The position numbers and the translations under genes were made by a program. From positions 1 through 59,837 of the forward strand of contig JBKJMN010000132.1 in assembly GCA_046596405.1 (NCBI GenBank): 59,837 nt of DNA, written 5' to 3'. Shown here piece after piece: positions 1-59,837 of the stretch (positions within the stretch are counted from its first letter, which is position 1; each line of letters opens with the position of its first letter). The notes under the pieces were generated by a model that searched no databases, was not told where the DNA came from, and saw only the letters and a list, made by a program, of their open reading frames with translations. Source of the DNA: Burkholderiales bacterium (GTDB lineage Bacteria > Pseudomonadota > Gammaproteobacteria > Burkholderiales > SG8-41).

Positions 1-609
1 AGCGCGGTCGCCAACGTCGAGCAGAACGGGATCGTGTTTCTCGACGAGATCGACAAGATCACGAGCCGCGGCGAAGCTTCCGGCGCTGAAGTTTCGCGCC
101 AGGGCGTGCAGCGCGACCTGTTACCGCTGGTCGAAGGCACGACGGTCTCGACCAAGTACGGCATGATCAAGACCGATCACATCCTGTTTATCGCGAGCGG
201 CGCGTTCCACCTGGCGAAGCCGTCGGACCTGATCCCGGAATTGCAGGGGCGCTTTCCGATCCGCGTCGAGCTGGCGAGCCTGTCCGTCACGGACTTCGAG
301 CAGATCCTGACCAACACGGACGCGTGCCTCACGCGCCAGTACGAAGCGTTGCTTGCGACCGAGGGCGTTAAAATCGAGTTCCAGCCGACGGCCATCAAGC
401 GCCTCGCTGAAATCGCGTGGCAGGTCAACGAAAAGACCGAAAACATCGGTGCGCGCCGCCTGTATACCGTGATGGAAAAGCTGCTCGAGGAAATTTCCTA
501 CGATGCGGCGAAGCACACTGGCGCAGCGGTCGCGATCGACGCCGACTACGTCGATGCGCGGTTAAAGGGACTCGCGCAAAGCGAGGATCTCGCGCGTTAC
601 GTGCTGTGA
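1..609 (+). CDS. hslU: ATP-dependent protease ATPase subunit HslU, C-terminal part (5' end lies outside the window)
   Basis: Frame is open from nt 1. [21 protein letters not shown] and [17 protein letters not shown] are typical HslU C-terminal segments. TGA at 607-609. Confidence 0.93.
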
Positions 610-627
610 TGCCCGCGGTGCGGGCAT
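609..627. terminator. Hairpin between convergent hslU and rlpA
   Basis: ATGCCCGC ggt GCGGGCAT, starting in the hslU stop codon. No U-tract on either strand. Confidence 0.4.
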
Positions 628-649
628 CCGCATAGCACCGCCATCGCGT

Positions 650-1783
650 TCACCGCACGAGCACCATCGCCTTGATGCCCAAGGCCTGACTAATGCGGTC
701 GGCGGCCGCCCGCGCGTCGGTCTGGGTCGCATACGGTCCCGCGTGTACGCGGAACAAGCCGTCTTTCGGGTACACGTGCAGCGCCGGCGCAAGCCAGTCG
801 ATCTGCGTGCGCAAACGTGCGAGATAGTTTTCCGCGTTGTCCGGCGTGCCGAACGCGCCCAGTTGCAGGAACAATCCCTTCTGCCCGGTGGGCTCGACGA
901 CGACCGCGACCGTGGCAGCGGGTTTTTCTGGCGGCATCGCGGCCGTTTCCGCGTCGGCGGCTAAAGTGGCGGGCGGGGGCGGCAAAGCGACGGCGACCGG
1001 CGGCACGGCAGGCTGCAATGGCGTAATGCCTGGTTCATAAGGCTTGGGTGGAATTACCGCCATGGCCGGCGCGACCGGCGTGCCGGCATCGGGGAGGATG
1101 GTTTCGACCTCGACCAGCGCTTTGCCGCCGCCGAGCACGCCGAGCTTGTACGCGGCGGTGTACGAAAGATCGATCAGGCGGTCGGAGTGAAACGGCCCGC
1201 GGTCGTTGATGCGCACGACGACCGCCTTGTTGTTGGCAAGGTTGGTCACGCGCGCATAGCTCGGAATCGGCAATACCGGGTGCGCTGCGGTCATGCCGTA
1301 CATGTCGTAGATCTCGCCCGACGACGTCTTCTGGTCGTGATAGCGGCGCCCGTACCAGCTCGCGATGCCGCGTTCCCGGTACGGGAGTAGCCGCGTCATC
1401 GGCGTGTAAGTCTGGCCCATCACCGAATAGGGCCGCATGTTGGCGGGCCGCAGCGGCTCCGGGCGCGGCACCGCATCGGGAATCTGCTCGAGATTGGCGG
1501 GTGGATTGTCGCCGGGTCCGTCGTTCAGATAGTACCCGCCGCCGCGCGGAGCGGGCGGCCGGGTTGGCGCCGGCGCCGGCGCCGGCGCGGGCGTCACGGC
1601 GCCCGCGGGTGCCCGCGCGACCGGCGCGGATGGTTCGCGCGGGCTCATGCTGCCGCAGCCGGCCAGCGTGATCGCTACGAGCGCGGCGATAATCCAGGAT
1701 CGAGGATTGAGGATTGAGGCTCGAGCCGACCCCAAGCCTGCTGTCCGTGGCTGCGCGTTTTTCTGTTGTGTCTCACTCCTCAA
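650..1783 (-). CDS. rlpA: Septal ring lytic transglycosylase RlpA (lipoprotein with DPBB domain and C-terminal SPOR domain)
   Basis: Lipobox LAGC. DPBB core GIASWYG...GMTAAHPVLPIPSYARVTNL...VVVRINDRGPF. SPOR-like C-terminus LFLQLGAFG...NAENY. The start is TTG at 1783, with GAGGAG 6 nt upstream. An alternative TTG at 1735 gives a shorter signal peptide. Confidence 0.85.
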   Translation of the reverse strand: MRSETQQKNAQPRTAGLGSARASILNPRSWIIAALVAITLAGCGSMSPREPSAPVARAPAGAVTPAPAPAPAPTRPPAPRGGGYYLNDGPGDNPPANLEQIPDAVPRPEPLRPANMRPYSVMGQTYTPMTRLLPYRERGIASWYGRRYHDQKTSSGEIYDMYGMTAAHPVLPIPSYARVTNLANNKAVVVRINDRGPFHSDRLIDLSYTAAYKLGVLGGGKALVEVETILPDAGTPVAPAMAVIPPKPYEPGITPLQPAVPPVAVALPPPPATLAADAETAAMPPEKPAATVAVVVEPTGQKGLFLQLGAFGTPDNAENYLARLRTQIDWLAPALHVYPKDGLFRVHAGPYATQTDARAAADRISQALGIKAMVLVR

Positions 1784-1801
1784 TCCACACTCCTCGATCC
1801 T
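1696..1801. repeat. Heptamer-built imperfect inverted repeat at the rodA|rlpA junction
   Basis: Arm 1696-1719 is AGGATCG AGGATTG AGGATTG AGG. Arm 1774-1801 is CACTCCT CAATCCA CACTCCT CGATCCT. 22 of 24 paired positions are complementary, with a 58-nt spacer between paired parts. Confidence 0.85.
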
Positions 1802-2879
1802 AGCTTTGCACCAGTTTCTTATGCGTCTGTATGCTCATCAATATGCCGAGCCCGAGGCAGATCGTCACCAGGGAAGTTCCGCCGTAGCTTACGAGCGGCA
1901 ACGGCACGCCGACCACCGGCAGGATGCCGCTGACCATGCCCATGTTTACGAACGCATACGTAAAGAAACCCAGCGTGATCGCGCCGCCGAACAGCCGCGT
2001 GAACAAAGTTGGCGCATTGGCGGTGATCACGATGCCGCGACCGATCACGAGCAGGAACAGCACGAGCAGCGCAGAGTTGCCGAGCAGACCGAACTCTTCC
2101 GAAAACACCGCGAATATGAAATCGGTCGTGCGCTCCGGAATGAAATCCAGATGGGTTTGAGTGCCTTGCAGCCAGCCTTTGCCGACGAGTCCGCCCGAGC
2201 CGACGGCGATCGTCGATTGGATCGTGTGATAGCCGGCGCCGAGCGGGTCCTGGGTCGGATCGATCAAGGTCAAAATCCGCTGGCGCTGGTAGTCGTGCAT
2301 CATGCCCCACACGAACGGCATGCAGGCGGCGGCGGCGACGCCGAGCCCCGCGATGATGCGCCACGACAATCCCGCCAGAAAAAGCACATAACCGCCGGCC
2401 GCCGAAATCAAAAGTGCCGTCCCCAGATCGGGCTGACGCACGATGAGCCCGATCGGCACCAGCAGCAGGACGACCGCGACGATGTAATTCTTCAGCTTGA
2501 GCGTGGCTTCATAGCGGTCGAAATACCACGCGAGCATCAGCGGCACCGCGATTTTCATGAGCTCGGACGGCTGGATCCGGGTGACTCCGATATAAAGCCA
2601 GCGCCGCGCGCCGTTGACGATATCGCCGAACAGCGCGACGCAAACCAGCAGCATCACGCCCAGCACGTAGAGCGGCAGCGCAATGCGCCGCAGGAAATGC
2701 GGCGGCACGTTGGCGAATGCATACATAACGCCCAGCGCGACCAGGATGTTGGCGATCTGGCTGGAGATGCGCGGCACGCTCTGGTTGGAGCCGCTGAAAA
2801 TGGTCACGAGGCCGACCGTCATCAGGAGCAGCAGCGCGAACAGCAGCTGGTTGTCGATATGCGCGGTCAACACCCGCAT
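1800..2879 (-). CDS. rodA: Peptidoglycan glycosyltransferase RodA (SEDS family)
   Basis: Multi-TM FtsW/RodA/SpoVE-type sequence following mrdA. Trimmed from the track ORF (to 3131) to ATG at 2879 (MRVLTAHIDNQLL...), which sits just after the mrdA stop at 2887. Confidence 0.9.
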   Translation of the reverse strand: MRVLTAHIDNQLLFALLLLMTVGLVTIFSGSNQSVPRISSQIANILVALGVMYAFANVPPHFLRRIALPLYVLGVMLLVCVALFGDIVNGARRWLYIGVTRIQPSELMKIAVPLMLAWYFDRYEATLKLKNYIVAVVLLLVPIGLIVRQPDLGTALLISAAGGYVLFLAGLSWRIIAGLGVAAAACMPFVWGMMHDYQRQRILTLIDPTQDPLGAGYHTIQSTIAVGSGGLVGKGWLQGTQTHLDFIPERTTDFIFAVFSEEFGLLGNSALLVLFLLVIGRGIVITANAPTLFTRLFGGAITLGFFTYAFVNMGMVSGILPVVGVPLPLVSYGGTSLVTICLGLGILMSIQTHKKLVQS

Positions 2880-2886
2880 GAGGCGC

Positions 2887-4788
2887 CTAATCACGGCCGA
2901 CCTGGCTGTCGTCGGGCTTGAGCGGCGTCGGCTGCTTGCCGAGCAGGTAGTAATCGAACACCGCGCGCGCAATTGGCGCCGCGGCGCGTGCGCCGAAGCC
3001 GGCGTTTTCCACCACCACCGCGAGCGCCAGTTTGGGCTTGTCGGCGGGTGCATACGCGATGAAGAGCGCGTGGTCGCGATGGCGCTCGAGCACGCGGCTC
3101 TCGACGTATTTCTCGCCCTGCTTGATGGCAATTACCTGCGCGGTTCCGGTCTTGCCCGCGCTGACGTAAGGCGTACCGGCGAAGGCGCGCGCGCCGGTGC
3201 CCTCCTTGTTGACGCCGATCAGCGCGTTCTTGACGACCGCGAGATGTTCGGGTTTGAGCTCCAGCGTGCGCTCGGGCTGGGGTTCGATGACGGCGCGATT
3301 CCGGGTGACGATGTCTTCGACGTAGTTGACGATATGCGGCCGGAACATCACGCCATCGTTGGCGATCGTAGCGATCGCCTGCGCGAGCTGCAGCGGCGTA
3401 TAGGAGTTGTAACCCTGGCCGATACCCACGCTGATGGTTTCGCCCGCGTACCATTTCTGCTTGAAACGCTTGGTCTTCCACGCCTGCGAGGGGAGGATGC
3501 CGGCGGACTCGCCGGTGATGTCGATGCCGGTGCGCGTGCCGAAGCCGAACTGCTTCATGAAAGTGGCGATGTTGTCGATGCCCAGATCGTTGGCGAGCAT
3601 GTAGTAATAGGTGTCGCAGGACACCACGATCGATTTGTACATGTCGACCATGCCGTGGCCGCCGACCTTGTCGTCGCGGAAGAAGTGCCCGCCGAAGTTG
3701 TAACCGCCGGGGTCGCTGATCGCCTGCTCGGGACGCCGCTTGCCGTAAGTCAGCGCGGCCAGCGCCATGAACGGCTTGAACGTGGAGCCCGGTGGGTAGG
3801 TGCCGGCGAGCGCGCGGTTAACCATCGGCCGGTCGATCGATTCGTTGAGTTCCTTCCAGTTCTGCGAGTCGATGCCGTCCACGAACAAATTGGGATCGAA
3901 GCCGGGCTTGGAGACGAACGCGACGACCCCGCCGGTGCTCGGGTCAATCGCGACCAGCGCGCCCCGGAATTGGCCGAACGCGCGATTAACCACTTCCTGC
4001 AGCACCGCATCGAGGTTCAGCACGAGGTTGTTGCCCGACACGGGCGCCGAGCGCGATAGCGTGCGCACGGCACGGCCGGCGGCGTCGACTTCGACTTCCT
4101 CGACACCGGTAGTGCCGTGCAGGTGTGTCTCGTAGCTTTGCTCAAGCCCGACCTTGCCGATGTAGTCGGTGCCGCGGTAGTTGGCATCGACGCCTTTTTC
4201 CTCGAGCTGCTCGATCTCTTGCGGGTTAATGCGCCCGATATGGCCGACGACGTGCGAAAACAGTTCAGCGTGCGGATATTGGCGAAACAGGCGCGCGTTG
4301 ATCTCGACGCCCGGAAAGCGATAGCGGTGGGCGGCAAAGCGCGCGATTTCCTCGTCCGACAGGCGCGTGCGTATCGGCAGGCTCTCGAAGCTCTTGCTCT
4401 CGTCGATCAGTTTGCGAAAACGCCGCCGGTCCTTGGCCGTGATTTCGACCACGGTCGCGAGGTCGTCGATCAGCGCTTCGATGTCGTCGACCTTGCGCGG
4501 CGTGATTTCTAGGGTGTAAGCCGAATAATTGGTGGCGAGGAGCACGCCGTTGCGGTCGACGATGATGCCGCGATTGGGCACGATCGGCACGATCGAGATG
4601 CGGTTGGCCTCCGCGAGCGTCGTGTAATAGCTGTGCTGCACGACCTGCAGGTAGAAAAAGCGCGCAAACAGCAGAAAAAACATGCACAGCACGAATCCGG
4701 ATGCGATGGCGAGCCGCACGCGGAAGTGGTGAATCTCGAGCCGCGAATTCCTGAGCTCGACGCCGGGGTTGATAGAAAGTTCAGACAC
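2887..4788 (-). CDS. mrdA: Penicillin-binding protein 2 (elongasome transpeptidase)
   Basis: N-terminal TM anchor, SxxK motif STFK, KTGTA motif, 633 codons, position between mreD and rodA. GTG start. Confidence 0.93.
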   Translation of the reverse strand: MSELSINPGVELRNSRLEIHHFRVRLAIASGFVLCMFFLLFARFFYLQVVQHSYYTTLAEANRISIVPIVPNRGIIVDRNGVLLATNYSAYTLEITPRKVDDIEALIDDLATVVEITAKDRRRFRKLIDESKSFESLPIRTRLSDEEIARFAAHRYRFPGVEINARLFRQYPHAELFSHVVGHIGRINPQEIEQLEEKGVDANYRGTDYIGKVGLEQSYETHLHGTTGVEEVEVDAAGRAVRTLSRSAPVSGNNLVLNLDAVLQEVVNRAFGQFRGALVAIDPSTGGVVAFVSKPGFDPNLFVDGIDSQNWKELNESIDRPMVNRALAGTYPPGSTFKPFMALAALTYGKRRPEQAISDPGGYNFGGHFFRDDKVGGHGMVDMYKSIVVSCDTYYYMLANDLGIDNIATFMKQFGFGTRTGIDITGESAGILPSQAWKTKRFKQKWYAGETISVGIGQGYNSYTPLQLAQAIATIANDGVMFRPHIVNYVEDIVTRNRAVIEPQPERTLELKPEHLAVVKNALIGVNKEGTGARAFAGTPYVSAGKTGTAQVIAIKQGEKYVESRVLERHRDHALFIAYAPADKPKLALAVVVENAGFGARAAAPIARAVFDYYLLGKQPTPLKPDDSQVGRD

Positions 4789-5302
4789 GGTCGGGGTCGG
4801 ACAGCGGCCGCTGCGGCAGCTTGAACAGGAAAGTCAGCGCCGGCCACATAGCGGCGGCGACGAAGCTGCCCACGAAATAGCGGAAGCCCGGGAATGCGGC
4901 GCCCGCAAACAGGCGCACTGCAAGCACTATCGTGTCGTTCAGCAACAGGAGCACCAAAACATGCAGTATCTGGTCGCGCATCGTGAACATCAGCACGCGG
5001 CGATGCAGGACGATGCCCGCGTACGCGAGCACCGAATAGGCGAGGGCATGCTGGCCGAACAGGCTGCCTTCCGCAACATCCATGATCAGACCCAGCAACC
5101 ACGCCGAAGTGAAGCCGACCTTGCGCGGTTGCTGTATGCACCAGTAAAGCACGACCAGCGCGACGAAATCCGGCTTCACATAGATCCACCAGCCCGACCA
5201 TGGCAAGAGGTCGACCAGCAGCGCTGCGATGAACGTGATGACGATGAATACGCCGCGTACCGGCAGCAGGATTTCGTGCAGAGAAATGTCGCGTGCCTGC
5301 AT
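4781..5302 (-). CDS. mreD: Rod shape-determining protein MreD
   Basis: Small polytopic membrane protein in the mreB-mreC-mreD order. Its ATG overlaps the mreC stop (ATGA), and its stop overlaps the mrdA start. Confidence 0.85.
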   Translation of the reverse strand: MQARDISLHEILLPVRGVFIVITFIAALLVDLLPWSGWWIYVKPDFVALVVLYWCIQQPRKVGFTSAWLLGLIMDVAEGSLFGQHALAYSVLAYAGIVLHRRVLMFTMRDQILHVLVLLLLNDTIVLAVRLFAGAAFPGFRYFVGSFVAAAMWPALTFLFKLPQRPLSDPDRV

Positions 5303-6201
5303 CAGGACCCCCGGCGCGGTTTTTTGGGCCGCGGCGCTTTGGGCTCTTCGACGGGCCGCTCCGGCAGCTTGTTTTCCCAGTTGAGCACCAGCACCTGGCT
5401 ATGGCTCGCGACCCCGGCGAGCGGTTTGCCCGTGATGCGCGCAAACAGATAGGCCGCGTTGCGCTCGACGTTGGATACTTCGGCGACGGGCAGTCCCGGC
5501 GGATAGATGCCGTCGATGCCCGAAGTCACCAGCTGGTCGCCGTTCTGGAAATCGGCGTTCAGCGGAATGAACTTCAATTCGAGCTGGCCGTCGTTGCCGG
5601 TGCCGCCGAGTACTGCGCGCAGGCCGTTGCGCAGGTTTTGCACCGGCACGGCTTGTTCTTTGTCGGTGACCAGCGTGACTTCCGAAAGCCATGGGTAGAC
5701 GCGCGTGACCTGGCCGACGATGCCGATCTGGTCGATCACCGGCTGGCCCGGCTTGACGCCGTGCTGCTGGCCTTTGTCGATGACGATTTTGCGCGTGAAG
5801 AGATCGCGCCCCGCATACAGCACCTCGGCGAAAATTGTGCTTTCGGGAAAGCGCTGCCGCGCCCCCAGCAAGTCGCGCAAGTGCAGATTTTCAGCCGCGA
5901 GCGCCGCGTACTTGCGCAGCATGATGGCGTCATTGAGGCTTTGTGCCGCAAGCTTCGTGTTTTCGGTGCGTAATGAGGTTTGCGTGACGAAGAATTCGCC
6001 GACCGTGTCGAGCAAGGCGCGCGGCGCGCCGCCCAGCCTCTGTAACGGGTAGATGATGACGGCGACCACCTTACGGACGCCTTCGAGGTAACCGTAGCGC
6101 GCGTCCGCCACCAGGAACGCGACCGACAGCAACGAGCACAACAGCAGACGGGCTAGGGGAGTGGGGCCGCGTCTGAAAAATGGCGGCGGAGAATGTTCCA
6201 T
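5302..6201 (-). CDS. mreC: Rod shape-determining protein MreC
   Basis: N-terminus MEHSPPPFFRRGPTPLARL plus a TM segment, a coiled-coil segment and beta-rich C-terminal domains, in the position after mreB. Confidence 0.88.
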   Translation of the reverse strand: MEHSPPPFFRRGPTPLARLLLCSLLSVAFLVADARYGYLEGVRKVVAVIIYPLQRLGGAPRALLDTVGEFFVTQTSLRTENTKLAAQSLNDAIMLRKYAALAAENLHLRDLLGARQRFPESTIFAEVLYAGRDLFTRKIVIDKGQQHGVKPGQPVIDQIGIVGQVTRVYPWLSEVTLVTDKEQAVPVQNLRNGLRAVLGGTGNDGQLELKFIPLNADFQNGDQLVTSGIDGIYPPGLPVAEVSNVERNAAYLFARITGKPLAGVASHSQVLVLNWENKLPERPVEEPKAPRPKKPRRGS

Positions 6202-6205
6202 CAGC

Positions 6206-6284
6206 CGTGAGGCGAGAGGCGAGAGGCGAGAGGCGGTTCAAAGCGGTGGGTTTTCGCCTCACTCCTCACGCCTTACTCCTCACG
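6206..6284. repeat. Heptamer-built imperfect inverted repeat at the mreB|mreC junction
   Basis: Arm 6206-6235 is CGTGAGG (CGAGAGG)x3 CG. Arm 6255-6284 is CG CCTCACT CCTCACG CCTTACT CCTCACG. 24 of 30 positions are complementary, with a 19-nt spacer. Confidence 0.9.
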
Positions 6285-6288
6285 CCGC

Positions 6289-7401
<1,113 letters not shown>

Positions 7402-7424
7402 TTAAGCTAAAACGCACGCTGCCC

Positions 7425-7712
7425 ATGGCTCTGACGCTCGACGACGTAAAACGCATCGCGCAACTGGCGCGCATTGAAGTGGCGCCGGACGAAGCGGGCG
7501 AGGTACTCGATCGCATGACCGGAATTTTCCGCCTGATCGAAGCAATGCAGGCCGTCGATACGACGGGCGTCGTGCCGATGTCCCATGCGCAGGACTTAAC
7601 GTTGCGGCTGCGCGATGATGTGGTGACCGAGGGCGACCGGCACACCTTGTTCCAAGCTATCGCGCCGCAGGTCGAGGCGGATCTTTATCTGGTGCCCAAG
7701 GTTATTGAGTGA
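7425..7712 (+). CDS. gatC: Asp/Glu-tRNA amidotransferase subunit C
   Basis: 95 codons. [19 protein letters not shown]...LYLVPKVIE is typical GatC. Lies upstream of gatA and gatB. Confidence 0.92.
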
Positions 7713-7792
7713 GGAGGGAGGGGTGAGGAGTGAGGCGCTTCGCGCCGGTTAGCTTTCCTCCTCTCGCTTCTCGCCTCTCGCCTCCCTCCTCC
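7707..7792. repeat. Heptamer-built imperfect inverted repeat at the gatC|gatA junction
   Basis: Arm 7707-7737 is GAGTGAG GAGGGAG GGGTGAG GAGTGAG GCG. Arm 7757-7792 is CCTCCTC TCGCTTC TCGCCTC TCGCCTC CCTCCTC C. The outer 11 bp are perfect (7711-7721 with 7781-7791), and the inner 11 of 16 pair. Confidence 0.88.
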
Positions 7793-7799
7793 TGCTTTC

Positions 7800-9257
7800 A
7801 TGCTTAATTCAACGCTCAAAGAACTGGCTGTCGAGCTTGCCGCCAGGCGCGTGTCCAGCGTTGAAATCACTGAATACTTTCTTAAGCGAATCAACGGGCT
7901 GGGAAAAACGCTCAACGCGTTTATCAGCGTCGACGACGAGCGCAGTCTGGCGGCCGCCCGCGCGGCCGACGCCATGCGCGCACATGGTCTGGCGGGCCCG
8001 TTGACCGGGATCCCGCTCGCGCACAAAGACATCTTCTGCGCGCAGGGCTGGCGCACGACGTGCGCGTCGAAAATTCTGGCGAATTTCGTCGCGCCATATG
8101 ACGCGCATGTCATCGAACTCTTTAATCGAGCCGGCGCGGTCATCGCGGGCAAGACCAACATGGACGAGTTTGCGATGGGCTCGTCGAACGAGACTTCGTA
8201 TTACGGCGCGGTAAAGAATCCGTGGGATCACAGCGCCGTGCCCGGCGGCAGTTCAGGCGGCTCCGCGGCCGCGGTCGCAGCGCGCCTGGCGCCCGCGGCG
8301 ACCGGCACCGATACCGGCGGCTCGATCCGGCAGCCCGCGGCGCTATCGGGCGTCTGCGGCCTCAAGCCCACTTACGGCGTGGTGTCGCGTTACGGCATGA
8401 TCGCGTTTGCTTCCAGCCTCGACCAGGCGGGACCCTTCGCCAAAACCGCCGAAGACCTGGCCTTGATGATGAACGTGATGGGCGGCTACGACGCGCGCGA
8501 TTCGACGAGTTTGCAACGCGAGCCTGAAAACTACGGGCGCGACCTCACCCAGTCCGTAAAGGGCATGCGTATCGGTCTGCCGGCCGAATTCTTTGCCGCC
8601 GGCATGGCGCCTGACGTGGCGCGCGCGGTCGAGCAGGCGATTGCGGAATTCAAAAAGCTCGGCTGCGAAACGGTCGAGGTAGCGCTGCCCAATATGCAGC
8701 TGTCGGTGCCCGTATATTACGTGCTGGCGCCGGCCGAGGCGTCGAGCAACCTGTCGCGTTTCGACGGCGTGCGCTATGGTTACCGCGCGCCGGACTATAC
8801 CGATCTGGCGGATATGTACAGCAAGACGCGCGCGCAGGGCTTCGGTGCGGAAGTGAAGCGCCGCATCCTGATCGGTACCTATGTGCTGTCGCATGGCTAT
8901 TACGACGCGTACTATTTGCAAGCGCAGAAGCTGCGCCGCCTGATCGCGCAGGATTTCGTCGAAGCGTTTAAGAAGTGCGACTTGATCATGGGGCCGACGG
9001 CGCCCACCACCGCGTTCAATCTCGGCGAGAAAGCCGGCGACCCGGTGCAGATGTATCTGTCGGACATCTACACTATCGCGGTCAATCTTGCGGGCCTGCC
9101 CGGCATGTCGATACCCGCCGGGTTTGGTGAAAAAAATCATCCTGTCGGCCTGCAGATCATCGGCAATTATTTCGGCGAACCGAAAATGCTCAACGCCGCG
9201 CACCAATACCAGCAGGCGACCGACTGGCATTTGCGCATGCCGCCGGGACTCGTATGA
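7800..9257 (+). CDS. gatA: Asp/Glu-tRNA amidotransferase subunit A
   Basis: Amidase signature [12 protein letters not shown]...[11 protein letters not shown]. 485 codons. Stop overlaps the gatB ATG (ATGA). Confidence 0.96.
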
Positions 9258-10705
9258 AGTGGGAAGTCGTGATCGGGCTGGAAACCCACGCGCAGCTATC
9301 GACGTCCTCCAAGATATTTTCGGGCAGCTCGACGGCGTTCGGCGCGACGCCGAATTCGCAGGCCAGTGCGGTCGATATCGCACTGCCCGGCGTGCTGCCG
9401 GTGCTGAACCGCGGCGCGGTGGAACGCGCGATCCGTTTCGGGCTCGCGGTCAATGGCAAAATCAGCCGCCGCTCGGTTTTCGCGCGCAAGAATTATTTCT
9501 ATCCGGATCTGCCCAAGGGCTACCAGATCAGCCAATACGAATTGCCGGTCGTCGTCGGCGGCTCGCTCGACATTGTGGTCGGCGAGCAGCCGAAGACGGT
9601 GCGGCTCACGCGTGCCCACCTCGAGGAAGACGCCGGCAAATCGCTGCACGAGGATTTCAAGGGCATGAGCGGCATCGATCTGAACCGCGCCGGCACGCCT
9701 TTGCTCGAGATCGTGACCGAGCCCGACATGCGCAGCGCGGAAGAAGCGGTCGCGTACGCCAAAACGCTGCACACTCTCGTGCGCTGGATCGGCATCTGCG
9801 ACGGCAACATGCAGGAAGGCTCGTTCCGCTGCGACGCCAACGTTTCGGTGCGGCCGGCGGGTTCGGACAAGCTCGGCACGCGCTGCGAGATCAAGAACCT
9901 CAATTCGTTCAACTTCATGGAGCAGGCGATCAAATTCGAAGTGCGCCGCCAGATAGAAATCATCGAGGACGGCGGTACGATCAGGCAGGAAACGCGGCTG
10001 TACGATCCGGACAAGGATGAAACGCGCTCGATGCGTTCGAAGGAAGACGCGATGGACTATCGCTACTTCCCCGATCCCGATCTGCTGCCGCTGGAAATCA
10101 CGCCACAGTGGATTGCGCAGGTACGAGCGGAAATGCGCGAGCTGCCGGGCTCTAAGCGCGCGCAATACCAAACGGGCTACGGACTCTCCTTATATGACAC
10201 ACAGCTACTACTACAATCTTTCGAATGGTCGGACTATTTCGAGGCGGCGCTTGCCGCGTGTGGTTTAGCCGACAAAGCGGCTGCGGCAAAGCAGGTCGCC
10301 AACCTAATGACCGGCGAACTGGCGGCCACCTTGAATCGCACCGAAACGCACATCGCTGCCGCGCCGGTGTCTCCGGCCGCACTGGGCTGTCTTGCGTGCC
10401 GGAGCCTCGACGGCACCCTCAGCAACAAAATGGCGAAAGAAGTTTTTGCCGCTATGTGGAAGGGCGAAGGCGACGCGGATTCCATCATCGAAAAACGCGG
10501 CTTGAAGCAGATTTCCGACAGCGGCGAAATCGAAAAAATCGTTGATCAGGTCCTCGCCGCCAATGCGGCGCAGGTTGCGGATTACAAGAGCGGGAAGGAA
10601 AAAGCCTTCAATTCGCTGGTGGGCCAGGTTATGAAGGCATCAAAAGGCAAAGCCAACCCGGCGCAGGTCAATGCGCTGCTGAAGACGAAACTGACGGGCG
10701 CCTAG
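9254..10705 (+). CDS. gatB: Asp/Glu-tRNA amidotransferase subunit B
   Basis: [30 protein letters not shown] and HLEEDAGK are GatB hallmarks. 483 codons. Confidence 0.96.
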
Positions 10706-10710
10706 GCGCA

Positions 10711-11421
10711 CTATTTTTTTCCTGCCGCCGCACTGGTCGCCGGCGCAGGTTGTTGCGCCGGCTTAGTGCCGCCCGCCGCGGACGCGCCGGTCAGCTCCAA
10801 GAAACGCTTTTTCATGTCGTCATACCGCTGATTAAGGTCCGCAACTTCCTTGCGTTTCTGTACGATCTGGGCCTGAATTTTTGTCTTGCCCGCTTCGGCG
10901 CGGTCGTACTCCTCCTGCAGCGGCGCCGGGACCGGCTTATTCTCCTTCTTAAGTTGCGCAATGCGGCTGAGCGCGTCCGCCTGCCGGTCATTGGTGTTCT
11001 TCAGGTTGGTTTGCTGCGCTTCGATATTCGACTCGACCAACTGGATGTCGCGGCTGCGTTTGAGGTCGATTTCCTTTGTCGTGGTGAACGTATCGAGCAA
11101 CGCCGTGTCCTTGCGCTTCTGTTCGGCCGCCACCACATTTTCTGCCTGCTTGCGCTCCTGTTCCGCCTGCTGCATTTTTTTCTGCTCCGCCGTCGACGCG
11201 GGGTCGGACTCATTGACGGTAACCCCGCGCTTGTTGAGCTCGCGGGTCGCATTGTCCTGATACTCCGGCGGCACCTTGTCGCCGCAGCCGACGGTTTTTC
11301 CGGCTTTATCTTTCCAGCACACCAAGCCGCCGCCACCTTTTTGCTGGGCCAGCGCCGGTCCGGTAGTCAACGCGATCACGCACGCGACTATAAAAAAAAA
11401 CGTTGATTGAAAATTTCGCAT
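10711..11421 (-). CDS. Secreted coiled-coil protein with an N-terminal two-Cys DUF4124-like motif (paralog 1)
   Basis: Signal peptide ending ALAQ, motif VCWKDKAGKTVGCGDKVPPEY, long K/E/Q-rich heptad-like region, Ala/Pro/Gly-rich tail. GGAG lies 9 nt upstream of the ATG. The DUF4124 assignment is from memory of the WxD..G....sD.pP motif. Confidence 0.7.
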   Translation of the reverse strand: MRNFQSTFFFIVACVIALTTGPALAQQKGGGGLVCWKDKAGKTVGCGDKVPPEYQDNATRELNKRGVTVNESDPASTAEQKKMQQAEQERKQAENVVAAEQKRKDTALLDTFTTTKEIDLKRSRDIQLVESNIEAQQTNLKNTNDRQADALSRIAQLKKENKPVPAPLQEEYDRAEAGKTKIQAQIVQKRKEVADLNQRYDDMKKRFLELTGASAAGGTKPAQQPAPATSAAAGKK

Positions 11422-11522
11422 AAATGTTTACTCCAAATGGCGAAACCGGTTTGACTACTGGTTGAATCAATTTCCGCCGGGTGCTTCTGCCAATACTTGC
11501 TCAGATCGTGATGTTAAGTGTT

Positions 11523-12233
11523 TTACTTTCGCGGCGTTCCGCCCGCAACAGCCGGAGTTCCGGCGGCAGGAGCGGGCGGCGCCAGTGCTGTCGTGGGGGC
11601 GACGCCCGTCAGTTCGGAAAACCGCTTTTTCATTTCGTCATATTGCTGATTCAGGTCTGCAATTTCCTTGCGCTTTTGCGCAATCTGCGCCTGTATCTTC
11701 ACCTTGTTGCCCTCGGCGCGATCGTATTCTTCCTGTATAGGCGCCGGTACCGGCTTGTTCTCTTTTTTGAACTGCTCGCTGCGGTTGCGCGCATCGGCCT
11801 GGCGGTCGTTCGCGTTCTTCAGATTGGTCTGCTGCGCTTCGATGTTGGACTCGATCAACTGGATGTCGCGGTTGCGCTTGAGATCGATTTCCTTGACTGT
11901 CGTGAACGTGTCGAGCAGCGCCTTGTCTTTGCGTTTCAACTCGGCAGCATGCAGCTTATCCGCGGCCTTGCGATCTGCTTCCTCCTGCAGCGCCTTTTTC
12001 TGGTCCGGTGTCAGCGCGGGCTCGGACTGGTTCACTGTGACGCCGCGCTGATTGAGCTGCTTGGTCGCGTTGTCCTGATATTCAGGCGGCACTTTGTCGC
12101 CGCAACCGACGGTCTTGCCTGCTTTGTCTTTCCAGCAGACGATTCTGCCGCCGGTTTGGCCCGGGGTCTGCGCGTGCGCCGAACCAAGCGCGAAGACCAG
12201 CGCGATCAGGGGCAGCGCTCGTACATTATGCAT
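11523..12233 (-). CDS. Secreted coiled-coil protein with an N-terminal two-Cys DUF4124-like motif (paralog 2)
   Basis: Same length (236 codons) and architecture as 10711-11421, and roughly 70% identical by eye. Its ATG overlaps the pyrE stop by 8 nt. Confidence 0.7.
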   Translation of the reverse strand: MHNVRALPLIALVFALGSAHAQTPGQTGGRIVCWKDKAGKTVGCGDKVPPEYQDNATKQLNQRGVTVNQSEPALTPDQKKALQEEADRKAADKLHAAELKRKDKALLDTFTTVKEIDLKRNRDIQLIESNIEAQQTNLKNANDRQADARNRSEQFKKENKPVPAPIQEEYDRAEGNKVKIQAQIAQKRKEIADLNQQYDEMKKRFSELTGVAPTTALAPPAPAAGTPAVAGGTPRK

Positions 12234-12882
12234 TGGCGGTTACTCCGTATTGTTCGCGATATTTTTTTACCGCGCTCAGGTTGGCAGACATGGCCGCATC
12301 CGCCTGTAGATAAGCCACGACATCATCGAGACGGGCCACGCTGATGACCGGCATCCCGTAATAACGCTCGACTTCCTGTACGGCTGACAACTCGCCCGTG
12401 CCGCGCTCCATGCGGTCGAGCGCGATCGCCACGCCGCACGGCGTCGCCTGCGCGCCCTTGATGATGTCGACCGATTGCCGCACCGAGGTGCCGGCGGAGA
12501 TCACATCGTCGATGATCAGCACGCGGCCCGCGAGCGGCGCGCCGACGGTTAAACCGCCTTCGCCATGGTCTTTTTCTTCCTTGCGGTTGAAGCTGTAGCG
12601 CACGTTGCGTCCCGCCTCGGCGAGCGCGATTGCGACGGCGGCCACCAGGGGAATGCCTTTGTAAGCGGGGCCGAATAGCATGTCGAAGCCGACCCCGGCG
12701 GCGAGGATGGCTTTGGCGTAAAATTGCGCGAGTTGTTGGAGCGATTGGCCGTCAAAAAACAGGCCCGCATCGAAAAAGTAAGGCGACAGGCGACCCGCCT
12801 TGGTTTTGAATTCCCCAAAATTGAGAACTTTTTTCGCCACCACGAACTGGATGAATTCGTGTCTGAAGTTGTCCGGCATCAA
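12226..12882 (-). CDS. pyrE: Orotate phosphoribosyltransferase
   Basis: FGEFKTKAGRLSPYFFDAG and the PRPP-binding loop VLIIDDVISAGTS. 218 codons. Confidence 0.94.
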   Translation of the reverse strand: MMPDNFRHEFIQFVVAKKVLNFGEFKTKAGRLSPYFFDAGLFFDGQSLQQLAQFYAKAILAAGVGFDMLFGPAYKGIPLVAAVAIALAEAGRNVRYSFNRKEEKDHGEGGLTVGAPLAGRVLIIDDVISAGTSVRQSVDIIKGAQATPCGVAIALDRMERGTGELSAVQEVERYYGMPVISVARLDDVVAYLQADAAMSANLSAVKKYREQYGVTANA

Positions 12883-12947
12883 ATTCCCGCACGTTGAACG
12901 CTCACCGAACTGCTCATGCTGAATAGGTTAAAAGCAGGCAAAACATT

Positions 12948-13724
12948 ATGTTACGCGTAATCACCGCGAACCTCAACGGCATCCGTTCGGCCGCCGCTAA
13001 GGGATTCCTGCGCTGGCTCGTGCGTCAGAAGGCTGACGTTGTTTGCGTGCAGGAATTGAAAGCGCAGGCGGCCGACCTCACCGCGGAGATGCTCGCGCCG
13101 AAGGGCTACCACGGGTTTTTTCATTACGCCGAGAAAAAAGGCTATAGCGGCGTGGGACTTTATTCGAAGCAGAAACCGGACCGCGTGAGCGAAGGCATAG
13201 GCGTGCGCGAGTTCGACGCGGAGGGCCGTTACGTGCGCGCGGATTTCGGCCAGCTGTCGGTGATTTCCGTGTACCTGCCTTCGGGGTCGGCCGGCGAGCA
13301 CCGTCAGCAATCGAAGTTCCGCTTCATGGCCGCGTTTCATCCCTACCTTGCACAGCTTGAGCGCGAAGGCCGCGAATTGATCGTGTGCGGCGACTGGAAC
13401 ATCGCGCACCGGGAAATCGATCTCAAAAACTGGCGTGGCAACCGCAAGAACTCGGGATTTCTGCCGGAAGAGCGCGCATGGCTCACGAGGATTTTCGACG
13501 AGCTCAAATTCGTCGACGTCTTCCGCGTGATCGATCAGCGCGCCGACCAGTACACATGGTGGTCGAACCGCGGCCAGGCGTGGGCAAAAAATGTCGGCTG
13601 GCGCATCGACTACCAGATTGCAACGCCGGCGATTGCCGCGCGCGCACGCACTGTAAAAATCTACCTCGACAACCGCTTTTCCGATCACGCGCCGTTAACC
13701 ATCGACTACGCCTACCCATCGTGA
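12948..13724 (+). CDS. xthA: Exodeoxyribonuclease III
   Basis: MLRVITANLNGIRSA..., CVQELK, GDWNIAH and SDHAPL are EEP/ExoIII family motifs. 258 codons. Confidence 0.92.
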   Translation: MLRVITANLNGIRSAAAKGFLRWLVRQKADVVCVQELKAQAADLTAEMLAPKGYHGFFHYAEKKGYSGVGLYSKQKPDRVSEGIGVREFDAEGRYVRADFGQLSVISVYLPSGSAGEHRQQSKFRFMAAFHPYLAQLEREGRELIVCGDWNIAHREIDLKNWRGNRKNSGFLPEERAWLTRIFDELKFVDVFRVIDQRADQYTWWSNRGQAWAKNVGWRIDYQIATPAIAARARTVKIYLDNRFSDHAPLTIDYAYPS

Positions 13725-13746
13725 TGATTGCCGCCAGGAGACCCGT

Positions 13747-14865
13747 ATGAGTTCGTATCCCGCCGCCGAGATCGGCATGCCGCTTGCCGAAGTCGACACG
13801 CCGTGCCTGTTGCTCGAGCTCGATCAATTCGAGCGCAACCTCAAGCGCCTGCCCGAGTCGTTGCGCGGCACCGCGATACGCTTGCGGCCGCACGCGAAGA
13901 GCCACAAATGTCCGGAGATCGCACTCAGGCAAATCGCACTCGGCGCGGCCGGCGTATGCGTGCAGAAAGTCAGCGAAGCCGCCGTGCTCGTCGACGGCGG
14001 CGTCAACGACGTGCTGATCGCCAACGAAGTCGTCGGCGCGCCCAAGCTGAAGTTGCTCGCTGCGCTCAACCGGCGCGCGCACGTCGCCGTGTGCGCCGAC
14101 GACGCGGGCAACGTCGTCGCGCTCGAGGCGGCTGCGCGCGCCGCCGGCGTGACGCTCGATGTGCTCGTGGAGATCGACGTCGGCGCCGGCCGTTGCGGCG
14201 CGCAACCTGGCGCACCGGCGGTCACGTTGGCACAACAGATTGCCGCGTGCGGGAGTCTGCGCTTCGCGGGGCTCCAGGCTTACCAGGGTTCGGCGCAGCA
14301 TATCCGCAACGTTGACGCGCGGCGCGAAGCCATCACGCGCGCAGTCGCCCACGTGCGCGCAACGACCGGACTGCTCACCGCAGCAGGCATTGCGTGCGAT
14401 TACGTGACGGGCGCCGGCACCGGCAGCTATATGTTTGAGGCGGCGAGTAGCGTCTATCACGAGCTGCAGGCGGGTTCGTACATCTTCATGGACGCCGACT
14501 ACGCGAAAAACGACTGGACCGAGAGCGGTATTCCGCTGTTTGAGCACAGTTTGTTTGTGTGGACGACGGTCATGAGCGCGCCTGCGCGCGATCGCGTGGT
14601 GGTCGACGCAGGGCTCAAGGCCTCGAGCATCGATTCAGGCATGCCGCGTGTTGCCGACTATGCGGACGTTGAATACGTGAAAGCCTCGGACGAGCACGGC
14701 GTGCTGCAGATTTCCGGCGCGACGCGCTTGAACGTGGGCGACAAACTGAAGCTGATACCCGGGCACTGCGACCCGACGGTCAATCTCTACGACCGCTACG
14801 TGTGTATGCGCAACGGGCGCGTCGAGGCGTTGTGGCCGGTTGCCGCGCGCGGCGCGCTGCTGTAA
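13747..14865 (+). CDS. DSD1-family PLP enzyme (D-serine dehydratase-like or D-threonine aldolase-like, alanine racemase N-terminal fold)
   Basis: LRPHAKSHKCPEIA (PLP lysine context) and the C-terminal HCDPTVNLYD motif typical of this family. AGGAG lies 8 nt upstream of the ATG. Substrate is unknown. Confidence 0.7.
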   Translation: MSSYPAAEIGMPLAEVDTPCLLLELDQFERNLKRLPESLRGTAIRLRPHAKSHKCPEIALRQIALGAAGVCVQKVSEAAVLVDGGVNDVLIANEVVGAPKLKLLAALNRRAHVAVCADDAGNVVALEAAARAAGVTLDVLVEIDVGAGRCGAQPGAPAVTLAQQIAACGSLRFAGLQAYQGSAQHIRNVDARREAITRAVAHVRATTGLLTAAGIACDYVTGAGTGSYMFEAASSVYHELQAGSYIFMDADYAKNDWTESGIPLFEHSLFVWTTVMSAPARDRVVVDAGLKASSIDSGMPRVADYADVEYVKASDEHGVLQISGATRLNVGDKLKLIPGHCDPTVNLYDRYVCMRNGRVEALWPVAARGALL

Positions 14866-15133
14866 CGCGCCCCGCGCCGGTCAAACCGGATGCAACGATT
14901 TCGGGGCGGGTAGCCCGCCACGCGGGCCATTGTGGTGGTTGCGGCATGGACACTCGCGTTATTTTTTCGGCAGCGGTAAAAACGGCGTGCAGGTGCGCCG
15001 CAGCACGCGTGCGCGATGCGCGCTATCAAGCGAGACCGGCCAAATGTATTATGAACCGCGATGCCGCCTGCGCGCGCCATCAGGGTCGCGCGGAGTTACG
15101 GGGCTCATTAATCGAAAGACGTGAGGACAACCT

Positions 15134-16456
15134 ATGAAATGGCTGAAACGACTGTCGATCGCGCTGGTGGCGCTGCTGGCGATTGCCGCTGCGATTCCCC
15201 TATTCGTCAAGCTCGACGACTTCATTCCGCGCATAGAACGCGAAGCGTCGGCGAAGTTGAAGGAACCGGTGACGATTAAAAGTATCAAGCTTGGCCTGCT
15301 GCCCGTGCCGCATATCACGGTCGATGGCATCACGGTCGGCAAGACCGGTGACATCACGCTCGATAAGGTCATCGTCACTCCGGCGTTGCTTTCGCTCTTG
15401 TCCGCGCCGAAAGTCATCCGGTCGCTCGAATTGAAATCGCTCGTGCTGACGCAAAAAGCCATCGACAAGATTCCGCTGTGGAGCAAAGCGGATCCGGCAT
15501 CGCCGCCGCCGGTCAGGATCGAAAGCATCCGGCTCGACGATGCGCTGGTCAAGCTCGACAAGTCGAGTTTCGGCCCGTTCGATGCGCGCGTGACGCTCGA
15601 CGGCAAGGGCGAGCCGGTGGACGCGCTGATCACGACCCAGGACGGCAAGCTCAAGGCCTCGATCAAGCCCGACAAGGGCAATTATCTGATCGAGGCGGTC
15701 GCGAAGGGATGGAAGCCGCCGGTTGGCCCCCCCATCGAGTTCGACGAGTTGCTCATCAAAGGTGTGGCGACGCTCCACAGCGCCGACTTTAGCCAGGTCG
15801 CTGCCAAGCTCTACGGCGGGACGGTCGCTGGCAAGGCAACCGCCGGCTGGCAAAAAGGCCTGCAGGTGAAGGGCAGCTTCGAGATCGCGCAGGTCGAATT
15901 GAAATCTCTGGTGCCGCTGGTTTCTCCCGGCACTAAAATGAGCGGCCGGCTCAACGCGAAGCCGGTGTTCTCGACGGCGGCCGCGGATCCGGCTCAGCTC
16001 ATGAACGCCCTGCACGTGGAAACGCCTTTCAGCGTGCTAAACGGCATCCTGTACGGCGTCGATATTCAGAAGGCGGCAACCAGTCTACTGAGCAAAGGGC
16101 CGCCGGGCGGCGAGACCCGTTTCGAGCAGTTGTCCGGCCACCTCGTGCGCGATCGCGCCGCGCACAAGTTCACGGACCTCAAGATTTCGTCGGGCGCGCT
16201 CGCCGCGGATGGAAACGTCAATATTTCGGCCAAGCAGGAGTTGTCGGGACGCGTCAACGCGCAGGTCAAAGCCGTCGGTACCAGCGCGAGTATCCCGCTC
16301 AACGTCGCGGGAACCGTGCATTCGCCGCTGCTATATCCGACCGGCGGCACCCTGGCGGGCGCTGCGATCGGCACCATATTGGCCCCGGGGATCGGCACCG
16401 GCATAGGCGCGAAAGCGGGGCAGGCGATCGAAGGCCTGTTCGGCAAGAAGAAGTAG
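15134..16456 (+). CDS. AsmA family outer-membrane biogenesis protein (short form)
   Basis: N-terminal anchor MKWLKRLSIALVALLAIAAAIPLF, followed by the repetitive beta-rich AsmA-like N-domain. 440 codons. Confidence 0.7.
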   Translation: MKWLKRLSIALVALLAIAAAIPLFVKLDDFIPRIEREASAKLKEPVTIKSIKLGLLPVPHITVDGITVGKTGDITLDKVIVTPALLSLLSAPKVIRSLELKSLVLTQKAIDKIPLWSKADPASPPPVRIESIRLDDALVKLDKSSFGPFDARVTLDGKGEPVDALITTQDGKLKASIKPDKGNYLIEAVAKGWKPPVGPPIEFDELLIKGVATLHSADFSQVAAKLYGGTVAGKATAGWQKGLQVKGSFEIAQVELKSLVPLVSPGTKMSGRLNAKPVFSTAAADPAQLMNALHVETPFSVLNGILYGVDIQKAATSLLSKGPPGGETRFEQLSGHLVRDRAAHKFTDLKISSGALAADGNVNISAKQELSGRVNAQVKAVGTSASIPLNVAGTVHSPLLYPTGGTLAGAAIGTILAPGIGTGIGAKAGQAIEGLFGKKK

Positions 16457-16468
16457 AGCGGCTGCCGG

Positions 16469-17743
16469 TCAGCCAGTCGCGGCGGGTGGCGCCGGCCGAT
16501 CGCCGTTCCACGGCGCGACTTTCGGCAGCAGCAACATTCCCGGCAGGGCGAGCACCGTGCAGATCAAAAAGAAATTGAGCCAGCCGGTTTGCTCGACCAA
16601 AACGCCGGTGACCGAGTTGAGCACCACGCGCGGTGCGGCGGCGAGGCTCGTGAACAAGGCGAACTGGGTTGCGGTATAAAGCGGGTGCGTCGCGCGCGCA
16701 ATGTAGGCGACGAACGCAACGGTGCCCAGGCCGACGCCGAGCGCTTCGAAGCTGATCGCGAGCGCGAGCATCATGCGGTCGCGCGGAAATTCGGTCAGCA
16801 CCGCGAAGCCCAGAATAGACACGACCTGCACGACCCCGAACAGCCACAGCGCGCGATTGATGCCGAGCTTCAGCATCCAGAGGCCGCCGAGCAGCCCGCC
16901 GATCACGCTGGGCCACAGTCCCGCATGCTTGGCGATCAAGCCGATTTCGGTTTTGGTAAAACCCATATCGAGGTAAAACGGCGTCGCCAGCGCCGTGGCC
17001 ATGCTGTCGCCGAGCTTGTAGAGCACCATGAACGCAAGCATGAGCAGGGCCGAGCGCAGGCCCGCGCGCGTGATGAATTCGCGAAATGGCTCCACCACGG
17101 CATCGCGCAGCGTACGCGGTGGCGTACCTGCGAGTTTCGGCTCGCCGATCACCAGTGTCATGGCGATACCCGGCAGCATGAACAGTGCGGTGATCACGAA
17201 GACCGTGCTCCAGGGCAGGATGTCAGCGAGTATCAACGACAGCGAACCCGGCACCAGGCCGGCGATGCGATACGCGTTGACGTGAATGGAATTGCCGAGT
17301 CCAAGCTCGCTGTCGGCGAGGATTTCACGGCGGTAGGCATCGAGCACGATGTCCTGGGTCGCGCTCAGAAACGCGACGGTCATCGCGAGCAGCGCGATGG
17401 CCAGCAGATCGAATTGCGGGTTGAGCGCGCCGAAAACGGGGAGGGCGACGAGCAGTGCGAGTTGAGAAACGAGCATCCAGCCGCGCCGGCGGCCAAACCC
17501 CGGCAGCGCGTAGCGGTCAAGCAGCGGTGACCACAGGAATTTCCAGTTGAACGGAAACTGCATCAGCGCAAACAGCCCGATCGCGCGCAAATCGACATGC
17601 TCGGAACGCAGCCACGCCGGCAGCAGCGACAGCAGGATGTACAGCGGCAATCCCGAGCTGAACCCGGTGAACACGCAAATCAGCATGCGCCGGTTGAACA
17701 GCGCCTGACGCCAGCCGCCGCGCCCGGGTGGCAGGTCTGCCAT
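16469..17743 (-). CDS. ampG: AmpG family muropeptide MFS permease
   Basis: GFSSGLPLYILLSLLPAWL...KFLWSPLLDRY...GRRRGWML is the AmpG signature region. About 12-14 TM segments. Confidence 0.85.
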   Translation of the reverse strand: MADLPPGRGGWRQALFNRRMLICVFTGFSSGLPLYILLSLLPAWLRSEHVDLRAIGLFALMQFPFNWKFLWSPLLDRYALPGFGRRRGWMLVSQLALLVALPVFGALNPQFDLLAIALLAMTVAFLSATQDIVLDAYRREILADSELGLGNSIHVNAYRIAGLVPGSLSLILADILPWSTVFVITALFMLPGIAMTLVIGEPKLAGTPPRTLRDAVVEPFREFITRAGLRSALLMLAFMVLYKLGDSMATALATPFYLDMGFTKTEIGLIAKHAGLWPSVIGGLLGGLWMLKLGINRALWLFGVVQVVSILGFAVLTEFPRDRMMLALAISFEALGVGLGTVAFVAYIARATHPLYTATQFALFTSLAAAPRVVLNSVTGVLVEQTGWLNFFLICTVLALPGMLLLPKVAPWNGDRPAPPAATG

Positions 17744-17747
17744 CCGG

Positions 17748-18344
17748 CTACGCGCGCTCGAAACGGTACACGGCGAGCGCGCCGAGCAGGTTCGGCATCA
17801 GCGTGACGGCGTTGCCGCCGGTGATCACGATGCGCTCGCGGATGCGCACGCCGTGGCCGCGGCAGAAATTCTCGAAGTCGTCCATCGTGCACAGGTGAAT
17901 GTTCGGGGTGTCGAACCACGCGTAGGGCAGGTTGTCCGACACCGGCATATGGCCGCGCATGACCTGCAGCCGGTTGCGCCAGTAGCCGAAGTTCGGGAAT
18001 GTAACGATGCCTTCGCGGCCGACGCGCAGCATCTCGCTGATGACGCTTTCGCTGCTGCGCACCGCCTGCAATGTTTGCGACAGAATCACGTAATCAAACG
18101 AGTCGTCCGCGAACCCCGACAGGCCGCGCTCCATGTCGCCCTGAATCACGTTCACGCCGTTGGTCGCGCACGCGAGCACGCCCGCGTCGTCGATTTCGAC
18201 CCCGTAACCGATGCTGTCACGCTGGTCGGCGAGAAAGCGCAGCAGCGAGCCGTCGCCGCAACCCAGATCGAGCACGCGCGCACCGGGCTTGATCCAGGTG
18301 GCGATTGCCGCAAAATCGGCGCGTTGCATGGCGTGCGTGTTCAT
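17748..18344 (-). CDS. metW: Methionine biosynthesis protein MetW
   Basis: SAM-methyltransferase-like fold with [15 protein letters not shown] overlaps the metX stop (ATGA). Classic metX-metW pair. Confidence 0.9.
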
Positions 18345-19489
18345 GCGGCGAATTCCGCGCTGATGCGGTCGAAGTAGGCCGCGACGACGCGATGATAACG
18401 CGCGTCGTCGAGCAGGAACGCGTCGTGGCCGTGCGGCGCGTCGATTTCTGCGTAAGTGACATTGCGCCGGTTGTCGAGCAGCGCCTTGATGATTTCGCGC
18501 GAGCGCTCGGGCGAGAATCGCCAGTCGGTCGTAAACGAGACCACGAGGAAACCCGCGGTCGCCGGCTCAAGCGCCAGACTCAGGTTGCCGCCGTGCGCGG
18601 CGGCCGGGTCGAAATAGTCGAGCGCCTTCGTAATGCGCAAATACGTATTGGCGTCGAAGTAGTCGGCAAACTTGTCGGCCTGATGGCTCAAGTACGATTC
18701 GATCTCGAATTCGACGCCGAACGTGTAGTTGAGGCGGCCATGACGCAGCTGGCGGCCGAACTTGCTCGCCATCTCGTCGTCCGACAGATAAGTGATATGG
18801 CCGACCATGCGCGCCACTCGCAGGCCGCGCGTCGGCCGTGTCGCATGCTCGTAATAATGGCCGCCATGAAAGTCGGGGTCGGTGATAATCGCCTGGCGCG
18901 CGACCTCGTTGAACGCGATATTCTGCGCCGACAGATTGGGCGCGCAGGCGATCACGAGTGCGTGCCCGAGGCGGTCCGGGTATTGAATGGTCCACGACAG
19001 CGCCTGCATCGCGCCCAGGCTGCCGCCCATGACGGCGGCGAAACGGCGGATACCCAGTTGATCGGCGAGACGCGCCTGGGTCGTGACCCAGTCTTCGACG
19101 GTCACGAGAGGAAAATCGGCACCCCACGGCTTGCCCGTCGCCGGATTCGTCGACGACGGGCCCGTCGAACCAAAGCAGCCGCCCAGGTTGTTGACCCCGA
19201 TGACGCAGAAGCGGTTGGTGTCGAGCGGCTTGCCGGGACCGATGATGTTGTCCCACCAGCCAACGTTCTGCGGATCTTCAGGGTAATAGCCTGCGACGTG
19301 ATGCGACGCATTGAGCGCATGACACACGAGCACCGCGTTGGATTTGTCGGCGTTGAGCGTGCCGTACATTTCGTACGCGAGTTCGTAACCCGCCAGCGTG
19401 GTGCCGCACTTCAAGGGCAGCGGAGCGGTAAAGCGGGCGGTGCGGGGCGTGACCGCGCCGACTGACTGTGGTTGTACTGTGTCTTTCAT
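18341..19489 (-). CDS. metX: Homoserine O-acyltransferase MetX (acetyl- versus succinyl-transfer cannot be told from sequence by eye)
   Basis: SVGAVTP...[17 protein letters not shown], nucleophile elbow [10 protein letters not shown], 382 codons, alpha/beta hydrolase. Confidence 0.93.
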
Positions 19490-19490
19490 A

Positions 19491-19583
19491 AACGAAAAAA
19501 CCCGGTCTGCTTGCGTCAGCCCGGGTTGTCTTTCTCTTTAGCCGGATTTATTAGGCGCCCGCAAGCTGAACTCAAATCGGCGC
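19491..19583 (-). promoter_or_regulatory. Structured metX leader: a 5' hairpin plus a terminator-like hairpin ending 1 nt before the start codon
   Basis: Reverse strand: GCGCC-gatttgagttcagcttgcg-GGCGC (19583-19555), an A-rich linker, then AACCCGG-15 nt-CCGGGTT followed by TTTTCGTTT and ATG (19527-19490). There is no SD between the hairpin and the ATG. Confidence 0.5.
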
Positions 19584-19598
19584 ACAAAAACTGGCTCA

Positions 19599-19628
19599 AC
19601 CTTACCGTTTAGCGGTGGCAGTTGTCAA
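19599..19628 (-). promoter_or_regulatory. Candidate sigma-70 promoter for metX-metW-ampG
   Basis: The reverse strand reads TTGACA (19628-19623), an 18-nt spacer, then TAAGGT (19604-19599). It starts 9 nt after the stop of the upstream hypothetical gene. Confidence 0.5.
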
Positions 19629-19636
19629 ATCTCCGC

Positions 19637-20062
19637 TCAAGCCCGATCAGCACCGTCAGGCGGGCTGCGCCGCGGCAACGCGGTCACGCCGCGGTTGACG
19701 GCGCGCCCGTATTCGCGCATTTTCGCGACGATTAAATCGCGCGTGAGAATGTCGAGCTCGCGCGCTTCCCGGGCGAAGCGCTGGCGCACGAAACGGTGCG
19801 GGAACTGCCCGGCACCGGTGAGTATCGGCGTCATGCGGCCCAAGCGGCCGCCGTCGCCGCCATCGATCTTGTTGTGCGAGAACCCGTGCTCGCGATGCCA
19901 GGAAAAGGCGCGCTCGCGGCCGCGCACGTCGTAACACAACTGAAAGCTCACGAGTGCCTGGCCGGGCGCATACCACGTATACAGATCGAAAAACTCGTCC
20001 TGATACCAGCGGCGCGTGAGACCCGGACGGTCCTGGCGCACGCCCGGGATTTCACGCAACAT
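19637..20062 (-). CDS. Hypothetical protein, 141 codons, no family recognised
   Basis: ATG start with GGGAG 8 nt upstream. GC-rich third positions like the neighbours. Fills the gap between ptsI and the metX promoter. No motif I can name. Confidence 0.55.
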   Translation of the reverse strand: MLREIPGVRQDRPGLTRRWYQDEFFDLYTWYAPGQALVSFQLCYDVRGRERAFSWHREHGFSHNKIDGGDGGRLGRMTPILTGAGQFPHRFVRQRFAREARELDILTRDLIVAKMREYGRAVNRGVTALPRRSPPDGADRA

Positions 20063-20078
20063 GCTTTACGCTCCCGTC

Positions 20079-20107
20079 AAAAGCGGCGCGTAATTCGTGA
20101 CCGCCGC
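20079..20107 (-). terminator. Weak terminator-like hairpin after ptsI
   Basis: Reverse strand: GCGGCG, a 13-nt loop, CGCCGC, then TTTT. Lies 20 nt after the ptsI stop. Confidence 0.3.
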
Positions 20108-20126
20108 GCGCGGGATGGGCATGGCG

Positions 20127-21854
20127 CTACGCGTTCAGGCGCCCGAGCATAGCGCGCAGGCGGTCGGGGTCGTCGGCGCGCAGCATCCTGCTCACCTGCG
20201 GCACGATGTCGCGCAGCTTGGACTTGAGAACCCGCTGCTTGACTTCGAGCAGGCGTGCCGGATGCATCGACAGCTGGCGCAACCCGAACCCGAGCAAGAG
20301 CCGCGTGAGTTGCACGTCGCCCGCCATCTCGCCGCACAGCGCGATCGGCTTGCCGGCCTTGTTGCATGATTTGATGATGTGCGCGACGAGATTCAACACT
20401 GCCGGATGCAGCGGATCGTACAGGTGCGATACGGTGTCGTCAGTACGGTCGATTGCGAGCGTGTATTGAATGAGATCGTTGGTGCCGATCGACAGGAAAT
20501 CGAGGCGGTTGATGAATGTATTTATCGCCAGCGCCGCCGCGGGGATTTCTATCATGCCCCCGATTTCGACCCTGCGGTCGAACGGAATGAAGCGATCCTC
20601 GAGGCTTTTCTTCGCCTGCGCGACGTAGCCGAGCGCCTGCGTGATCTCCGGTGTGCTCATCAGCATCGGAATCAGGATCTTGAGCTTGCCGTAGTGAGAG
20701 GCGCGCAGCATCGCGCGCAGCTGGGCCAGAAACATTTGCGGCTCGGTCAGCGACAGCCTGATTGCGCGCAGCCCCAGCGCCGGGTTGGTGCCGGTCGAGA
20801 CCGCGCCGTTGATCTGCTTGTCGGCGCCCAGATCGTAGGTGCGGATAGTGACCGGCAACCCGTCCATTTCGCGCACGACCCGCCGGTAGGCCTCGAACTG
20901 TTCATCCTCGTCGGGCAGATTGTCGCGATTCAGGAACAGGAATTCCGTGCGGAAGAGGCCGATACCGGTCGCGCCATTTTCGCGCGCGCCCTTGATGTCG
21001 TCCGGCAATTCGATGTTTGCGTGCAGCTCAATCTCGACCTCGTCGAGGGTGGTGGCGCGGGTGTCGCGCAGGCGCTTCAATTTCTGGCGCTCGAGTTCCC
21101 ATTGATGCTGGCGCAGCTTGTACTCAGCGAGCGCCTGCGGGTCCGGATCGACGATGATCACGCCCTGCGTGCCGTCGACGATGATGAGCTCGTTTTCGCG
21201 GATCAGCTGGCGCGCATGGTGCAGCGCGACGATCGACGGAATATTAAGGCTGCGCGCGACGATCGCCGTGTGCGACGTGGTGCCGCCCAGATCGGTGATG
21301 AAACTCGCGAACTGGTGCTGCTTGAACTGGATCACGTCAGCCGGCGACAGGTCGTGCGCGACCATGATCAGGTTTTGCTCGTCGCCGGCGTGGGTCGGCG
21401 GCGCGTAGCCAGGTTGTCCGAACAGCACCTTCATCAGGCGCTCGACGACCTGGATCACGTCGGCCTTGCGCTCGCGCAGATAGCCGTCTTCGATTTGATC
21501 GAACTGGTCGAGCAGCGCGTCCATCTGCACTTTGAGCGCCCATTCCGCATTGCATTGCTCGGCTTTGATGATATCGCGCGGCGCTTTCGCCAGCGTCGCA
21601 TCGTTCAATATCATCAGGTGCAGGTTCAGAAAGGCGTCGAATTCCTGTGGCGCACTGGCGGGAATCTGGGTCCGCAACTGCTCGAGCTCGGCGCGCACGG
21701 TCTGCAGCGCCGTGTCGAACCGCGCCACCTCCTCGCCGACCTGCTGCTGCGGGATTGCGTAATGCGCGACTTCGAGCCGGGCATGGGAGACCAGGTGCGC
21801 GTGACCGATGGCGATGCCACCGGACACCGGAATGCCGTGCATGGTGAAGCTCAC
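20127..21854 (-). CDS. ptsI: Phosphoenolpyruvate-protein phosphotransferase (PTS enzyme I, no GAF domain)
   Basis: 575 codons. GGTTSHTAIVARSLNIP (phospho-His region), GLFRTEFLF, SIGTNDLIQY. GTG start at 21854, with an alternative ATG four codons in. Confidence 0.93.
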   Translation of the reverse strand: MSFTMHGIPVSGGIAIGHAHLVSHARLEVAHYAIPQQQVGEEVARFDTALQTVRAELEQLRTQIPASAPQEFDAFLNLHLMILNDATLAKAPRDIIKAEQCNAEWALKVQMDALLDQFDQIEDGYLRERKADVIQVVERLMKVLFGQPGYAPPTHAGDEQNLIMVAHDLSPADVIQFKQHQFASFITDLGGTTSHTAIVARSLNIPSIVALHHARQLIRENELIIVDGTQGVIIVDPDPQALAEYKLRQHQWELERQKLKRLRDTRATTLDEVEIELHANIELPDDIKGARENGATGIGLFRTEFLFLNRDNLPDEDEQFEAYRRVVREMDGLPVTIRTYDLGADKQINGAVSTGTNPALGLRAIRLSLTEPQMFLAQLRAMLRASHYGKLKILIPMLMSTPEITQALGYVAQAKKSLEDRFIPFDRRVEIGGMIEIPAAALAINTFINRLDFLSIGTNDLIQYTLAIDRTDDTVSHLYDPLHPAVLNLVAHIIKSCNKAGKPIALCGEMAGDVQLTRLLLGFGLRQLSMHPARLLEVKQRVLKSKLRDIVPQVSRMLRADDPDRLRAMLGRLNA

Positions 21855-21872
21855 GAGGCTTTCACCCTCGTT

Positions 21873-21964
21873 AAGGATGAGGGATGAAGGATGAAGGATG
21901 AAGTAAGGCTAGCGCTCGCAAGGGCTGCCATGCATTCATCCTTCATCCTTCCGCCTTCATCCTT
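21873..21964. repeat. Heptamer-built imperfect inverted repeat at the ptsH|ptsI junction
   Basis: Arm 21873-21903 is AAGGATG AGGGATG AAGGATG AAGGATG AAG. Arm 21934-21964 is ATTCATC CTTCATC CTTCCGC CTTCATC CTT. 27 of 31 positions are complementary, with a 30-nt spacer. Confidence 0.9.
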
Positions 21965-21966
21965 GA

Positions 21967-22236
21967 TTACTCCCCTTCTCCAAAATAATCGGCAATCAGC
22001 CCGGTGAGCGCCTTCATCGCGGCTTCTTCATCGGGTCCGTCGGTCTCGATATTGATGGTCGTGCCCTTGGCCGCAGCCAGCATCATGACGCCCATGATGC
22101 TTTTGGCGTTGACGCGTTTGCCGTTGCGCGCGACCCAGATTTCGCTCGCGAACTGGCCGGCGAGCTGGGTCAACTTGGCCGACGCGCGAGCGTGCAGGCC
22201 GAGCTTGTTGATGATCTCAGCTTCCCGTTGCAGCAT
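21967..22236 (-). CDS. ptsH: Phosphocarrier protein HPr
   Basis: 89 codons. His15 in GLHARA and Ser46 in AKSIMGVM are both present. Confidence 0.93.
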   Translation of the reverse strand: MLQREAEIINKLGLHARASAKLTQLAGQFASEIWVARNGKRVNAKSIMGVMMLAAAKGTTINIETDGPDEEAAMKALTGLIADYFGEGE

Positions 22237-22633
22237 TGTGAAGTTTGAACACGGGTACGCGTATCACGCCTTCACAACCGCCGCTGATCGCTTTGGTCAC
22301 GATGGTTTGCAGATCGCGGTCGCGGTAAGTAAGCACCCGGATCAGCATCGGCAGGCTCACGCCGGCGACGGCTTCGACTTTGCCCGGCGCCACCAGCTTG
22401 GATGCGAGGTTGCTCGGGGTGCCGCCATACATGTCGGAAAGAATCAGCACGCCGGCGCCTTCGTCGAGCTCCTTGACGAGGGCGCGCGCCTGCGGGAGCA
22501 GCAGCGCGGGATCATCCTGCGCGGTGACGCCAAGCTGCTTCAGCCGCGGCGGCCGTTTGTTGAGGACATGGCTCGCGCAGTGAATCAGGCTTTCGCCGAG
22601 CGTGCCGTGGGTGATGATCAGGATGCCTATCAT
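22217..22633 (-). CDS. PTS EIIA component, mannose/fructose family
   Basis: MIGILIITHG (phospho-His10 context). 138 codons. 20-nt overlap with ptsH. No EIIB/EIIC/EIID in the window. Confidence 0.85.
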   Translation of the reverse strand: MIGILIITHGTLGESLIHCASHVLNKRPPRLKQLGVTAQDDPALLLPQARALVKELDEGAGVLILSDMYGGTPSNLASKLVAPGKVEAVAGVSLPMLIRVLTYRDRDLQTIVTKAISGGCEGVIRVPVFKLHNAATGS

Positions 22634-22718
22634 GCGATATCGGGCGTGCGCATTGGAGGAGCGAAATTATACTACGCGGGCACGCGCGACCGGCGGCGCG
22701 GCCGCCAATGATCGTCGC

Positions 22719-23663
22719 TCAGCGCTCGACGGCGTGCTCGAGCGCGTCGAGCATCATGCCGGCGACGTTGAAGCCGCTCTGCTCGGTGATTTCCTGAAAA
22801 CAGGTCGGGCTCGTCACGTTGACTTCAGTCAGATAATCGCCGATCACGTCGAGTCCGACCAGGAGCAGCCCCTGCGCGTGCAGCAGCGGGCCCAACGCCT
22901 CCGCGATTTCGCGGTCGCGCGGCGTCAATTCACGCGCCACGCCGGTTCCGCCGGCCGCGAGATTGCCGCGCGTCTCGCCGGCTTTGGGAATGCGCGCCAA
23001 CACGTACGGCACGGGTTTGCCGGCGATCAGCAGGACGCGCTTGTCGCCGTCGGCGATCGCCGGAATGTAGCGCTGCGCCATGATGGTGCGCCGCCCGTAA
23101 TGCGTGACGGTCTCGATGATCACGTTCAGATTGGGATCCCGGGCGTGCACGCGGAAAACCGACGTGCCGCCCATGCCGTCGAGCGGCTTCAGAATGATGT
23201 CGCCGTGCGCGGCGAGAAATTCGTGGATTAAATGCGCGTGCCGCGTGACCATGCTCGGCGCGGTGAACTGCGGAAAGCGCGCTATCGTCAACTTCTCGTT
23301 GCAGTCGCGAATGGCGCGCGGATTGTTGAAGACGCGCGCGCCCTGTTCCTGCGCGATTTCGAGCAGATAGGTGCTGTAGACGTATTCCATGTCGAACGGC
23401 GGGTCTTTGCGCATCACGACCGCGTCGAAGTCCTTGAGCGCGATGGCCCGGGTCGCTTCGCTGCAATACCACGCTAGCGGGTCGCCAGTCAGCTGCAGCC
23501 CTTGTGCATGGCCGATGACCGCGCCCGCGTGCCATACGACATCTTCCTGCTGCAGCGTATAAAGCTGGTGATTGCGCGCCGCGGCTTCGCGCATCATCGC
23601 GAACGTCGAATCCTTGTAAATCTTGAAGTCGTCGAGCGGGTCGACGATGAAAGCGATCTTCAT
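22719..23663 (-). CDS. gshB: Glutathione synthetase
   Basis: MKIAFIVDPLDDFKIYKDSTFAMM... ATP-grasp GshB. Trimmed from the track GTG at 23699 to the conserved ATG at 23663. Confidence 0.92.
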   Translation of the reverse strand: MKIAFIVDPLDDFKIYKDSTFAMMREAAARNHQLYTLQQEDVVWHAGAVIGHAQGLQLTGDPLAWYCSEATRAIALKDFDAVVMRKDPPFDMEYVYSTYLLEIAQEQGARVFNNPRAIRDCNEKLTIARFPQFTAPSMVTRHAHLIHEFLAAHGDIILKPLDGMGGTSVFRVHARDPNLNVIIETVTHYGRRTIMAQRYIPAIADGDKRVLLIAGKPVPYVLARIPKAGETRGNLAAGGTGVARELTPRDREIAEALGPLLHAQGLLLVGLDVIGDYLTEVNVTSPTCFQEITEQSGFNVAGMMLDALEHAVER

Positions 23664-23682
23664 GCGCGCGGCGCTTAGTAGA

Positions 23683-25002
23683 TCAGGCGCCGGCGGCACG
23701 CGCTGAAGTGAGCGGCGTGACGGCCGCCGCCTGTTCGGTCCGCTCGAGCTCGATGGCCGCGGCCACCAGTGCCAGGCGCGCGATCACGCCGTAAGCGTAA
23801 AAACGGTTGGGCGGGCAATCCGGGTCGTCGAGATCGGGGGAGTAACACGGCTTCTCGAAGGCCAGCGGCACGAATTGCATGCCGGGGGCGTTCAGGCTCT
23901 GGTCCTGGCCGCGGCTCGAGTGCACGCGATAAAAACCGCCAACGACGAAATGATCGATCATGTAAACGACCGGCTCGGCAACCGCGGCGTTGACCATTTC
24001 AAAGCTGTAGACGCCTTCCTGCACCAGCACTTCGTGCACTTCGAGGCCTTCCTTGACCACCGCCATCTTGTTGCGCTGCTTGCGATTGAGCCCGCGCACT
24101 TCCGACGGGTCCTTGACCGTCATGATGCCCATGCCGTACGTGCCTGCATCGGCTTTGACGATCACGAACGGCTCCTGCTTGATGCCGTATTCGACATACT
24201 TGGCGCGGATATCAGTGAGTATTTCCGACACATAGCCTTCGAGGCATTCCTCGCCCTTGCGCTCGTGGAAATTGATCCGGCCGCATTTTTCGAAATACGG
24301 GTTGATCGCCCACGGATCGATGCCCAGCAATTGCGCGAACTCCGTGGCGACTTCCTTGTACACCGCGAAGTGGTTGGACTTGCGGCGCACGTACCAGCCC
24401 GCCTGGAGCGGCGGCAGTACGATTTGTTCGAGATTTTTGAGAATCTCCGGCAGACCCGCCGACAGGTCGTTGTTAAGCAGGACCACGCACGGATCGAACC
24501 CGTCGATGGAAATGCGGTTGCCGTTGCGCTCGATGGGTTCGAGCGTGAGCTTGCCGCCGTCCGGCAGCACGATGTCGGCGGGGGCCGTCACTTCCGGCAG
24601 CAGCGTGCCGATGCGCACTATCATGCCGGCGTGACGCAGAATTCTCTGCAGCGCCGCCACGTTTTGCAGGTAGAAGGTATTGCGCGTGTGATTCTCGGGA
24701 ATCAGCAGCACGCCGCGCGCGTCGGGGCAGATTTTTTCCACCGCCGCCATCGTGGCCTGCACGCACAGCGCGTCGAATTCGGCGTTCAGGTTGTTGAAAC
24801 CGCCGGGATAAAGATTGGTGTCGACGGGAGCGAGCTTGAATCCGCTGTTGCGCAAATCGACCGATGCATAGAACGGCGAAGCATGTTCCTGCCATTGGTT
24901 GCGAAACCAGTGCTCGATGTCGGGCATCGCTTTGAGGATGCTGCGTTCGAGATCGAGCAACGGGCCGGTCAGGGCCGTGGTCAGGTGCGGAACGGTGGTC
25001 AT
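23683..25002 (-). CDS. gshA: Glutamate-cysteine ligase (short betaproteobacterial type)
   Basis: 439 codons. FYASVDLRNSGFKLAPVDTNLYPGGFNNL matches my recollection of the TIGR02049-type GshA. Sits directly upstream of gshB. Confidence 0.85.
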   Translation of the reverse strand: MTTVPHLTTALTGPLLDLERSILKAMPDIEHWFRNQWQEHASPFYASVDLRNSGFKLAPVDTNLYPGGFNNLNAEFDALCVQATMAAVEKICPDARGVLLIPENHTRNTFYLQNVAALQRILRHAGMIVRIGTLLPEVTAPADIVLPDGGKLTLEPIERNGNRISIDGFDPCVVLLNNDLSAGLPEILKNLEQIVLPPLQAGWYVRRKSNHFAVYKEVATEFAQLLGIDPWAINPYFEKCGRINFHERKGEECLEGYVSEILTDIRAKYVEYGIKQEPFVIVKADAGTYGMGIMTVKDPSEVRGLNRKQRNKMAVVKEGLEVHEVLVQEGVYSFEMVNAAVAEPVVYMIDHFVVGGFYRVHSSRGQDQSLNAPGMQFVPLAFEKPCYSPDLDDPDCPPNRFYAYGVIARLALVAAAIELERTEQAAAVTPLTSARAAGA

Positions 25003-25029
25003 GTCAGCTCGCAGCTTTGCCGGGCGGGT

Positions 25030-25038
25030 ATTGTAGCA
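25030..25038 (-). promoter_or_regulatory. Candidate extended -10 element for gshA-gshB
   Basis: The reverse strand reads TGCTACAAT, 27 nt upstream of the gshA ATG and downstream of the amtB terminator. Confidence 0.35.
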
Positions 25039-25108
25039 AACCGGCGTGGCCTATCCGCGCGTGCCGTTATTGCCCGCGAACCGCGGCGGCGCGAGTCTGG
25101 CGGCACCC

Positions 25109-25137
25109 AAAAAAAATGGGCGCCCGCAGGCGCCCAT
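25109..25137 (-). terminator. Rho-independent terminator of the glnK-amtB operon
   Basis: Reverse strand: ATGGGCGCC tgcg GGCGCCCAT followed by seven more T. Lies 20 nt after the amtB stop. Confidence 0.85.
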
Positions 25138-25156
25138 CCTCTTGGAGCTGATTGCC

Positions 25157-26680
25157 TTACATGTGATACGCAGACTCGCCGTGCTCGTTGATGTCGAGTC
25201 CTTCGCGTTCCACTTCTTCGGTCGCGCGCAGCCCGACGATGATGTCGGCGATCTTGAACGCGATGAATGCGACCACCGCGGTCCAGATCACAGTCACGCC
25301 GACGGCTTTAGCCTGGATCAGGAGTTGATCCATGATCGGGTTGGAGCCGACTTTGGCCGTGACCCAGTCGGTGACCAGACCCGGTCCGCCGAGCTCCTGC
25401 GAATTGAACACGCCGGTGGCGAGCGCGCCAAAGATACCGCCAAGCGCGTGCACGCCGAACACGTCGAGCGCGTCGTCCGCATTCAGCATTTTCTTCAGGC
25501 CGTTGACGCCCCACAGGCACAGCGGGCCGACGAGCAGACCGATGGCGAACGCACCCGGGATGCCAACGTTGCCGGCGGCCGGCGTGATCGCCACGAGACC
25601 GGCGACAGCGCCGGAAGCCGCACCCAGCATCGACGGTTTGCCCTTGAACATCCACTCGGCGAACATCCAGGACAGTACCGCGCAAGCGGTCGCCAGGAAG
25701 GTGTTCATGAAAGCGAGCGCGGCGGAGCCGTTTGCTTCGAGCGCGGACCCCGCGTTGAAGCCGAACCAGCCGAACCACAGCATCGCAGCGCCGATCATCG
25801 TCATCGTGAGGTTGTGCGGCGACATGGCTTCTTTGCCGTAGCCGATGCGTTTGCCGAGCATGTAAGCACCGACCAGACCCGCGACGCCGGCATTGATGTG
25901 AACGACCGTGCCGCCCGCGAAGTCAAGCGCGCCCCATTGCCAGATCAAACCGGCTTTGGCGTTCAATTCATCGACGAGCTTGGGATCGGTATAGGCATCG
26001 GGACCCATCCAGAACCAGACCATGTGGGCCATCGGCGCGTAGGCGAACGTGAACCAGATCACCATGAATATGAGCACCGCGGAAAACTTCATGCGCTCGG
26101 CCACTGCGCCCAGGATCAGACAGCAGGTGATCGCGGCAAAGGTCGCCTGGAACGCGACGAACACGAGCTCGTACATCGGCGTGGCTTTGCTGAAAGTCGC
26201 GGCCATCGCGAATTCGCCCTTCATCGGGTCGAAGGTGCCTTTCAGGAACAGCCGGTCGAAGCCGCCGAAAAAGGCATTGCCTTCGGTGAACGCGAGGCTA
26301 TACCCGTAGACGCACCAGAGCACGGTGATCAGCGAGAAAGTGACGAACACCTGCATCAGCATCGACAGCATATTCTTGCTGCGCACGAGGCCGCCGTAAA
26401 AGAGCGCCAGTGCGGGCACGCTCATCAACAGCACCAATGCGGTCGAGGTCAGCATCCATGCGGTGTCGCCCTTGTTCGGGGTCGGCGCGGGAGCCGCCGT
26501 TGCGGCGGGGGCCGCAGTAGCAGAGGCGGCGGCCGGTGCCGGGGCAGCCGCTTTCTTCTCATCGGCTTTGGGCGCTTCAGCAGCGGGCTTGTCCGCTGCC
26601 TTATCCTGCGCGACGACAGGCATGGCGGTGCCGAAACAGAAGGCGCCGGCCAGCGCGAGTACGGATAATAGACGTTTCAT
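25157..26680 (-). CDS. amtB: Ammonium transporter with signal peptide and an Ala/Pro/Lys-rich N-terminal linker
   Basis: Amt/MEP core (DFAGGTVVHINAG..., FGVHALGGIFGAL). Trimmed to ATG at 26680 (MKRLLSVLALAG...), 13 nt after the glnK stop. Confidence 0.92.
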   Translation of the reverse strand: MKRLLSVLALAGAFCFGTAMPVVAQDKAADKPAAEAPKADEKKAAAPAPAAASATAAPAATAAPAPTPNKGDTAWMLTSTALVLLMSVPALALFYGGLVRSKNMLSMLMQVFVTFSLITVLWCVYGYSLAFTEGNAFFGGFDRLFLKGTFDPMKGEFAMAATFSKATPMYELVFVAFQATFAAITCCLILGAVAERMKFSAVLIFMVIWFTFAYAPMAHMVWFWMGPDAYTDPKLVDELNAKAGLIWQWGALDFAGGTVVHINAGVAGLVGAYMLGKRIGYGKEAMSPHNLTMTMIGAAMLWFGWFGFNAGSALEANGSAALAFMNTFLATACAVLSWMFAEWMFKGKPSMLGAASGAVAGLVAITPAAGNVGIPGAFAIGLLVGPLCLWGVNGLKKMLNADDALDVFGVHALGGIFGALATGVFNSQELGGPGLVTDWVTAKVGSNPIMDQLLIQAKAVGVTVIWTAVVAFIAFKIADIIVGLRATEEVEREGLDINEHGESAYHM

Positions 26681-26693
26681 TTTTTGGTTCTCC

Positions 26694-27976
<1,283 letters not shown>

Positions 27977-28010
27977 TTGTTAGAATTAGATCGACTTACG
28001 GACCGGCTAT

Positions 28011-28027
28011 CAGCAGGTATCGTGCCA
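28011..28027 (-). promoter_or_regulatory. Sigma-54 (-24/-12) promoter for the porin-glnK-amtB operon
   Basis: The reverse strand reads TGGCACgatacCTGCTg, with GG and GC at the canonical spacing of TGGCAC-N5-TTGCW. Lies about 35-50 nt upstream of the porin start. Confidence 0.7.
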
Positions 28028-28120
28028 GTCCGTAACCCTTTGAAAAATATAGTACAACTGCCATAAATACGCGATCGAACCAATCTTTTGTGCACTGGCA
28101 TGAGGCGTGCCCGAGTGGTC

Positions 28121-28137
28121 TGCACCAGCATGGTGCG
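28121..28137. promoter_or_regulatory. NtrC-type upstream activator site
   Basis: TGCACCAGCATGGTGCG matches TGCACC-N5-GGTGCA at 11 of 12 half-site positions. Lies about 100 nt upstream of the sigma-54 promoter, with an A/T-rich tract between them. Confidence 0.65.
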
Positions 28138-28250
28138 ACCCAGCCTGAGCGCCTATGCCAGATTTTTATCGCCGCTAGGCTGCCGCGACAGTTCCGCAGC
28201 GCCGCGACGTTAAATATAAAATGAACGCGATCACCTACCAGGAGCGGCCA

Positions 28251-28490
28251 ATGCTCAGTCAGCAACAGATCGATGAGTTCAGCGCCAAAGTCAGGGAATT
28301 GCTCGCGAAGACACCGGCGCGGGACATCGAAACCAATATGCGGGCGATGCTGACCTCGATGTTCGCGCGGCTCGATCTCGTTACGCGGCATGAGTTCGAT
28401 ATTCAGACCGAACTGCTCGCGCGCACGCGCGACAAGCTCGCCTCGCTCGAGGCGAAACTCGCGGCACTGGAAGACAATCAGAAACTCTGA
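28251..28490 (+). CDS. ubiK: Ubiquinone biosynthesis accessory factor UbiK (YqiC/BMFP family)
   Basis: RLDLVTRHEFDIQTELLARTRDKLASLEAKL aligns with E. coli UbiK [24 protein letters not shown]. Start set at ATG 28251 (AGGAG 6 nt upstream). The track ORF starts at 28221. Confidence 0.85.
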   Translation: MLSQQQIDEFSAKVRELLAKTPARDIETNMRAMLTSMFARLDLVTRHEFDIQTELLARTRDKLASLEAKLAALEDNQKL

Positions 28491-28633
28491 CGCCGCCATC
28501 GCGGGCGGCACTTCCGTGACGTTCGGGCAGTAGAGAAAGCCCGGCACTATGACTAAAGGCCTACGTACTGGCGGCGGCGCCGGGCGTTAATCGCTTATCC
28601 CAACTGCATACCCGGGTGAACCGCCGGGCGCCG

Positions 28634-30130
28634 ATGTCGCTTGCCGTGTTGTACAGCCGTTCGCTGGCCGGGATGGAGGCGCCGCTCGTGACGGTCGAAG
28701 TCCACCTCGCGAACGGCTTGCCGAGTTTCACGATCGTCGGCTTGCCGGAAGCGGAAGTAAAAGAAGCGAAAGACCGCGTGCGCGCCGCCTTGCAAAACGC
28801 GCGCTTCGAATTTCCGGCGCGGCGGATCACGGTCAATCTCGCGCCCGCCGACTTGCCGAAAGAAAGTGGTCGCTTCGATTTGCCGATCGCGCTGGGCATT
28901 CTTGCGGCATCGAGTCAGTTGCCCGCCGAGCGGCTTGCAGAATACGAATTCGCGGGCGAACTCGCGTTGACGGGCGAATTGCGGCCGATCCGCGGTTCGC
29001 TTGCGATGATGTACGGGGCGAGCCGCGACGGGCGCGCCTTCGTGGTGCCCGCGCAAAATGCGCCCGAGGCGGCGCTGGTCGAGGGCGCACGGGTTTATGC
29101 CGCGCGTAACCTGCTCGAAGTTTGCGCGCACCTTGCGGATCGCGAACCGCTCGCGTTGTGCCGCGAGGGGCCGGTGGCGGTGCACGACCCGTTGCCTGAT
29201 CTCGCCGACGTCAAAGGGCAGGCGCACGCCAAGCGCGCGCTGGAAGTGGCGGCGGCGGGCGGGCACAGCCTTATCATGGTGGGACCGCCCGGCGCGGGCA
29301 AGACGATGCTTGCCACTCGACTCCCCGGCATCCTGCCGCCGATGACGCAGGACGAGGCGCTGCAGGCGGCGGCGATCCAGTCGCTCGGCAGCGCCGGCTT
29401 CGATTTGCGCAACTGGCGGCGGCGGCCTTTTCGCGCGCCGCATCACACGGCGTCGGGGGTCGCGCTCGCCGGCGGCGGCAGCAATCCGCGGCCCGGCGAA
29501 ATCTCGCTCGCCATGCATGGCGTGCTGTTTCTCGATGAGTTGCCTGAATTTCATCGCAGCGTGCTCGAAGTGTTGCGCCAGCCGCTTGAATCGGGCCGTA
29601 TCACCGTATCGCGCGCGGCGCGGCAGGCGGAGTTTCCCGCCCAGTTTCAATTCATTGCGGCGATGAATCCGTGTCCCTGCGGCTACCTCGGCCACTACGC
29701 CGCAAGGTGCCGCTGCACGCCCGATCAGGTCGCGCGTTACCGCGGCAGGATCTCGGGACCACTGGTCGACCGCATCGATTTGCAGATTGAAGTGCCGGCG
29801 GTGGCCGAACAGGATCTCGTGCGGGCAGCGGGCGGCGAGCCGAGCGCCGTCGTACGCGCGCGCGTGGAAGCTGCGGCGAGGCGTCAACTCGAGCGCCAAC
29901 ATAAACCGAACGCCAAATTGTCGACGCGCGAAATCGACGACATTTGCGTGCCCGACGCGGCCGGCGCCGCGCTGCTCAAGCAAGCGATCAGCCGACTGGG
30001 GCTGACTGCGCGCGCCTATCACCGCGTATTGAAAGTCGCGCGCACGATTGCCGATCTCGCCGATGCGCGTTTAATCGCGAGCGCGCACATCGCGGAGGCG
30101 ATCCAGTTTCGGCGCTTCGATCGCAGCTAA
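28634..30130 (+). CDS. yifB: YifB/ComM family Mg-chelatase-like AAA+ ATPase
   Basis: MSLAVLYSRSL..., Lon-protease-like N-domain, Walker A GPPGAGKT, Cys cluster CPCGY...CRC. Confidence 0.9.
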   Translation: MSLAVLYSRSLAGMEAPLVTVEVHLANGLPSFTIVGLPEAEVKEAKDRVRAALQNARFEFPARRITVNLAPADLPKESGRFDLPIALGILAASSQLPAERLAEYEFAGELALTGELRPIRGSLAMMYGASRDGRAFVVPAQNAPEAALVEGARVYAARNLLEVCAHLADREPLALCREGPVAVHDPLPDLADVKGQAHAKRALEVAAAGGHSLIMVGPPGAGKTMLATRLPGILPPMTQDEALQAAAIQSLGSAGFDLRNWRRRPFRAPHHTASGVALAGGGSNPRPGEISLAMHGVLFLDELPEFHRSVLEVLRQPLESGRITVSRAARQAEFPAQFQFIAAMNPCPCGYLGHYAARCRCTPDQVARYRGRISGPLVDRIDLQIEVPAVAEQDLVRAAGGEPSAVVRARVEAAARRQLERQHKPNAKLSTREIDDICVPDAAGAALLKQAISRLGLTARAYHRVLKVARTIADLADARLIASAHIAEAIQFRRFDRS

Positions 30131-30187
30131 AAACGCCGCTCGACGCGACTATAATCGGCGGATGTCGCAGCCCTTGCGTGCCCGCTG

Positions 30188-31411
30188 ATGCCGGCCCTGA
30201 CCTCGCAGCAACAAGCCGATCGCGCCACGCTGATCCTCGCCGCCCTGCTCGCGGGTCTTGCCACGCTCGGGCCCTTCGCGATCGATACGTACATGCCTTC
30301 GTTTCCGGCGATGGGCCGGGCGCTCGACGCGACCCCGCTCCAACTGCAGCAGACACTGTCGGCCTACCTGCTGCCCTTTGCGTGCATGATGCTGTTTCAC
30401 GGTGCGCTGACCGATTCGTTCGGCCGCCGTCCGGTGATACTCGTCGGGTTGCTGATATTCACCGGCGCCTCGATCGGTTGCGCGCTCGCGCAGAGCCTGC
30501 CGCAACTGCTCGCGTTTCGCGCGTTGCAGGGCATGTCATCCGGCACCGGCATGGTCGCGGGACGCGCGATGATCCGCGACATTTATCCCGGGCATCAGGC
30601 GCAACGCGTGATGTCGATGGTGACAATGATATTCGGCCTGGCACCTGCCGTGGCGCCCATCCTCGGCGGCTGGCTGGAGGTGTGGCTCGGCTGGCGCTCT
30701 ATTTTCGTTTTTCTGGCGCTGTTCTCAGGACTGCTCTTTGCAGCTTGCCATTACCGGCTCGCGGAGTCATTGCCAATCGAAAAGCGTCAGCCGTTTGCGG
30801 CGCGGCCGTTGCTCATCAACTATTGCAAGCTGCTTAGCAGCGTGCGTTTTGGTCTGCTGTCGTCTGCAGTCGCGTTGAATTTCGCCGCTTTTTTTCTTTA
30901 TATTGCATCAGCGCCCGCCGTTATCTACCGGCTTCTGGGCCTCAACGAAAACCAATTCGGGTGGTTGTTCGTGCCCGGTATTTCCGGCGTGATCGCGGGC
31001 GCTTATCTGTCCGGCCGGCTCGCGGGCAAAGTATCGCCGCGGCGCACGGTGCGCTACGCTTACATCGTCATGTTTTGCGCGGCGCTTTTCAACCTTGCGT
31101 ATCACGCGCTGTACGCACCCGCGTTGCCGTGGACAGTTTTGCCCGTGATGGTCTATACGGTCGGCATGTCGCTTGCGATGCCGAGCGTCACGTTGCTGAT
31201 GCTGGATTTATTTCCCGACAACCGGGGTCTGGCGGCGTCGCTGCAGGCCGCGCAGCAGAGTTTTTTCGCGGGACTGGCGGCCGGACTGGTGTCGCCTTAT
31301 CTGTCTGTCAGCGGCATCGGGCTGGCAGCGGGCATGGCGGCATCGCTCGCGGCCGGATATGCCTGCTGGTATATATTTAACCGGATCACTCCCGGTGGAG
31401 CGCGCACGTGA
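30188..31411 (+). CDS. MFS efflux transporter, Bcr/CflA subfamily
   Basis: 12-TM MFS with LGPFAIDTYMPSFPAM and DSFGRRPV motifs typical of Bcr/CflA. Confidence 0.8.
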   Translation: MPALTSQQQADRATLILAALLAGLATLGPFAIDTYMPSFPAMGRALDATPLQLQQTLSAYLLPFACMMLFHGALTDSFGRRPVILVGLLIFTGASIGCALAQSLPQLLAFRALQGMSSGTGMVAGRAMIRDIYPGHQAQRVMSMVTMIFGLAPAVAPILGGWLEVWLGWRSIFVFLALFSGLLFAACHYRLAESLPIEKRQPFAARPLLINYCKLLSSVRFGLLSSAVALNFAAFFLYIASAPAVIYRLLGLNENQFGWLFVPGISGVIAGAYLSGRLAGKVSPRRTVRYAYIVMFCAALFNLAYHALYAPALPWTVLPVMVYTVGMSLAMPSVTLLMLDLFPDNRGLAASLQAAQQSFFAGLAAGLVSPYLSVSGIGLAAGMAASLAAGYACWYIFNRITPGGART

Positions 31412-32433
31412 ACGAAGTCTTGAGCTGGTCGGAGGAAAAACGCGCGGCTTATTTATACCGCGTTGTCGCTGCGTGCGAAGCGGGCACGCCGCGCGAAAAA
31501 CTTTTTCTGGGTCTGGCGGGCGAAGCCGAGGGCCAGGCTGCGATTTGGGCCAGGAAAGCGGCCGTCGCGGGCGCTATCTTGCCGGTGTTTACGCCGGATG
31601 TGCGCTCGCGCCTGGTCGCAGGCCTGGTGCGGCGCCACGGCCCGCGGCGATTGCGTACCGTGCTCGCGGCGATGAAGGTGCGCGGCATGTCTGCCTATGC
31701 GAGCAATTCCGGCCAGGGGGCGCCGCATCAACTCGATGCAGTCGGGCATCACAGCGGCCTGTCCGGCGGCGGGAATCTGCGCGCGGCGGTATTCGGCGTC
31801 AACGACGGGCTTATTTCGAATGCGAGCCTGATTCTCGGCGTCGCCGGCGCGAATGCGGAAACCGCCACCATTCTGTTGACCGGCGCTGCCGGTCTGGTTG
31901 CCGGCGCCTTTTCGATGGCCGCCGGCGAATACGTGTCCGTGCGCTCGCAGCGCGAGATGTACGAGTATCAGATCGGGCTCGAGCGCGACGAACTCGCCGA
32001 ATATCCCGAAGAAGAAGCGCACGAACTCGCGCTAATTTACGAGGCGCGCGGGGTGACCGCCGACGAGGCGCTGCGCATGGCCCGGCAAATCATCGCCGAT
32101 CCGGAGCGCGCGCTCGACACGCTGGCCCGCGAAGAGCTCGGCCTGAACCCGGAAGACCTGGGGTCGCCGTGGGGCGCTGCGCTGGCGTCGTTTTTTTCGT
32201 TCGGCCTCGGTGGCCTGATTCCGTTGCTGCCGTTTTTTTTCGGTCTCGGCAAATCGAGCCTGCCCGCGGTCCTCGCGCTCACCGCGGTCGCGCTGTTCGC
32301 CGTGGGTGCGACGTTGTCGCTATTTACCGGGCGCAGCGCCGTGATGAGCGGCGCGCGCATGCTCGCGATCGGGGCGGCAGCGGGCGGCATCACGTACTTC
32401 GTAGGCAGGCAATTGGGCGTGAGCCTCGCCTGA
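31408..32433 (+). CDS. VIT1/CCC1 family metal (Fe/Mn) transporter with an N-terminal cytoplasmic helical domain
   Basis: AAVFGVNDGLISNASLILGVAG and the C-terminal TM bundle are VIT-family features. The GTG start overlaps the stop of the upstream MFS gene (GTGA). Confidence 0.8.
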   Translation: MNEVLSWSEEKRAAYLYRVVAACEAGTPREKLFLGLAGEAEGQAAIWARKAAVAGAILPVFTPDVRSRLVAGLVRRHGPRRLRTVLAAMKVRGMSAYASNSGQGAPHQLDAVGHHSGLSGGGNLRAAVFGVNDGLISNASLILGVAGANAETATILLTGAAGLVAGAFSMAAGEYVSVRSQREMYEYQIGLERDELAEYPEEEAHELALIYEARGVTADEALRMARQIIADPERALDTLAREELGLNPEDLGSPWGAALASFFSFGLGGLIPLLPFFFGLGKSSLPAVLALTAVALFAVGATLSLFTGRSAVMSGARMLAIGAAAGGITYFVGRQLGVSLA

Positions 32434-32466
32434 TATCACGTCACGGGCGCCGGCTCGCGCGGCGCG

Positions 32467-32883
32467 TCAGGTCGGCTTGATTTCGAAGTCGTGCGTGATC
32501 ACTGCAGTTTTCGCGAGCATGATCGATGCCGAGCAATATTTCTCGGCCGACAGCTGGATTGCGCGCTCGACCTGTTGGGGCTTCAGATCCTTGCCGCTCA
32601 CCACGAAATGAAAATGGATGCGCGTGAATACCTTGGGGTCTTCGGCCGCGCGGTCGGAATCGATATCGACCGTGCAGTCGACGATCGCCGCGCGCGATTT
32701 TTTGAGAATATGGACGACGTCGTACGCAGTGCAGGCGCCGGTGCCTATCAGCACCGTCTCCATCGGCCGCATGCCGATATTGCGCCCGCCGCCCTCGGGC
32801 GCCCCGTCCATGACGAGCGCGTGACCGCTGCCCGATTCGCCGACAAAACAGACGTCTTCGACCCATTTGATCCTGGCTTTCAT
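32467..32883 (-). CDS. OsmC family peroxiredoxin-like protein
   Basis: 138 codons with two conserved Cys contexts (GACTAYDV and KYCSAS) typical of OsmC/Ohr. Confidence 0.8.
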   Translation of the reverse strand: MKARIKWVEDVCFVGESGSGHALVMDGAPEGGGRNIGMRPMETVLIGTGACTAYDVVHILKKSRAAIVDCTVDIDSDRAAEDPKVFTRIHFHFVVSGKDLKPQQVERAIQLSAEKYCSASIMLAKTAVITHDFEIKPT

Positions 32884-32899
32884 GCTGACCCTTATGCGT

Positions 32900-33634
32900 T
32901 CATGGCGATCTCAGACGATACCAAATTGACCCCAGGACTTCACGGCAAAAACGCGCGCTCAGCAAAAAACCCTCGGCATCCGGCACGAAGTCCGCAAATC
33001 GCGCGCCGCGCAGCATTGCATAACGCGTGGGGGCCGGAATCACCGTGAAGCCCGCCGCTTCGAACGCGCGCCGCGCGCGCGGCATGTGCCATGCGTGGGT
33101 GACCAGGTAAATCCGGCGGATGCCGGCACGGTCGAGAATCGCATGGCTGTTGCGCGCGTTTTCGAAGGTCGTGTCGGAGGTGTCGTCGCTCCATGTCACC
33201 GGAATACCCCATTCGTTCTCAAGCACCGCGCGCATCTGGGTTGCTTCCGCCGTCGCGTGGCGCAGCGGATTGCCGCCGGAAACGAGGATCGGCGTGCGGC
33301 TGCGCTTATGCAGTGCTGCCGCATAGCGCAGACGCTCGAGCGATGCACTGCTGACGGTGTCGCCGCCGTACTCTGGAGCGTTGGCATAACTGCCGCCGCC
33401 CAGCACGACGATCGCATCGGCCGGCTCGCGCAACGGTTCGACGAATGGCGGCTCTAGGGTCGACACCAGCGCTGATCCGACCAGCGGGGTGGAGAGGATC
33501 AACAACACGCCTGCACCGCCCGCTATCAGCGCGCGGCCGCCGCGCGGTTGCCGCCGCAAAACGTAGAGGCTGGCGAATACCAGGAGTAGCGGCGCGAGCG
33601 GCGGCAGCAGCCACGCCGCGATGAACGAGGTCAT
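32900..33634 (-). CDS. YdcF/ElyC family (DUF218) protein
   Basis: N-terminal TM segments, then IVVLGGG...PILVSGG...LVTHAWHMPRA, characteristic of DUF218. Confidence 0.8.
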   Translation of the reverse strand: MTSFIAAWLLPPLAPLLLVFASLYVLRRQPRGGRALIAGGAGVLLILSTPLVGSALVSTLEPPFVEPLREPADAIVVLGGGSYANAPEYGGDTVSSASLERLRYAAALHKRSRTPILVSGGNPLRHATAEATQMRAVLENEWGIPVTWSDDTSDTTFENARNSHAILDRAGIRRIYLVTHAWHMPRARRAFEAAGFTVIPAPTRYAMLRGARFADFVPDAEGFLLSARFCREVLGSIWYRLRSP

Positions 33635-33712
33635 TGCGTTGGCGCCAAGCGGGATTGCGCGTAAGCCCGCAAAACGGTTGTTTTCAAGGGTGTGGACCGC
33701 ACCGGCGGAGGT

Positions 33713-33742
33713 TTGACAGCGAAACGATTTTTGCCATATAAT
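33713..33742 (+). promoter_or_regulatory. Consensus sigma-70 promoter for rplM-rpsI
   Basis: TTGACA (33713-33718), an 18-nt spacer, then TATAAT (33737-33742). Lies 64 nt upstream of the rplM ATG. Confidence 0.75.
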
Positions 33743-33805
33743 CCAAAGCTTTCTGTCGTTTCCAACGGCAGTCCAACCAACTTAAGCAAGGCAGCGGGTC
33801 CGGAC

Positions 33806-34240
33806 ATGAAAACATTTACGGCGAAAGCCCACGAAGTCACGCACGACTGGTACGTAGTCGATGCACAGGATAAAGTGCTGGGCCGGCTCGCGGCAACGCT
33901 CGCCCACCGGTTGCGCGGCAAGCATAAGCCGGAATTCACGCCCCACGTCGACGTCGGTGATTATATCGTGGTCGTCAATGTCGATAAGCTGCGCGTGACC
34001 GGCAGCAAGGCGCGCACCAAGCTCTACCACCGGCACAGCACGTATCCGGGCGGAATATCTACCACCAACTTCGAGAAGCTGCAGGCGCGCCATCCGCGTC
34101 GCGTGCTCGAAATGGCGGTAAAAGGCATGCTGCCCAAGGGGCCGCTTGGCTACGCGATGCTGAAAAAACTCAAGGTTTATGCAGGGACGACTCATCCGCA
34201 CGAAGCGCAAGTGCCTAAAACTCTGGAAATAAGGGCCTGA
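33806..34240 (+). CDS. rplM: 50S ribosomal protein L13
   Basis: [20 protein letters not shown]..., trimmed from the track ORF (33692) to the conserved ATG. Confidence 0.97.
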
Positions 34241-34244
34241 TTCC

Positions 34245-34646
34245 ATGCCAGCCAAGCAGCAGCAATACAACTACGGCACCGGACGCCGCAAGAGCGCCGT
34301 AGCGCGCGTTTTCATCAAGCCGGGCAAGGGCGATATCGTCGTCAACGACAAGCCGGTCGACCTATTTTTCTCGCGTGAGACCGGCCGCATGGTCGTGCGT
34401 CAGCCGCTGGTGCTGACCGATAAGCTCAACGCATTCGACATCATGGTAAATGTCGATGGCGGCGGGGAATCCGGACAGGCAGGTGCGGTGCGGCACGGCA
34501 TCACGCGCGCGCTAATCGAGTTCGACGCGGCGTTGAAGCCGGTACTGAAGAAGGCGGGTTTGGTGACGCGCGACGCCCGCGAGGTCGAGCGCAAGAAAGT
34601 CGGCCTGCACAAGGCGCGACGTCGCAAACAGTTCTCGAAACGCTAA
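34245..34646 (+). CDS. rpsI: 30S ribosomal protein S9
   Basis: [13 protein letters not shown]...[32 protein letters not shown]. Confidence 0.97.
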
Positions 34647-34666
34647 CTTTCGGGTGTCGGTCGATC

Positions 34667-34690
34667 AAGCCGCCTGCGGGCGGCTTTTTC
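34667..34690 (+). terminator. Rho-independent terminator after rpsI
   Basis: AAGCCGCC tgcg GGCGGCTT, then TTTC. Lies 20 nt after the rpsI stop. Confidence 0.8.
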
Positions 34691-34741
34691 ATTTGTAACC
34701 TAAAATAGGCGCGAGCTTTTCTCCTCGCGTGGGTGGCGCCA

Positions 34742-35782
34742 ATGGCAGGTCAGAAACTTAAAATCGGAATCGTCGGCGGCACCGGCTATACCGGCGTCGA
34801 ATTGTTGCGGCTGCTCGCGCAACATCCGCACTGCGAGCTGGCGGTCATTACCTCGCGCCAGGAAGCCGGCACGCCGGTCGCCGGCATGTTCGCGAACCTG
34901 CGCGGCCACGTCGATCTGAATTTTACGGCGCCCTCGGATGACGCGCTCAAGCAATGCGACGTCGTTTTCTTCGCCACGCCCAACGGCGTCGCGATGCAGC
35001 AGGCGCGCATGCTGTTCGACGCCGGCGTGCGCATCATCGACATCGCGGCAGACTTCCGCATCAAGGACATCGCGGTGTGGGAAAAATGGTACGCGACCAA
35101 GCACGCGTGCCCGGAGCTCGTCGCGCAAGCGGTCTACGGATTGCCCGAGATCAATCGCGACGAGATTAGGGGCGCACGCATCGTCGCCAACCCCGGGTGC
35201 TACCCGACGGCGGTCCAACTGGGTTTTCTGCCACTCATTAAAAGTGCGGCGGTCGACTTCGACCACTTGATTGCTGACGCCAAGTCCGGCGTGAGCGGTG
35301 CCGGGCGCAAAGCGGAAGTCCATACATTGCTTGCCGAAGCGGCGGACAACTTCAAAGCGTACGGCGTGCCCGGCCACCGTCACCATCCGGAGATTTCGCA
35401 GGGGCTCAATGCAATGGCCGGACGCTCGACGCGGCTCGTGTTCGTGCCGCATCTATTGCCGATGATCCGCGGCATTCATGCGACGCTTTATGCCCAACTG
35501 ACGCGCGGAGTCGATTTGCAGCAGTTGTACGAGCAACAGTATGTGAACGAGCCTTTCGTCGACGTGATGCCGGCCGGCGCCCATCCGGAAACGCGGTCAG
35601 TGCGCGGATCGAATCTGTGCCGCATCGCGGTGCACCAGCCCGGCGGCGGCGATATCGCGGTAGTGCTGTCAGTGATCGACAACCTGACCAAGGGCGCGGC
35701 GGGTCAGGCGGTTCAGAACATGAACCTGATGTGCGGCCTGCCGGAAACGACGGGCCTGGAGCAGATCGCATTAATGCCTTGA
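34742..35782 (+). CDS. argC: N-acetyl-gamma-glutamyl-phosphate reductase
   Basis: [19 protein letters not shown] and active-site [10 protein letters not shown] at 34742 preferred over the track GTG at 34733. Confidence 0.93.
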
Positions 35783-35799
35783 TCAAAAGGCTCAAGCGC

Positions 35800-36522
35800 A
35801 TGTTCGGCATATCGGCGCCGCAAATGGCCGTACGGGCCGCCATACCGTGGTATTTGCGCTGGCTGGGGCTGCTCGTGCTCGGCTTGTTGCTGCTTTTCCT
35901 GGCGCGCGCAACCTACGATTTCGGCATGCGATTTGCCGGCTTCGAGCAGGGCGAAGCCGATCGCGAAGCGCAGCGCCTGGGCGACACGAACATAAAAATC
36001 CAGCAGGAACTCGCGAGCTTGCGCGGCCAGCTCGCGCAGAGCGAGCGCCAACTTCAGATGGAGCGCGTGACCTACGAAGATTTGATCAAGCAGATGAAGA
36101 CTTTGACCGGCGAGAACGCCGTGCTCAAGGAGGATCTCGCGTTTTTCCAGACCCTGATGCCCTCCGGTGGAAAAGAAGGCGGGGTGGCAGTCAACCGCTT
36201 CATGGTGCAAAATGACGTCTTGCCCGGCGAGTACCGGTACCGTCTTTTGCTGACCCAGAGCGGTCAGCGCAATAAGGATTTTCAGGGCAGTTTGCAGTTT
36301 GTCATTAATCTGCAGCAGCAGGATAACAAGAAAGTCGTGATGACCCTGCCCGCTGAAGGCGAACCAGCGGACAAGCTGTTCAAGTTGAATTTTCGCTTTT
36401 ACCAGCGCGTCGAAGGAACGTTTCGCGTGACCGCCGGCGCGGCGGTCAAAAGCATGCAAGTTCGGGTATTCGAAAACGGCAGCACCGAGCCCAAACTGAC
36501 CCAAGCCGTCAATGCGTCATGA
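35800..36522 (+). CDS. Membrane-anchored coiled-coil protein (resembles what I recall as DUF6776), partner of the downstream bactofilin
   Basis: One TM (WLGLLVLGLLLLFLA), a coiled coil (LASLRGQLAQSERQLQMERV...), and a beta-rich C-domain. Trimmed to ATG at 35800, after the argC stop. Its stop overlaps the next ATG. Confidence 0.65.
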   Translation: MFGISAPQMAVRAAIPWYLRWLGLLVLGLLLLFLARATYDFGMRFAGFEQGEADREAQRLGDTNIKIQQELASLRGQLAQSERQLQMERVTYEDLIKQMKTLTGENAVLKEDLAFFQTLMPSGGKEGGVAVNRFMVQNDVLPGEYRYRLLLTQSGQRNKDFQGSLQFVINLQQQDNKKVVMTLPAEGEPADKLFKLNFRFYQRVEGTFRVTAGAAVKSMQVRVFENGSTEPKLTQAVNAS

Positions 36523-36947
36523 TCGGGAGTGTGACCATGTTCGGAAACAGCAAAAGTAACAAGCCGCAAAATCGGATCGACTGCCTGATCGGCGCCGGCA
36601 CCACGATCGAGGGCAATATCACCTTTGGCGGCGGGTTGCGCGTCGATGGCCACGTCCGCGGCAATGTGATTGCCGCGGTCGACAAGCCGGGCACGCTCGT
36701 CTTATCCGAGCAGGCTCACATCGACGGTGAAATACGCGTGTCGCACGCCGTTATCAACGGCACGGTGGTCGGCCCCGTGCACGCAAGCGAGTACGCGGAA
36801 CTACAGCCCAAGGCCAATGTCACAGGGGACGTATACTATCGCACCCTTGAAATGCAGTTGGGCGCGGTGGTCCAGGGGCGGTTGGTGTATCAACCGGAAG
36901 GCAAATCCGACAAGGTCGTGCAGTTGAAACCAGCTACCGGCGATTGA
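36519..36947 (+). CDS. Bactofilin (polymer-forming cytoskeletal protein, DUF583)
   Basis: Repetitive beta-helix pattern IGAGTTIEGNITFGGGLRVDGHVRGNV...IDGEIRV...INGTVVG...VTGDVYY. Alternative ATG at 36537. Confidence 0.88.
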   Translation: MIGSVTMFGNSKSNKPQNRIDCLIGAGTTIEGNITFGGGLRVDGHVRGNVIAAVDKPGTLVLSEQAHIDGEIRVSHAVINGTVVGPVHASEYAELQPKANVTGDVYYRTLEMQLGAVVQGRLVYQPEGKSDKVVQLKPATGD

Positions 36948-37019
36948 CTGCGGGAGCGTCCACCCGATCCCGCATCCGACTTAAAGTAACCGCTGTTGAA
37001 ATTATCAGGAGTACTGAGC

Positions 37020-37370
37020 ATGAATGCGATTACCGAAATGCCTGCGCCGCTGGTGTTTACTGACAATGCGGCAGCCAAGGTCAAGCAACTGATCGATGAA
37101 GAAGGTAATCTTGATCTGAAACTGCGCGTGTTCGTCACCGGCGGCGGCTGCTCGGGCTTTCAGTACGGATTCACGTTCGACGAGGCCGTCAGCGACGACG
37201 ACACCTCGATGCAGAAAAACGGCGTCACGCTGCTGATCGATCCGATGAGCCTGCAATACCTAGGCGGCGCCGAGATCGATTACCAGGACGGCGTCGAAGG
37301 CGCGCAGTTCGTGATCAAGAATCCGAACGCGACCAGCACTTGCGGCTGCGGATCGTCGTTTTCTGCCTGA
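37020..37370 (+). CDS. erpA: Iron-sulfur cluster insertion protein ErpA (A-type carrier)
   Basis: [21 protein letters not shown] and C-terminal [14 protein letters not shown] lies 8 nt upstream of ATG 37020. The track ORF starts at TTG 36996. Confidence 0.93.
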
Positions 37371-37390
37371 CCCGCATTTCTTCGTAGACA

Positions 37391-37415
37391 AGGGCGCCGC
37401 GCGGCGCCCTTTTTT
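37391..37415 (+). terminator. Rho-independent terminator after erpA (convergent with anmK)
   Basis: AGGGCGCC gcgc GGCGCCCT, then TTTTT. Confidence 0.8.
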
Positions 37416-37418
37416 ATT

Positions 37419-38510
37419 TCATGCGCTGTAAGTCGCACCGAGGATGCGCGGGCCGCGCGCGCCGGTGACGGCGGGTAGATTGCCCGGTTGCGAGGTTAGC
37501 GTCTGGCGCGCCAGCCATGCAAAAGCGAGCGCCTCGACGTGTTCGGCGTCGATGCCGAGCACGTCAGTCAGATCGACCCGGCGCGGCGCGAGCAGCTCCG
37601 TAAGCAAGTTGACCAGCGCGCCATTGCGCGCGCCGCCGCCGGCGAGGTAGACCGCGGTCGCGTCCGCGCAGAACCTGCCGATGGCGTCGACGATTGTGTG
37701 GGCGGTCAGCGCGATCAACGTCGCCTCGACGTCGGCCGGCTGCTCGTTGCCGGCCAGGAATTTTTCGAGCCAGTCCACGTTGAAAGTTTCGCGGCCGCTG
37801 CTTTTCGGCGGCCCGCGATGAAAATATTCGTCGGCGCGAAGACGCGCGAGCAGACCGGGCACGGTCCTACCCGTTAGCGCCCAGGCGCCATCCCGGTCGA
37901 ACGGCTTTCCGAGGTGGCGTTGCGCCCACGCGTCGAGCAGTAAATTGCCGGGACCGCAGTCGAAGCCCGTTACGGGGCCGGGGCACGGCAGGTCGGTGAG
38001 ATTGGCGATGCCGCCGATATTCACCACGACTCGATGCTCGGCCGGGTGCGCGAATACCGCATGGTGAAATGCCGGCACCAGCGGCGCGCCCTGGCCTCCC
38101 GCGGCAACATCGCGGCTGCGAAAGTCGCACACCACGGAGATGCCGGTAAGCTCCGCGAGCAATGATCCGTTCACGAGTTGCAGCGTATAACCGTCAGCGG
38201 GTTGGTGCCGCACCGTCTGCCCGTGGCAACCGATCGCTTGGATAGTGGCGGCCCTGCCAGGCGCTTGCGCGATCAGCGTCTGGACGACGGCCGCATACGC
38301 GCGGGCGAGATCGTTCGCCGCCAGCGCCGCACGCCGCAGTTCATCGCTGCCCGCGGTATTGAGTGCCGCCAGTTCTGACCGCAATGCCGGATCGAACGCT
38401 TGATGACTATGGGCAAGCAACTGCGGCGCGCGCTGCTCGAATTCCGCCAGCACCGCGTCGATGCCGTCGAGGCTGGTGCCAGACATCAGCCCGATATAAA
38501 ACTCGGGCAT
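37419..38510 (-). CDS. anmK: Anhydro-N-acetylmuramic acid kinase
   Basis: YIGLMSGTSLDGIDAVLAEF N-terminus. 363 codons. Confidence 0.92.
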   Translation of the reverse strand: MPEFYIGLMSGTSLDGIDAVLAEFEQRAPQLLAHSHQAFDPALRSELAALNTAGSDELRRAALAANDLARAYAAVVQTLIAQAPGRAATIQAIGCHGQTVRHQPADGYTLQLVNGSLLAELTGISVVCDFRSRDVAAGGQGAPLVPAFHHAVFAHPAEHRVVVNIGGIANLTDLPCPGPVTGFDCGPGNLLLDAWAQRHLGKPFDRDGAWALTGRTVPGLLARLRADEYFHRGPPKSSGRETFNVDWLEKFLAGNEQPADVEATLIALTAHTIVDAIGRFCADATAVYLAGGGARNGALVNLLTELLAPRRVDLTDVLGIDAEHVEALAFAWLARQTLTSQPGNLPAVTGARGPRILGATYSA

Positions 38511-38516
38511 TGACTG

Positions 38517-39821
38517 TTAATCGAGGCGGGCGAGGTTGGTGGTGCGCAACAGGTCGAGCCGCTCCCCGTATAGCTTGGCCGTCTGTTCGAACTTCGGCCG
38601 GAGTTCCGGGGTAATCGGCTGGGCCGCGGGCATCGCGACATGCAGCGGGTTTTGATGCACGTCATTGATACGGAATTCGTAGTGCAGATGCGGGCCGGTG
38701 GCGAGCCCAGTCGCGCCGACGAATCCGATGACTTCACCTTGCGCCACGCGCTTGCCTTTGTGCAAGCCCTTGGCGATCCCGGATAAATGCCCATACCACG
38801 TCGTGTACTTGGATTGATGGCGTAACACGACGACGTTGCCGTAGCCGCCCTGGCGAGCCGCGCTGTCGACGACGCCGTCCGCGGTGGCTTTCACGCGCGT
38901 GCCGGTCGGCGCGCCGTAGTCGATGCCTTTATGCGCGCGCCACGTTTGCAGCACCGGGTGGAAGCGCGCAGTGCTGAACCCTGAGGTGATGCGAGAGAAC
39001 TCGAGCGGCGAGCGCAAAAATTGCTTGCGCAGGTTCTTGCCGTCTGCCGTGTAGTAGCCGCCTTCGTGCTCGGCGGTGTTGAACCATACCGCGGTGTAGG
39101 TCTTGCCCTGATTTACGAATTCGGCCGCCAGCACGCGTCCGGACTTGACCGGCTCGCCGCGGTCGTAGAACACCTCATACACGACGCTGAACCGGTCGCC
39201 CTTGCGCAAGTCGCGGTGAAAGTCGATGTCGGTTGAAAAGACCTCGGCGATCTGGGTGGCGATGGTATCGGGCAGCCCGGCCGCGTCGGTCGCGCCGAAC
39301 AGCGAATTGCGGATCTCCGCCGACTTCATCAGCACGCGCCGCTCGAGCTGCACCGGTTCCTGTTTGACGACGAAGTTGGTTGGAGTGCGATCTATCGAGA
39401 CCAGATTGCTGCCGCTCAGGTAACGCAGGCTGACCAGCTTGCCCTCCGCGGTGGCCGTCGCGCGCACGACTTTGCCCGGGATCAGTTGATAGAGCGCCTT
39501 CGCCTGCGCATTATTGCGCAGCAGTTGCGCCGCCTCGGCGTCGTCGATTTGCAGTCGCGCGAGCAAAGTTGCGACGGTGTCGCCGCGCTGAATGCGTTCC
39601 TCGCGCGCGAAACCCGCATCGCGGTCAGCGACGGGCGCTAAACTCGGCAATGCCATTTCTTCCACGACATTATGGAAGGTTATTTTTTCAACCAGCGTGT
39701 CCGGCGCGATGCCAAATGCGGCGACTACACTGAAGCAGGGGACTGCAACTAGGGCGGCCACGACTCGGTGGCGGAGCGTAAGATCACCTATCAAGGCGGC
39801 GACTTTTCGGGTTAAAATCAT
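38517..39821 (-). CDS. M23 family metallopeptidase with an N-terminal anchor and OapA/LysM-like region
   Basis: HKGIDYGAPTGTRV...GATGLATGPHLHYEFR are the M23 zinc-site motifs. 434 codons. Confidence 0.88.
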   Translation of the reverse strand: MILTRKVAALIGDLTLRHRVVAALVAVPCFSVVAAFGIAPDTLVEKITFHNVVEEMALPSLAPVADRDAGFAREERIQRGDTVATLLARLQIDDAEAAQLLRNNAQAKALYQLIPGKVVRATATAEGKLVSLRYLSGSNLVSIDRTPTNFVVKQEPVQLERRVLMKSAEIRNSLFGATDAAGLPDTIATQIAEVFSTDIDFHRDLRKGDRFSVVYEVFYDRGEPVKSGRVLAAEFVNQGKTYTAVWFNTAEHEGGYYTADGKNLRKQFLRSPLEFSRITSGFSTARFHPVLQTWRAHKGIDYGAPTGTRVKATADGVVDSAARQGGYGNVVVLRHQSKYTTWYGHLSGIAKGLHKGKRVAQGEVIGFVGATGLATGPHLHYEFRINDVHQNPLHVAMPAAQPITPELRPKFEQTAKLYGERLDLLRTTNLARLD

Positions 39822-39943
39822 GCTTTTAGCATATTATCTTAAGGCCCCCTTTGGAGCGACGCGGCAAGCTTAGCAGATCGGTACCGGGGCGCAACCCTTG
39901 AATTTCACATCGTGAAACGCAGTCCCTTTGCAGCGAGACCGGC

Positions 39944-41143
39944 ATGACCCCGTTGAGTGAGCAACTCGAAATCATCAAACGCGGCTGCGACGAGTTGCTG
40001 GTCGAGACCGAGCTCGCCGACAAGCTAAAAACCGGCCGGCCGTTACGCATCAAGGCTGGATTCGATCCGACCGCGCCCGATCTGCATATCGGCCATACCG
40101 TGCTGCTCAATAAGCTACGTCAATTGCAGGATCTCGGGCACCAGATCGTTTTCCTGATCGGCGACTTCACGGGAATGATAGGCGACCCCACCGGCAAGAA
40201 CGCGACGCGGCCGCCGCTGACCCGCGACGCGGTCGCCGCCAACGCGCAAACCTATACCGCGCAGGTCTTCAAGATACTCGACCAGGCCACAACGCAGATC
40301 GCATTCAATTCGACCTGGATGGACAAGCTCACTTCGGCCGACATGATCAAGCTGGCCGCGACTCACACGGTAGCGCGCATGCTGGAGCGCGACGATTTCG
40401 GCAAGCGCTACAAGTCGAACCAACCGATCGCGATCCACGAATTTCTCTACCCGCTGGTGCAGGGCTACGATTCGGTCGCGCTCAAGGCGGACCTCGAACT
40501 GGGCGGTACGGACCAGAAGTTCAACCTGTTGATGGGACGCGAGCTGCAGAAGCATTACGGCCAGGCGCCGCAATGCATACTGACGATGCCTTTGCTCGAA
40601 GGGCTGGACGGCGTCAACAAGATGTCGAAATCGCTCGGCAACTACGTCGGCATCACCGACCACCCGCACGACATGTTCGGCAAGCTGATGTCGATTTCGG
40701 ATGATCTGATGTGGCGGTATATAGAACTGCTGTCGTTCGCGCCGCTCGCGACCGTCAGGCACTGGAAAAAAGACGTCGACGCAGGCCGCAATCCGCGCGA
40801 CATCAAAGTCGCGTTCGCGCAGGAAATCGTCACGCGTTTCCATTCCAATGCCGCGGCCGCCGCGGCGCTCGCCGATTTCGAGGCGCGCTTCAAACAGGGC
40901 GAAATTCCGGCCAATATCGCCGAGGTGACGCTTGATGCCGGCGCCGACGGCATCGCGATTGCGAATCTGCTCAAGCAGGCCGCGCTCACCGCGAGCACTT
41001 CCGAAGCGTTACGCATGATCGCGCAGGGCGGGGTCAAGCTCGACGGCGAAAAAGTCACCGACAAGGCGCTCAAGCTCGCTGCCGGCCGCCAGATCGTCCT
41101 GCAGGTCGGCAAACGAAAATTTGCGCGCGTGACCCTGCGTTAG
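39944..41143 (+). CDS. tyrS: Tyrosine-tRNA ligase
   Basis: Class I motifs HIGH (LHIGHTV) and KMSKS (KMSKSLGN), plus a C-terminal S4-like domain. 399 codons. Confidence 0.95.
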
Positions 41144-41153
41144 CGGCGCGGCG

Positions 41154-42266
41154 CTAGGCGCGGTAGCGTCGAACGAACTTGCGGTCGATGTGGTCCTTCC
41201 ACCGCCACACCCACGCACCTTCGAGCTTGAGACGGCCATACGACGCGATCGCATACCGGTCGCCGGCGCTGAGCAGCGCCAACGCGAGCCGTTGCGGCTG
41301 GTATGGTCTGAGCGCGGCACCCGCCAGTGCGCGGCGCAGATTGGCCGCGAGCACCGGCCCTTGGCGCACGGCATACACGCCCGACTTCGGATAATCGTGG
41401 CCCGCGATGGTCGCGCAGTCGCCCGCGGCAAACACTTCACGCTGCGAGATCGACGACAGGCATGCATCCACGCTGACAAATCCGCGCGCATCGAGCGCGA
41501 GCCGCGTGTCCTTGAACCAGGCTGGCGGCGCGGCGCCGGTTGCCCAGATGGTCGCATCGCTGGGGATGGGGGCGGCGTTCGCCACGATTACCGCGTCAGC
41601 TTCGACGCGCACGACCCCGGCATTCAAATGCACCGCAATCCCGCGCTCGGCGAGCAGACGTTCGCCCGCGGCGCGCGTGGCACGATTGCGGTCCGGCAAT
41701 ACACCCGGGCTGGCCGTGACGAGGGCGAATGCGGTTGCGCGCGACGAAGTGGATTGCGCGAGCCGGTAGTGCATTGCCAGCACCAGCTCGAGTCCGGCGG
41801 CGCCGCCGCCAACGATCACTACACTGCGCACCGTGCCAGCCCGCGAGGAGTCGGCGATCCGCTCCCAGCGCTGTGCGAACGCGGGAAACGGTTTTACCGC
41901 GAGCGCGTGCTCGGCAGCGCCGGCGACTCCTGCGGTGGGCGGCATGGAGCCGACGTCGAGAGAAAGCAGGTCGTAATCGAGGAGGCGGCCGTCGCCAAGC
42001 CCGACCTGGCGACGCGCAGTATCGACACCGCACGCCGCCGCTCGCACAAAACGCACGCCGGCGCGGTGCGCGAGCTGCGGCAAATCGACCTGACAGTCAG
42101 CGAATTCGTAGTGGCCCGCAATCAGGCCCGGCAGCATCCCGGAATAGGTGGCGAATTGCGCGCAATCGACGAGCACGATCTCGGTATTCGCCGCCGGCAG
42201 CGCGCCGAACCGGCGCACGACTTCCAGATGGCTGTGACCGCCCCCGACGAGGACGACGCGCTTCAC
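41154..42266 (-). CDS. FAD/NAD(P)-binding pyridine nucleotide-disulfide oxidoreductase family protein (TIGR03169-like by recollection)
   Basis: Rossmann motifs VVLVGGGHSH and VVIVGGGAAGLE. 370 codons. GTG start. Confidence 0.7.
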   Translation of the reverse strand: MKRVVLVGGGHSHLEVVRRFGALPAANTEIVLVDCAQFATYSGMLPGLIAGHYEFADCQVDLPQLAHRAGVRFVRAAACGVDTARRQVGLGDGRLLDYDLLSLDVGSMPPTAGVAGAAEHALAVKPFPAFAQRWERIADSSRAGTVRSVVIVGGGAAGLELVLAMHYRLAQSTSSRATAFALVTASPGVLPDRNRATRAAGERLLAERGIAVHLNAGVVRVEADAVIVANAAPIPSDATIWATGAAPPAWFKDTRLALDARGFVSVDACLSSISQREVFAAGDCATIAGHDYPKSGVYAVRQGPVLAANLRRALAGAALRPYQPQRLALALLSAGDRYAIASYGRLKLEGAWVWRWKDHIDRKFVRRYRA

Positions 42267-42288
42267 GCGGGAGCGTTCATGCGCGGCG

Positions 42289-42918
42289 CTATTCCGGCGC
42301 CTTGCCCCACAATTGTTTCAAACGGTTGTCGCGCCCGCAGCCGCTGCGGTAGTACTTGTAGCGCAGCGGGTTCTTCAGATAATAATCCTGATGGTAATCC
42401 TCGGCCGGATAGAATTCCGCCGCGCGCGTGATTTCCGTAACGATGGCGCCGGTAAACGGCTTGTTGCGGTCGAGCGCCGCTTTGGACGCTTCAGCAAGCC
42501 GTTTCTGCTCGTCGTCGGTATAAAAAATCCCGCTGCGATATTGGGAGCCGTGATCGCAGAACTGCTGGTCTTTGACCGTCGGATCGATGTTATGCCAGAA
42601 CACGTCGAGCAGTTTTTCGTAAGTTACTTTCTGGGGGTCGTAAACAACCTGGACCGCCTCCGTGTGGCCGGTGCGGCCCGCGGACACCTCCTCGTACGTC
42701 GGATTTTTTTTCTGGCCCCCGATGTAGCCCGACGTGGTGGACACCACGCCAGGCAGCACGTCGAACGGTTGTTCCATGCACCAGAAGCAGCCGCCGGCGA
42801 AAATCGCTTTGGCTTGGGCGGGCTTTGGCGCGGGTTTGGCGGTCTGGCCGGTGGCGGCGGTCGCCCCCAATAACAGCGTAGCGCTAAACGCGATGAGTAC
42901 ATTGCGGATGGTCGACAT
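42289..42918 (-). CDS. msrA: Peptide-methionine (S)-S-oxide reductase MsrA with an N-terminal signal peptide
   Basis: GGCFWCME active site and TGHTEAVQVVYDP. Preceded by a hydrophobic signal-like N-terminus, MSTIRNVLIAFSATLLLGATAATG. Confidence 0.9.
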   Translation of the reverse strand: MSTIRNVLIAFSATLLLGATAATGQTAKPAPKPAQAKAIFAGGCFWCMEQPFDVLPGVVSTTSGYIGGQKKNPTYEEVSAGRTGHTEAVQVVYDPQKVTYEKLLDVFWHNIDPTVKDQQFCDHGSQYRSGIFYTDDEQKRLAEASKAALDRNKPFTGAIVTEITRAAEFYPAEDYHQDYYLKNPLRYKYYRSGCGRDNRLKQLWGKAPE

Positions 42919-43082
42919 AACGATCTCCTAGAATGCGAATGGATTGCGGCCGGCAGGGCGGGGTGCCAGCTTAGTCGCCGGCGCCGGACTTTCCTTGCAT
43001 GCCGCATATTATCAGCCCCGGCGCTCCCTCGAGAGCCTTGATTAAACGCGTATCGCGTCGCGGTCTCCAGCGACGGTCAGCC

Positions 43083-43116
43083 ACGTCACGAAGCTGTAAC
43101 AATCGCCGCTTATCAT
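43083..43116 (+). promoter_or_regulatory. Candidate Pho box plus -10 element for pstSCAB-phoU
   Basis: ACGTCAC gaag CTGTAAC (5/7 and 6/7 matches to CTGTCAC with the 4-nt spacer of a Pho box), then TATCAT 10 nt downstream. Lies about 50-85 nt upstream of the pstS ATG. Confidence 0.4.
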
Positions 43117-43166
43117 GTGCCCATTCGCAGCTTATCCCTCGCGTTTTCACTCTGGAGAGTCAGTAA

Positions 43167-44216
43167 ATGAAATCCGAATCCTGCCAACGATTTATCGCAT
43201 CCGCAGCGATGGCATTGGGGCTTGCGGCGGCAATCCCGGCAGTTGCCGCCGACATCACCGGTGCCGGCGCGACTTTTCCGTACCCGATCTATTCGAAGTG
43301 GGCCGAAGCCTACCGCGCCAAAACCGGCGTCGGACTGAATTATCAATCGATCGGTTCCGGCGGGGGCATCAAGCAAATTCTCGCCAAGACGGTCGATTTC
43401 GGCGCTTCGGATGCGCCGCTCCAGCCCGCGCAATTGGAAAAGGACGGGCTCGTGCAATTTCCGACGGTGATGGGCGGCGTAGTGCCGGTCTTCAATCTGG
43501 AAGGCATCAAGGCGGGCGGTTTGCAGTTGAGCGGTGCCCTGCTCGCCGACATTTATCTCGGCAAAATCACGAAGTGGAACGCGCCGGCCATCACGGCGCT
43601 CAACAAGGGTGTCAAGCTGCCTGACCAGGACATCACCGTCGTGGCGCGTTCGGACGGCTCGGGAACCACGTTCATTTTCACGCACTACCTGGCGAAAGTG
43701 AGCGGGGAATGGAAAGACAAGGCGGGCAACAACACGTCGGTCAAATGGCCGGCGGGGGTTTCCGGTAAAGGCAATGAAGGTGTGGCGGCCTACGTGCAGC
43801 GGTTGTCCGGATCTGTCGGCTACGTGGAATATGCTTACGCATTGCAGAACAAGATGTCGTATGCGCTGCTGCAAAACAAGGACGGCAATTTCGTCAAGCC
43901 CGATGACAAGTCTTTCCGCGCGGCCGCGGCCAATGCGCAGTGGGACAAAGCTCCCGGCTTCTACCTGCTGCTGACGGACCAGCCCGGCAAAGAGAGCTGG
44001 CCGATTACGGGCGCGACTTTCATACTCATGCACAAGAAACAGGACAAGCCCGACAATGCCACCATCGCGCTCAAATTTTTCGATTGGGCGTACGAAAGCG
44101 GCGACAAGATGGCGCTCGACCTCGACTACGTGCCGATGCCGGACAGCGTGGTCAAGCTGGTGAAGGCGGAATGGAAAAAAATCCAGGACGCATCAGGCAA
44201 GCCGGTGGCGTACTAA
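43167..44216 (+). CDS. pstS: Phosphate ABC transporter substrate-binding protein
   Basis: Signal peptide, then ITGAGATFPYPIYSKWA...YQSIGSGGG, typical PstS. Confidence 0.95.
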   Translation: MKSESCQRFIASAAMALGLAAAIPAVAADITGAGATFPYPIYSKWAEAYRAKTGVGLNYQSIGSGGGIKQILAKTVDFGASDAPLQPAQLEKDGLVQFPTVMGGVVPVFNLEGIKAGGLQLSGALLADIYLGKITKWNAPAITALNKGVKLPDQDITVVARSDGSGTTFIFTHYLAKVSGEWKDKAGNNTSVKWPAGVSGKGNEGVAAYVQRLSGSVGYVEYAYALQNKMSYALLQNKDGNFVKPDDKSFRAAAANAQWDKAPGFYLLLTDQPGKESWPITGATFILMHKKQDKPDNATIALKFFDWAYESGDKMALDLDYVPMPDSVVKLVKAEWKKIQDASGKPVAY

Positions 44217-44219
44217 GCG

Positions 44220-44246
44220 TTGCTACAGCGTTGTTGCTACAGCGTT
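44220..44246 (+). repeat. Tandem direct repeat (13-mer TTGCTACAGCGTT twice, 14-nt period) just after the pstS stop
   Basis: Exact copies at 44220-44232 and 44234-44246. Confidence 0.85.
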
Positions 44247-44259
44247 CAAACCGAAGTAA

Positions 44260-44283
44260 CGCGAGAGGCTGCGGCCTCTCGCG
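44260..44283 (+). other. Perfect 10-bp stem-loop between pstS and pstC
   Basis: CGCGAGAGGC tgcg GCCTCTCGCG, followed by tggtttc (no clean U-tract). The arms use the same GCGAGAGGC/GCCTCTCGC words as the mreB|mreC and gatC|gatA elements. Confidence 0.8.
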
Positions 44284-44301
44284 TGGTTTCACGGCATAGG
44301 C

Positions 44302-45321
44302 ATGCCTCCCCACGAGTTCACGGCAGTGGCGTCGTCGTCCCACGAAGCGGGGGCGCAGTACGCTTATAATCAGCGACCCAAGCCGGTACAGAGGTTGGTC
44401 TGGATGGACGCATTCTTCAAGAACCTGACGCGATTCTTCGCGTTCTTCGTGTTTTCGATCCTGGCGGCGATCCTGATTTCGCTGCTCGTGCACAGCCAGA
44501 TCGCGCTTTCCAAGTACGGTTTCAATTTTCTGATCAATCCCGAATGGGATCCGGTCACGGAAGAATTTGGCGCGCTGGTGCCGATTTACGGCACGTTGGT
44601 GAGTTCCGCCATCGCAATGATCATCGGCATCCCCGTCAGTTTCGGCATCGCTTTGTTTTTGACCGAGCTGTCGCCGCCCTGGCTCAAGCGTCCGCTGGGC
44701 ACCGCGATCGAAATGCTCGCCGCGATTCCCAGCATCATCTACGGCATGTGGGGTTTGTTCGTCTTCGCACCGGTGTTCAGCGAGTACGTGCAACCGGTCT
44801 TGATCAAAGCGTTCGGACCGATACCCATACTCGGTCCCCTGTTCAAGGGGCCGGCCATGGGCATCGGCATGCTGACCGCCGGCATCATTCTCGCGGTCAT
44901 GGTGATTCCCTTTATCACGGCGGTAATGCGCGACGTGTTCGAGTTGGTGCCGCCCCTGCTCAAGGAGGCGGCATACGGGCTGGGTGCCACGACATGGGAA
45001 GTCGTTTGGCGGGTCGTGTTGCCCTATACCAAGATCGGCGTCGTCGGCGGCGTCATGCTTGGTCTCGGCCGTGCGCTCGGTGAAACGATGGCGGTCACGT
45101 TCGTGATCGGCAACGCGCATCGTTTGAGCACATCGCTGCTCGCACCGGGCAACACCATTGCCTCGTCGCTGGCCAATGAGTTCACGGAAGCCGTCGGCGA
45201 TCTGCATTCCGCCGCGTTGATCGAGCTGGGCCTGATCCTGTTCCTGATAACGACGATCGTTCTCGCCTTGTCGAAGTTGCTCCTGCAGCAACTGTCGAAG
45301 CGCGAAGGCCAGCAGAGTTAG
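44302..45321 (+). CDS. pstC: Phosphate ABC transporter permease PstC
   Basis: Polytopic permease with EAAYGLGAT (EAA loop). The start is uncertain: ATG 44302 or ATG 44404. Confidence 0.9.
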
Positions 45322-45330
45322 GAGCGCCTG

Positions 45331-46182
45331 ATGCAAGCGGCCGTTTCACCGACCAACCGGATTTACCGGCGCCGGCGCTTTGTTAATGCGCTGATGCTGT
45401 GCATTTCCGGCATCACGCTGGTGTTCGGCTTGTTCTGGCTGATGTGGATCCTGATTACTCTGTTTTACGAGGGCTTCAGCGCTTTGGGTCCCACACTTTT
45501 CACGCACAACACCCCCCCGCCAGGCAGCAACGGCGGGTTGCTGAACGCGATTGTGGGAAGCCTGCTTATGGCCGCGACGGGCACGCTGATCGGAACCCCC
45601 ATAGGCATCCTCGCGGGGACTTATCTCGCCGAATTCGGGCGCCGCGGCTGGCTCGCGCCGGCCACGCGTTTTATCAACGATATTCTGCTATCTGCGCCGT
45701 CCATCGTGATCGGCCTGTTCATCTATTCGGTTTATGTCGCCAAAGTCGGCCATTTCGCCGGCTGGGGCGGCGCGCTCGCGCTGTCGCTGATCGTGATTCC
45801 GGTGGTCGTGCGCACGACGGACGACATGTTGAAACTGGTGCCGGACAGCCTGCGCGAAGCGGCCATCGCATTGGGCGCGCCGGCGTGGAAGATGATTGTG
45901 TACGTGTCGTATCGCGCGGCCAAAGCCGGGATCGTCACCGGTATTCTGCTCGCGGTCGCGCGCATCAGCGGTGAGACGGCGCCTTTGTTGTTCACCGCTC
46001 TGAACAACCAGTTCTTTTCGTTCAACATGAACCAGCCGATGGCCAACCTGCCGGTAGTCATATTCCAGTTCGCGATGAGCCCTTATCCGGATTGGCACCG
46101 GCTCGCGTGGGGCGGCGCGATCTTGATCACGCTCGGCGTGCTCGGGCTCAACATTCTTGCGCGCGTGCTGTTTCGGCGTTGA
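45331..46182 (+). CDS. pstA: Phosphate ABC transporter permease PstA
   Basis: Polytopic permease with [10 protein letters not shown] (EAA loop), following pstC. Confidence 0.92.
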
Positions 46183-46216
46183 CCCGCACTACCGAATATC
46201 ACCGGAAGCAAAACCC

Positions 46217-46993
46217 ATGACCGCAGAACTGCAGTTCGATAATCCGAAGCTGGAGGTGAATGACCTGAATTTTTACTACGGCAAGTATCAGGCGATAAAG
46301 AATGTCTCGATGGACATTCCGGCCAACAAGGTCACCGCGTTCATCGGCCCCTCGGGCTGCGGCAAGTCGACGTTGCTGCGCACGTTCAATCGCCTGTACG
46401 AGCTTTATCCCGGTCAGCGCGCCGAAGGCGAAATCCGCCTCGACGGCAATAACATCCTCGACCAAGCCCAGGACATCACGCTGTTGCGCGCCAAGGTCGG
46501 CATGGTGTTCCAGAAGCCGACGCCGTTCCCGATGTCGATCTACGACAATATTTCTTTCGGCGTGCGCTTGTACGAGAACCTGAGCCGCGGCGAAATGGAC
46601 GAGCGCATCGAGTGGGCATTGACCAAGGCGGCGCTGTGGAAGGAAGTGAAGGACAAGCTGAACCAGAGCGGCAACAGCCTGTCGGGCGGCCAGCAGCAAC
46701 GGCTGTGCATCGCGCGCGGCATCGCGATCAAGCCCGAGGTGCTGCTGCTCGATGAGCCGTGCTCGGCGCTCGACCCGATTTCAACGTCGCGCATCGAGGA
46801 GCTCGTCGACGAGCTCAAGGCCGATTACACGGTCGTCATCGTGACCCACAACATGCAGCAGGCGGCGCGCGTTTCGGACTACACTGCTTACATGTATCTG
46901 GGCGAGCTGATCGAATTCGGCGCCACCGACAACATCTTCATCAAGCCCAAGCGCAAGGAAACCGAGGACTACATTACCGGGCGCTTTGGCTGA
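46217..46993 (+). CDS. pstB: Phosphate ABC transporter ATP-binding protein
   Basis: Walker [10 protein letters not shown], signature LSGGQQQR, Walker B LLLDEP. Trimmed to ATG 46217. Confidence 0.96.
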
Positions 46994-47015
46994 TGCCGTC
47001 CCAGGAGCTGCGACT

Positions 47016-47717
47016 ATGACCGATCATTCCTCCAAGCAATACGACATCGAACTCGAGACCCTGCGCTCGCGCGTACTCGAGATGGGCGGGCTCGTCGAAT
47101 CCCAGATCCTGTCGGCAATCGACGGCTTGACGAGCGGCGATTTGCGCGTGCTCGATCACGTGGTGACCGAAGACCATCGCGTCAATGCGCTCGAGGTGAG
47201 CATCGACACCGAATGCAGCCAGCTGATCGCGCGCCGGCAGCCGGCCGCCGGCGATCTGCGCATGGTGCTCGCAATCATCAAGATCGTGACCGACCTCGAG
47301 CGCATCGGCGACGAGGCGGCCAAGATCGCGCGCATGGGCAAGCAGAGCTACGGGCGCGCGCGCATGCCGAGCACACCCGTGGCTGCCGTCAAGCACGTCG
47401 GCGAGATCGCGCTGGGCATGCTGCGCAAGGCGCTCGACGCGCTGGCGCGGCTCGACCCGGTCGCCGCGGCGTCGATCGTGCGCGAGGATTTCGCAATCGA
47501 CGAGGAATTTCGCGCGATCGTGCGCCAGTTGATCACGTTCATGATGGAAGATCCGCGCACGATTTCGCAGTCGCTCGAAATTCTGTGGATCGCCAAGGCC
47601 ATCGAGCGCATCGGCGATCATTCGAAGAACATGGCGGAGCAGGTGATATACATCGTCAAAGGCACCGACGTGCGCCACACCACGGTCGAAGAGCTCGAGC
47701 GCGAGGCGCTCGGGTGA
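47016..47717 (+). CDS. phoU: Phosphate signalling complex protein PhoU
   Basis: Duplicated PhoU repeats with DLERIGDEA and AIERIGDHS. AGGAG lies 8 nt upstream of ATG 47016. Confidence 0.94.
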   Translation: MTDHSSKQYDIELETLRSRVLEMGGLVESQILSAIDGLTSGDLRVLDHVVTEDHRVNALEVSIDTECSQLIARRQPAAGDLRMVLAIIKIVTDLERIGDEAAKIARMGKQSYGRARMPSTPVAAVKHVGEIALGMLRKALDALARLDPVAAASIVREDFAIDEEFRAIVRQLITFMMEDPRTISQSLEILWIAKAIERIGDHSKNMAEQVIYIVKGTDVRHTTVEELEREALG

Positions 47718-47730
47718 CGGGCGGTAGCGC

Positions 47731-48414
47731 ATGAGCAGCGACATCCTGGTGGTTGAGGACGAACCCGCGATCCAGGAACTGATCGCGGTCAACCTCGAGC
47801 ATGCGGGGCACCGTGTGCAGCGCGCGCACAGCGGGGCGGAGGCCGACGCGTTAATTCGCGAAGTGAAGCCGGACCTGATTCTGCTCGACTGGATGCTGCC
47901 CGACGTCGCGGGCACCGTGCTCGCCCGCAAATTGCGCGCCGACACGCGCAGCAAAGACATTCCGATCATCATGCTCACCGCGCGCGCGCAGGAGCAGGAC
48001 AAAATCGAGGGTCTCGACGCCGGCGCCGACGATTACATCACGAAGCCGTTTTCACCCAAAGAGTTGATGGCGCGCATCAAGGCGGTGTTGCGCCGCCGCG
48101 CGCCGCAGCTCACCGACGATCTGATCGCGGTTGACGGACTTGAGCTCGACCCGGCCGCGCACCGGGTCACCGGCGCGGGCCGGGAACTGCGCCTGGGGCC
48201 CACCGAATTCAAGCTGCTGCATTTTTTCATGACGCATCCAGAACGCGTCTACAGCCGCATGCAGCTGCTCGACCAGGTGTGGGGCGATCATGTGTTCGTC
48301 GAAGAACGCACGGTCGACGTCCACATCCGGCGCCTGCGCCAGGCGCTTGAATCGACCGGTCACGACCGCCTGATCGAAACCGTACGCGGCGCCGGCTATA
48401 GATTGCACGGTTGA
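47731..48414 (+). CDS. phoB: Phosphate regulon response regulator PhoB
   Basis: Receiver domain (ILVVEDEP...DLILLDWMLP), OmpR-type winged helix (VDVHIRRLR...TVRGAGY). Sits next to phoU and phoR. Confidence 0.94.
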   Translation: MSSDILVVEDEPAIQELIAVNLEHAGHRVQRAHSGAEADALIREVKPDLILLDWMLPDVAGTVLARKLRADTRSKDIPIIMLTARAQEQDKIEGLDAGADDYITKPFSPKELMARIKAVLRRRAPQLTDDLIAVDGLELDPAAHRVTGAGRELRLGPTEFKLLHFFMTHPERVYSRMQLLDQVWGDHVFVEERTVDVHIRRLRQALESTGHDRLIETVRGAGYRLHG

Positions 48415-48472
48415 TCGCCGCCGCCGCGCGCCGCCCCCGGCGTGACGGCGGCACGACCGTGCGATAATCGGA

Positions 48473-49825
48473 ATGCCCTTTCCTGCGCCGGGTTTTGTGG
48501 ACCGACTACTGCTTCGTACGCTGGTGACCGTTGCGTTGATCGCGCTCGCAGCGTGGATCACGTCCCTGTTGTTCGGCGCAACGGCCGGCTGGGTGTCATT
48601 CAGCGCCGCCGTCGTGGTGTTGCTCCTGCATCACATGCGTCACGTCGAAGCGCTGACCCGCTGGCTTCAACAACCGGAGGCCGGGCAGGTGCCGGTAGGC
48701 AGTGGAGCTTGGGACTATATATTTTCGCTCCTTTACCGCTTCGAGCGCATCCAGACCAAACAGCAGCAGCAGCTCGCCAGGACGCTGGTGCGCTTTCGCC
48801 AGGCCGCCCGCGCGCATCCCGACGGCGTGGTGATACTCGATGCCCACAACCGGATCGAGTGGTGCAACGACACTGCCGAATTCCATTTCGATCTCAATGT
48901 CGAAACCGATATCGGCCAGCCCGTGATCAATCTGATGCGCCAGCCGGAGTTCGTCGCTTATGCGGAGTCCGCCGACTACGCGCAGCCGCTCGAGTTGCGC
49001 TCGACGCGCGGCGGAGGCGCCGTATTTTCGGTGCAGATCATCCCGTACGGCGACGCGCAGAAGCTGTTGCTGTCGCGCGACGTCACGCGGCTCGAAAGGC
49101 TCGAAACGATGCGCCGCGACTTCGTCGCCAACGTATCTCACGAGTTGAGGACGCCGCTGACCGTCCTGTCCGGTTTCCTGGAGACCATCAAGGAGCTGCC
49201 GCTCGATCCGCAGCGCTCGCGCGATTACTTGAATCTCATGGCGGAACAAGGCAGGCGCATGGAGCGCATCGTCGATGATCTGCTGACGCTGTCCACGCTC
49301 GAATCCGCGCCCAATCCGTCGCTCGACGAACGCGTGCCCGTAACGCCGCTGCTGGAACGCGTGCGGATCGATGGCGCGGCGTTGAGCGCCGGCCGGCATC
49401 GCATCGTGGTCGAGGCGGAGCCCGGGTTCGATCTGCTCGGCGCGGAAAGCGAAATCGCGAGCGCGTTCGGCAATCTGGTGACCAACGCGGTGCGTTACAC
49501 GCCGGACGGCGGCGAGCTGCGCATCACATGGCGGGCCAGCACGGATGAAGCGGAGTTCGCTGTCATCGATTCGGGCATCGGCATTGCGCCCGAACACATT
49601 CCGCGCCTGACCGAGCGCTTTTACCGCGTCGATCGCGGCCGTTCGCGCGCGACCGGCGGCACCGGCCTGGGACTCGCGATCGTCAAGCACATCCTGAACC
49701 GGCATCAGGCCACGCTCGAGATCAAGAGCGAGGCCGGCAAGGGCAGCCGTTTTGCGGCGCGCTTTCCCGCCCGGCGCGTCGTGCCGGCCGTGGCGGCGCT
49801 GACGAGCGCCGGTCGCGCCGCATAA
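48473..49825 (+). CDS. phoR: Phosphate regulon sensor histidine kinase PhoR
   Basis: TM region, PAS-like segment, H-box FVANVSHELRTPL, and N/G boxes (NAVRYTP, GGTGLGLAIVKH). Confidence 0.92.
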   Translation: MPFPAPGFVDRLLLRTLVTVALIALAAWITSLLFGATAGWVSFSAAVVVLLLHHMRHVEALTRWLQQPEAGQVPVGSGAWDYIFSLLYRFERIQTKQQQQLARTLVRFRQAARAHPDGVVILDAHNRIEWCNDTAEFHFDLNVETDIGQPVINLMRQPEFVAYAESADYAQPLELRSTRGGGAVFSVQIIPYGDAQKLLLSRDVTRLERLETMRRDFVANVSHELRTPLTVLSGFLETIKELPLDPQRSRDYLNLMAEQGRRMERIVDDLLTLSTLESAPNPSLDERVPVTPLLERVRIDGAALSAGRHRIVVEAEPGFDLLGAESEIASAFGNLVTNAVRYTPDGGELRITWRASTDEAEFAVIDSGIGIAPEHIPRLTERFYRVDRGRSRATGGTGLGLAIVKHILNRHQATLEIKSEAGKGSRFAARFPARRVVPAVAALTSAGRAA

Positions 49826-50033
49826 GCCGGCCATTTTTTTCAGGCGGGCTGCGCGGGTTGCCCGCGCCGACAGCAAATCGATCACGGATACAAATACGAT
49901 CAGGATGATCAACACCAGGTGTTAAAGCAGCCCAAAAAACCGTGGCATCGGCGGCGCGAAATATCTATACTCGGCCCTCATGATGTCTAGCAATCGACGC
50001 GCCTGAGCTGACGGCGCACCAGCCCCTCGAACA

Positions 50034-51554
50034 ATGGCGGTTTACTCCACACTCGCCGCGGTCGATCTCGGTTCCAACTCGTTTCACCTGCAAGTTGCGC
50101 GCGTCGTCGGCGACCAGATCTATCCGCTCGATTCGCTGCGCGAGCCGATCCGTCTCGGCGCCGGCCTCAATCGCGAAAAGCGCCTCGATGAGGATTCGCA
50201 GGCCCGCGCGCTGGATTGTCTGAAACGCTTCGGTGAGCGGCTCCGCGGCTTCGATCCGCATGGCGTGCGCGCGGTGGGCACTAACACGCTGCGGGTGGCC
50301 AAGAACGCGGCGGGCTTTCTCAAGCAGGCCGAGGCCGCACTCGGCTTTCCGATCGAAGTGGTGGCCGGCCGCGAGGAAGCACGCCTTATTTATGTCGGCG
50401 TCGCGCACAGCCTGCCGGTGTCCAAAGACAAACGCCTGGTCGTCGATATCGGCGGCGGCTCGACCGAGTTCATCATCGGCCGTGCGCTAAAGCCGCTGCG
50501 GCTGGAAAGCCTGTACATGGGCTGCGTCAGCTACAGTCTGAAATACTTTCCCGACGGTGAAATCACCAAAAGCGCGATGAAGCAGGCGGAGCTCGCCGCG
50601 CGCAACGAACTGCAAACCATGGTTGCCCAGTTCGCCAGGGGCCAGTGGCACGATGCAGTGGGCTCCTCCGGCAGCGCGCGCGCGCTGTCCGAGATTCTGC
50701 AGTTAAACGGCTTTTCCGAGACCGGCATCACGCCGGACGGCCTGGAGCGCCTGCGCTCCGCGCTCATCAAGGCGGGCAATGTCAAACGGCTGGATCTGGC
50801 CGGGTTGCGCAGCGACCGGCTGCCCGTACTGCCTGGCGGGCTGGCGATCATGTCGGCGGCCTTGTCGGCGCTGGGCATCGAATCGATGATGGTGGCGAGC
50901 GGTTCGATGCGCCAGGGAATATTGTACGATCTGTTGGGCCGGTTTCAGCACCAGGACATGCGCGATATCACGGTATCGCAGTTCATGCAGCGCTATCACG
51001 TCGACTCCAAACAGGCCCGCCGCGTCGCCAGCTTTGCGCTCGCCCTCTTTCGCCGCTTCACCACGAGCGCGCAGGCGAACGACGACGCGGCGCCCCACTA
51101 CATAGGCTGGGCTGCCAAGCTGCATGAGATCGGCATCTCGGTTGCCTACAGCGGCTATCACAAGCACTCGGCGTACATCGTGCAGAACGCCGACATGCCG
51201 GGGTTCTCGAAAATGGAGCAATGGCGGCTGGCGACCCTGGTGCTCGCGCACCGCCGCTCGCTGAAGAAAATCTTTACCCACGATGTGGAGATCGTCGACT
51301 GGCGCATGGTGATGTGCCTGCGACTGGCAGCGCTGATCTATCGCAGCCGCGCCGACATTCCGCTGCCGGCGCTCGACGCGAAAGTCAGCGGCAATACGCT
51401 GCGGCTGGGTATCGCGCTCGACTGGCTCGCCGCCAACCCGCTGACGGTGACCGCGCTGCACGAAGAAATTGACGAGTGGGCGGCGGCCGGCTTCAAGCTC
51501 GATATTAAGTCGCTGCGCGAGCTCGAGGCCGGCATCGAAGCGCAGGCGGCGTAG
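50034..51554 (+). CDS. ppx: Exopolyphosphatase (Ppx/GppA family)
   Basis: AAVDLGSNSFHL and VVDIGGGSTEF actin-fold motifs, plus a C-terminal HD-like domain. 506 codons. Confidence 0.9.
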   Translation: MAVYSTLAAVDLGSNSFHLQVARVVGDQIYPLDSLREPIRLGAGLNREKRLDEDSQARALDCLKRFGERLRGFDPHGVRAVGTNTLRVAKNAAGFLKQAEAALGFPIEVVAGREEARLIYVGVAHSLPVSKDKRLVVDIGGGSTEFIIGRALKPLRLESLYMGCVSYSLKYFPDGEITKSAMKQAELAARNELQTMVAQFARGQWHDAVGSSGSARALSEILQLNGFSETGITPDGLERLRSALIKAGNVKRLDLAGLRSDRLPVLPGGLAIMSAALSALGIESMMVASGSMRQGILYDLLGRFQHQDMRDITVSQFMQRYHVDSKQARRVASFALALFRRFTTSAQANDDAAPHYIGWAAKLHEIGISVAYSGYHKHSAYIVQNADMPGFSKMEQWRLATLVLAHRRSLKKIFTHDVEIVDWRMVMCLRLAALIYRSRADIPLPALDAKVSGNTLRLGIALDWLAANPLTVTALHEEIDEWAAAGFKLDIKSLRELEAGIEAQAA

Positions 51555-51592
51555 GCAGCATTAAAGCGCGTCCTGCGCCGCAGGCGTTGAAT

Positions 51593-51667
51593 TGAACAAG
51601 GGGGGCGGGCGGCCCGTTGTATATCCCCCGCGGAATGAACAAGGGGCGCGCGCCCTTGTATATCCCC
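51593..51667. repeat. Two tandem copies of a REP-like palindromic unit between convergent ppx and ppk
   Basis: Unit 1 (51593-51628) is TGAACAAGGGGGGCGGGCGGCCCGTTGTATATCCCC. Unit 2 (51636-51667) is TGAACAAGGGGCGCGCGCCCTTGTATATCCCC. Unit 2 holds a perfect ACAAGGG/CCCTTGT stem. Confidence 0.8.
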
Positions 51668-51685
51668 ACGCCGGAGGAAGCCTTA

Positions 51686-53770
51686 TCAGGCCGGCGCTTT
51701 GCCGGCGTGCGTTTCGAGCAGCTGGGTCTGCGCGTGCGGCGTCTTGCCGCGGCTCGCCTTGCGGTGCTTGTAACGGCCGTCGGGCGTCATTTCCCACGCG
51801 TCGGTGCTGCGCTCGAGAAACGGCCGCAGCCCTTCGCGGATCACGCGCTTCTTGAGCTTTTTGTCGAGCACCGGGAAGCACACCTCGATGCGGCGGAAAA
51901 AATTGCGGTCCATCCAGTCGGCGCTCGACAGGTAAACGTCTTCGGCGCCGGCGTTGTGGAAATAAAAGATGCGCGAGTGCTCGAGAAAGCGCCCGAGCAC
52001 CGAGCGCACGCGAATATTGTCCGACACGCCCGGCACGCCGGGGCGCAAGGCGCAAACGCCGCGCACGATCAAATCGATTTTCACGCCGGCCTGCGACGCA
52101 TCGTAAAGCGCGGCGATGATCTCGGGTTCGAGCAGCGCGTTCATCTTGGCGATGATGCGCGCCTTCCTGCCTTCGCGCGCGTTCTTCGCTTCCGTCTGGA
52201 TCGCCTTGATCGTGCGCTGGTGCAGCGTAAACGGCGACTGCAGCAGGTGCTTTAATTTGAGCGCCTTGCCCAGGCCGGTCAACTGCATGAACACTTCGCT
52301 GACATCGGAGCCGAGCTCCTCGTTGCAGCTGAAGAGGCCGAAGTCGGTGTAGAGCCGCGCGGTGCGCGAATGATAGTTGCCGGTCGCGAGGTGGATGTAG
52401 CGCGCGAGCCGGTTGCCTTCGCGTCTCACGACGAGCGCCATCTTGGCGTGCGTCTTGTGGCCGACGACGCCGAAAATGACGTGGGCGCCGACTTCTTCCA
52501 GCCGTTGCGCCCAGTTGATGTTGGCTTCTTCGTCGAAGCGCGCCATCAATTCGACGACCACGGTCACAGCCTTGCCGTTGCGCGCCGCATGGATGAGCAG
52601 GTCCATCATTTCCGATTGCGCGCCGGTGCGATAGACGGTTTGCTTGATCGCGACGACCTGCGGATCGTTGGCGGCTTCCTTGAGGAAGTTCACCACGGGC
52701 AGGAACGACTCGTACGGTTGGTGGAGCAGGATGTCGCCCTTGCGTATCTCGTCGAAGATATTCTGATTCTTCGCGAGCCGGCGCGGCATTGCGGGCTCGA
52801 ACACCGGGAACTTGAGATCCGGGCGATCGACCTGCTCGGGAATCTGAATCAGCCGCACGAGGTTGACCGGCCCGTTGACCTGGTAAAGATCGTCGTGCGT
52901 GAGGCCGAACTGCTGCAGCAGCGCATCCACCATTCCCGGCGAGCACAGATCCGCGACTTCGAGCCGCACGCTGTCGCCGAACTGGCGTTGCGTCAACTCA
53001 CCCTGCAGCGCTTTGCGCAGGCTCTTCAATTCGCGCAACTCTTCCTCGTCGATGTACAAATCGCTGTTGCGCGTGAGCTGGAACTGGTAGCAGCCGAGCA
53101 CCATCATGCCCGGGAAGAGCTCGGCTACGTGCGCGTGCAGGATCGAGGAGAGAAACACGAAGCCGTGCCCGCAGCCGGAAATCGCCCGCGGCATCGGGAT
53201 CACGCGCGGCAGCACGCGCGGCGCCTGCACGATGGCCATGCTCGATTTGCGGCCGAACGCATCCTTGCCTTCGAGTTCGATCACGAAGTTAAGGCTCTTG
53301 TTGAGCAGTTTCGGAAACGGGTGCGAGGGATCGAGGCCGAGCGGCGTCAGCACCGGCATCAGCTCGCGGAAAAAATACTCCCGGACCCATTCCTTCTGCG
53401 CCGGGTTCCACTTGCTGCGGCGCAGGAACCGGATGCCTTCGGCCGCCAGTTGGGGAAACACTTGCTCGTTGAGCACCTGATATTGGCGCGCCACGATCTC
53501 CTGCGCTTTGGCCGTAATCTGACGAAACACTTCGCGCAGCGCAATACCGTCGGGTCCGGGCGGCGCATCCGCGGCTATTTCCTCCTTGAGGCCAGCGACG
53601 CGGATCTCGAAGAACTCATCGAGGTTGCTGTCGACAATGCACAGAAAACGCAGGCGCTCGAGCGCGGGCACGTTGCGGTCCTCGGCCAGCGCGAGCACCC
53701 GGCGGTTGAATTCGAGCTGCCCGAGTTCGCGATTGAGATACAGCTCGGGTGCGATGTGTCGTTTAGCCAT
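51686..53770 (-). CDS. ppk: Polyphosphate kinase 1
   Basis: YLNRELGQLEFNRRVL N-terminus and HAKMALVVRRE (phospho-His region). Trimmed from 53905 to ATG 53770. Confidence 0.94.
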   Translation of the reverse strand: MAKRHIAPELYLNRELGQLEFNRRVLALAEDRNVPALERLRFLCIVDSNLDEFFEIRVAGLKEEIAADAPPGPDGIALREVFRQITAKAQEIVARQYQVLNEQVFPQLAAEGIRFLRRSKWNPAQKEWVREYFFRELMPVLTPLGLDPSHPFPKLLNKSLNFVIELEGKDAFGRKSSMAIVQAPRVLPRVIPMPRAISGCGHGFVFLSSILHAHVAELFPGMMVLGCYQFQLTRNSDLYIDEEELRELKSLRKALQGELTQRQFGDSVRLEVADLCSPGMVDALLQQFGLTHDDLYQVNGPVNLVRLIQIPEQVDRPDLKFPVFEPAMPRRLAKNQNIFDEIRKGDILLHQPYESFLPVVNFLKEAANDPQVVAIKQTVYRTGAQSEMMDLLIHAARNGKAVTVVVELMARFDEEANINWAQRLEEVGAHVIFGVVGHKTHAKMALVVRREGNRLARYIHLATGNYHSRTARLYTDFGLFSCNEELGSDVSEVFMQLTGLGKALKLKHLLQSPFTLHQRTIKAIQTEAKNAREGRKARIIAKMNALLEPEIIAALYDASQAGVKIDLIVRGVCALRPGVPGVSDNIRVRSVLGRFLEHSRIFYFHNAGAEDVYLSSADWMDRNFFRRIEVCFPVLDKKLKKRVIREGLRPFLERSTDAWEMTPDGRYKHRKASRGKTPHAQTQLLETHAGKAPA

Positions 53771-54047
53771 TGCCGGAAAGAGTTTGCATCGGGGCGTGTC
53801 GCGGGCAGCCGGGAGTGAAGTGCTCGTCCGGGCGCAGGCCCGCACAAGGCGAGAGGCCGTGCCGCAACAGCCTACGCCTTCTGTTACACCACAGCCTAAC
53901 TGCATTGCGTTGCGGATTTGTTACATTCTACGCCAAAACGCGCGCGCCCTCCGGTGACGAACACTGCGATCATGCCACCGGCGCGTACACTCCGTCCTGC
54001 GCAGGCGACGCAGCGGCGACAGAATGCGCACGACGCACGAGTGAGGC

Positions 54048-54998
54048 ATGTCAGACATCATCGATTACGGTCACGGCATCAGCGCGATCGACTCCGGCTA
54101 TCAGAGGCCGCGGCTGGACGCCATCCATTTGATCGTCGAATGCGGCCGCGCCGCGATCGTGGACACCGGCGTTAACAGCTCGGTGCCGCGGGTGCTCGAG
54201 GCATTGCGCGCCAAAGGCATCGCGCCCGCGCAAGTCGATTACGTGGTGCTCACGCACATTCATCTCGACCACGCGGGTGGCGCGGGATTGCTGCTGAGCC
54301 GATTGCCCAATGCGAGCTTGACCGTGCATCCGCGCGGCGCGCGCCACTTGATCGACCCGGCGCGGCTGATCGCGAGCACACTGGCCGTGTACGGCGCGGA
54401 TGCGATGCAACGCACCTATGGTCAGATCGTGCCGGTGCCGCGCGAGCGCGTGATCGAAACGCCGCCCGGCTCGGCGATCCGGCTTAACGGGCGCGAACTC
54501 GTCTTTTACGACACGCCGGGACACGCGCGCCATCACGTGTGCGTGCTCGATGCGAAATCCGGCCACCTGTTCGCCGGCGACACCTTCGGGCTCTCGTATC
54601 GGGAGCTCGACAGCGCGGGGCGCCAATTTATTTTTCCGACCACGAGCCCGACGCAATTCGATCCCGCCGCCGCGCATCGCTCGCTCGACCTGATCACCGG
54701 CTTGCGGCCCGGCGCGATTTACGTGACGCATTACGGGCAGGTGCGCGACATAGCCCGGCTTGCCGGCGACATGCACCGGCTGGTCGCCGCGCATGAAGAA
54801 CTTGCGCGCGCCGAGCGCGGCGCCGGCAGCACACGCCACGCGCGGCTCACCGCAGGCGTAACGGCCATCGTGCTTGACGAGGCGCAGCGTTACGGCTGGC
54901 CGTTAAATCAGGAACAGGTGCTCGAGGTTTTCGCCGGCGACATCGAACTCAACGCGCAAGGGCTCGCGCTGTGGGCGGACACGCTGCCGCCGCCCTGA
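54048..54998 (+). CDS. MBL-fold metallo-hydrolase
   Basis: THIHLDHAGG (HxHxDH) motif. 316 codons. Substrate unknown. Confidence 0.8.
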   Translation: MSDIIDYGHGISAIDSGYQRPRLDAIHLIVECGRAAIVDTGVNSSVPRVLEALRAKGIAPAQVDYVVLTHIHLDHAGGAGLLLSRLPNASLTVHPRGARHLIDPARLIASTLAVYGADAMQRTYGQIVPVPRERVIETPPGSAIRLNGRELVFYDTPGHARHHVCVLDAKSGHLFAGDTFGLSYRELDSAGRQFIFPTTSPTQFDPAAAHRSLDLITGLRPGAIYVTHYGQVRDIARLAGDMHRLVAAHEELARAERGAGSTRHARLTAGVTAIVLDEAQRYGWPLNQEQVLEVFAGDIELNAQGLALWADTLPPP

Positions 54999-55001
54999 CC
55001 G

Positions 55002-55661
55002 TCACGCGCGATCGGCACCCGGCAAATGATCGATCGCCGCCGCGTAGCTCGGCATGACATCGTCCTGGCCGTCGATCGTGGTTCCCAGGTCGCTCAGCAG
55101 TCCATCGTGCAGCCCGTAAATCCAGCCGTGCACGCTGAGCCCCTGCCCGCGCTCCCACGCGTCGCGGAGGATCGAGGTCTGGCACACGTTGACCACCTGC
55201 TCGACCACGTTCAATTCGCACAAGCGTGCGCTGCGTCCGGCAAAGTCTGCCGGCGGCGGCAGCCGGCGCTCGTGTTTTTCGCGCACGTCCTGCACGTGGC
55301 GCAGCCAGTTGTCGCTAAGCCCCAGGCGATCGCCGCGCACGATCGCTTCGACGCCGCTGCAGCCGTAATGGCCGCACACGATGATGTGGCGGACCTTCAG
55401 CACTTCGACGGCGAACTGGATGACCGACAGGCAGTTGAGATCGGTATGCACGACGACGTTCGCGACATTGCGGTGGACGAACAGTTCGCCGGGCAGCAGG
55501 CCGACGATGTCGTTGGCCGGCACGCGGCTGTCGGAGCAGCCTATCCACAGATATTCCGGCGATTGCTGGCGCGACAGCTTAAGGAAAAATTCGGGATCCT
55601 GTTGCTGGATGCGCGCGGCCCACGCGCGGTTGCTGTCGAATAAGTGGCGCAGGGTTTTCAT
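55002..55661 (-). CDS. can: Beta-class carbonic anhydrase
   Basis: GCSDSRVP and VCGHYGCSG zinc-ligand motifs. 219 codons. Confidence 0.93.
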   Translation of the reverse strand: MKTLRHLFDSNRAWAARIQQQDPEFFLKLSRQQSPEYLWIGCSDSRVPANDIVGLLPGELFVHRNVANVVVHTDLNCLSVIQFAVEVLKVRHIIVCGHYGCSGVEAIVRGDRLGLSDNWLRHVQDVREKHERRLPPPADFAGRSARLCELNVVEQVVNVCQTSILRDAWERGQGLSVHGWIYGLHDGLLSDLGTTIDGQDDVMPSYAAAIDHLPGADRA

Positions 55662-55801
55662 GGTTGGGGGGAGGCGCGGGAAGATTTTTCGAAGGTGCGG
55701 CGATTTTACATTTATTACGCGTGTCCGTGGCTCGCCGTCCTGCGTAGCCGCTTTGGCTTTTTCATCCTGCGCCCGCGCGCGCCGTCACCGACGGCGGCGC
55801 G

Positions 55802-55990
55802 GTCCAGGTCTTCGGCGACGTGTGGGAATGGACGCGCAGCGCCTGCGAGCCTTATCCCGGTTACTGCGCAGCACCCGGCGCGGTCGGCGAATACAACGGC
55901 AAATTCATGTCCAATCCCGTAACCCGTTGTGGGCGCCGTTTTTCCCTCGGCGGCGCGGCATTCCGACGCAATCGGGCGCCGTCACGCTAA
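55802..55990 (+). pseudogene. Decayed 3' fragment of an EgtB-like or FGE-sulfatase-domain (SUMF1/EgtB/PvdO family) gene
   Basis: A frame not listed in the ORF track reads VQVFGDVWEWTRSACEPYPGYCAAPGAVGEYNGKFMSNP.... This matches my memory of the EgtB C-terminus (GDVWEWT..PYPGF..APGAVGEYNGKFM.NQ.VLRGGS). The expected YRNFF..RW tail reappears only in another frame (WAPFFPRRRG). No N-terminal 350+ codons are present. Confidence 0.45.
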
Positions 55991-56289
55991 CCCAAAGTAG
56001 ACGTTAACAGTCGGCGCTTTGCCATTGACGTTTAGCGCAATTTTGCTCGGCGCCACGACGAATGCGCGGGGAAATTTCGGGCGCCTGATGACTGCGTTCG
56101 CGGCATGTCGACGACGCAAAGCAGCACCGAAAAGCCGCCTCGGCAGGCGCGCAGCAGCGCATTTTCACAGCGCGCGCGGCGCTATTTTCTCTCTAAGATT
56201 GCACCACGACCGCAAAACTTGGATTACAATCCGCACAACCCAATTTTTTTGGGTGAATTCCCAGTCTTTACTGTCAAGGAGAACAGACG

Positions 56290-56592
56290 ATGGCCGCAAA
56301 GAAAAAAGCTACCAAAAAGCCCGCGAAGAAAAAATCAGCACGTAAACCCAGCGCAGCGTTCATGAAGCCGATGCAGATTTCGGCCGCACTGAGCCCGGTG
56401 ATCGGCGCCGGCCCTTTCCCGCGCACGGAAGTCACCAAGAAATTGTGGGCCTATATCAAGAAGCACGGTCTGCAGGATGCGAAGAACCGCCGCAACATCA
56501 ATGCCGACGACAATCTCAAAGTGGTTTTCGGCGGCAAGAAGCAGGTGTCGATGTTCGACATGACCAAACTGGTCAGCAAGCACCTGAAGTAA
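56290..56592 (+). CDS. SWIB/MDM2 domain protein with a Lys/Ala-rich N-terminal tail
   Basis: 100 codons: MAAKKKATKKPAKKKSARKP, then ...PRTEVTKKLWAYIKKHGLQD...NINADDNLKVVFGGK..VSMFDMTKLVSKHL, a typical SWIB fold sequence. AGGAG lies 8 nt upstream. Confidence 0.85.
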   Translation: MAAKKKATKKPAKKKSARKPSAAFMKPMQISAALSPVIGAGPFPRTEVTKKLWAYIKKHGLQDAKNRRNINADDNLKVVFGGKKQVSMFDMTKLVSKHLK

Positions 56593-56613
56593 TCGCCTAA
56601 TCCATTCAGGCAG

Positions 56614-56650
56614 CGGCCGGTACCGTGATGCGGTAGCGGCCGTTTGTTTG
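56614..56650 (+). terminator. Terminator after the SWIB-domain gene
   Basis: The stem CGGCCGGTACCG / CGGTAGCGGCCG has one G-G mismatch and loop tgatg, followed by TTTGTTTG. Confidence 0.6.
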
Positions 56651-56662
56651 TACGCGGCCGCT

Positions 56663-57805
56663 TTAGCGGGCGAGGGGTTCGGGTTTGCGCACGAAGTAGC
56701 CGGCGCCGATGAGCAGCACCGCCATAGTCCAGAATACCGGCGTCATGCCGAGGGCGGCGCCCAGCGCGCCGAACAGCAGGGGAATCGCGGTCTGGCTGAT
56801 ATTGATGAGCAGCGTGCGCACCGCGATCGCCTCGGCGCCGCGTCCCGGGGGCGCCTTGTTGTAGAGCAGCGACATGATCATCGGCTGGGCGCCGCCCAGT
56901 CCCGCACCCAGAAAAAACGCCAGCGCGATCAGCACCGGCACCGTCGTCACGAGCGGGAAAACAAAGAGCCCGATACCGGTGGAAATCATCGCGCCGATCA
57001 GCATCTGCCATTCGCCGATGCGGTGGATCACGAGCGGCATCGCGAGCCGCACCACGAAGACCGCGCCGCCGAACGCGCCGAGAATCAACCCGATCGTCGA
57101 TGCCGAGAGGTCAATATTGTGCCCGTGGATGGGGACGACGAATGAAAACAAGTCCCACACCATCGACAGCAACCCGCTCACGATGAAAACCCGGCGCATG
57201 GTCCGGCTCTTGAGCAGATCGGTCAGGCGCCGCCGCTGCGCAGAGTGCGCGGCTGCTGGCTGCAGCGGCACTTCGATGCGCTTGCCGAGCAGCGCGAGCA
57301 GCGTCGCCAGCGAGAAGCACGCGAGGAGCAGCATCGTCCAGCGATAGCCGATGGCGTCGATCGCAAATCCGGCGATCATCGGCCCGAGAAAACCCGACGT
57401 CGAAAAACTGAGCGCGAGCCAGCTGAAATTTTTGGGCCGGTCCTCCGGGCGGCCGATCACCGCGGCGAGATAATTGACCGCGATGTGATACACGATGAAG
57501 CCGGAGCCCGCGAGGCAGCTGGTGACGAACAGCGCGGGGAGCGTCGGCCAGACCACGCTGACCATGATCCCCGCGAACAGCATCGCCGCCCCGGCGAGCA
57601 TCGGCTTGCGCACACCGATGCGGTCGATCAGGCGGCCGACCGCGATCGAGAACATCATCGGCAGAAATGCGAGCAGCGACAGCAGGATGCCGACGGTAAA
57701 CGGCGAGGCCTGCAGGTGGAGCGCGAAGAGCGACAGCGTCACGCGGGCGCCCGCATAGGCGAGGTGCAGCGAAATCGTGAAAGGCAGGACGAAGGCGAGA
57801 GTCAC
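56663..57805 (-). CDS. MFS transporter, substrate unknown
   Basis: About 12 TM segments with an MFS-type loop (GRLIDRIGVRKP). GTG start. Confidence 0.75.
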   Translation of the reverse strand: MTLAFVLPFTISLHLAYAGARVTLSLFALHLQASPFTVGILLSLLAFLPMMFSIAVGRLIDRIGVRKPMLAGAAMLFAGIMVSVVWPTLPALFVTSCLAGSGFIVYHIAVNYLAAVIGRPEDRPKNFSWLALSFSTSGFLGPMIAGFAIDAIGYRWTMLLLACFSLATLLALLGKRIEVPLQPAAAHSAQRRRLTDLLKSRTMRRVFIVSGLLSMVWDLFSFVVPIHGHNIDLSASTIGLILGAFGGAVFVVRLAMPLVIHRIGEWQMLIGAMISTGIGLFVFPLVTTVPVLIALAFFLGAGLGGAQPMIMSLLYNKAPPGRGAEAIAVRTLLINISQTAIPLLFGALGAALGMTPVFWTMAVLLIGAGYFVRKPEPLAR

Positions 57806-58019
57806 TTAGAGGGCCATCGCGCGTTTCATTATGATAGAGACTCTCAGGTGGCCGGGAACACCGGGCAAAGCACGATTTTACCCGTCTTGAGGCGCGCGCC
57901 GCGCGATATGCGCGGCGGATTCGTCTTCGGTATACTCGTGCGCGCACTGGCTTGGTACCCACGCTCCTATAACAAGCCGGGCGGCTGATCAAACCACCAC
58001 CGATTGCGACTGTATCAAG

Positions 58020-58844
58020 ATGGAAGTAAGGAGACTGACCGCCGCCATCGGCGCCGAAATCCACGGCGTTGATCTCGCGCGCGAACTAGCGCCGGCGACG
58101 GTGCGCGAAATCCGCGCCGTGTGGCTAGCGCACTGCGTGATTTTTTTCCGTGCGCAGGAGCTCTCCGCCGCGCAGTTCCTCGCTTTCGCGCAGACGCTGG
58201 GCGCGCCTGTCGAATATCCGTTTATCCAGGGCCTGCCCGGCTTTCCGTGCATCACGCCGGTCGTCAAGCTCGAGCACGAGCGCCACAATTTCGGCGGAAT
58301 CTGGCATTCCGACACGACTTATCTCGACACCCCGCCGATGGGCACCTTGCTGCTGGCGCGCGAATTGCCGCCGGCCGGCGGCGACACGATATTCGCCAAC
58401 CAGTATCTCGCGTACGAAACCCTGTCCGGCGGCCTGCAAAAAACGCTCGCGGGACTCGTCGGCGTCGCGAGTTCGGCCAAAGCCGACGTCACCAAGACGC
58501 GCGAAGACCGGCTCAAGACCGATGGCCGCGCCGATGCGCAAAAAGAATTCAGTGCCGAGCACCCGGTCGTGCGCACGCATCCCGAAACCGGCCGCAAGGC
58601 GCTGTACGTGAACATCGGGCACACCGCGCGGTTCAAAGGCTGGACCGACGCGGAAAGCGCGCCGTTGTTGAATTTTCTGTTTCAGCACCAGATCCAGGCC
58701 GAGTTCACGTGCCGCTTCACCTGGGGGCCAGGCTCGATCGCGCTGTGGGACAACCGCTGCGCCCAGCATTATCCGGTCAACGACTATCACGGGCACCGGC
58801 GCGTGATGCACCGGATCACTCTGGCGGGCGACCGCCCGCAATAA
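58020..58844 (+). CDS. TauD/TfdA family Fe(II)/2-oxoglutarate dioxygenase
   Basis: WHSDTTY (His-x-Asp facial triad) and GDTIFAN...HRVMHRITL. 274 codons. Taurine specificity is not established. Confidence 0.85.
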   Translation: MEVRRLTAAIGAEIHGVDLARELAPATVREIRAVWLAHCVIFFRAQELSAAQFLAFAQTLGAPVEYPFIQGLPGFPCITPVVKLEHERHNFGGIWHSDTTYLDTPPMGTLLLARELPPAGGDTIFANQYLAYETLSGGLQKTLAGLVGVASSAKADVTKTREDRLKTDGRADAQKEFSAEHPVVRTHPETGRKALYVNIGHTARFKGWTDAESAPLLNFLFQHQIQAEFTCRFTWGPGSIALWDNRCAQHYPVNDYHGHRRVMHRITLAGDRPQ

Positions 58845-58856
58845 AACGGAGGCGCC

Positions 58857-59831
58857 ATGTTTTCTTCGACCACGCTGCAAGGTCCCGTGTTGGCGTTTGC
58901 GGTCATCGCAGCCGCCGGGGTTTCCGCGCAGGCATATCCGTCGCGGCCGATCCGCCTGGTCGTTCCGCAGACGCCGGGCGGGGCATCCGATGCGCTCGCG
59001 CGCGTGACGGGACAAAAACTCGGCGAGCGCTGGAACCAGCAGTTCGTGATCGACAACCGCGGCGGGGCGGGCGGAAACATCGGCACCGACACCGTTGCCA
59101 AGAGCGCGCCGGATGGCTACACCTGGCTGCTGGCTTACGTCGGCACGCACGCGATCAACGCCGCGCTCTACAAAAAGCTGCCGTTCGATCCGGATCGCGA
59201 TTTCGCGCCGGTCGCGACGCTGGCGACGCTGCCGTTCGTGGTTATCGTCAATAACAACCTGCCCGTCAAGAGCGTCCCGGAATTGATCGCGCTCGCCAAA
59301 ACCAAACCGGGCGGGCTCTCGTATGGCTCGGCCGGCAGCGGGTCCGTCAACCACCTGCTCGGTGTAATGCTGAATGCGCGCGGCGGCGTCAATATCGTGC
59401 ATGTGCCGTATCGCGGCGCGGCGGCGGCGTTGACCGACACCATGAGCGGGCAGGTGCAGATGTATTACGCGAGCATGCCGTCGGTCGTGCAGCACGTGCG
59501 CGCGGGCGCTGTGCGCGCGATCGCGGTCACCAGCGCGACTCGCTCCGACGCGTTAAAGGACGTGCCGACGATTGCCGAATCCGGCTTTCCGGGGTTCGAT
59601 GTCAATCCGTGGTTCGGCATCCTGGCGCCCGCGGGCACGCCGGCCCCGGTCATAGCCAGGATCAATGCCGACGTCAACCAGATGCTCGCCCAGAAAGACG
59701 TGATCGAACGCTTCACCAACCTCGGCGCGGTGCCGTTGGCGACGACGCCGGCGCAGTTTTCTCGTATTGCGCATGACGACATCGTGAAGTGGGCGAAAGT
59801 CGTCAAGGAGTCCGGCGCGACAGTCGATTGA
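58857..59831 (+). CDS. Bug family tripartite tricarboxylate transporter substrate-binding protein (TctC-like)
   Basis: Signal peptide, YPSRPIRLVVPQTPGGASD, and SAGSGSVNHL. GGAGG lies 5 nt upstream. Confidence 0.88.
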   Translation: MFSSTTLQGPVLAFAVIAAAGVSAQAYPSRPIRLVVPQTPGGASDALARVTGQKLGERWNQQFVIDNRGGAGGNIGTDTVAKSAPDGYTWLLAYVGTHAINAALYKKLPFDPDRDFAPVATLATLPFVVIVNNNLPVKSVPELIALAKTKPGGLSYGSAGSGSVNHLLGVMLNARGGVNIVHVPYRGAAAALTDTMSGQVQMYYASMPSVVQHVRAGAVRAIAVTSATRSDALKDVPTIAESGFPGFDVNPWFGILAPAGTPAPVIARINADVNQMLAQKDVIERFTNLGAVPLATTPAQFSRIAHDDIVKWAKVVKESGATVD

Positions 59832-59837
59832 GCGCCT

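Follow-up and report, generated by a model that had tools for sequence, protein, structure and literature searches.

Among the long simple-sequence repeats (SSRs) of many bacterial genomes, heptamers are over-represented, and they have no assigned function (PMC4692102). In Xanthomonas, Rehm et al. (2015, PLoS One 10:e0144275; PMC4692102) described GGGAATC heptameric SSRs, of which the commonest array has four units. In each genome, 70–75 of approximately 185 arrays form convergent (inverted) pairs that are capable of forming stem-loops, and 89–93% of the arrays are intergenic, lying on average 28 nt behind the upstream ORF, mostly between co-directional ORFs and rarely between divergent ones (PMC4692102). 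These arrays are transcribed, no regulatory role was found for them, and roles in DNA-level structure or protein binding were proposed (PMC4692102). A polymerase-footprint explanation for the heptamer excess was proposed by Mrazek et al., as it is summarized in PMC4692102. The TAACTGA repeats of Beggiatoaceae and cyanobacteria contain stop codons for every frame and extend to 1 nt from the start codon, where they take the place of a recognizable Shine-Dalgarno (SD) sequence; they are direct arrays upstream of genes and are inverted in 1 of 170 sets (PMC4679880).

Cyanobacterial STRR and TAACTGA repeats resemble the elements described here in being tandem heptamers in intergenic space, but they are direct arrays of one fixed heptamer, whereas the present elements are complementary pairs with variable units and are anchored at the upstream stop codon. 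The REP/BIME elements of enterobacteria and pseudomonads are mobilized by RAYT transposases, and they stabilize upstream mRNA. Shielding of upstream mRNA segments is common to REP elements and intercistronic stem-loops. Translational coupling is possible through ribosomal unfolding of a structure that masks the next start codon, and in T4 genes 25 and 38 a split ribosome-binding site is bridged by a hairpin. Liang, Rudd and Deutscher reportedly found in 2015 that a REP element within about 15 nt of a stop codon interferes with termination.

The window, which is the whole stretch of 59,837 nt that was analysed, contains four elements, each composed of two complementary period-7 arrays (1691-1806, 6206-6288, 7707-7791 and 21873-21964). 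Tandem-repeat (TRF) and inverted-repeat searches located all of them at the four operon junctions named in the preliminary description, namely rodA-rlpA, mreB-mreC, gatC-gatA and ptsH-ptsI. The gene names were confirmed with NCBIfam (RodA, RlpA, MreB, MreC, GatC, GatA, HPr, PtsI, PstS and PstC). The features are as follows, with the arms named in the sense of the mRNA.

1778..1806, minus strand: rodA-rlpA 5' arm, purine-rich, GATCGAGGAGTGTGGATTGAGGAGTGAG (period 14 at 1774-1800, inverted repeat, fold), overlapping the rodA stop codon TAG at 1800-1802
1720..1777, minus strand: rodA-rlpA loop of 58 nt, in which TTG 1733-1735 is the closest canonical start codon in frame ahead of the RlpA lipobox
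1691..1719, minus strand: rodA-rlpA 3' arm, pyrimidine-rich, CCTCAATCCTCAATCCTCGATCCT in the sense direction (TRF AGGATTG x3.4, inverted repeat)
6255..6288, minus strand: mreB-mreC 5' arm, GCGGCGTGAGGAGTAAGGCGTGAGGAGTGAGGCG (TRF, fold), following the mreB stop codon at 6289-6291; TGA/TAA triplets at +9, +16, +23 and +30 close all three frames
6236..6254, minus strand: mreB-mreC loop (fold)
6206..6235, minus strand: mreB-mreC 3' arm, CGCCTCT x3.9, perfectly homogeneous (TRF, 100% matches)
6199-6201, minus strand: mreC ATG, 4 nt past the end of the 3' arm and overlapped by a TGA (TGATG)
7707..7737, plus strand: gatC-gatA 5' arm (TRF, inverted repeat), units TGAGGAG GGAGGGG TGAGGAG TGAGGCG; the gatC stop codon at 7710-7712 is formed by the first three bases of the first unit
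7738..7756, plus strand: gatC-gatA loop (fold); a small inner hairpin, GGCGC-TTC-GCGCC, begins at 7734
7757..7791, plus strand: gatC-gatA 3' arm, CCTCTCG-type units (TRF)
7800, plus strand: gatA ATG, 8 nt past the 3' arm, with no SD in the gap
21935..21966, minus strand: ptsH-ptsI 5' arm, AAGGATGAAGGCGGAAGGATGAAGGATGAA (TRF, inverted repeat), following the ptsH stop codon TAA at 21967-21969
21904..21934, minus strand: ptsH-ptsI loop (fold)
21873..21903, minus strand: ptsH-ptsI 3' arm, CTTCATC units (TRF), followed by GAGGGTGAAAGCCTC and the ptsI GTG at 21852-21854
44260..44283, plus strand: pstS-pstC simple hairpin, CGCGAGAGGC / GCCTCTCGCG (fold), sharing the CGAGAGGC motif

The elements are palindromes of heptameric SSRs, in which two complementary arrays of about four units are arranged with the purine-rich arm first. 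Each begins at the upstream stop codon or no more than a few bases from it and reaches the start of the downstream gene or extends into it. TRF reports period-7 arrays at 1696-1719, 6209-6235, 6257-6283, 7707-7735, 7760-7784, 21873-21903 and 21935-21964, with copy numbers of 3.4–4.4, and it calls the right arm of rodA-rlpA as period 14 (1774-1800). The arms of the four elements are the only non-coding period-7 arrays in the window with at least three copies; two other period-7 rows are weak (2.1 and 2.9 copies). The longest and top-ranking inverted repeats of the window are also these elements, with complementarities of 90% over 30 nt (ptsH-ptsI), 86% over 29 nt (rodA-rlpA), 81% over 27 nt (gatC-gatA) and 78% over 27 nt (mreB-mreC). 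These values (78–90% over 27–30 nt) are close to the earlier hand counts, and the spacers agree with the 19–58 nt given previously. The predicted folds are more stable than dinucleotide shuffles, with MFE z-scores of -4.7, -2.9, -3.4 and -7.2. The repeat units are AGGATTG, GAGGCGA, GAGTGAG and AAGGATG. Unit, loop and length all differ among the loci, and only the 10-mer GAGGAGTGAG, reported earlier as a sequence common to three loci, is shared: the window has exactly three copies of it, each in a different element (0.05 expected).

The preliminary description held that such structures almost entirely fill the junctions, which was confirmed at the four loci with the qualification that the rodA-rlpA element is probably partly coding. 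The lipobox of RlpA (LAGC) is encoded upstream of the ATG at 1648. With the loop TTG (1733-1735) as the nearest in-frame canonical start, translation would take in the 3' arm, which is probably part of the rlpA frame and would code for the n-region of the signal peptide (ASILNPRSW). At ptsH-ptsI, the presence of GAGGGTGAAAGCCTC between the 3' arm and the GTG indicates that ptsI retains its own SD. The pstS-pstC hairpin had been regarded as a one-unit version of the family. It is a plain stem of 10–11 bp with no 7-nt periodicity, and it is not assignable to the family.

The layout had been presented as unfamiliar. However, inverted pairs of approximately four-unit heptamer arrays behind an upstream ORF have already been described in Xanthomonas (PMC4692102), and the present elements are therefore a variant rather than a new kind of element. 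As in Xanthomonas, they are rare between divergent genes. They differ from the genome-wide (GGGANTN)n consensus of Xanthomonas, which has G-quadruplex potential, in that the units are locus-specific and a third of the arrays contain no GG. In addition, the Xanthomonas arrays are not reported to occupy the whole junction, to keep register with the stop codon or to adjoin starts that lack an SD, and the present host belongs to a different class of Proteobacteria. The clade represents a second, independent case of the inverted-pair heptamer layout.

REP/BIME elements are likewise imperfect palindromes in transcribed extragenic space, located behind stop codons and inside operons, but each is a copy of a single conserved sequence, about 35 nt long, that lacks tandem periodicity inside it, whereas no sequence is shared here. 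Against membership in REP/BIME, for which many copies of one conserved palindrome per genome would be expected, the four loci have only the 10-mer GAGGAGTGAG in common. The elements are not STRR (CCCCAGT, TTGGTCA, CAACAGT) or TAACTGA repeats either; their arrays form inverted pairs, and their units are different ones that change from locus to locus. At the two feet of the stem stand the stop codon and the start codon that comes next, as in intercistronic processing stem-loops and the hairpin-bridged sites of T4, which in contrast are unique sequences with no slippage-built periodic arm and no lineage-wide family. The covariance models of Rfam 15 gave no match at gathering score, and sub-threshold matches were confined to generic hairpin matches to miRNA precursors (E of 0.1 to 1).

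Occurrence in relatives was surveyed at 160 MreC-anchored loci from related metagenome-assembled genomes (MAGs). In a census of non-genic tandem arrays of at least three copies (80 genome loci, 1.1 Mb), 146 of approximately 214 arrays had period 7, with a mode of four units, while periods 5, 6, 8 and 9 accounted for 12, 12, 11 and 17 arrays. The median copy number was 4.2 over 156 arrays. Only 20 period-7 arrays were deep-genic compared with the 146 non-genic ones. This corresponds to an approximately 11-fold higher density outside genes than deep inside them, which bears out a genuine family confined to junctions behind stop codons. Complementarity at z < -3 was found in 39 of 49 two-array clusters. 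Among 103 array clusters, 89 lay in co-directional gaps, 12 in convergent gaps and 1 in a divergent gap; the available gaps of at least 40 nt numbered 352, 74 and 131, respectively. The leading arm is the purine-rich one in 35 clusters and the pyrimidine-rich one in 1. The earlier caution that such a hairpin reads alike on both strands is correct as regards the strand, yet the purine-first order is itself a strong regularity.

Where MreC shares 58% identity or more with that of the window, clusters have a density of 0.75–1.6 per 10 kb; below this value, the density is 0.03 per 10 kb. On the basis of these comparisons, the elements are a real and fast-evolving trait of one clade of uncultured Betaproteobacteria (Burkholderiales-type MAGs). 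In relatives, the same junctions are occupied by elements of different unit sequence. In outgroups, the mreB-mreC gap is 11–14 nt with a GGGGG SD, the gatC-gatA gap is 1–4 nt, and gatA/gatB overlap by ATGA. The elements arose by insertion or expansion at junctions where the genes of the operon had overlapped or lain close together in the ancestor.

Between two genomes that are 96.7% identical, the element is nearly unalignable, and its turnover is more than 20 times faster than that of the flanks. Separate homogenization of the arms by slippage, suggested previously from the window, is general in relatives and was seen directly between these two genomes. Whole units are gained or lost: in L120 compared with L106-L109, two units are gone from one arm and three from the other. 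The loci are alike at the unit level, and no near-identical copies of an element were found in the 60 kb of the window or within the 20-kb locus of any relative, which upholds the view that they are not copies of one mobile sequence. BLAST matches within the same genome fit arm-unit similarity, the best being about 77 nt at 78–83% identity. The elements keep to the same junctions, while replication slippage and within-arm homogenization swiftly replace the unit sequence. In several lineages, pairing and periodicity have decayed with the gap length kept (e.g., L001/L004/L005/L006, L013 and L094), and some neighbouring arrays are non-complementary (e.g., L050 gatA-gatB and L037 5255), indicating that the hairpin is dispensable. 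In alignable families, the conserved cores pair, variable unit positions are often uncompensated, and covariation is weak (1–2 compensated pairs).

Three features are newly added by the present analysis: the register of stops in the 5' arm with the stop of the gene, the SD-less starts of mreC and gatA, and the more homogenized sense 3' arm. In 22 of 50 elements, the prevailing phase of the stop triplets in the 5' arm is that of the stop codon of the gene itself (1 in 7 expected, p = 4e-7). Within 30 nt, array-bearing gene ends have both alternative frames closed in 44% of cases, and other gene ends in 6%. Stops number 0.71 per unit for the sense 5' arm, compared with 0.59 for the antisense 5' arm and 0.39 after shuffling (p = 0.02). 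Homogeneity, expressed as TRF matches, is 89.8% in the sense 3' arm and 83.4% in the 5' arm (32 cases vs 12, p = 0.0009). This excess is present on both divergently transcribed operons of one locus, and therefore it follows the direction of the gene and not that of replication. The earlier observation that mreC and gatA have no SD of their own extends to relatives, where an SD precedes 0 of 47 and 0 of 11 element-bearing starts, respectively (dG of the anti-SD duplex about 0). At gatB, a weak SD of the GGAG type is retained outside the arm (mean duplex dG -3.8). The predicted fold of L036 and L037 pairs the mreC AUG with bases directly past the mreB stop. No preference for folding of the sense strand was found: it is the more stable one in 25 of 45 elements (p = 0.17) and at 23 of 53 mreB-mreC junctions, where G.U pairs number 150 in sense and 180 in antisense. 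This argues against strong selection on the stability of the mRNA stem.

We tentatively favour a slippage-built intercistronic mRNA stem-loop that holds the stop and start codons side by side, a reading to which we would give somewhat less than an even chance. The anatomy, distribution, polarity, stop register, SD absence and evolutionary dynamics are observed directly, and folding in vivo, coupling and stabilization are our inference. In the polycistronic mRNA, the two arms would pair to form an imperfect stem of 25–30 bp, and the stop-rich 5' arm would terminate translation in every frame directly past the upstream gene. The inserted 80–110 nt would be looped out by the stem, so that the upstream stop and the downstream start would be kept physically adjacent. 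A ribosome at the stop could melt the base of the stem and expose the SD-less start (mreC, gatA), by which downstream translation would be coupled to the upstream gene at a reduced level. After endonucleolytic cleavage, the stem could also shield the upstream cistron from 3' exonucleases, like REP elements. An extended version, in which a lineage-wide "coupling hairpin" combines stop-phased arrays as an all-frame stop, a partner array that loops out the insert and re-initiation at an SD-less start, with 7-nt slippage tuning stem length and cistron ratio, seems unlikely. If it were true, the expression ratios of neighbouring cistrons would be set at hundreds of operon junctions per genome, and the unexplained excess of bacterial heptameric SSRs, including the Xanthomonas pairs, would acquire a function. 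The clues toward translation are the stop register, three-frame closure, SD-less essential downstream genes and gene-direction asymmetries; if they hold, an unexplained repeat class would offer a testable mechanism for intra-operon expression ratios, for which culturable Xanthomonas is a possible test bed.

The main rival to the stem-loop is a functionless by-product of mutation (molecular drive), which we consider possible but doubtful. A clade-specific 7-nt slippage bias would build and homogenize the arrays, template switching in quasi-palindromes would keep the arms alike, and selection would merely filter the tolerated sites, which lie behind stops, carry stops against protein extension and are outside promoters. 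The extreme preference for period 7, the sharp phylogenetic boundary, the whole-unit changes, the decay of pairing with some non-complementary arrays, and the little compensation and absent sense-strand bias in folding all agree with this explanation, as do the failure to find a function in Xanthomonas and the polymerase-footprint proposal of Mrazek et al. (cited in PMC4692102). The turnover exceeding that of the flanks by more than 20 times, to the point that the element is nearly unalignable at 96.7% genome identity, also counts in its favour, and such extreme turnover fits a mutationally driven sequence equally well as a selected one. However, the junctions stay occupied by mostly complementary arrays down to about 60% MreC identity despite complete replacement of the units, and the asymmetries of homogeneity and stop content follow gene direction. 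Moreover, the essential gatA and mreC lie SD-less directly behind the arms in dozens of species, and translation must therefore work through or around the element.

Several other explanations were considered. A processing or attenuation site, in which the stem is a target of RNase III (or another endonuclease) or a partial attenuator and uncouples abundant upstream products (MreB, HPr, GatC) from scarcer downstream ones, would suit the stems of 25–30 bp with regular internal loops and the placement behind stop codons, and in E. coli the upstream product is needed in excess in mreB-mreC and ptsH-ptsI. We nevertheless give it only a small chance, as no U-tract follows the stems, the consensus terminator scan reports no long stem, and folding shows no sense-strand bias. 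An intrinsic Rho-independent terminator was rejected: past the 3' arms lie start codons or coding sequence, in which no T-run is present, and the terminator scan was negative for long stems. A role of the DNA itself in replication, transcription or chromosome organization, as a non-B structure (G-quadruplex, cruciform or H-DNA) or an array of 7-bp protein sites, is in our judgement quite improbable. The strand-symmetric architecture, the purine/pyrimidine asymmetry of the arms and the GGG or CCC in every unit of 34 of 156 arrays are consistent with it, but 56 of 156 arrays contain no GG at all, the window units have GG at most with the copy number still peaking at four, and features oriented with the gene would not be expected if the elements acted at the DNA level alone. 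The variation of unit sequence among loci of one genome excludes a single sequence-specific binding protein. Transposition of a MITE or REP/RAYT-type mobile element into the junctions is extremely unlikely, even though formerly overlapping junctions gained insertions independently in different sub-lineages and some gatA-gatB inserts of relatives have AT-rich interiors of 100–190 nt between repeat-built inverted ends. Similarity within a genome is at the unit level, with no near-identical copies, unit, loop and length vary among the four elements of the window, and target-site duplications were not noticed on reading the junction sequences.

The purine units had been read as tandem SD sequences and the pyrimidine units as anti-SD mimics, which would sequester or present ribosome-binding sites; we now consider this very unlikely. 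GGAG and GAGG are indeed plentiful in the 5' arms of the window and its closest relatives, and in the window subgroup a GGAG, 6 nt and a GTG/ATG introduce a frame of 22–24 codons that ends at the mreC TGATG/TAATG. However, orthologous junctions are built from units such as AGCTATC, GTTCCAA, GAGTTTT and AGTCACG, and the reading fails because GGAG, GAGG and AGGA are all absent from 29 of 45 sense 5' arms in relatives. As a general mechanism, it is already contradicted by these comparisons of relatives.

As a side observation, the arrays break short-read assemblies, and they cause gene callers to extend or misplace start codons, for example those of rlpA and mreC.

The four operon junctions of the preliminary description, rodA–rlpA, mreB–mreC, gatC–gatA and ptsH–ptsI (gene names backed by NCBIfam), have the anatomy that it assigned to them, and arrays, inverted repeats and folds were recovered at all four. 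Each element consists of two complementary arrays of 7-nt units separated by a loop. The arrays found in the window by Tandem Repeats Finder are as follows.

1696-1719, period-7 array
1774-1800, right arm of the first element (rodA–rlpA), scored with period 14
6209-6235, period-7 array
6257-6283, period-7 array
7707-7735, period-7 array
7760-7784, period-7 array
21873-21903, period-7 array
21935-21964, period-7 array

Elsewhere in the 60-kb window, the program returned just two weak period-7 rows (2.1 and 2.9 copies). Element sites also provide the longest inverted repeats in the window (30 nt, 90%; 29 nt, 86%; 27 nt, 81%), and that at mreB–mreC spans 27 nt at 78%. Each junction folds into a single long imperfect stem, more stable than dinucleotide shuffles (z = -4.7, -2.9, -3.4 and -7.2). 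Period-7 autocorrelation over all intergenic gaps of the window gave 13-14 of 14 for the four elements and at most 10 for the other gaps. The sequence reported as common to three loci was also found: GAGGAGTGAG has three copies in the window, each in a different element, where 0.05 would be expected.

The hairpin at pstS–pstC, proposed as a one-unit version of the family, is an ordinary 10-11-bp stem; we left it out because it is a plain stem that shows no periodicity. Directly after the pstS stop and before this simple hairpin lies a perfect 14-nt direct repeat (GTTGCTACAGCGTT twice, 44219-44246). A convergent gap at 51590-51670 holds a hairpin unit ending in TTGTATATCCCC as two tandem copies 39 nt apart, with no further copies in the window or the 161 loci.

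Relatives were covered by an MreC-anchored scan of 80 loci (1.1 Mb) from MAGs of uncultured Betaproteobacteria/Burkholderiales and by 80 additional loci from a metagenome scan. The closest relative in either set has 88-89% MreC identity, and the metagenome scan gave none nearer than 89%. Among non-genic tandem arrays of at least three copies, 146 have period 7, compared with 12, 12, 11 and 17 for periods 5, 6, 8 and 9, and only 20 period-7 arrays lie deep in genes, although deep-genic sequence makes up 60% of the bases. The number of units per array peaks at four (median 4.2), and 39 of the 49 two-array clusters are complementary at z < -3. Clusters number 0.75-1.6 per 10 kb in loci with 58% or higher MreC identity to the window, and 0.03 per 10 kb below that. 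The elements form a real, clade-wide family of paired, non-genic arrays and are a lineage trait, in line with the family that the preliminary description proposed. An exact-protein look-up for strain-level variants gave no record for MreB and, for HPr, one 2-kb contig terminating inside an array. This sole public contig with an identical HPr (locus L081) stops within the ptsH–ptsI heptamer array, at 2120-2150. Heptamer repeats break short-read assemblies.

The 103 clusters comprise 89 in co-directional, 12 in convergent and 1 in divergent gaps, whereas the available gaps of at least 40 nt number 352, 74 and 131, respectively. Therefore, the elements are placed after stop codons and keep out of promoter regions. 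They occupy 24 different junctions, most commonly rodA–rlpA (28/56 loci), mreB–mreC (23/77), gatC–gatA (11/58) and gatA–gatB (8/43). In outgroups, the mreB–mreC gap is 11-14 nt long with a GGGGG Shine-Dalgarno (SD) sequence, the gatC–gatA gap is 1-4 nt, and gatA and gatB overlap at ATGA, an overlap that the window retains (9254-9257). Because these orthologous junctions are tight or overlapping, the elements represent insertions or expansions specific to this clade, in junctions of tightly coupled genes.

The mreB–mreC arms are built from several unit families that differ by sub-lineage.

Window's group: GGAGTGA/GGCGTGA
Other sub-lineages: AGCTATC, GAGTGTT/GAGTTTT, GAGTGCA, GTTCCAA, AGTCACG, GGGTTCC

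Unit pairs within one mismatch account for 23% at orthologous junctions and 13% at unrelated ones (p = 1e-10). Relatives L043 and L049 share 96.7% identity across 4.5 kb, rising to 99-100% in the 70 nt that flank the mreB–mreC element on each side, but the 110-nt element itself (2869-2982 in L043) is nearly unalignable; the mreB stop differs (TGA versus TAG), and one 3' arm of the pair is now a perfect 4.3-copy array. In locus L120, one arm has lost two whole units and the other three, relative to L106-L109. Element turnover is very fast. The arm that is 3' in the sense mRNA is the more homogeneous (89.8% versus 83.4% in Tandem Repeats Finder; higher in 32 cases versus 12, p = 0.0009), and perfect arrays number 12 in sense 3' arms and 2 in 5' arms. 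Since this excess has the same direction in the divergently transcribed gatCAB and mreBCD-rodA operons, homogeneity tracks gene orientation rather than replication. The unit turnover and the 3'-arm homogeneity demonstrate that the arrays are built and renewed by slippage and within-arm homogenisation, as the differently homogenised arms of the window had suggested. Contracted forms of 31-37 nt occupy mreB–mreC in L115, L116, L118, L119 and L140, with one or two 5'-type units (GCGTGAGGAGTGAGGCG) and little or no 3' arm left; L140 has 5'-type units alone.

The purine-rich arm comes first in 35 two-array clusters and the pyrimidine-rich arm in 1, the order being unclear in 13. A purine-first hairpin reads identically on both strands and therefore does not indicate the sense strand, as had been cautioned, yet just one of the two possible polarity classes is in use. 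The 5' arm often opens with the gene's own stop codon, which supplies bases 1-3 of its first unit, as in these arrays.

Window, gatC: TGAGGAG GGAGGGG TGAGGAG TGAGGCG
Relative L037: TGATGAA four times
Relative L046: TGATGGG TGATGAG TGATGGG

In 22 of 50 elements, periodic stop triplets fall predominantly in the phase of the gene's own stop (expected 1/7, p = 4e-7), and this phase is also the commonest in 6 of the 15 types of junction (p = 0.013). Because 7 is not divisible by 3, three units shut every frame; of the gene ends that bear an array, 44% have both other frames shut within 30 nt, versus 6% of the remaining ends. Sense 5' arms carry 0.71 stops per unit, compared with 0.59 for antisense 5' arms and 0.39 for shuffled sequence (p = 0.02).

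The downstream starts have features of their own. The missing SD noted at mreC and gatA of the window extends to all element-bearing starts of these genes (47/47 mreC and 11/11 gatA), and gatB has just a weak SD of GGAG type, located outside the arm. Most clade members have a stop codon overlapping or abutting the mreC ATG (TGATG, TAATG, TGAATG or TAGATG; 6199-6205 in the window), which is not seen in outgroups; the variable stop type suggests selection. In the subgroup of the window, a 22-24-codon frame (GGAG, 6 nt, then GTG or ATG) runs from the 5' arm to the mreC TGATG. We rejected it as a gene, its peptide being unconserved and its frame relative to mreB variable; moreover, a pyrimidine-rich arm is open whatever the frame. 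At rodA–rlpA, the RlpA lipobox directly follows the 3' arm. The window lipobox LAGC (Cys codon 1655-1657, minus strand) is upstream of the ATG at 1646-1648, which is therefore not the true RlpA start. The nearest in-frame canonical start is a TTG within the hairpin loop (1733-1735), suggesting that the 3' arm is probably translated as a signal-peptide n-region, ASILNPRSW. In several relatives, the stretch between the rodA stop and the lipobox contains no ATG, GTG or TTG. Polarity, stop register, homogeneity and start features are regularities beyond the preliminary description.

The translational clues, read from the sequences of uncultured hosts, are new and testable. We tentatively favor, at somewhat less than even chances, an intercistronic mRNA stem-loop that is built by slippage and would couple the stop to the SD-less start. 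The transcript would fold into a 25-30-bp stem with the upstream stop and the downstream start at its feet, the stop-rich arm would terminate translation in all frames, and the stem would loop out the insert. The terminating ribosome would then melt the lower stem and expose the SD-less start. Protection of the upstream cistron against 3' exonucleases may be a further effect of the stem. Several results argue against a selected RNA structure. Sense folds are more stable than antisense folds in 25 elements versus 20 (p = 0.17), sense is the more stable in 23/53 mreB–mreC junctions, and G.U pairs number 150 in sense and 180 in antisense, so that neither sense/antisense folding nor G.U versus A.C asymmetry shows a bias. 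RNAalifold found only 1-2 compensated pairs in the two alignable mreB–mreC families, where conserved cores pair and most changes at variable unit positions lack a compensating change. Several lineages show decayed pairing with gap length maintained, and a few neighboring arrays are non-complementary. Rfam gave no family match at the gathering score and only chance miRNA-like hairpin matches at E <= 1. Intrinsic terminators are ruled out, the terminator scan having found no such features in the stems.

A functionless, mutationally self-sustaining repeat, tolerated behind stop codons, agrees with the fast turnover and decayed pairing; we consider it the main rival, less likely than not and somewhat less probable than the stem-loop. 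A processing or attenuation site would suit the placement behind stop codons and seems quite improbable, the stems having no terminator features. A DNA-level structure we regard as very doubtful; G-quadruplexes were rejected as a general cause of period 7 and four copies. Tandem SD and anti-SD arms had been proposed from window units such as CGWGAGG. GGAG, GAGG and AGGA are all absent from 29/45 sense 5' arms, and orthologous junctions use other units; SD mimicry is thus gone as a general mechanism and highly improbable as an explanation. Unit sharing within genomes served as the test for transposition or gene conversion and gave a weak trend (21% of pairs within one mismatch versus 13% between genomes, p = 0.08), and a mobile element has the slightest probability of all.

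The architecture, taken at first to be unfamiliar, is already published for the GGGAATC heptamer repeats of two Xanthomonas genomes (Rehm et al. 2015, PMC4692102). The family belongs to a class of repeats that is already known, though unexplained. Each Xanthomonas genome has approximately 185 arrays, mostly of four units, of which 89-93% are intergenic. On average they follow the upstream ORF by 28 nt, and they lie mostly in co-directional gaps and rarely in divergent ones. They occupy common gene pairs in both species with variable length and sequence, and are transcribed; no function was found (PMC4692102). The paper also passes on a suggestion by Mrazek that heptamer excess reflects the DNA segment held by polymerase. 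In contrast, the elements described here, from a different bacterial class, have locus-specific units without quadruplex potential, fill the whole junction, keep a stop-codon register and precede SD-less genes. STRR and TAACTGA repeats are direct arrays of one fixed heptamer; TAACTGA similarly places stops in all frames and abuts SD-less start codons (PMC4679880). REP/BIME elements are placed alike, but all derive from a single copied sequence. In some relatives, the loops of gatA–gatB heptamer elements enclose a second, REP-like hairpin, CCCTCTCCCC...GGGAGAGGGTTGGGGTGAGGG (L015 6985-7005, L033 6619-6639; also L008, L014 and L037), and the motif GGGAGAGGGTTGGGGTGAGGG is absent from the window. 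The gatA–gatB junctions of L012, L016, L026, L028, L031, L046 and L047 carry other palindromic insertions with 8-9-nt units (CCACAGAG, CCGCAAAG, GCCGCCAAG), some of which have AT-rich interiors of 100-190 nt and a MITE-like appearance.
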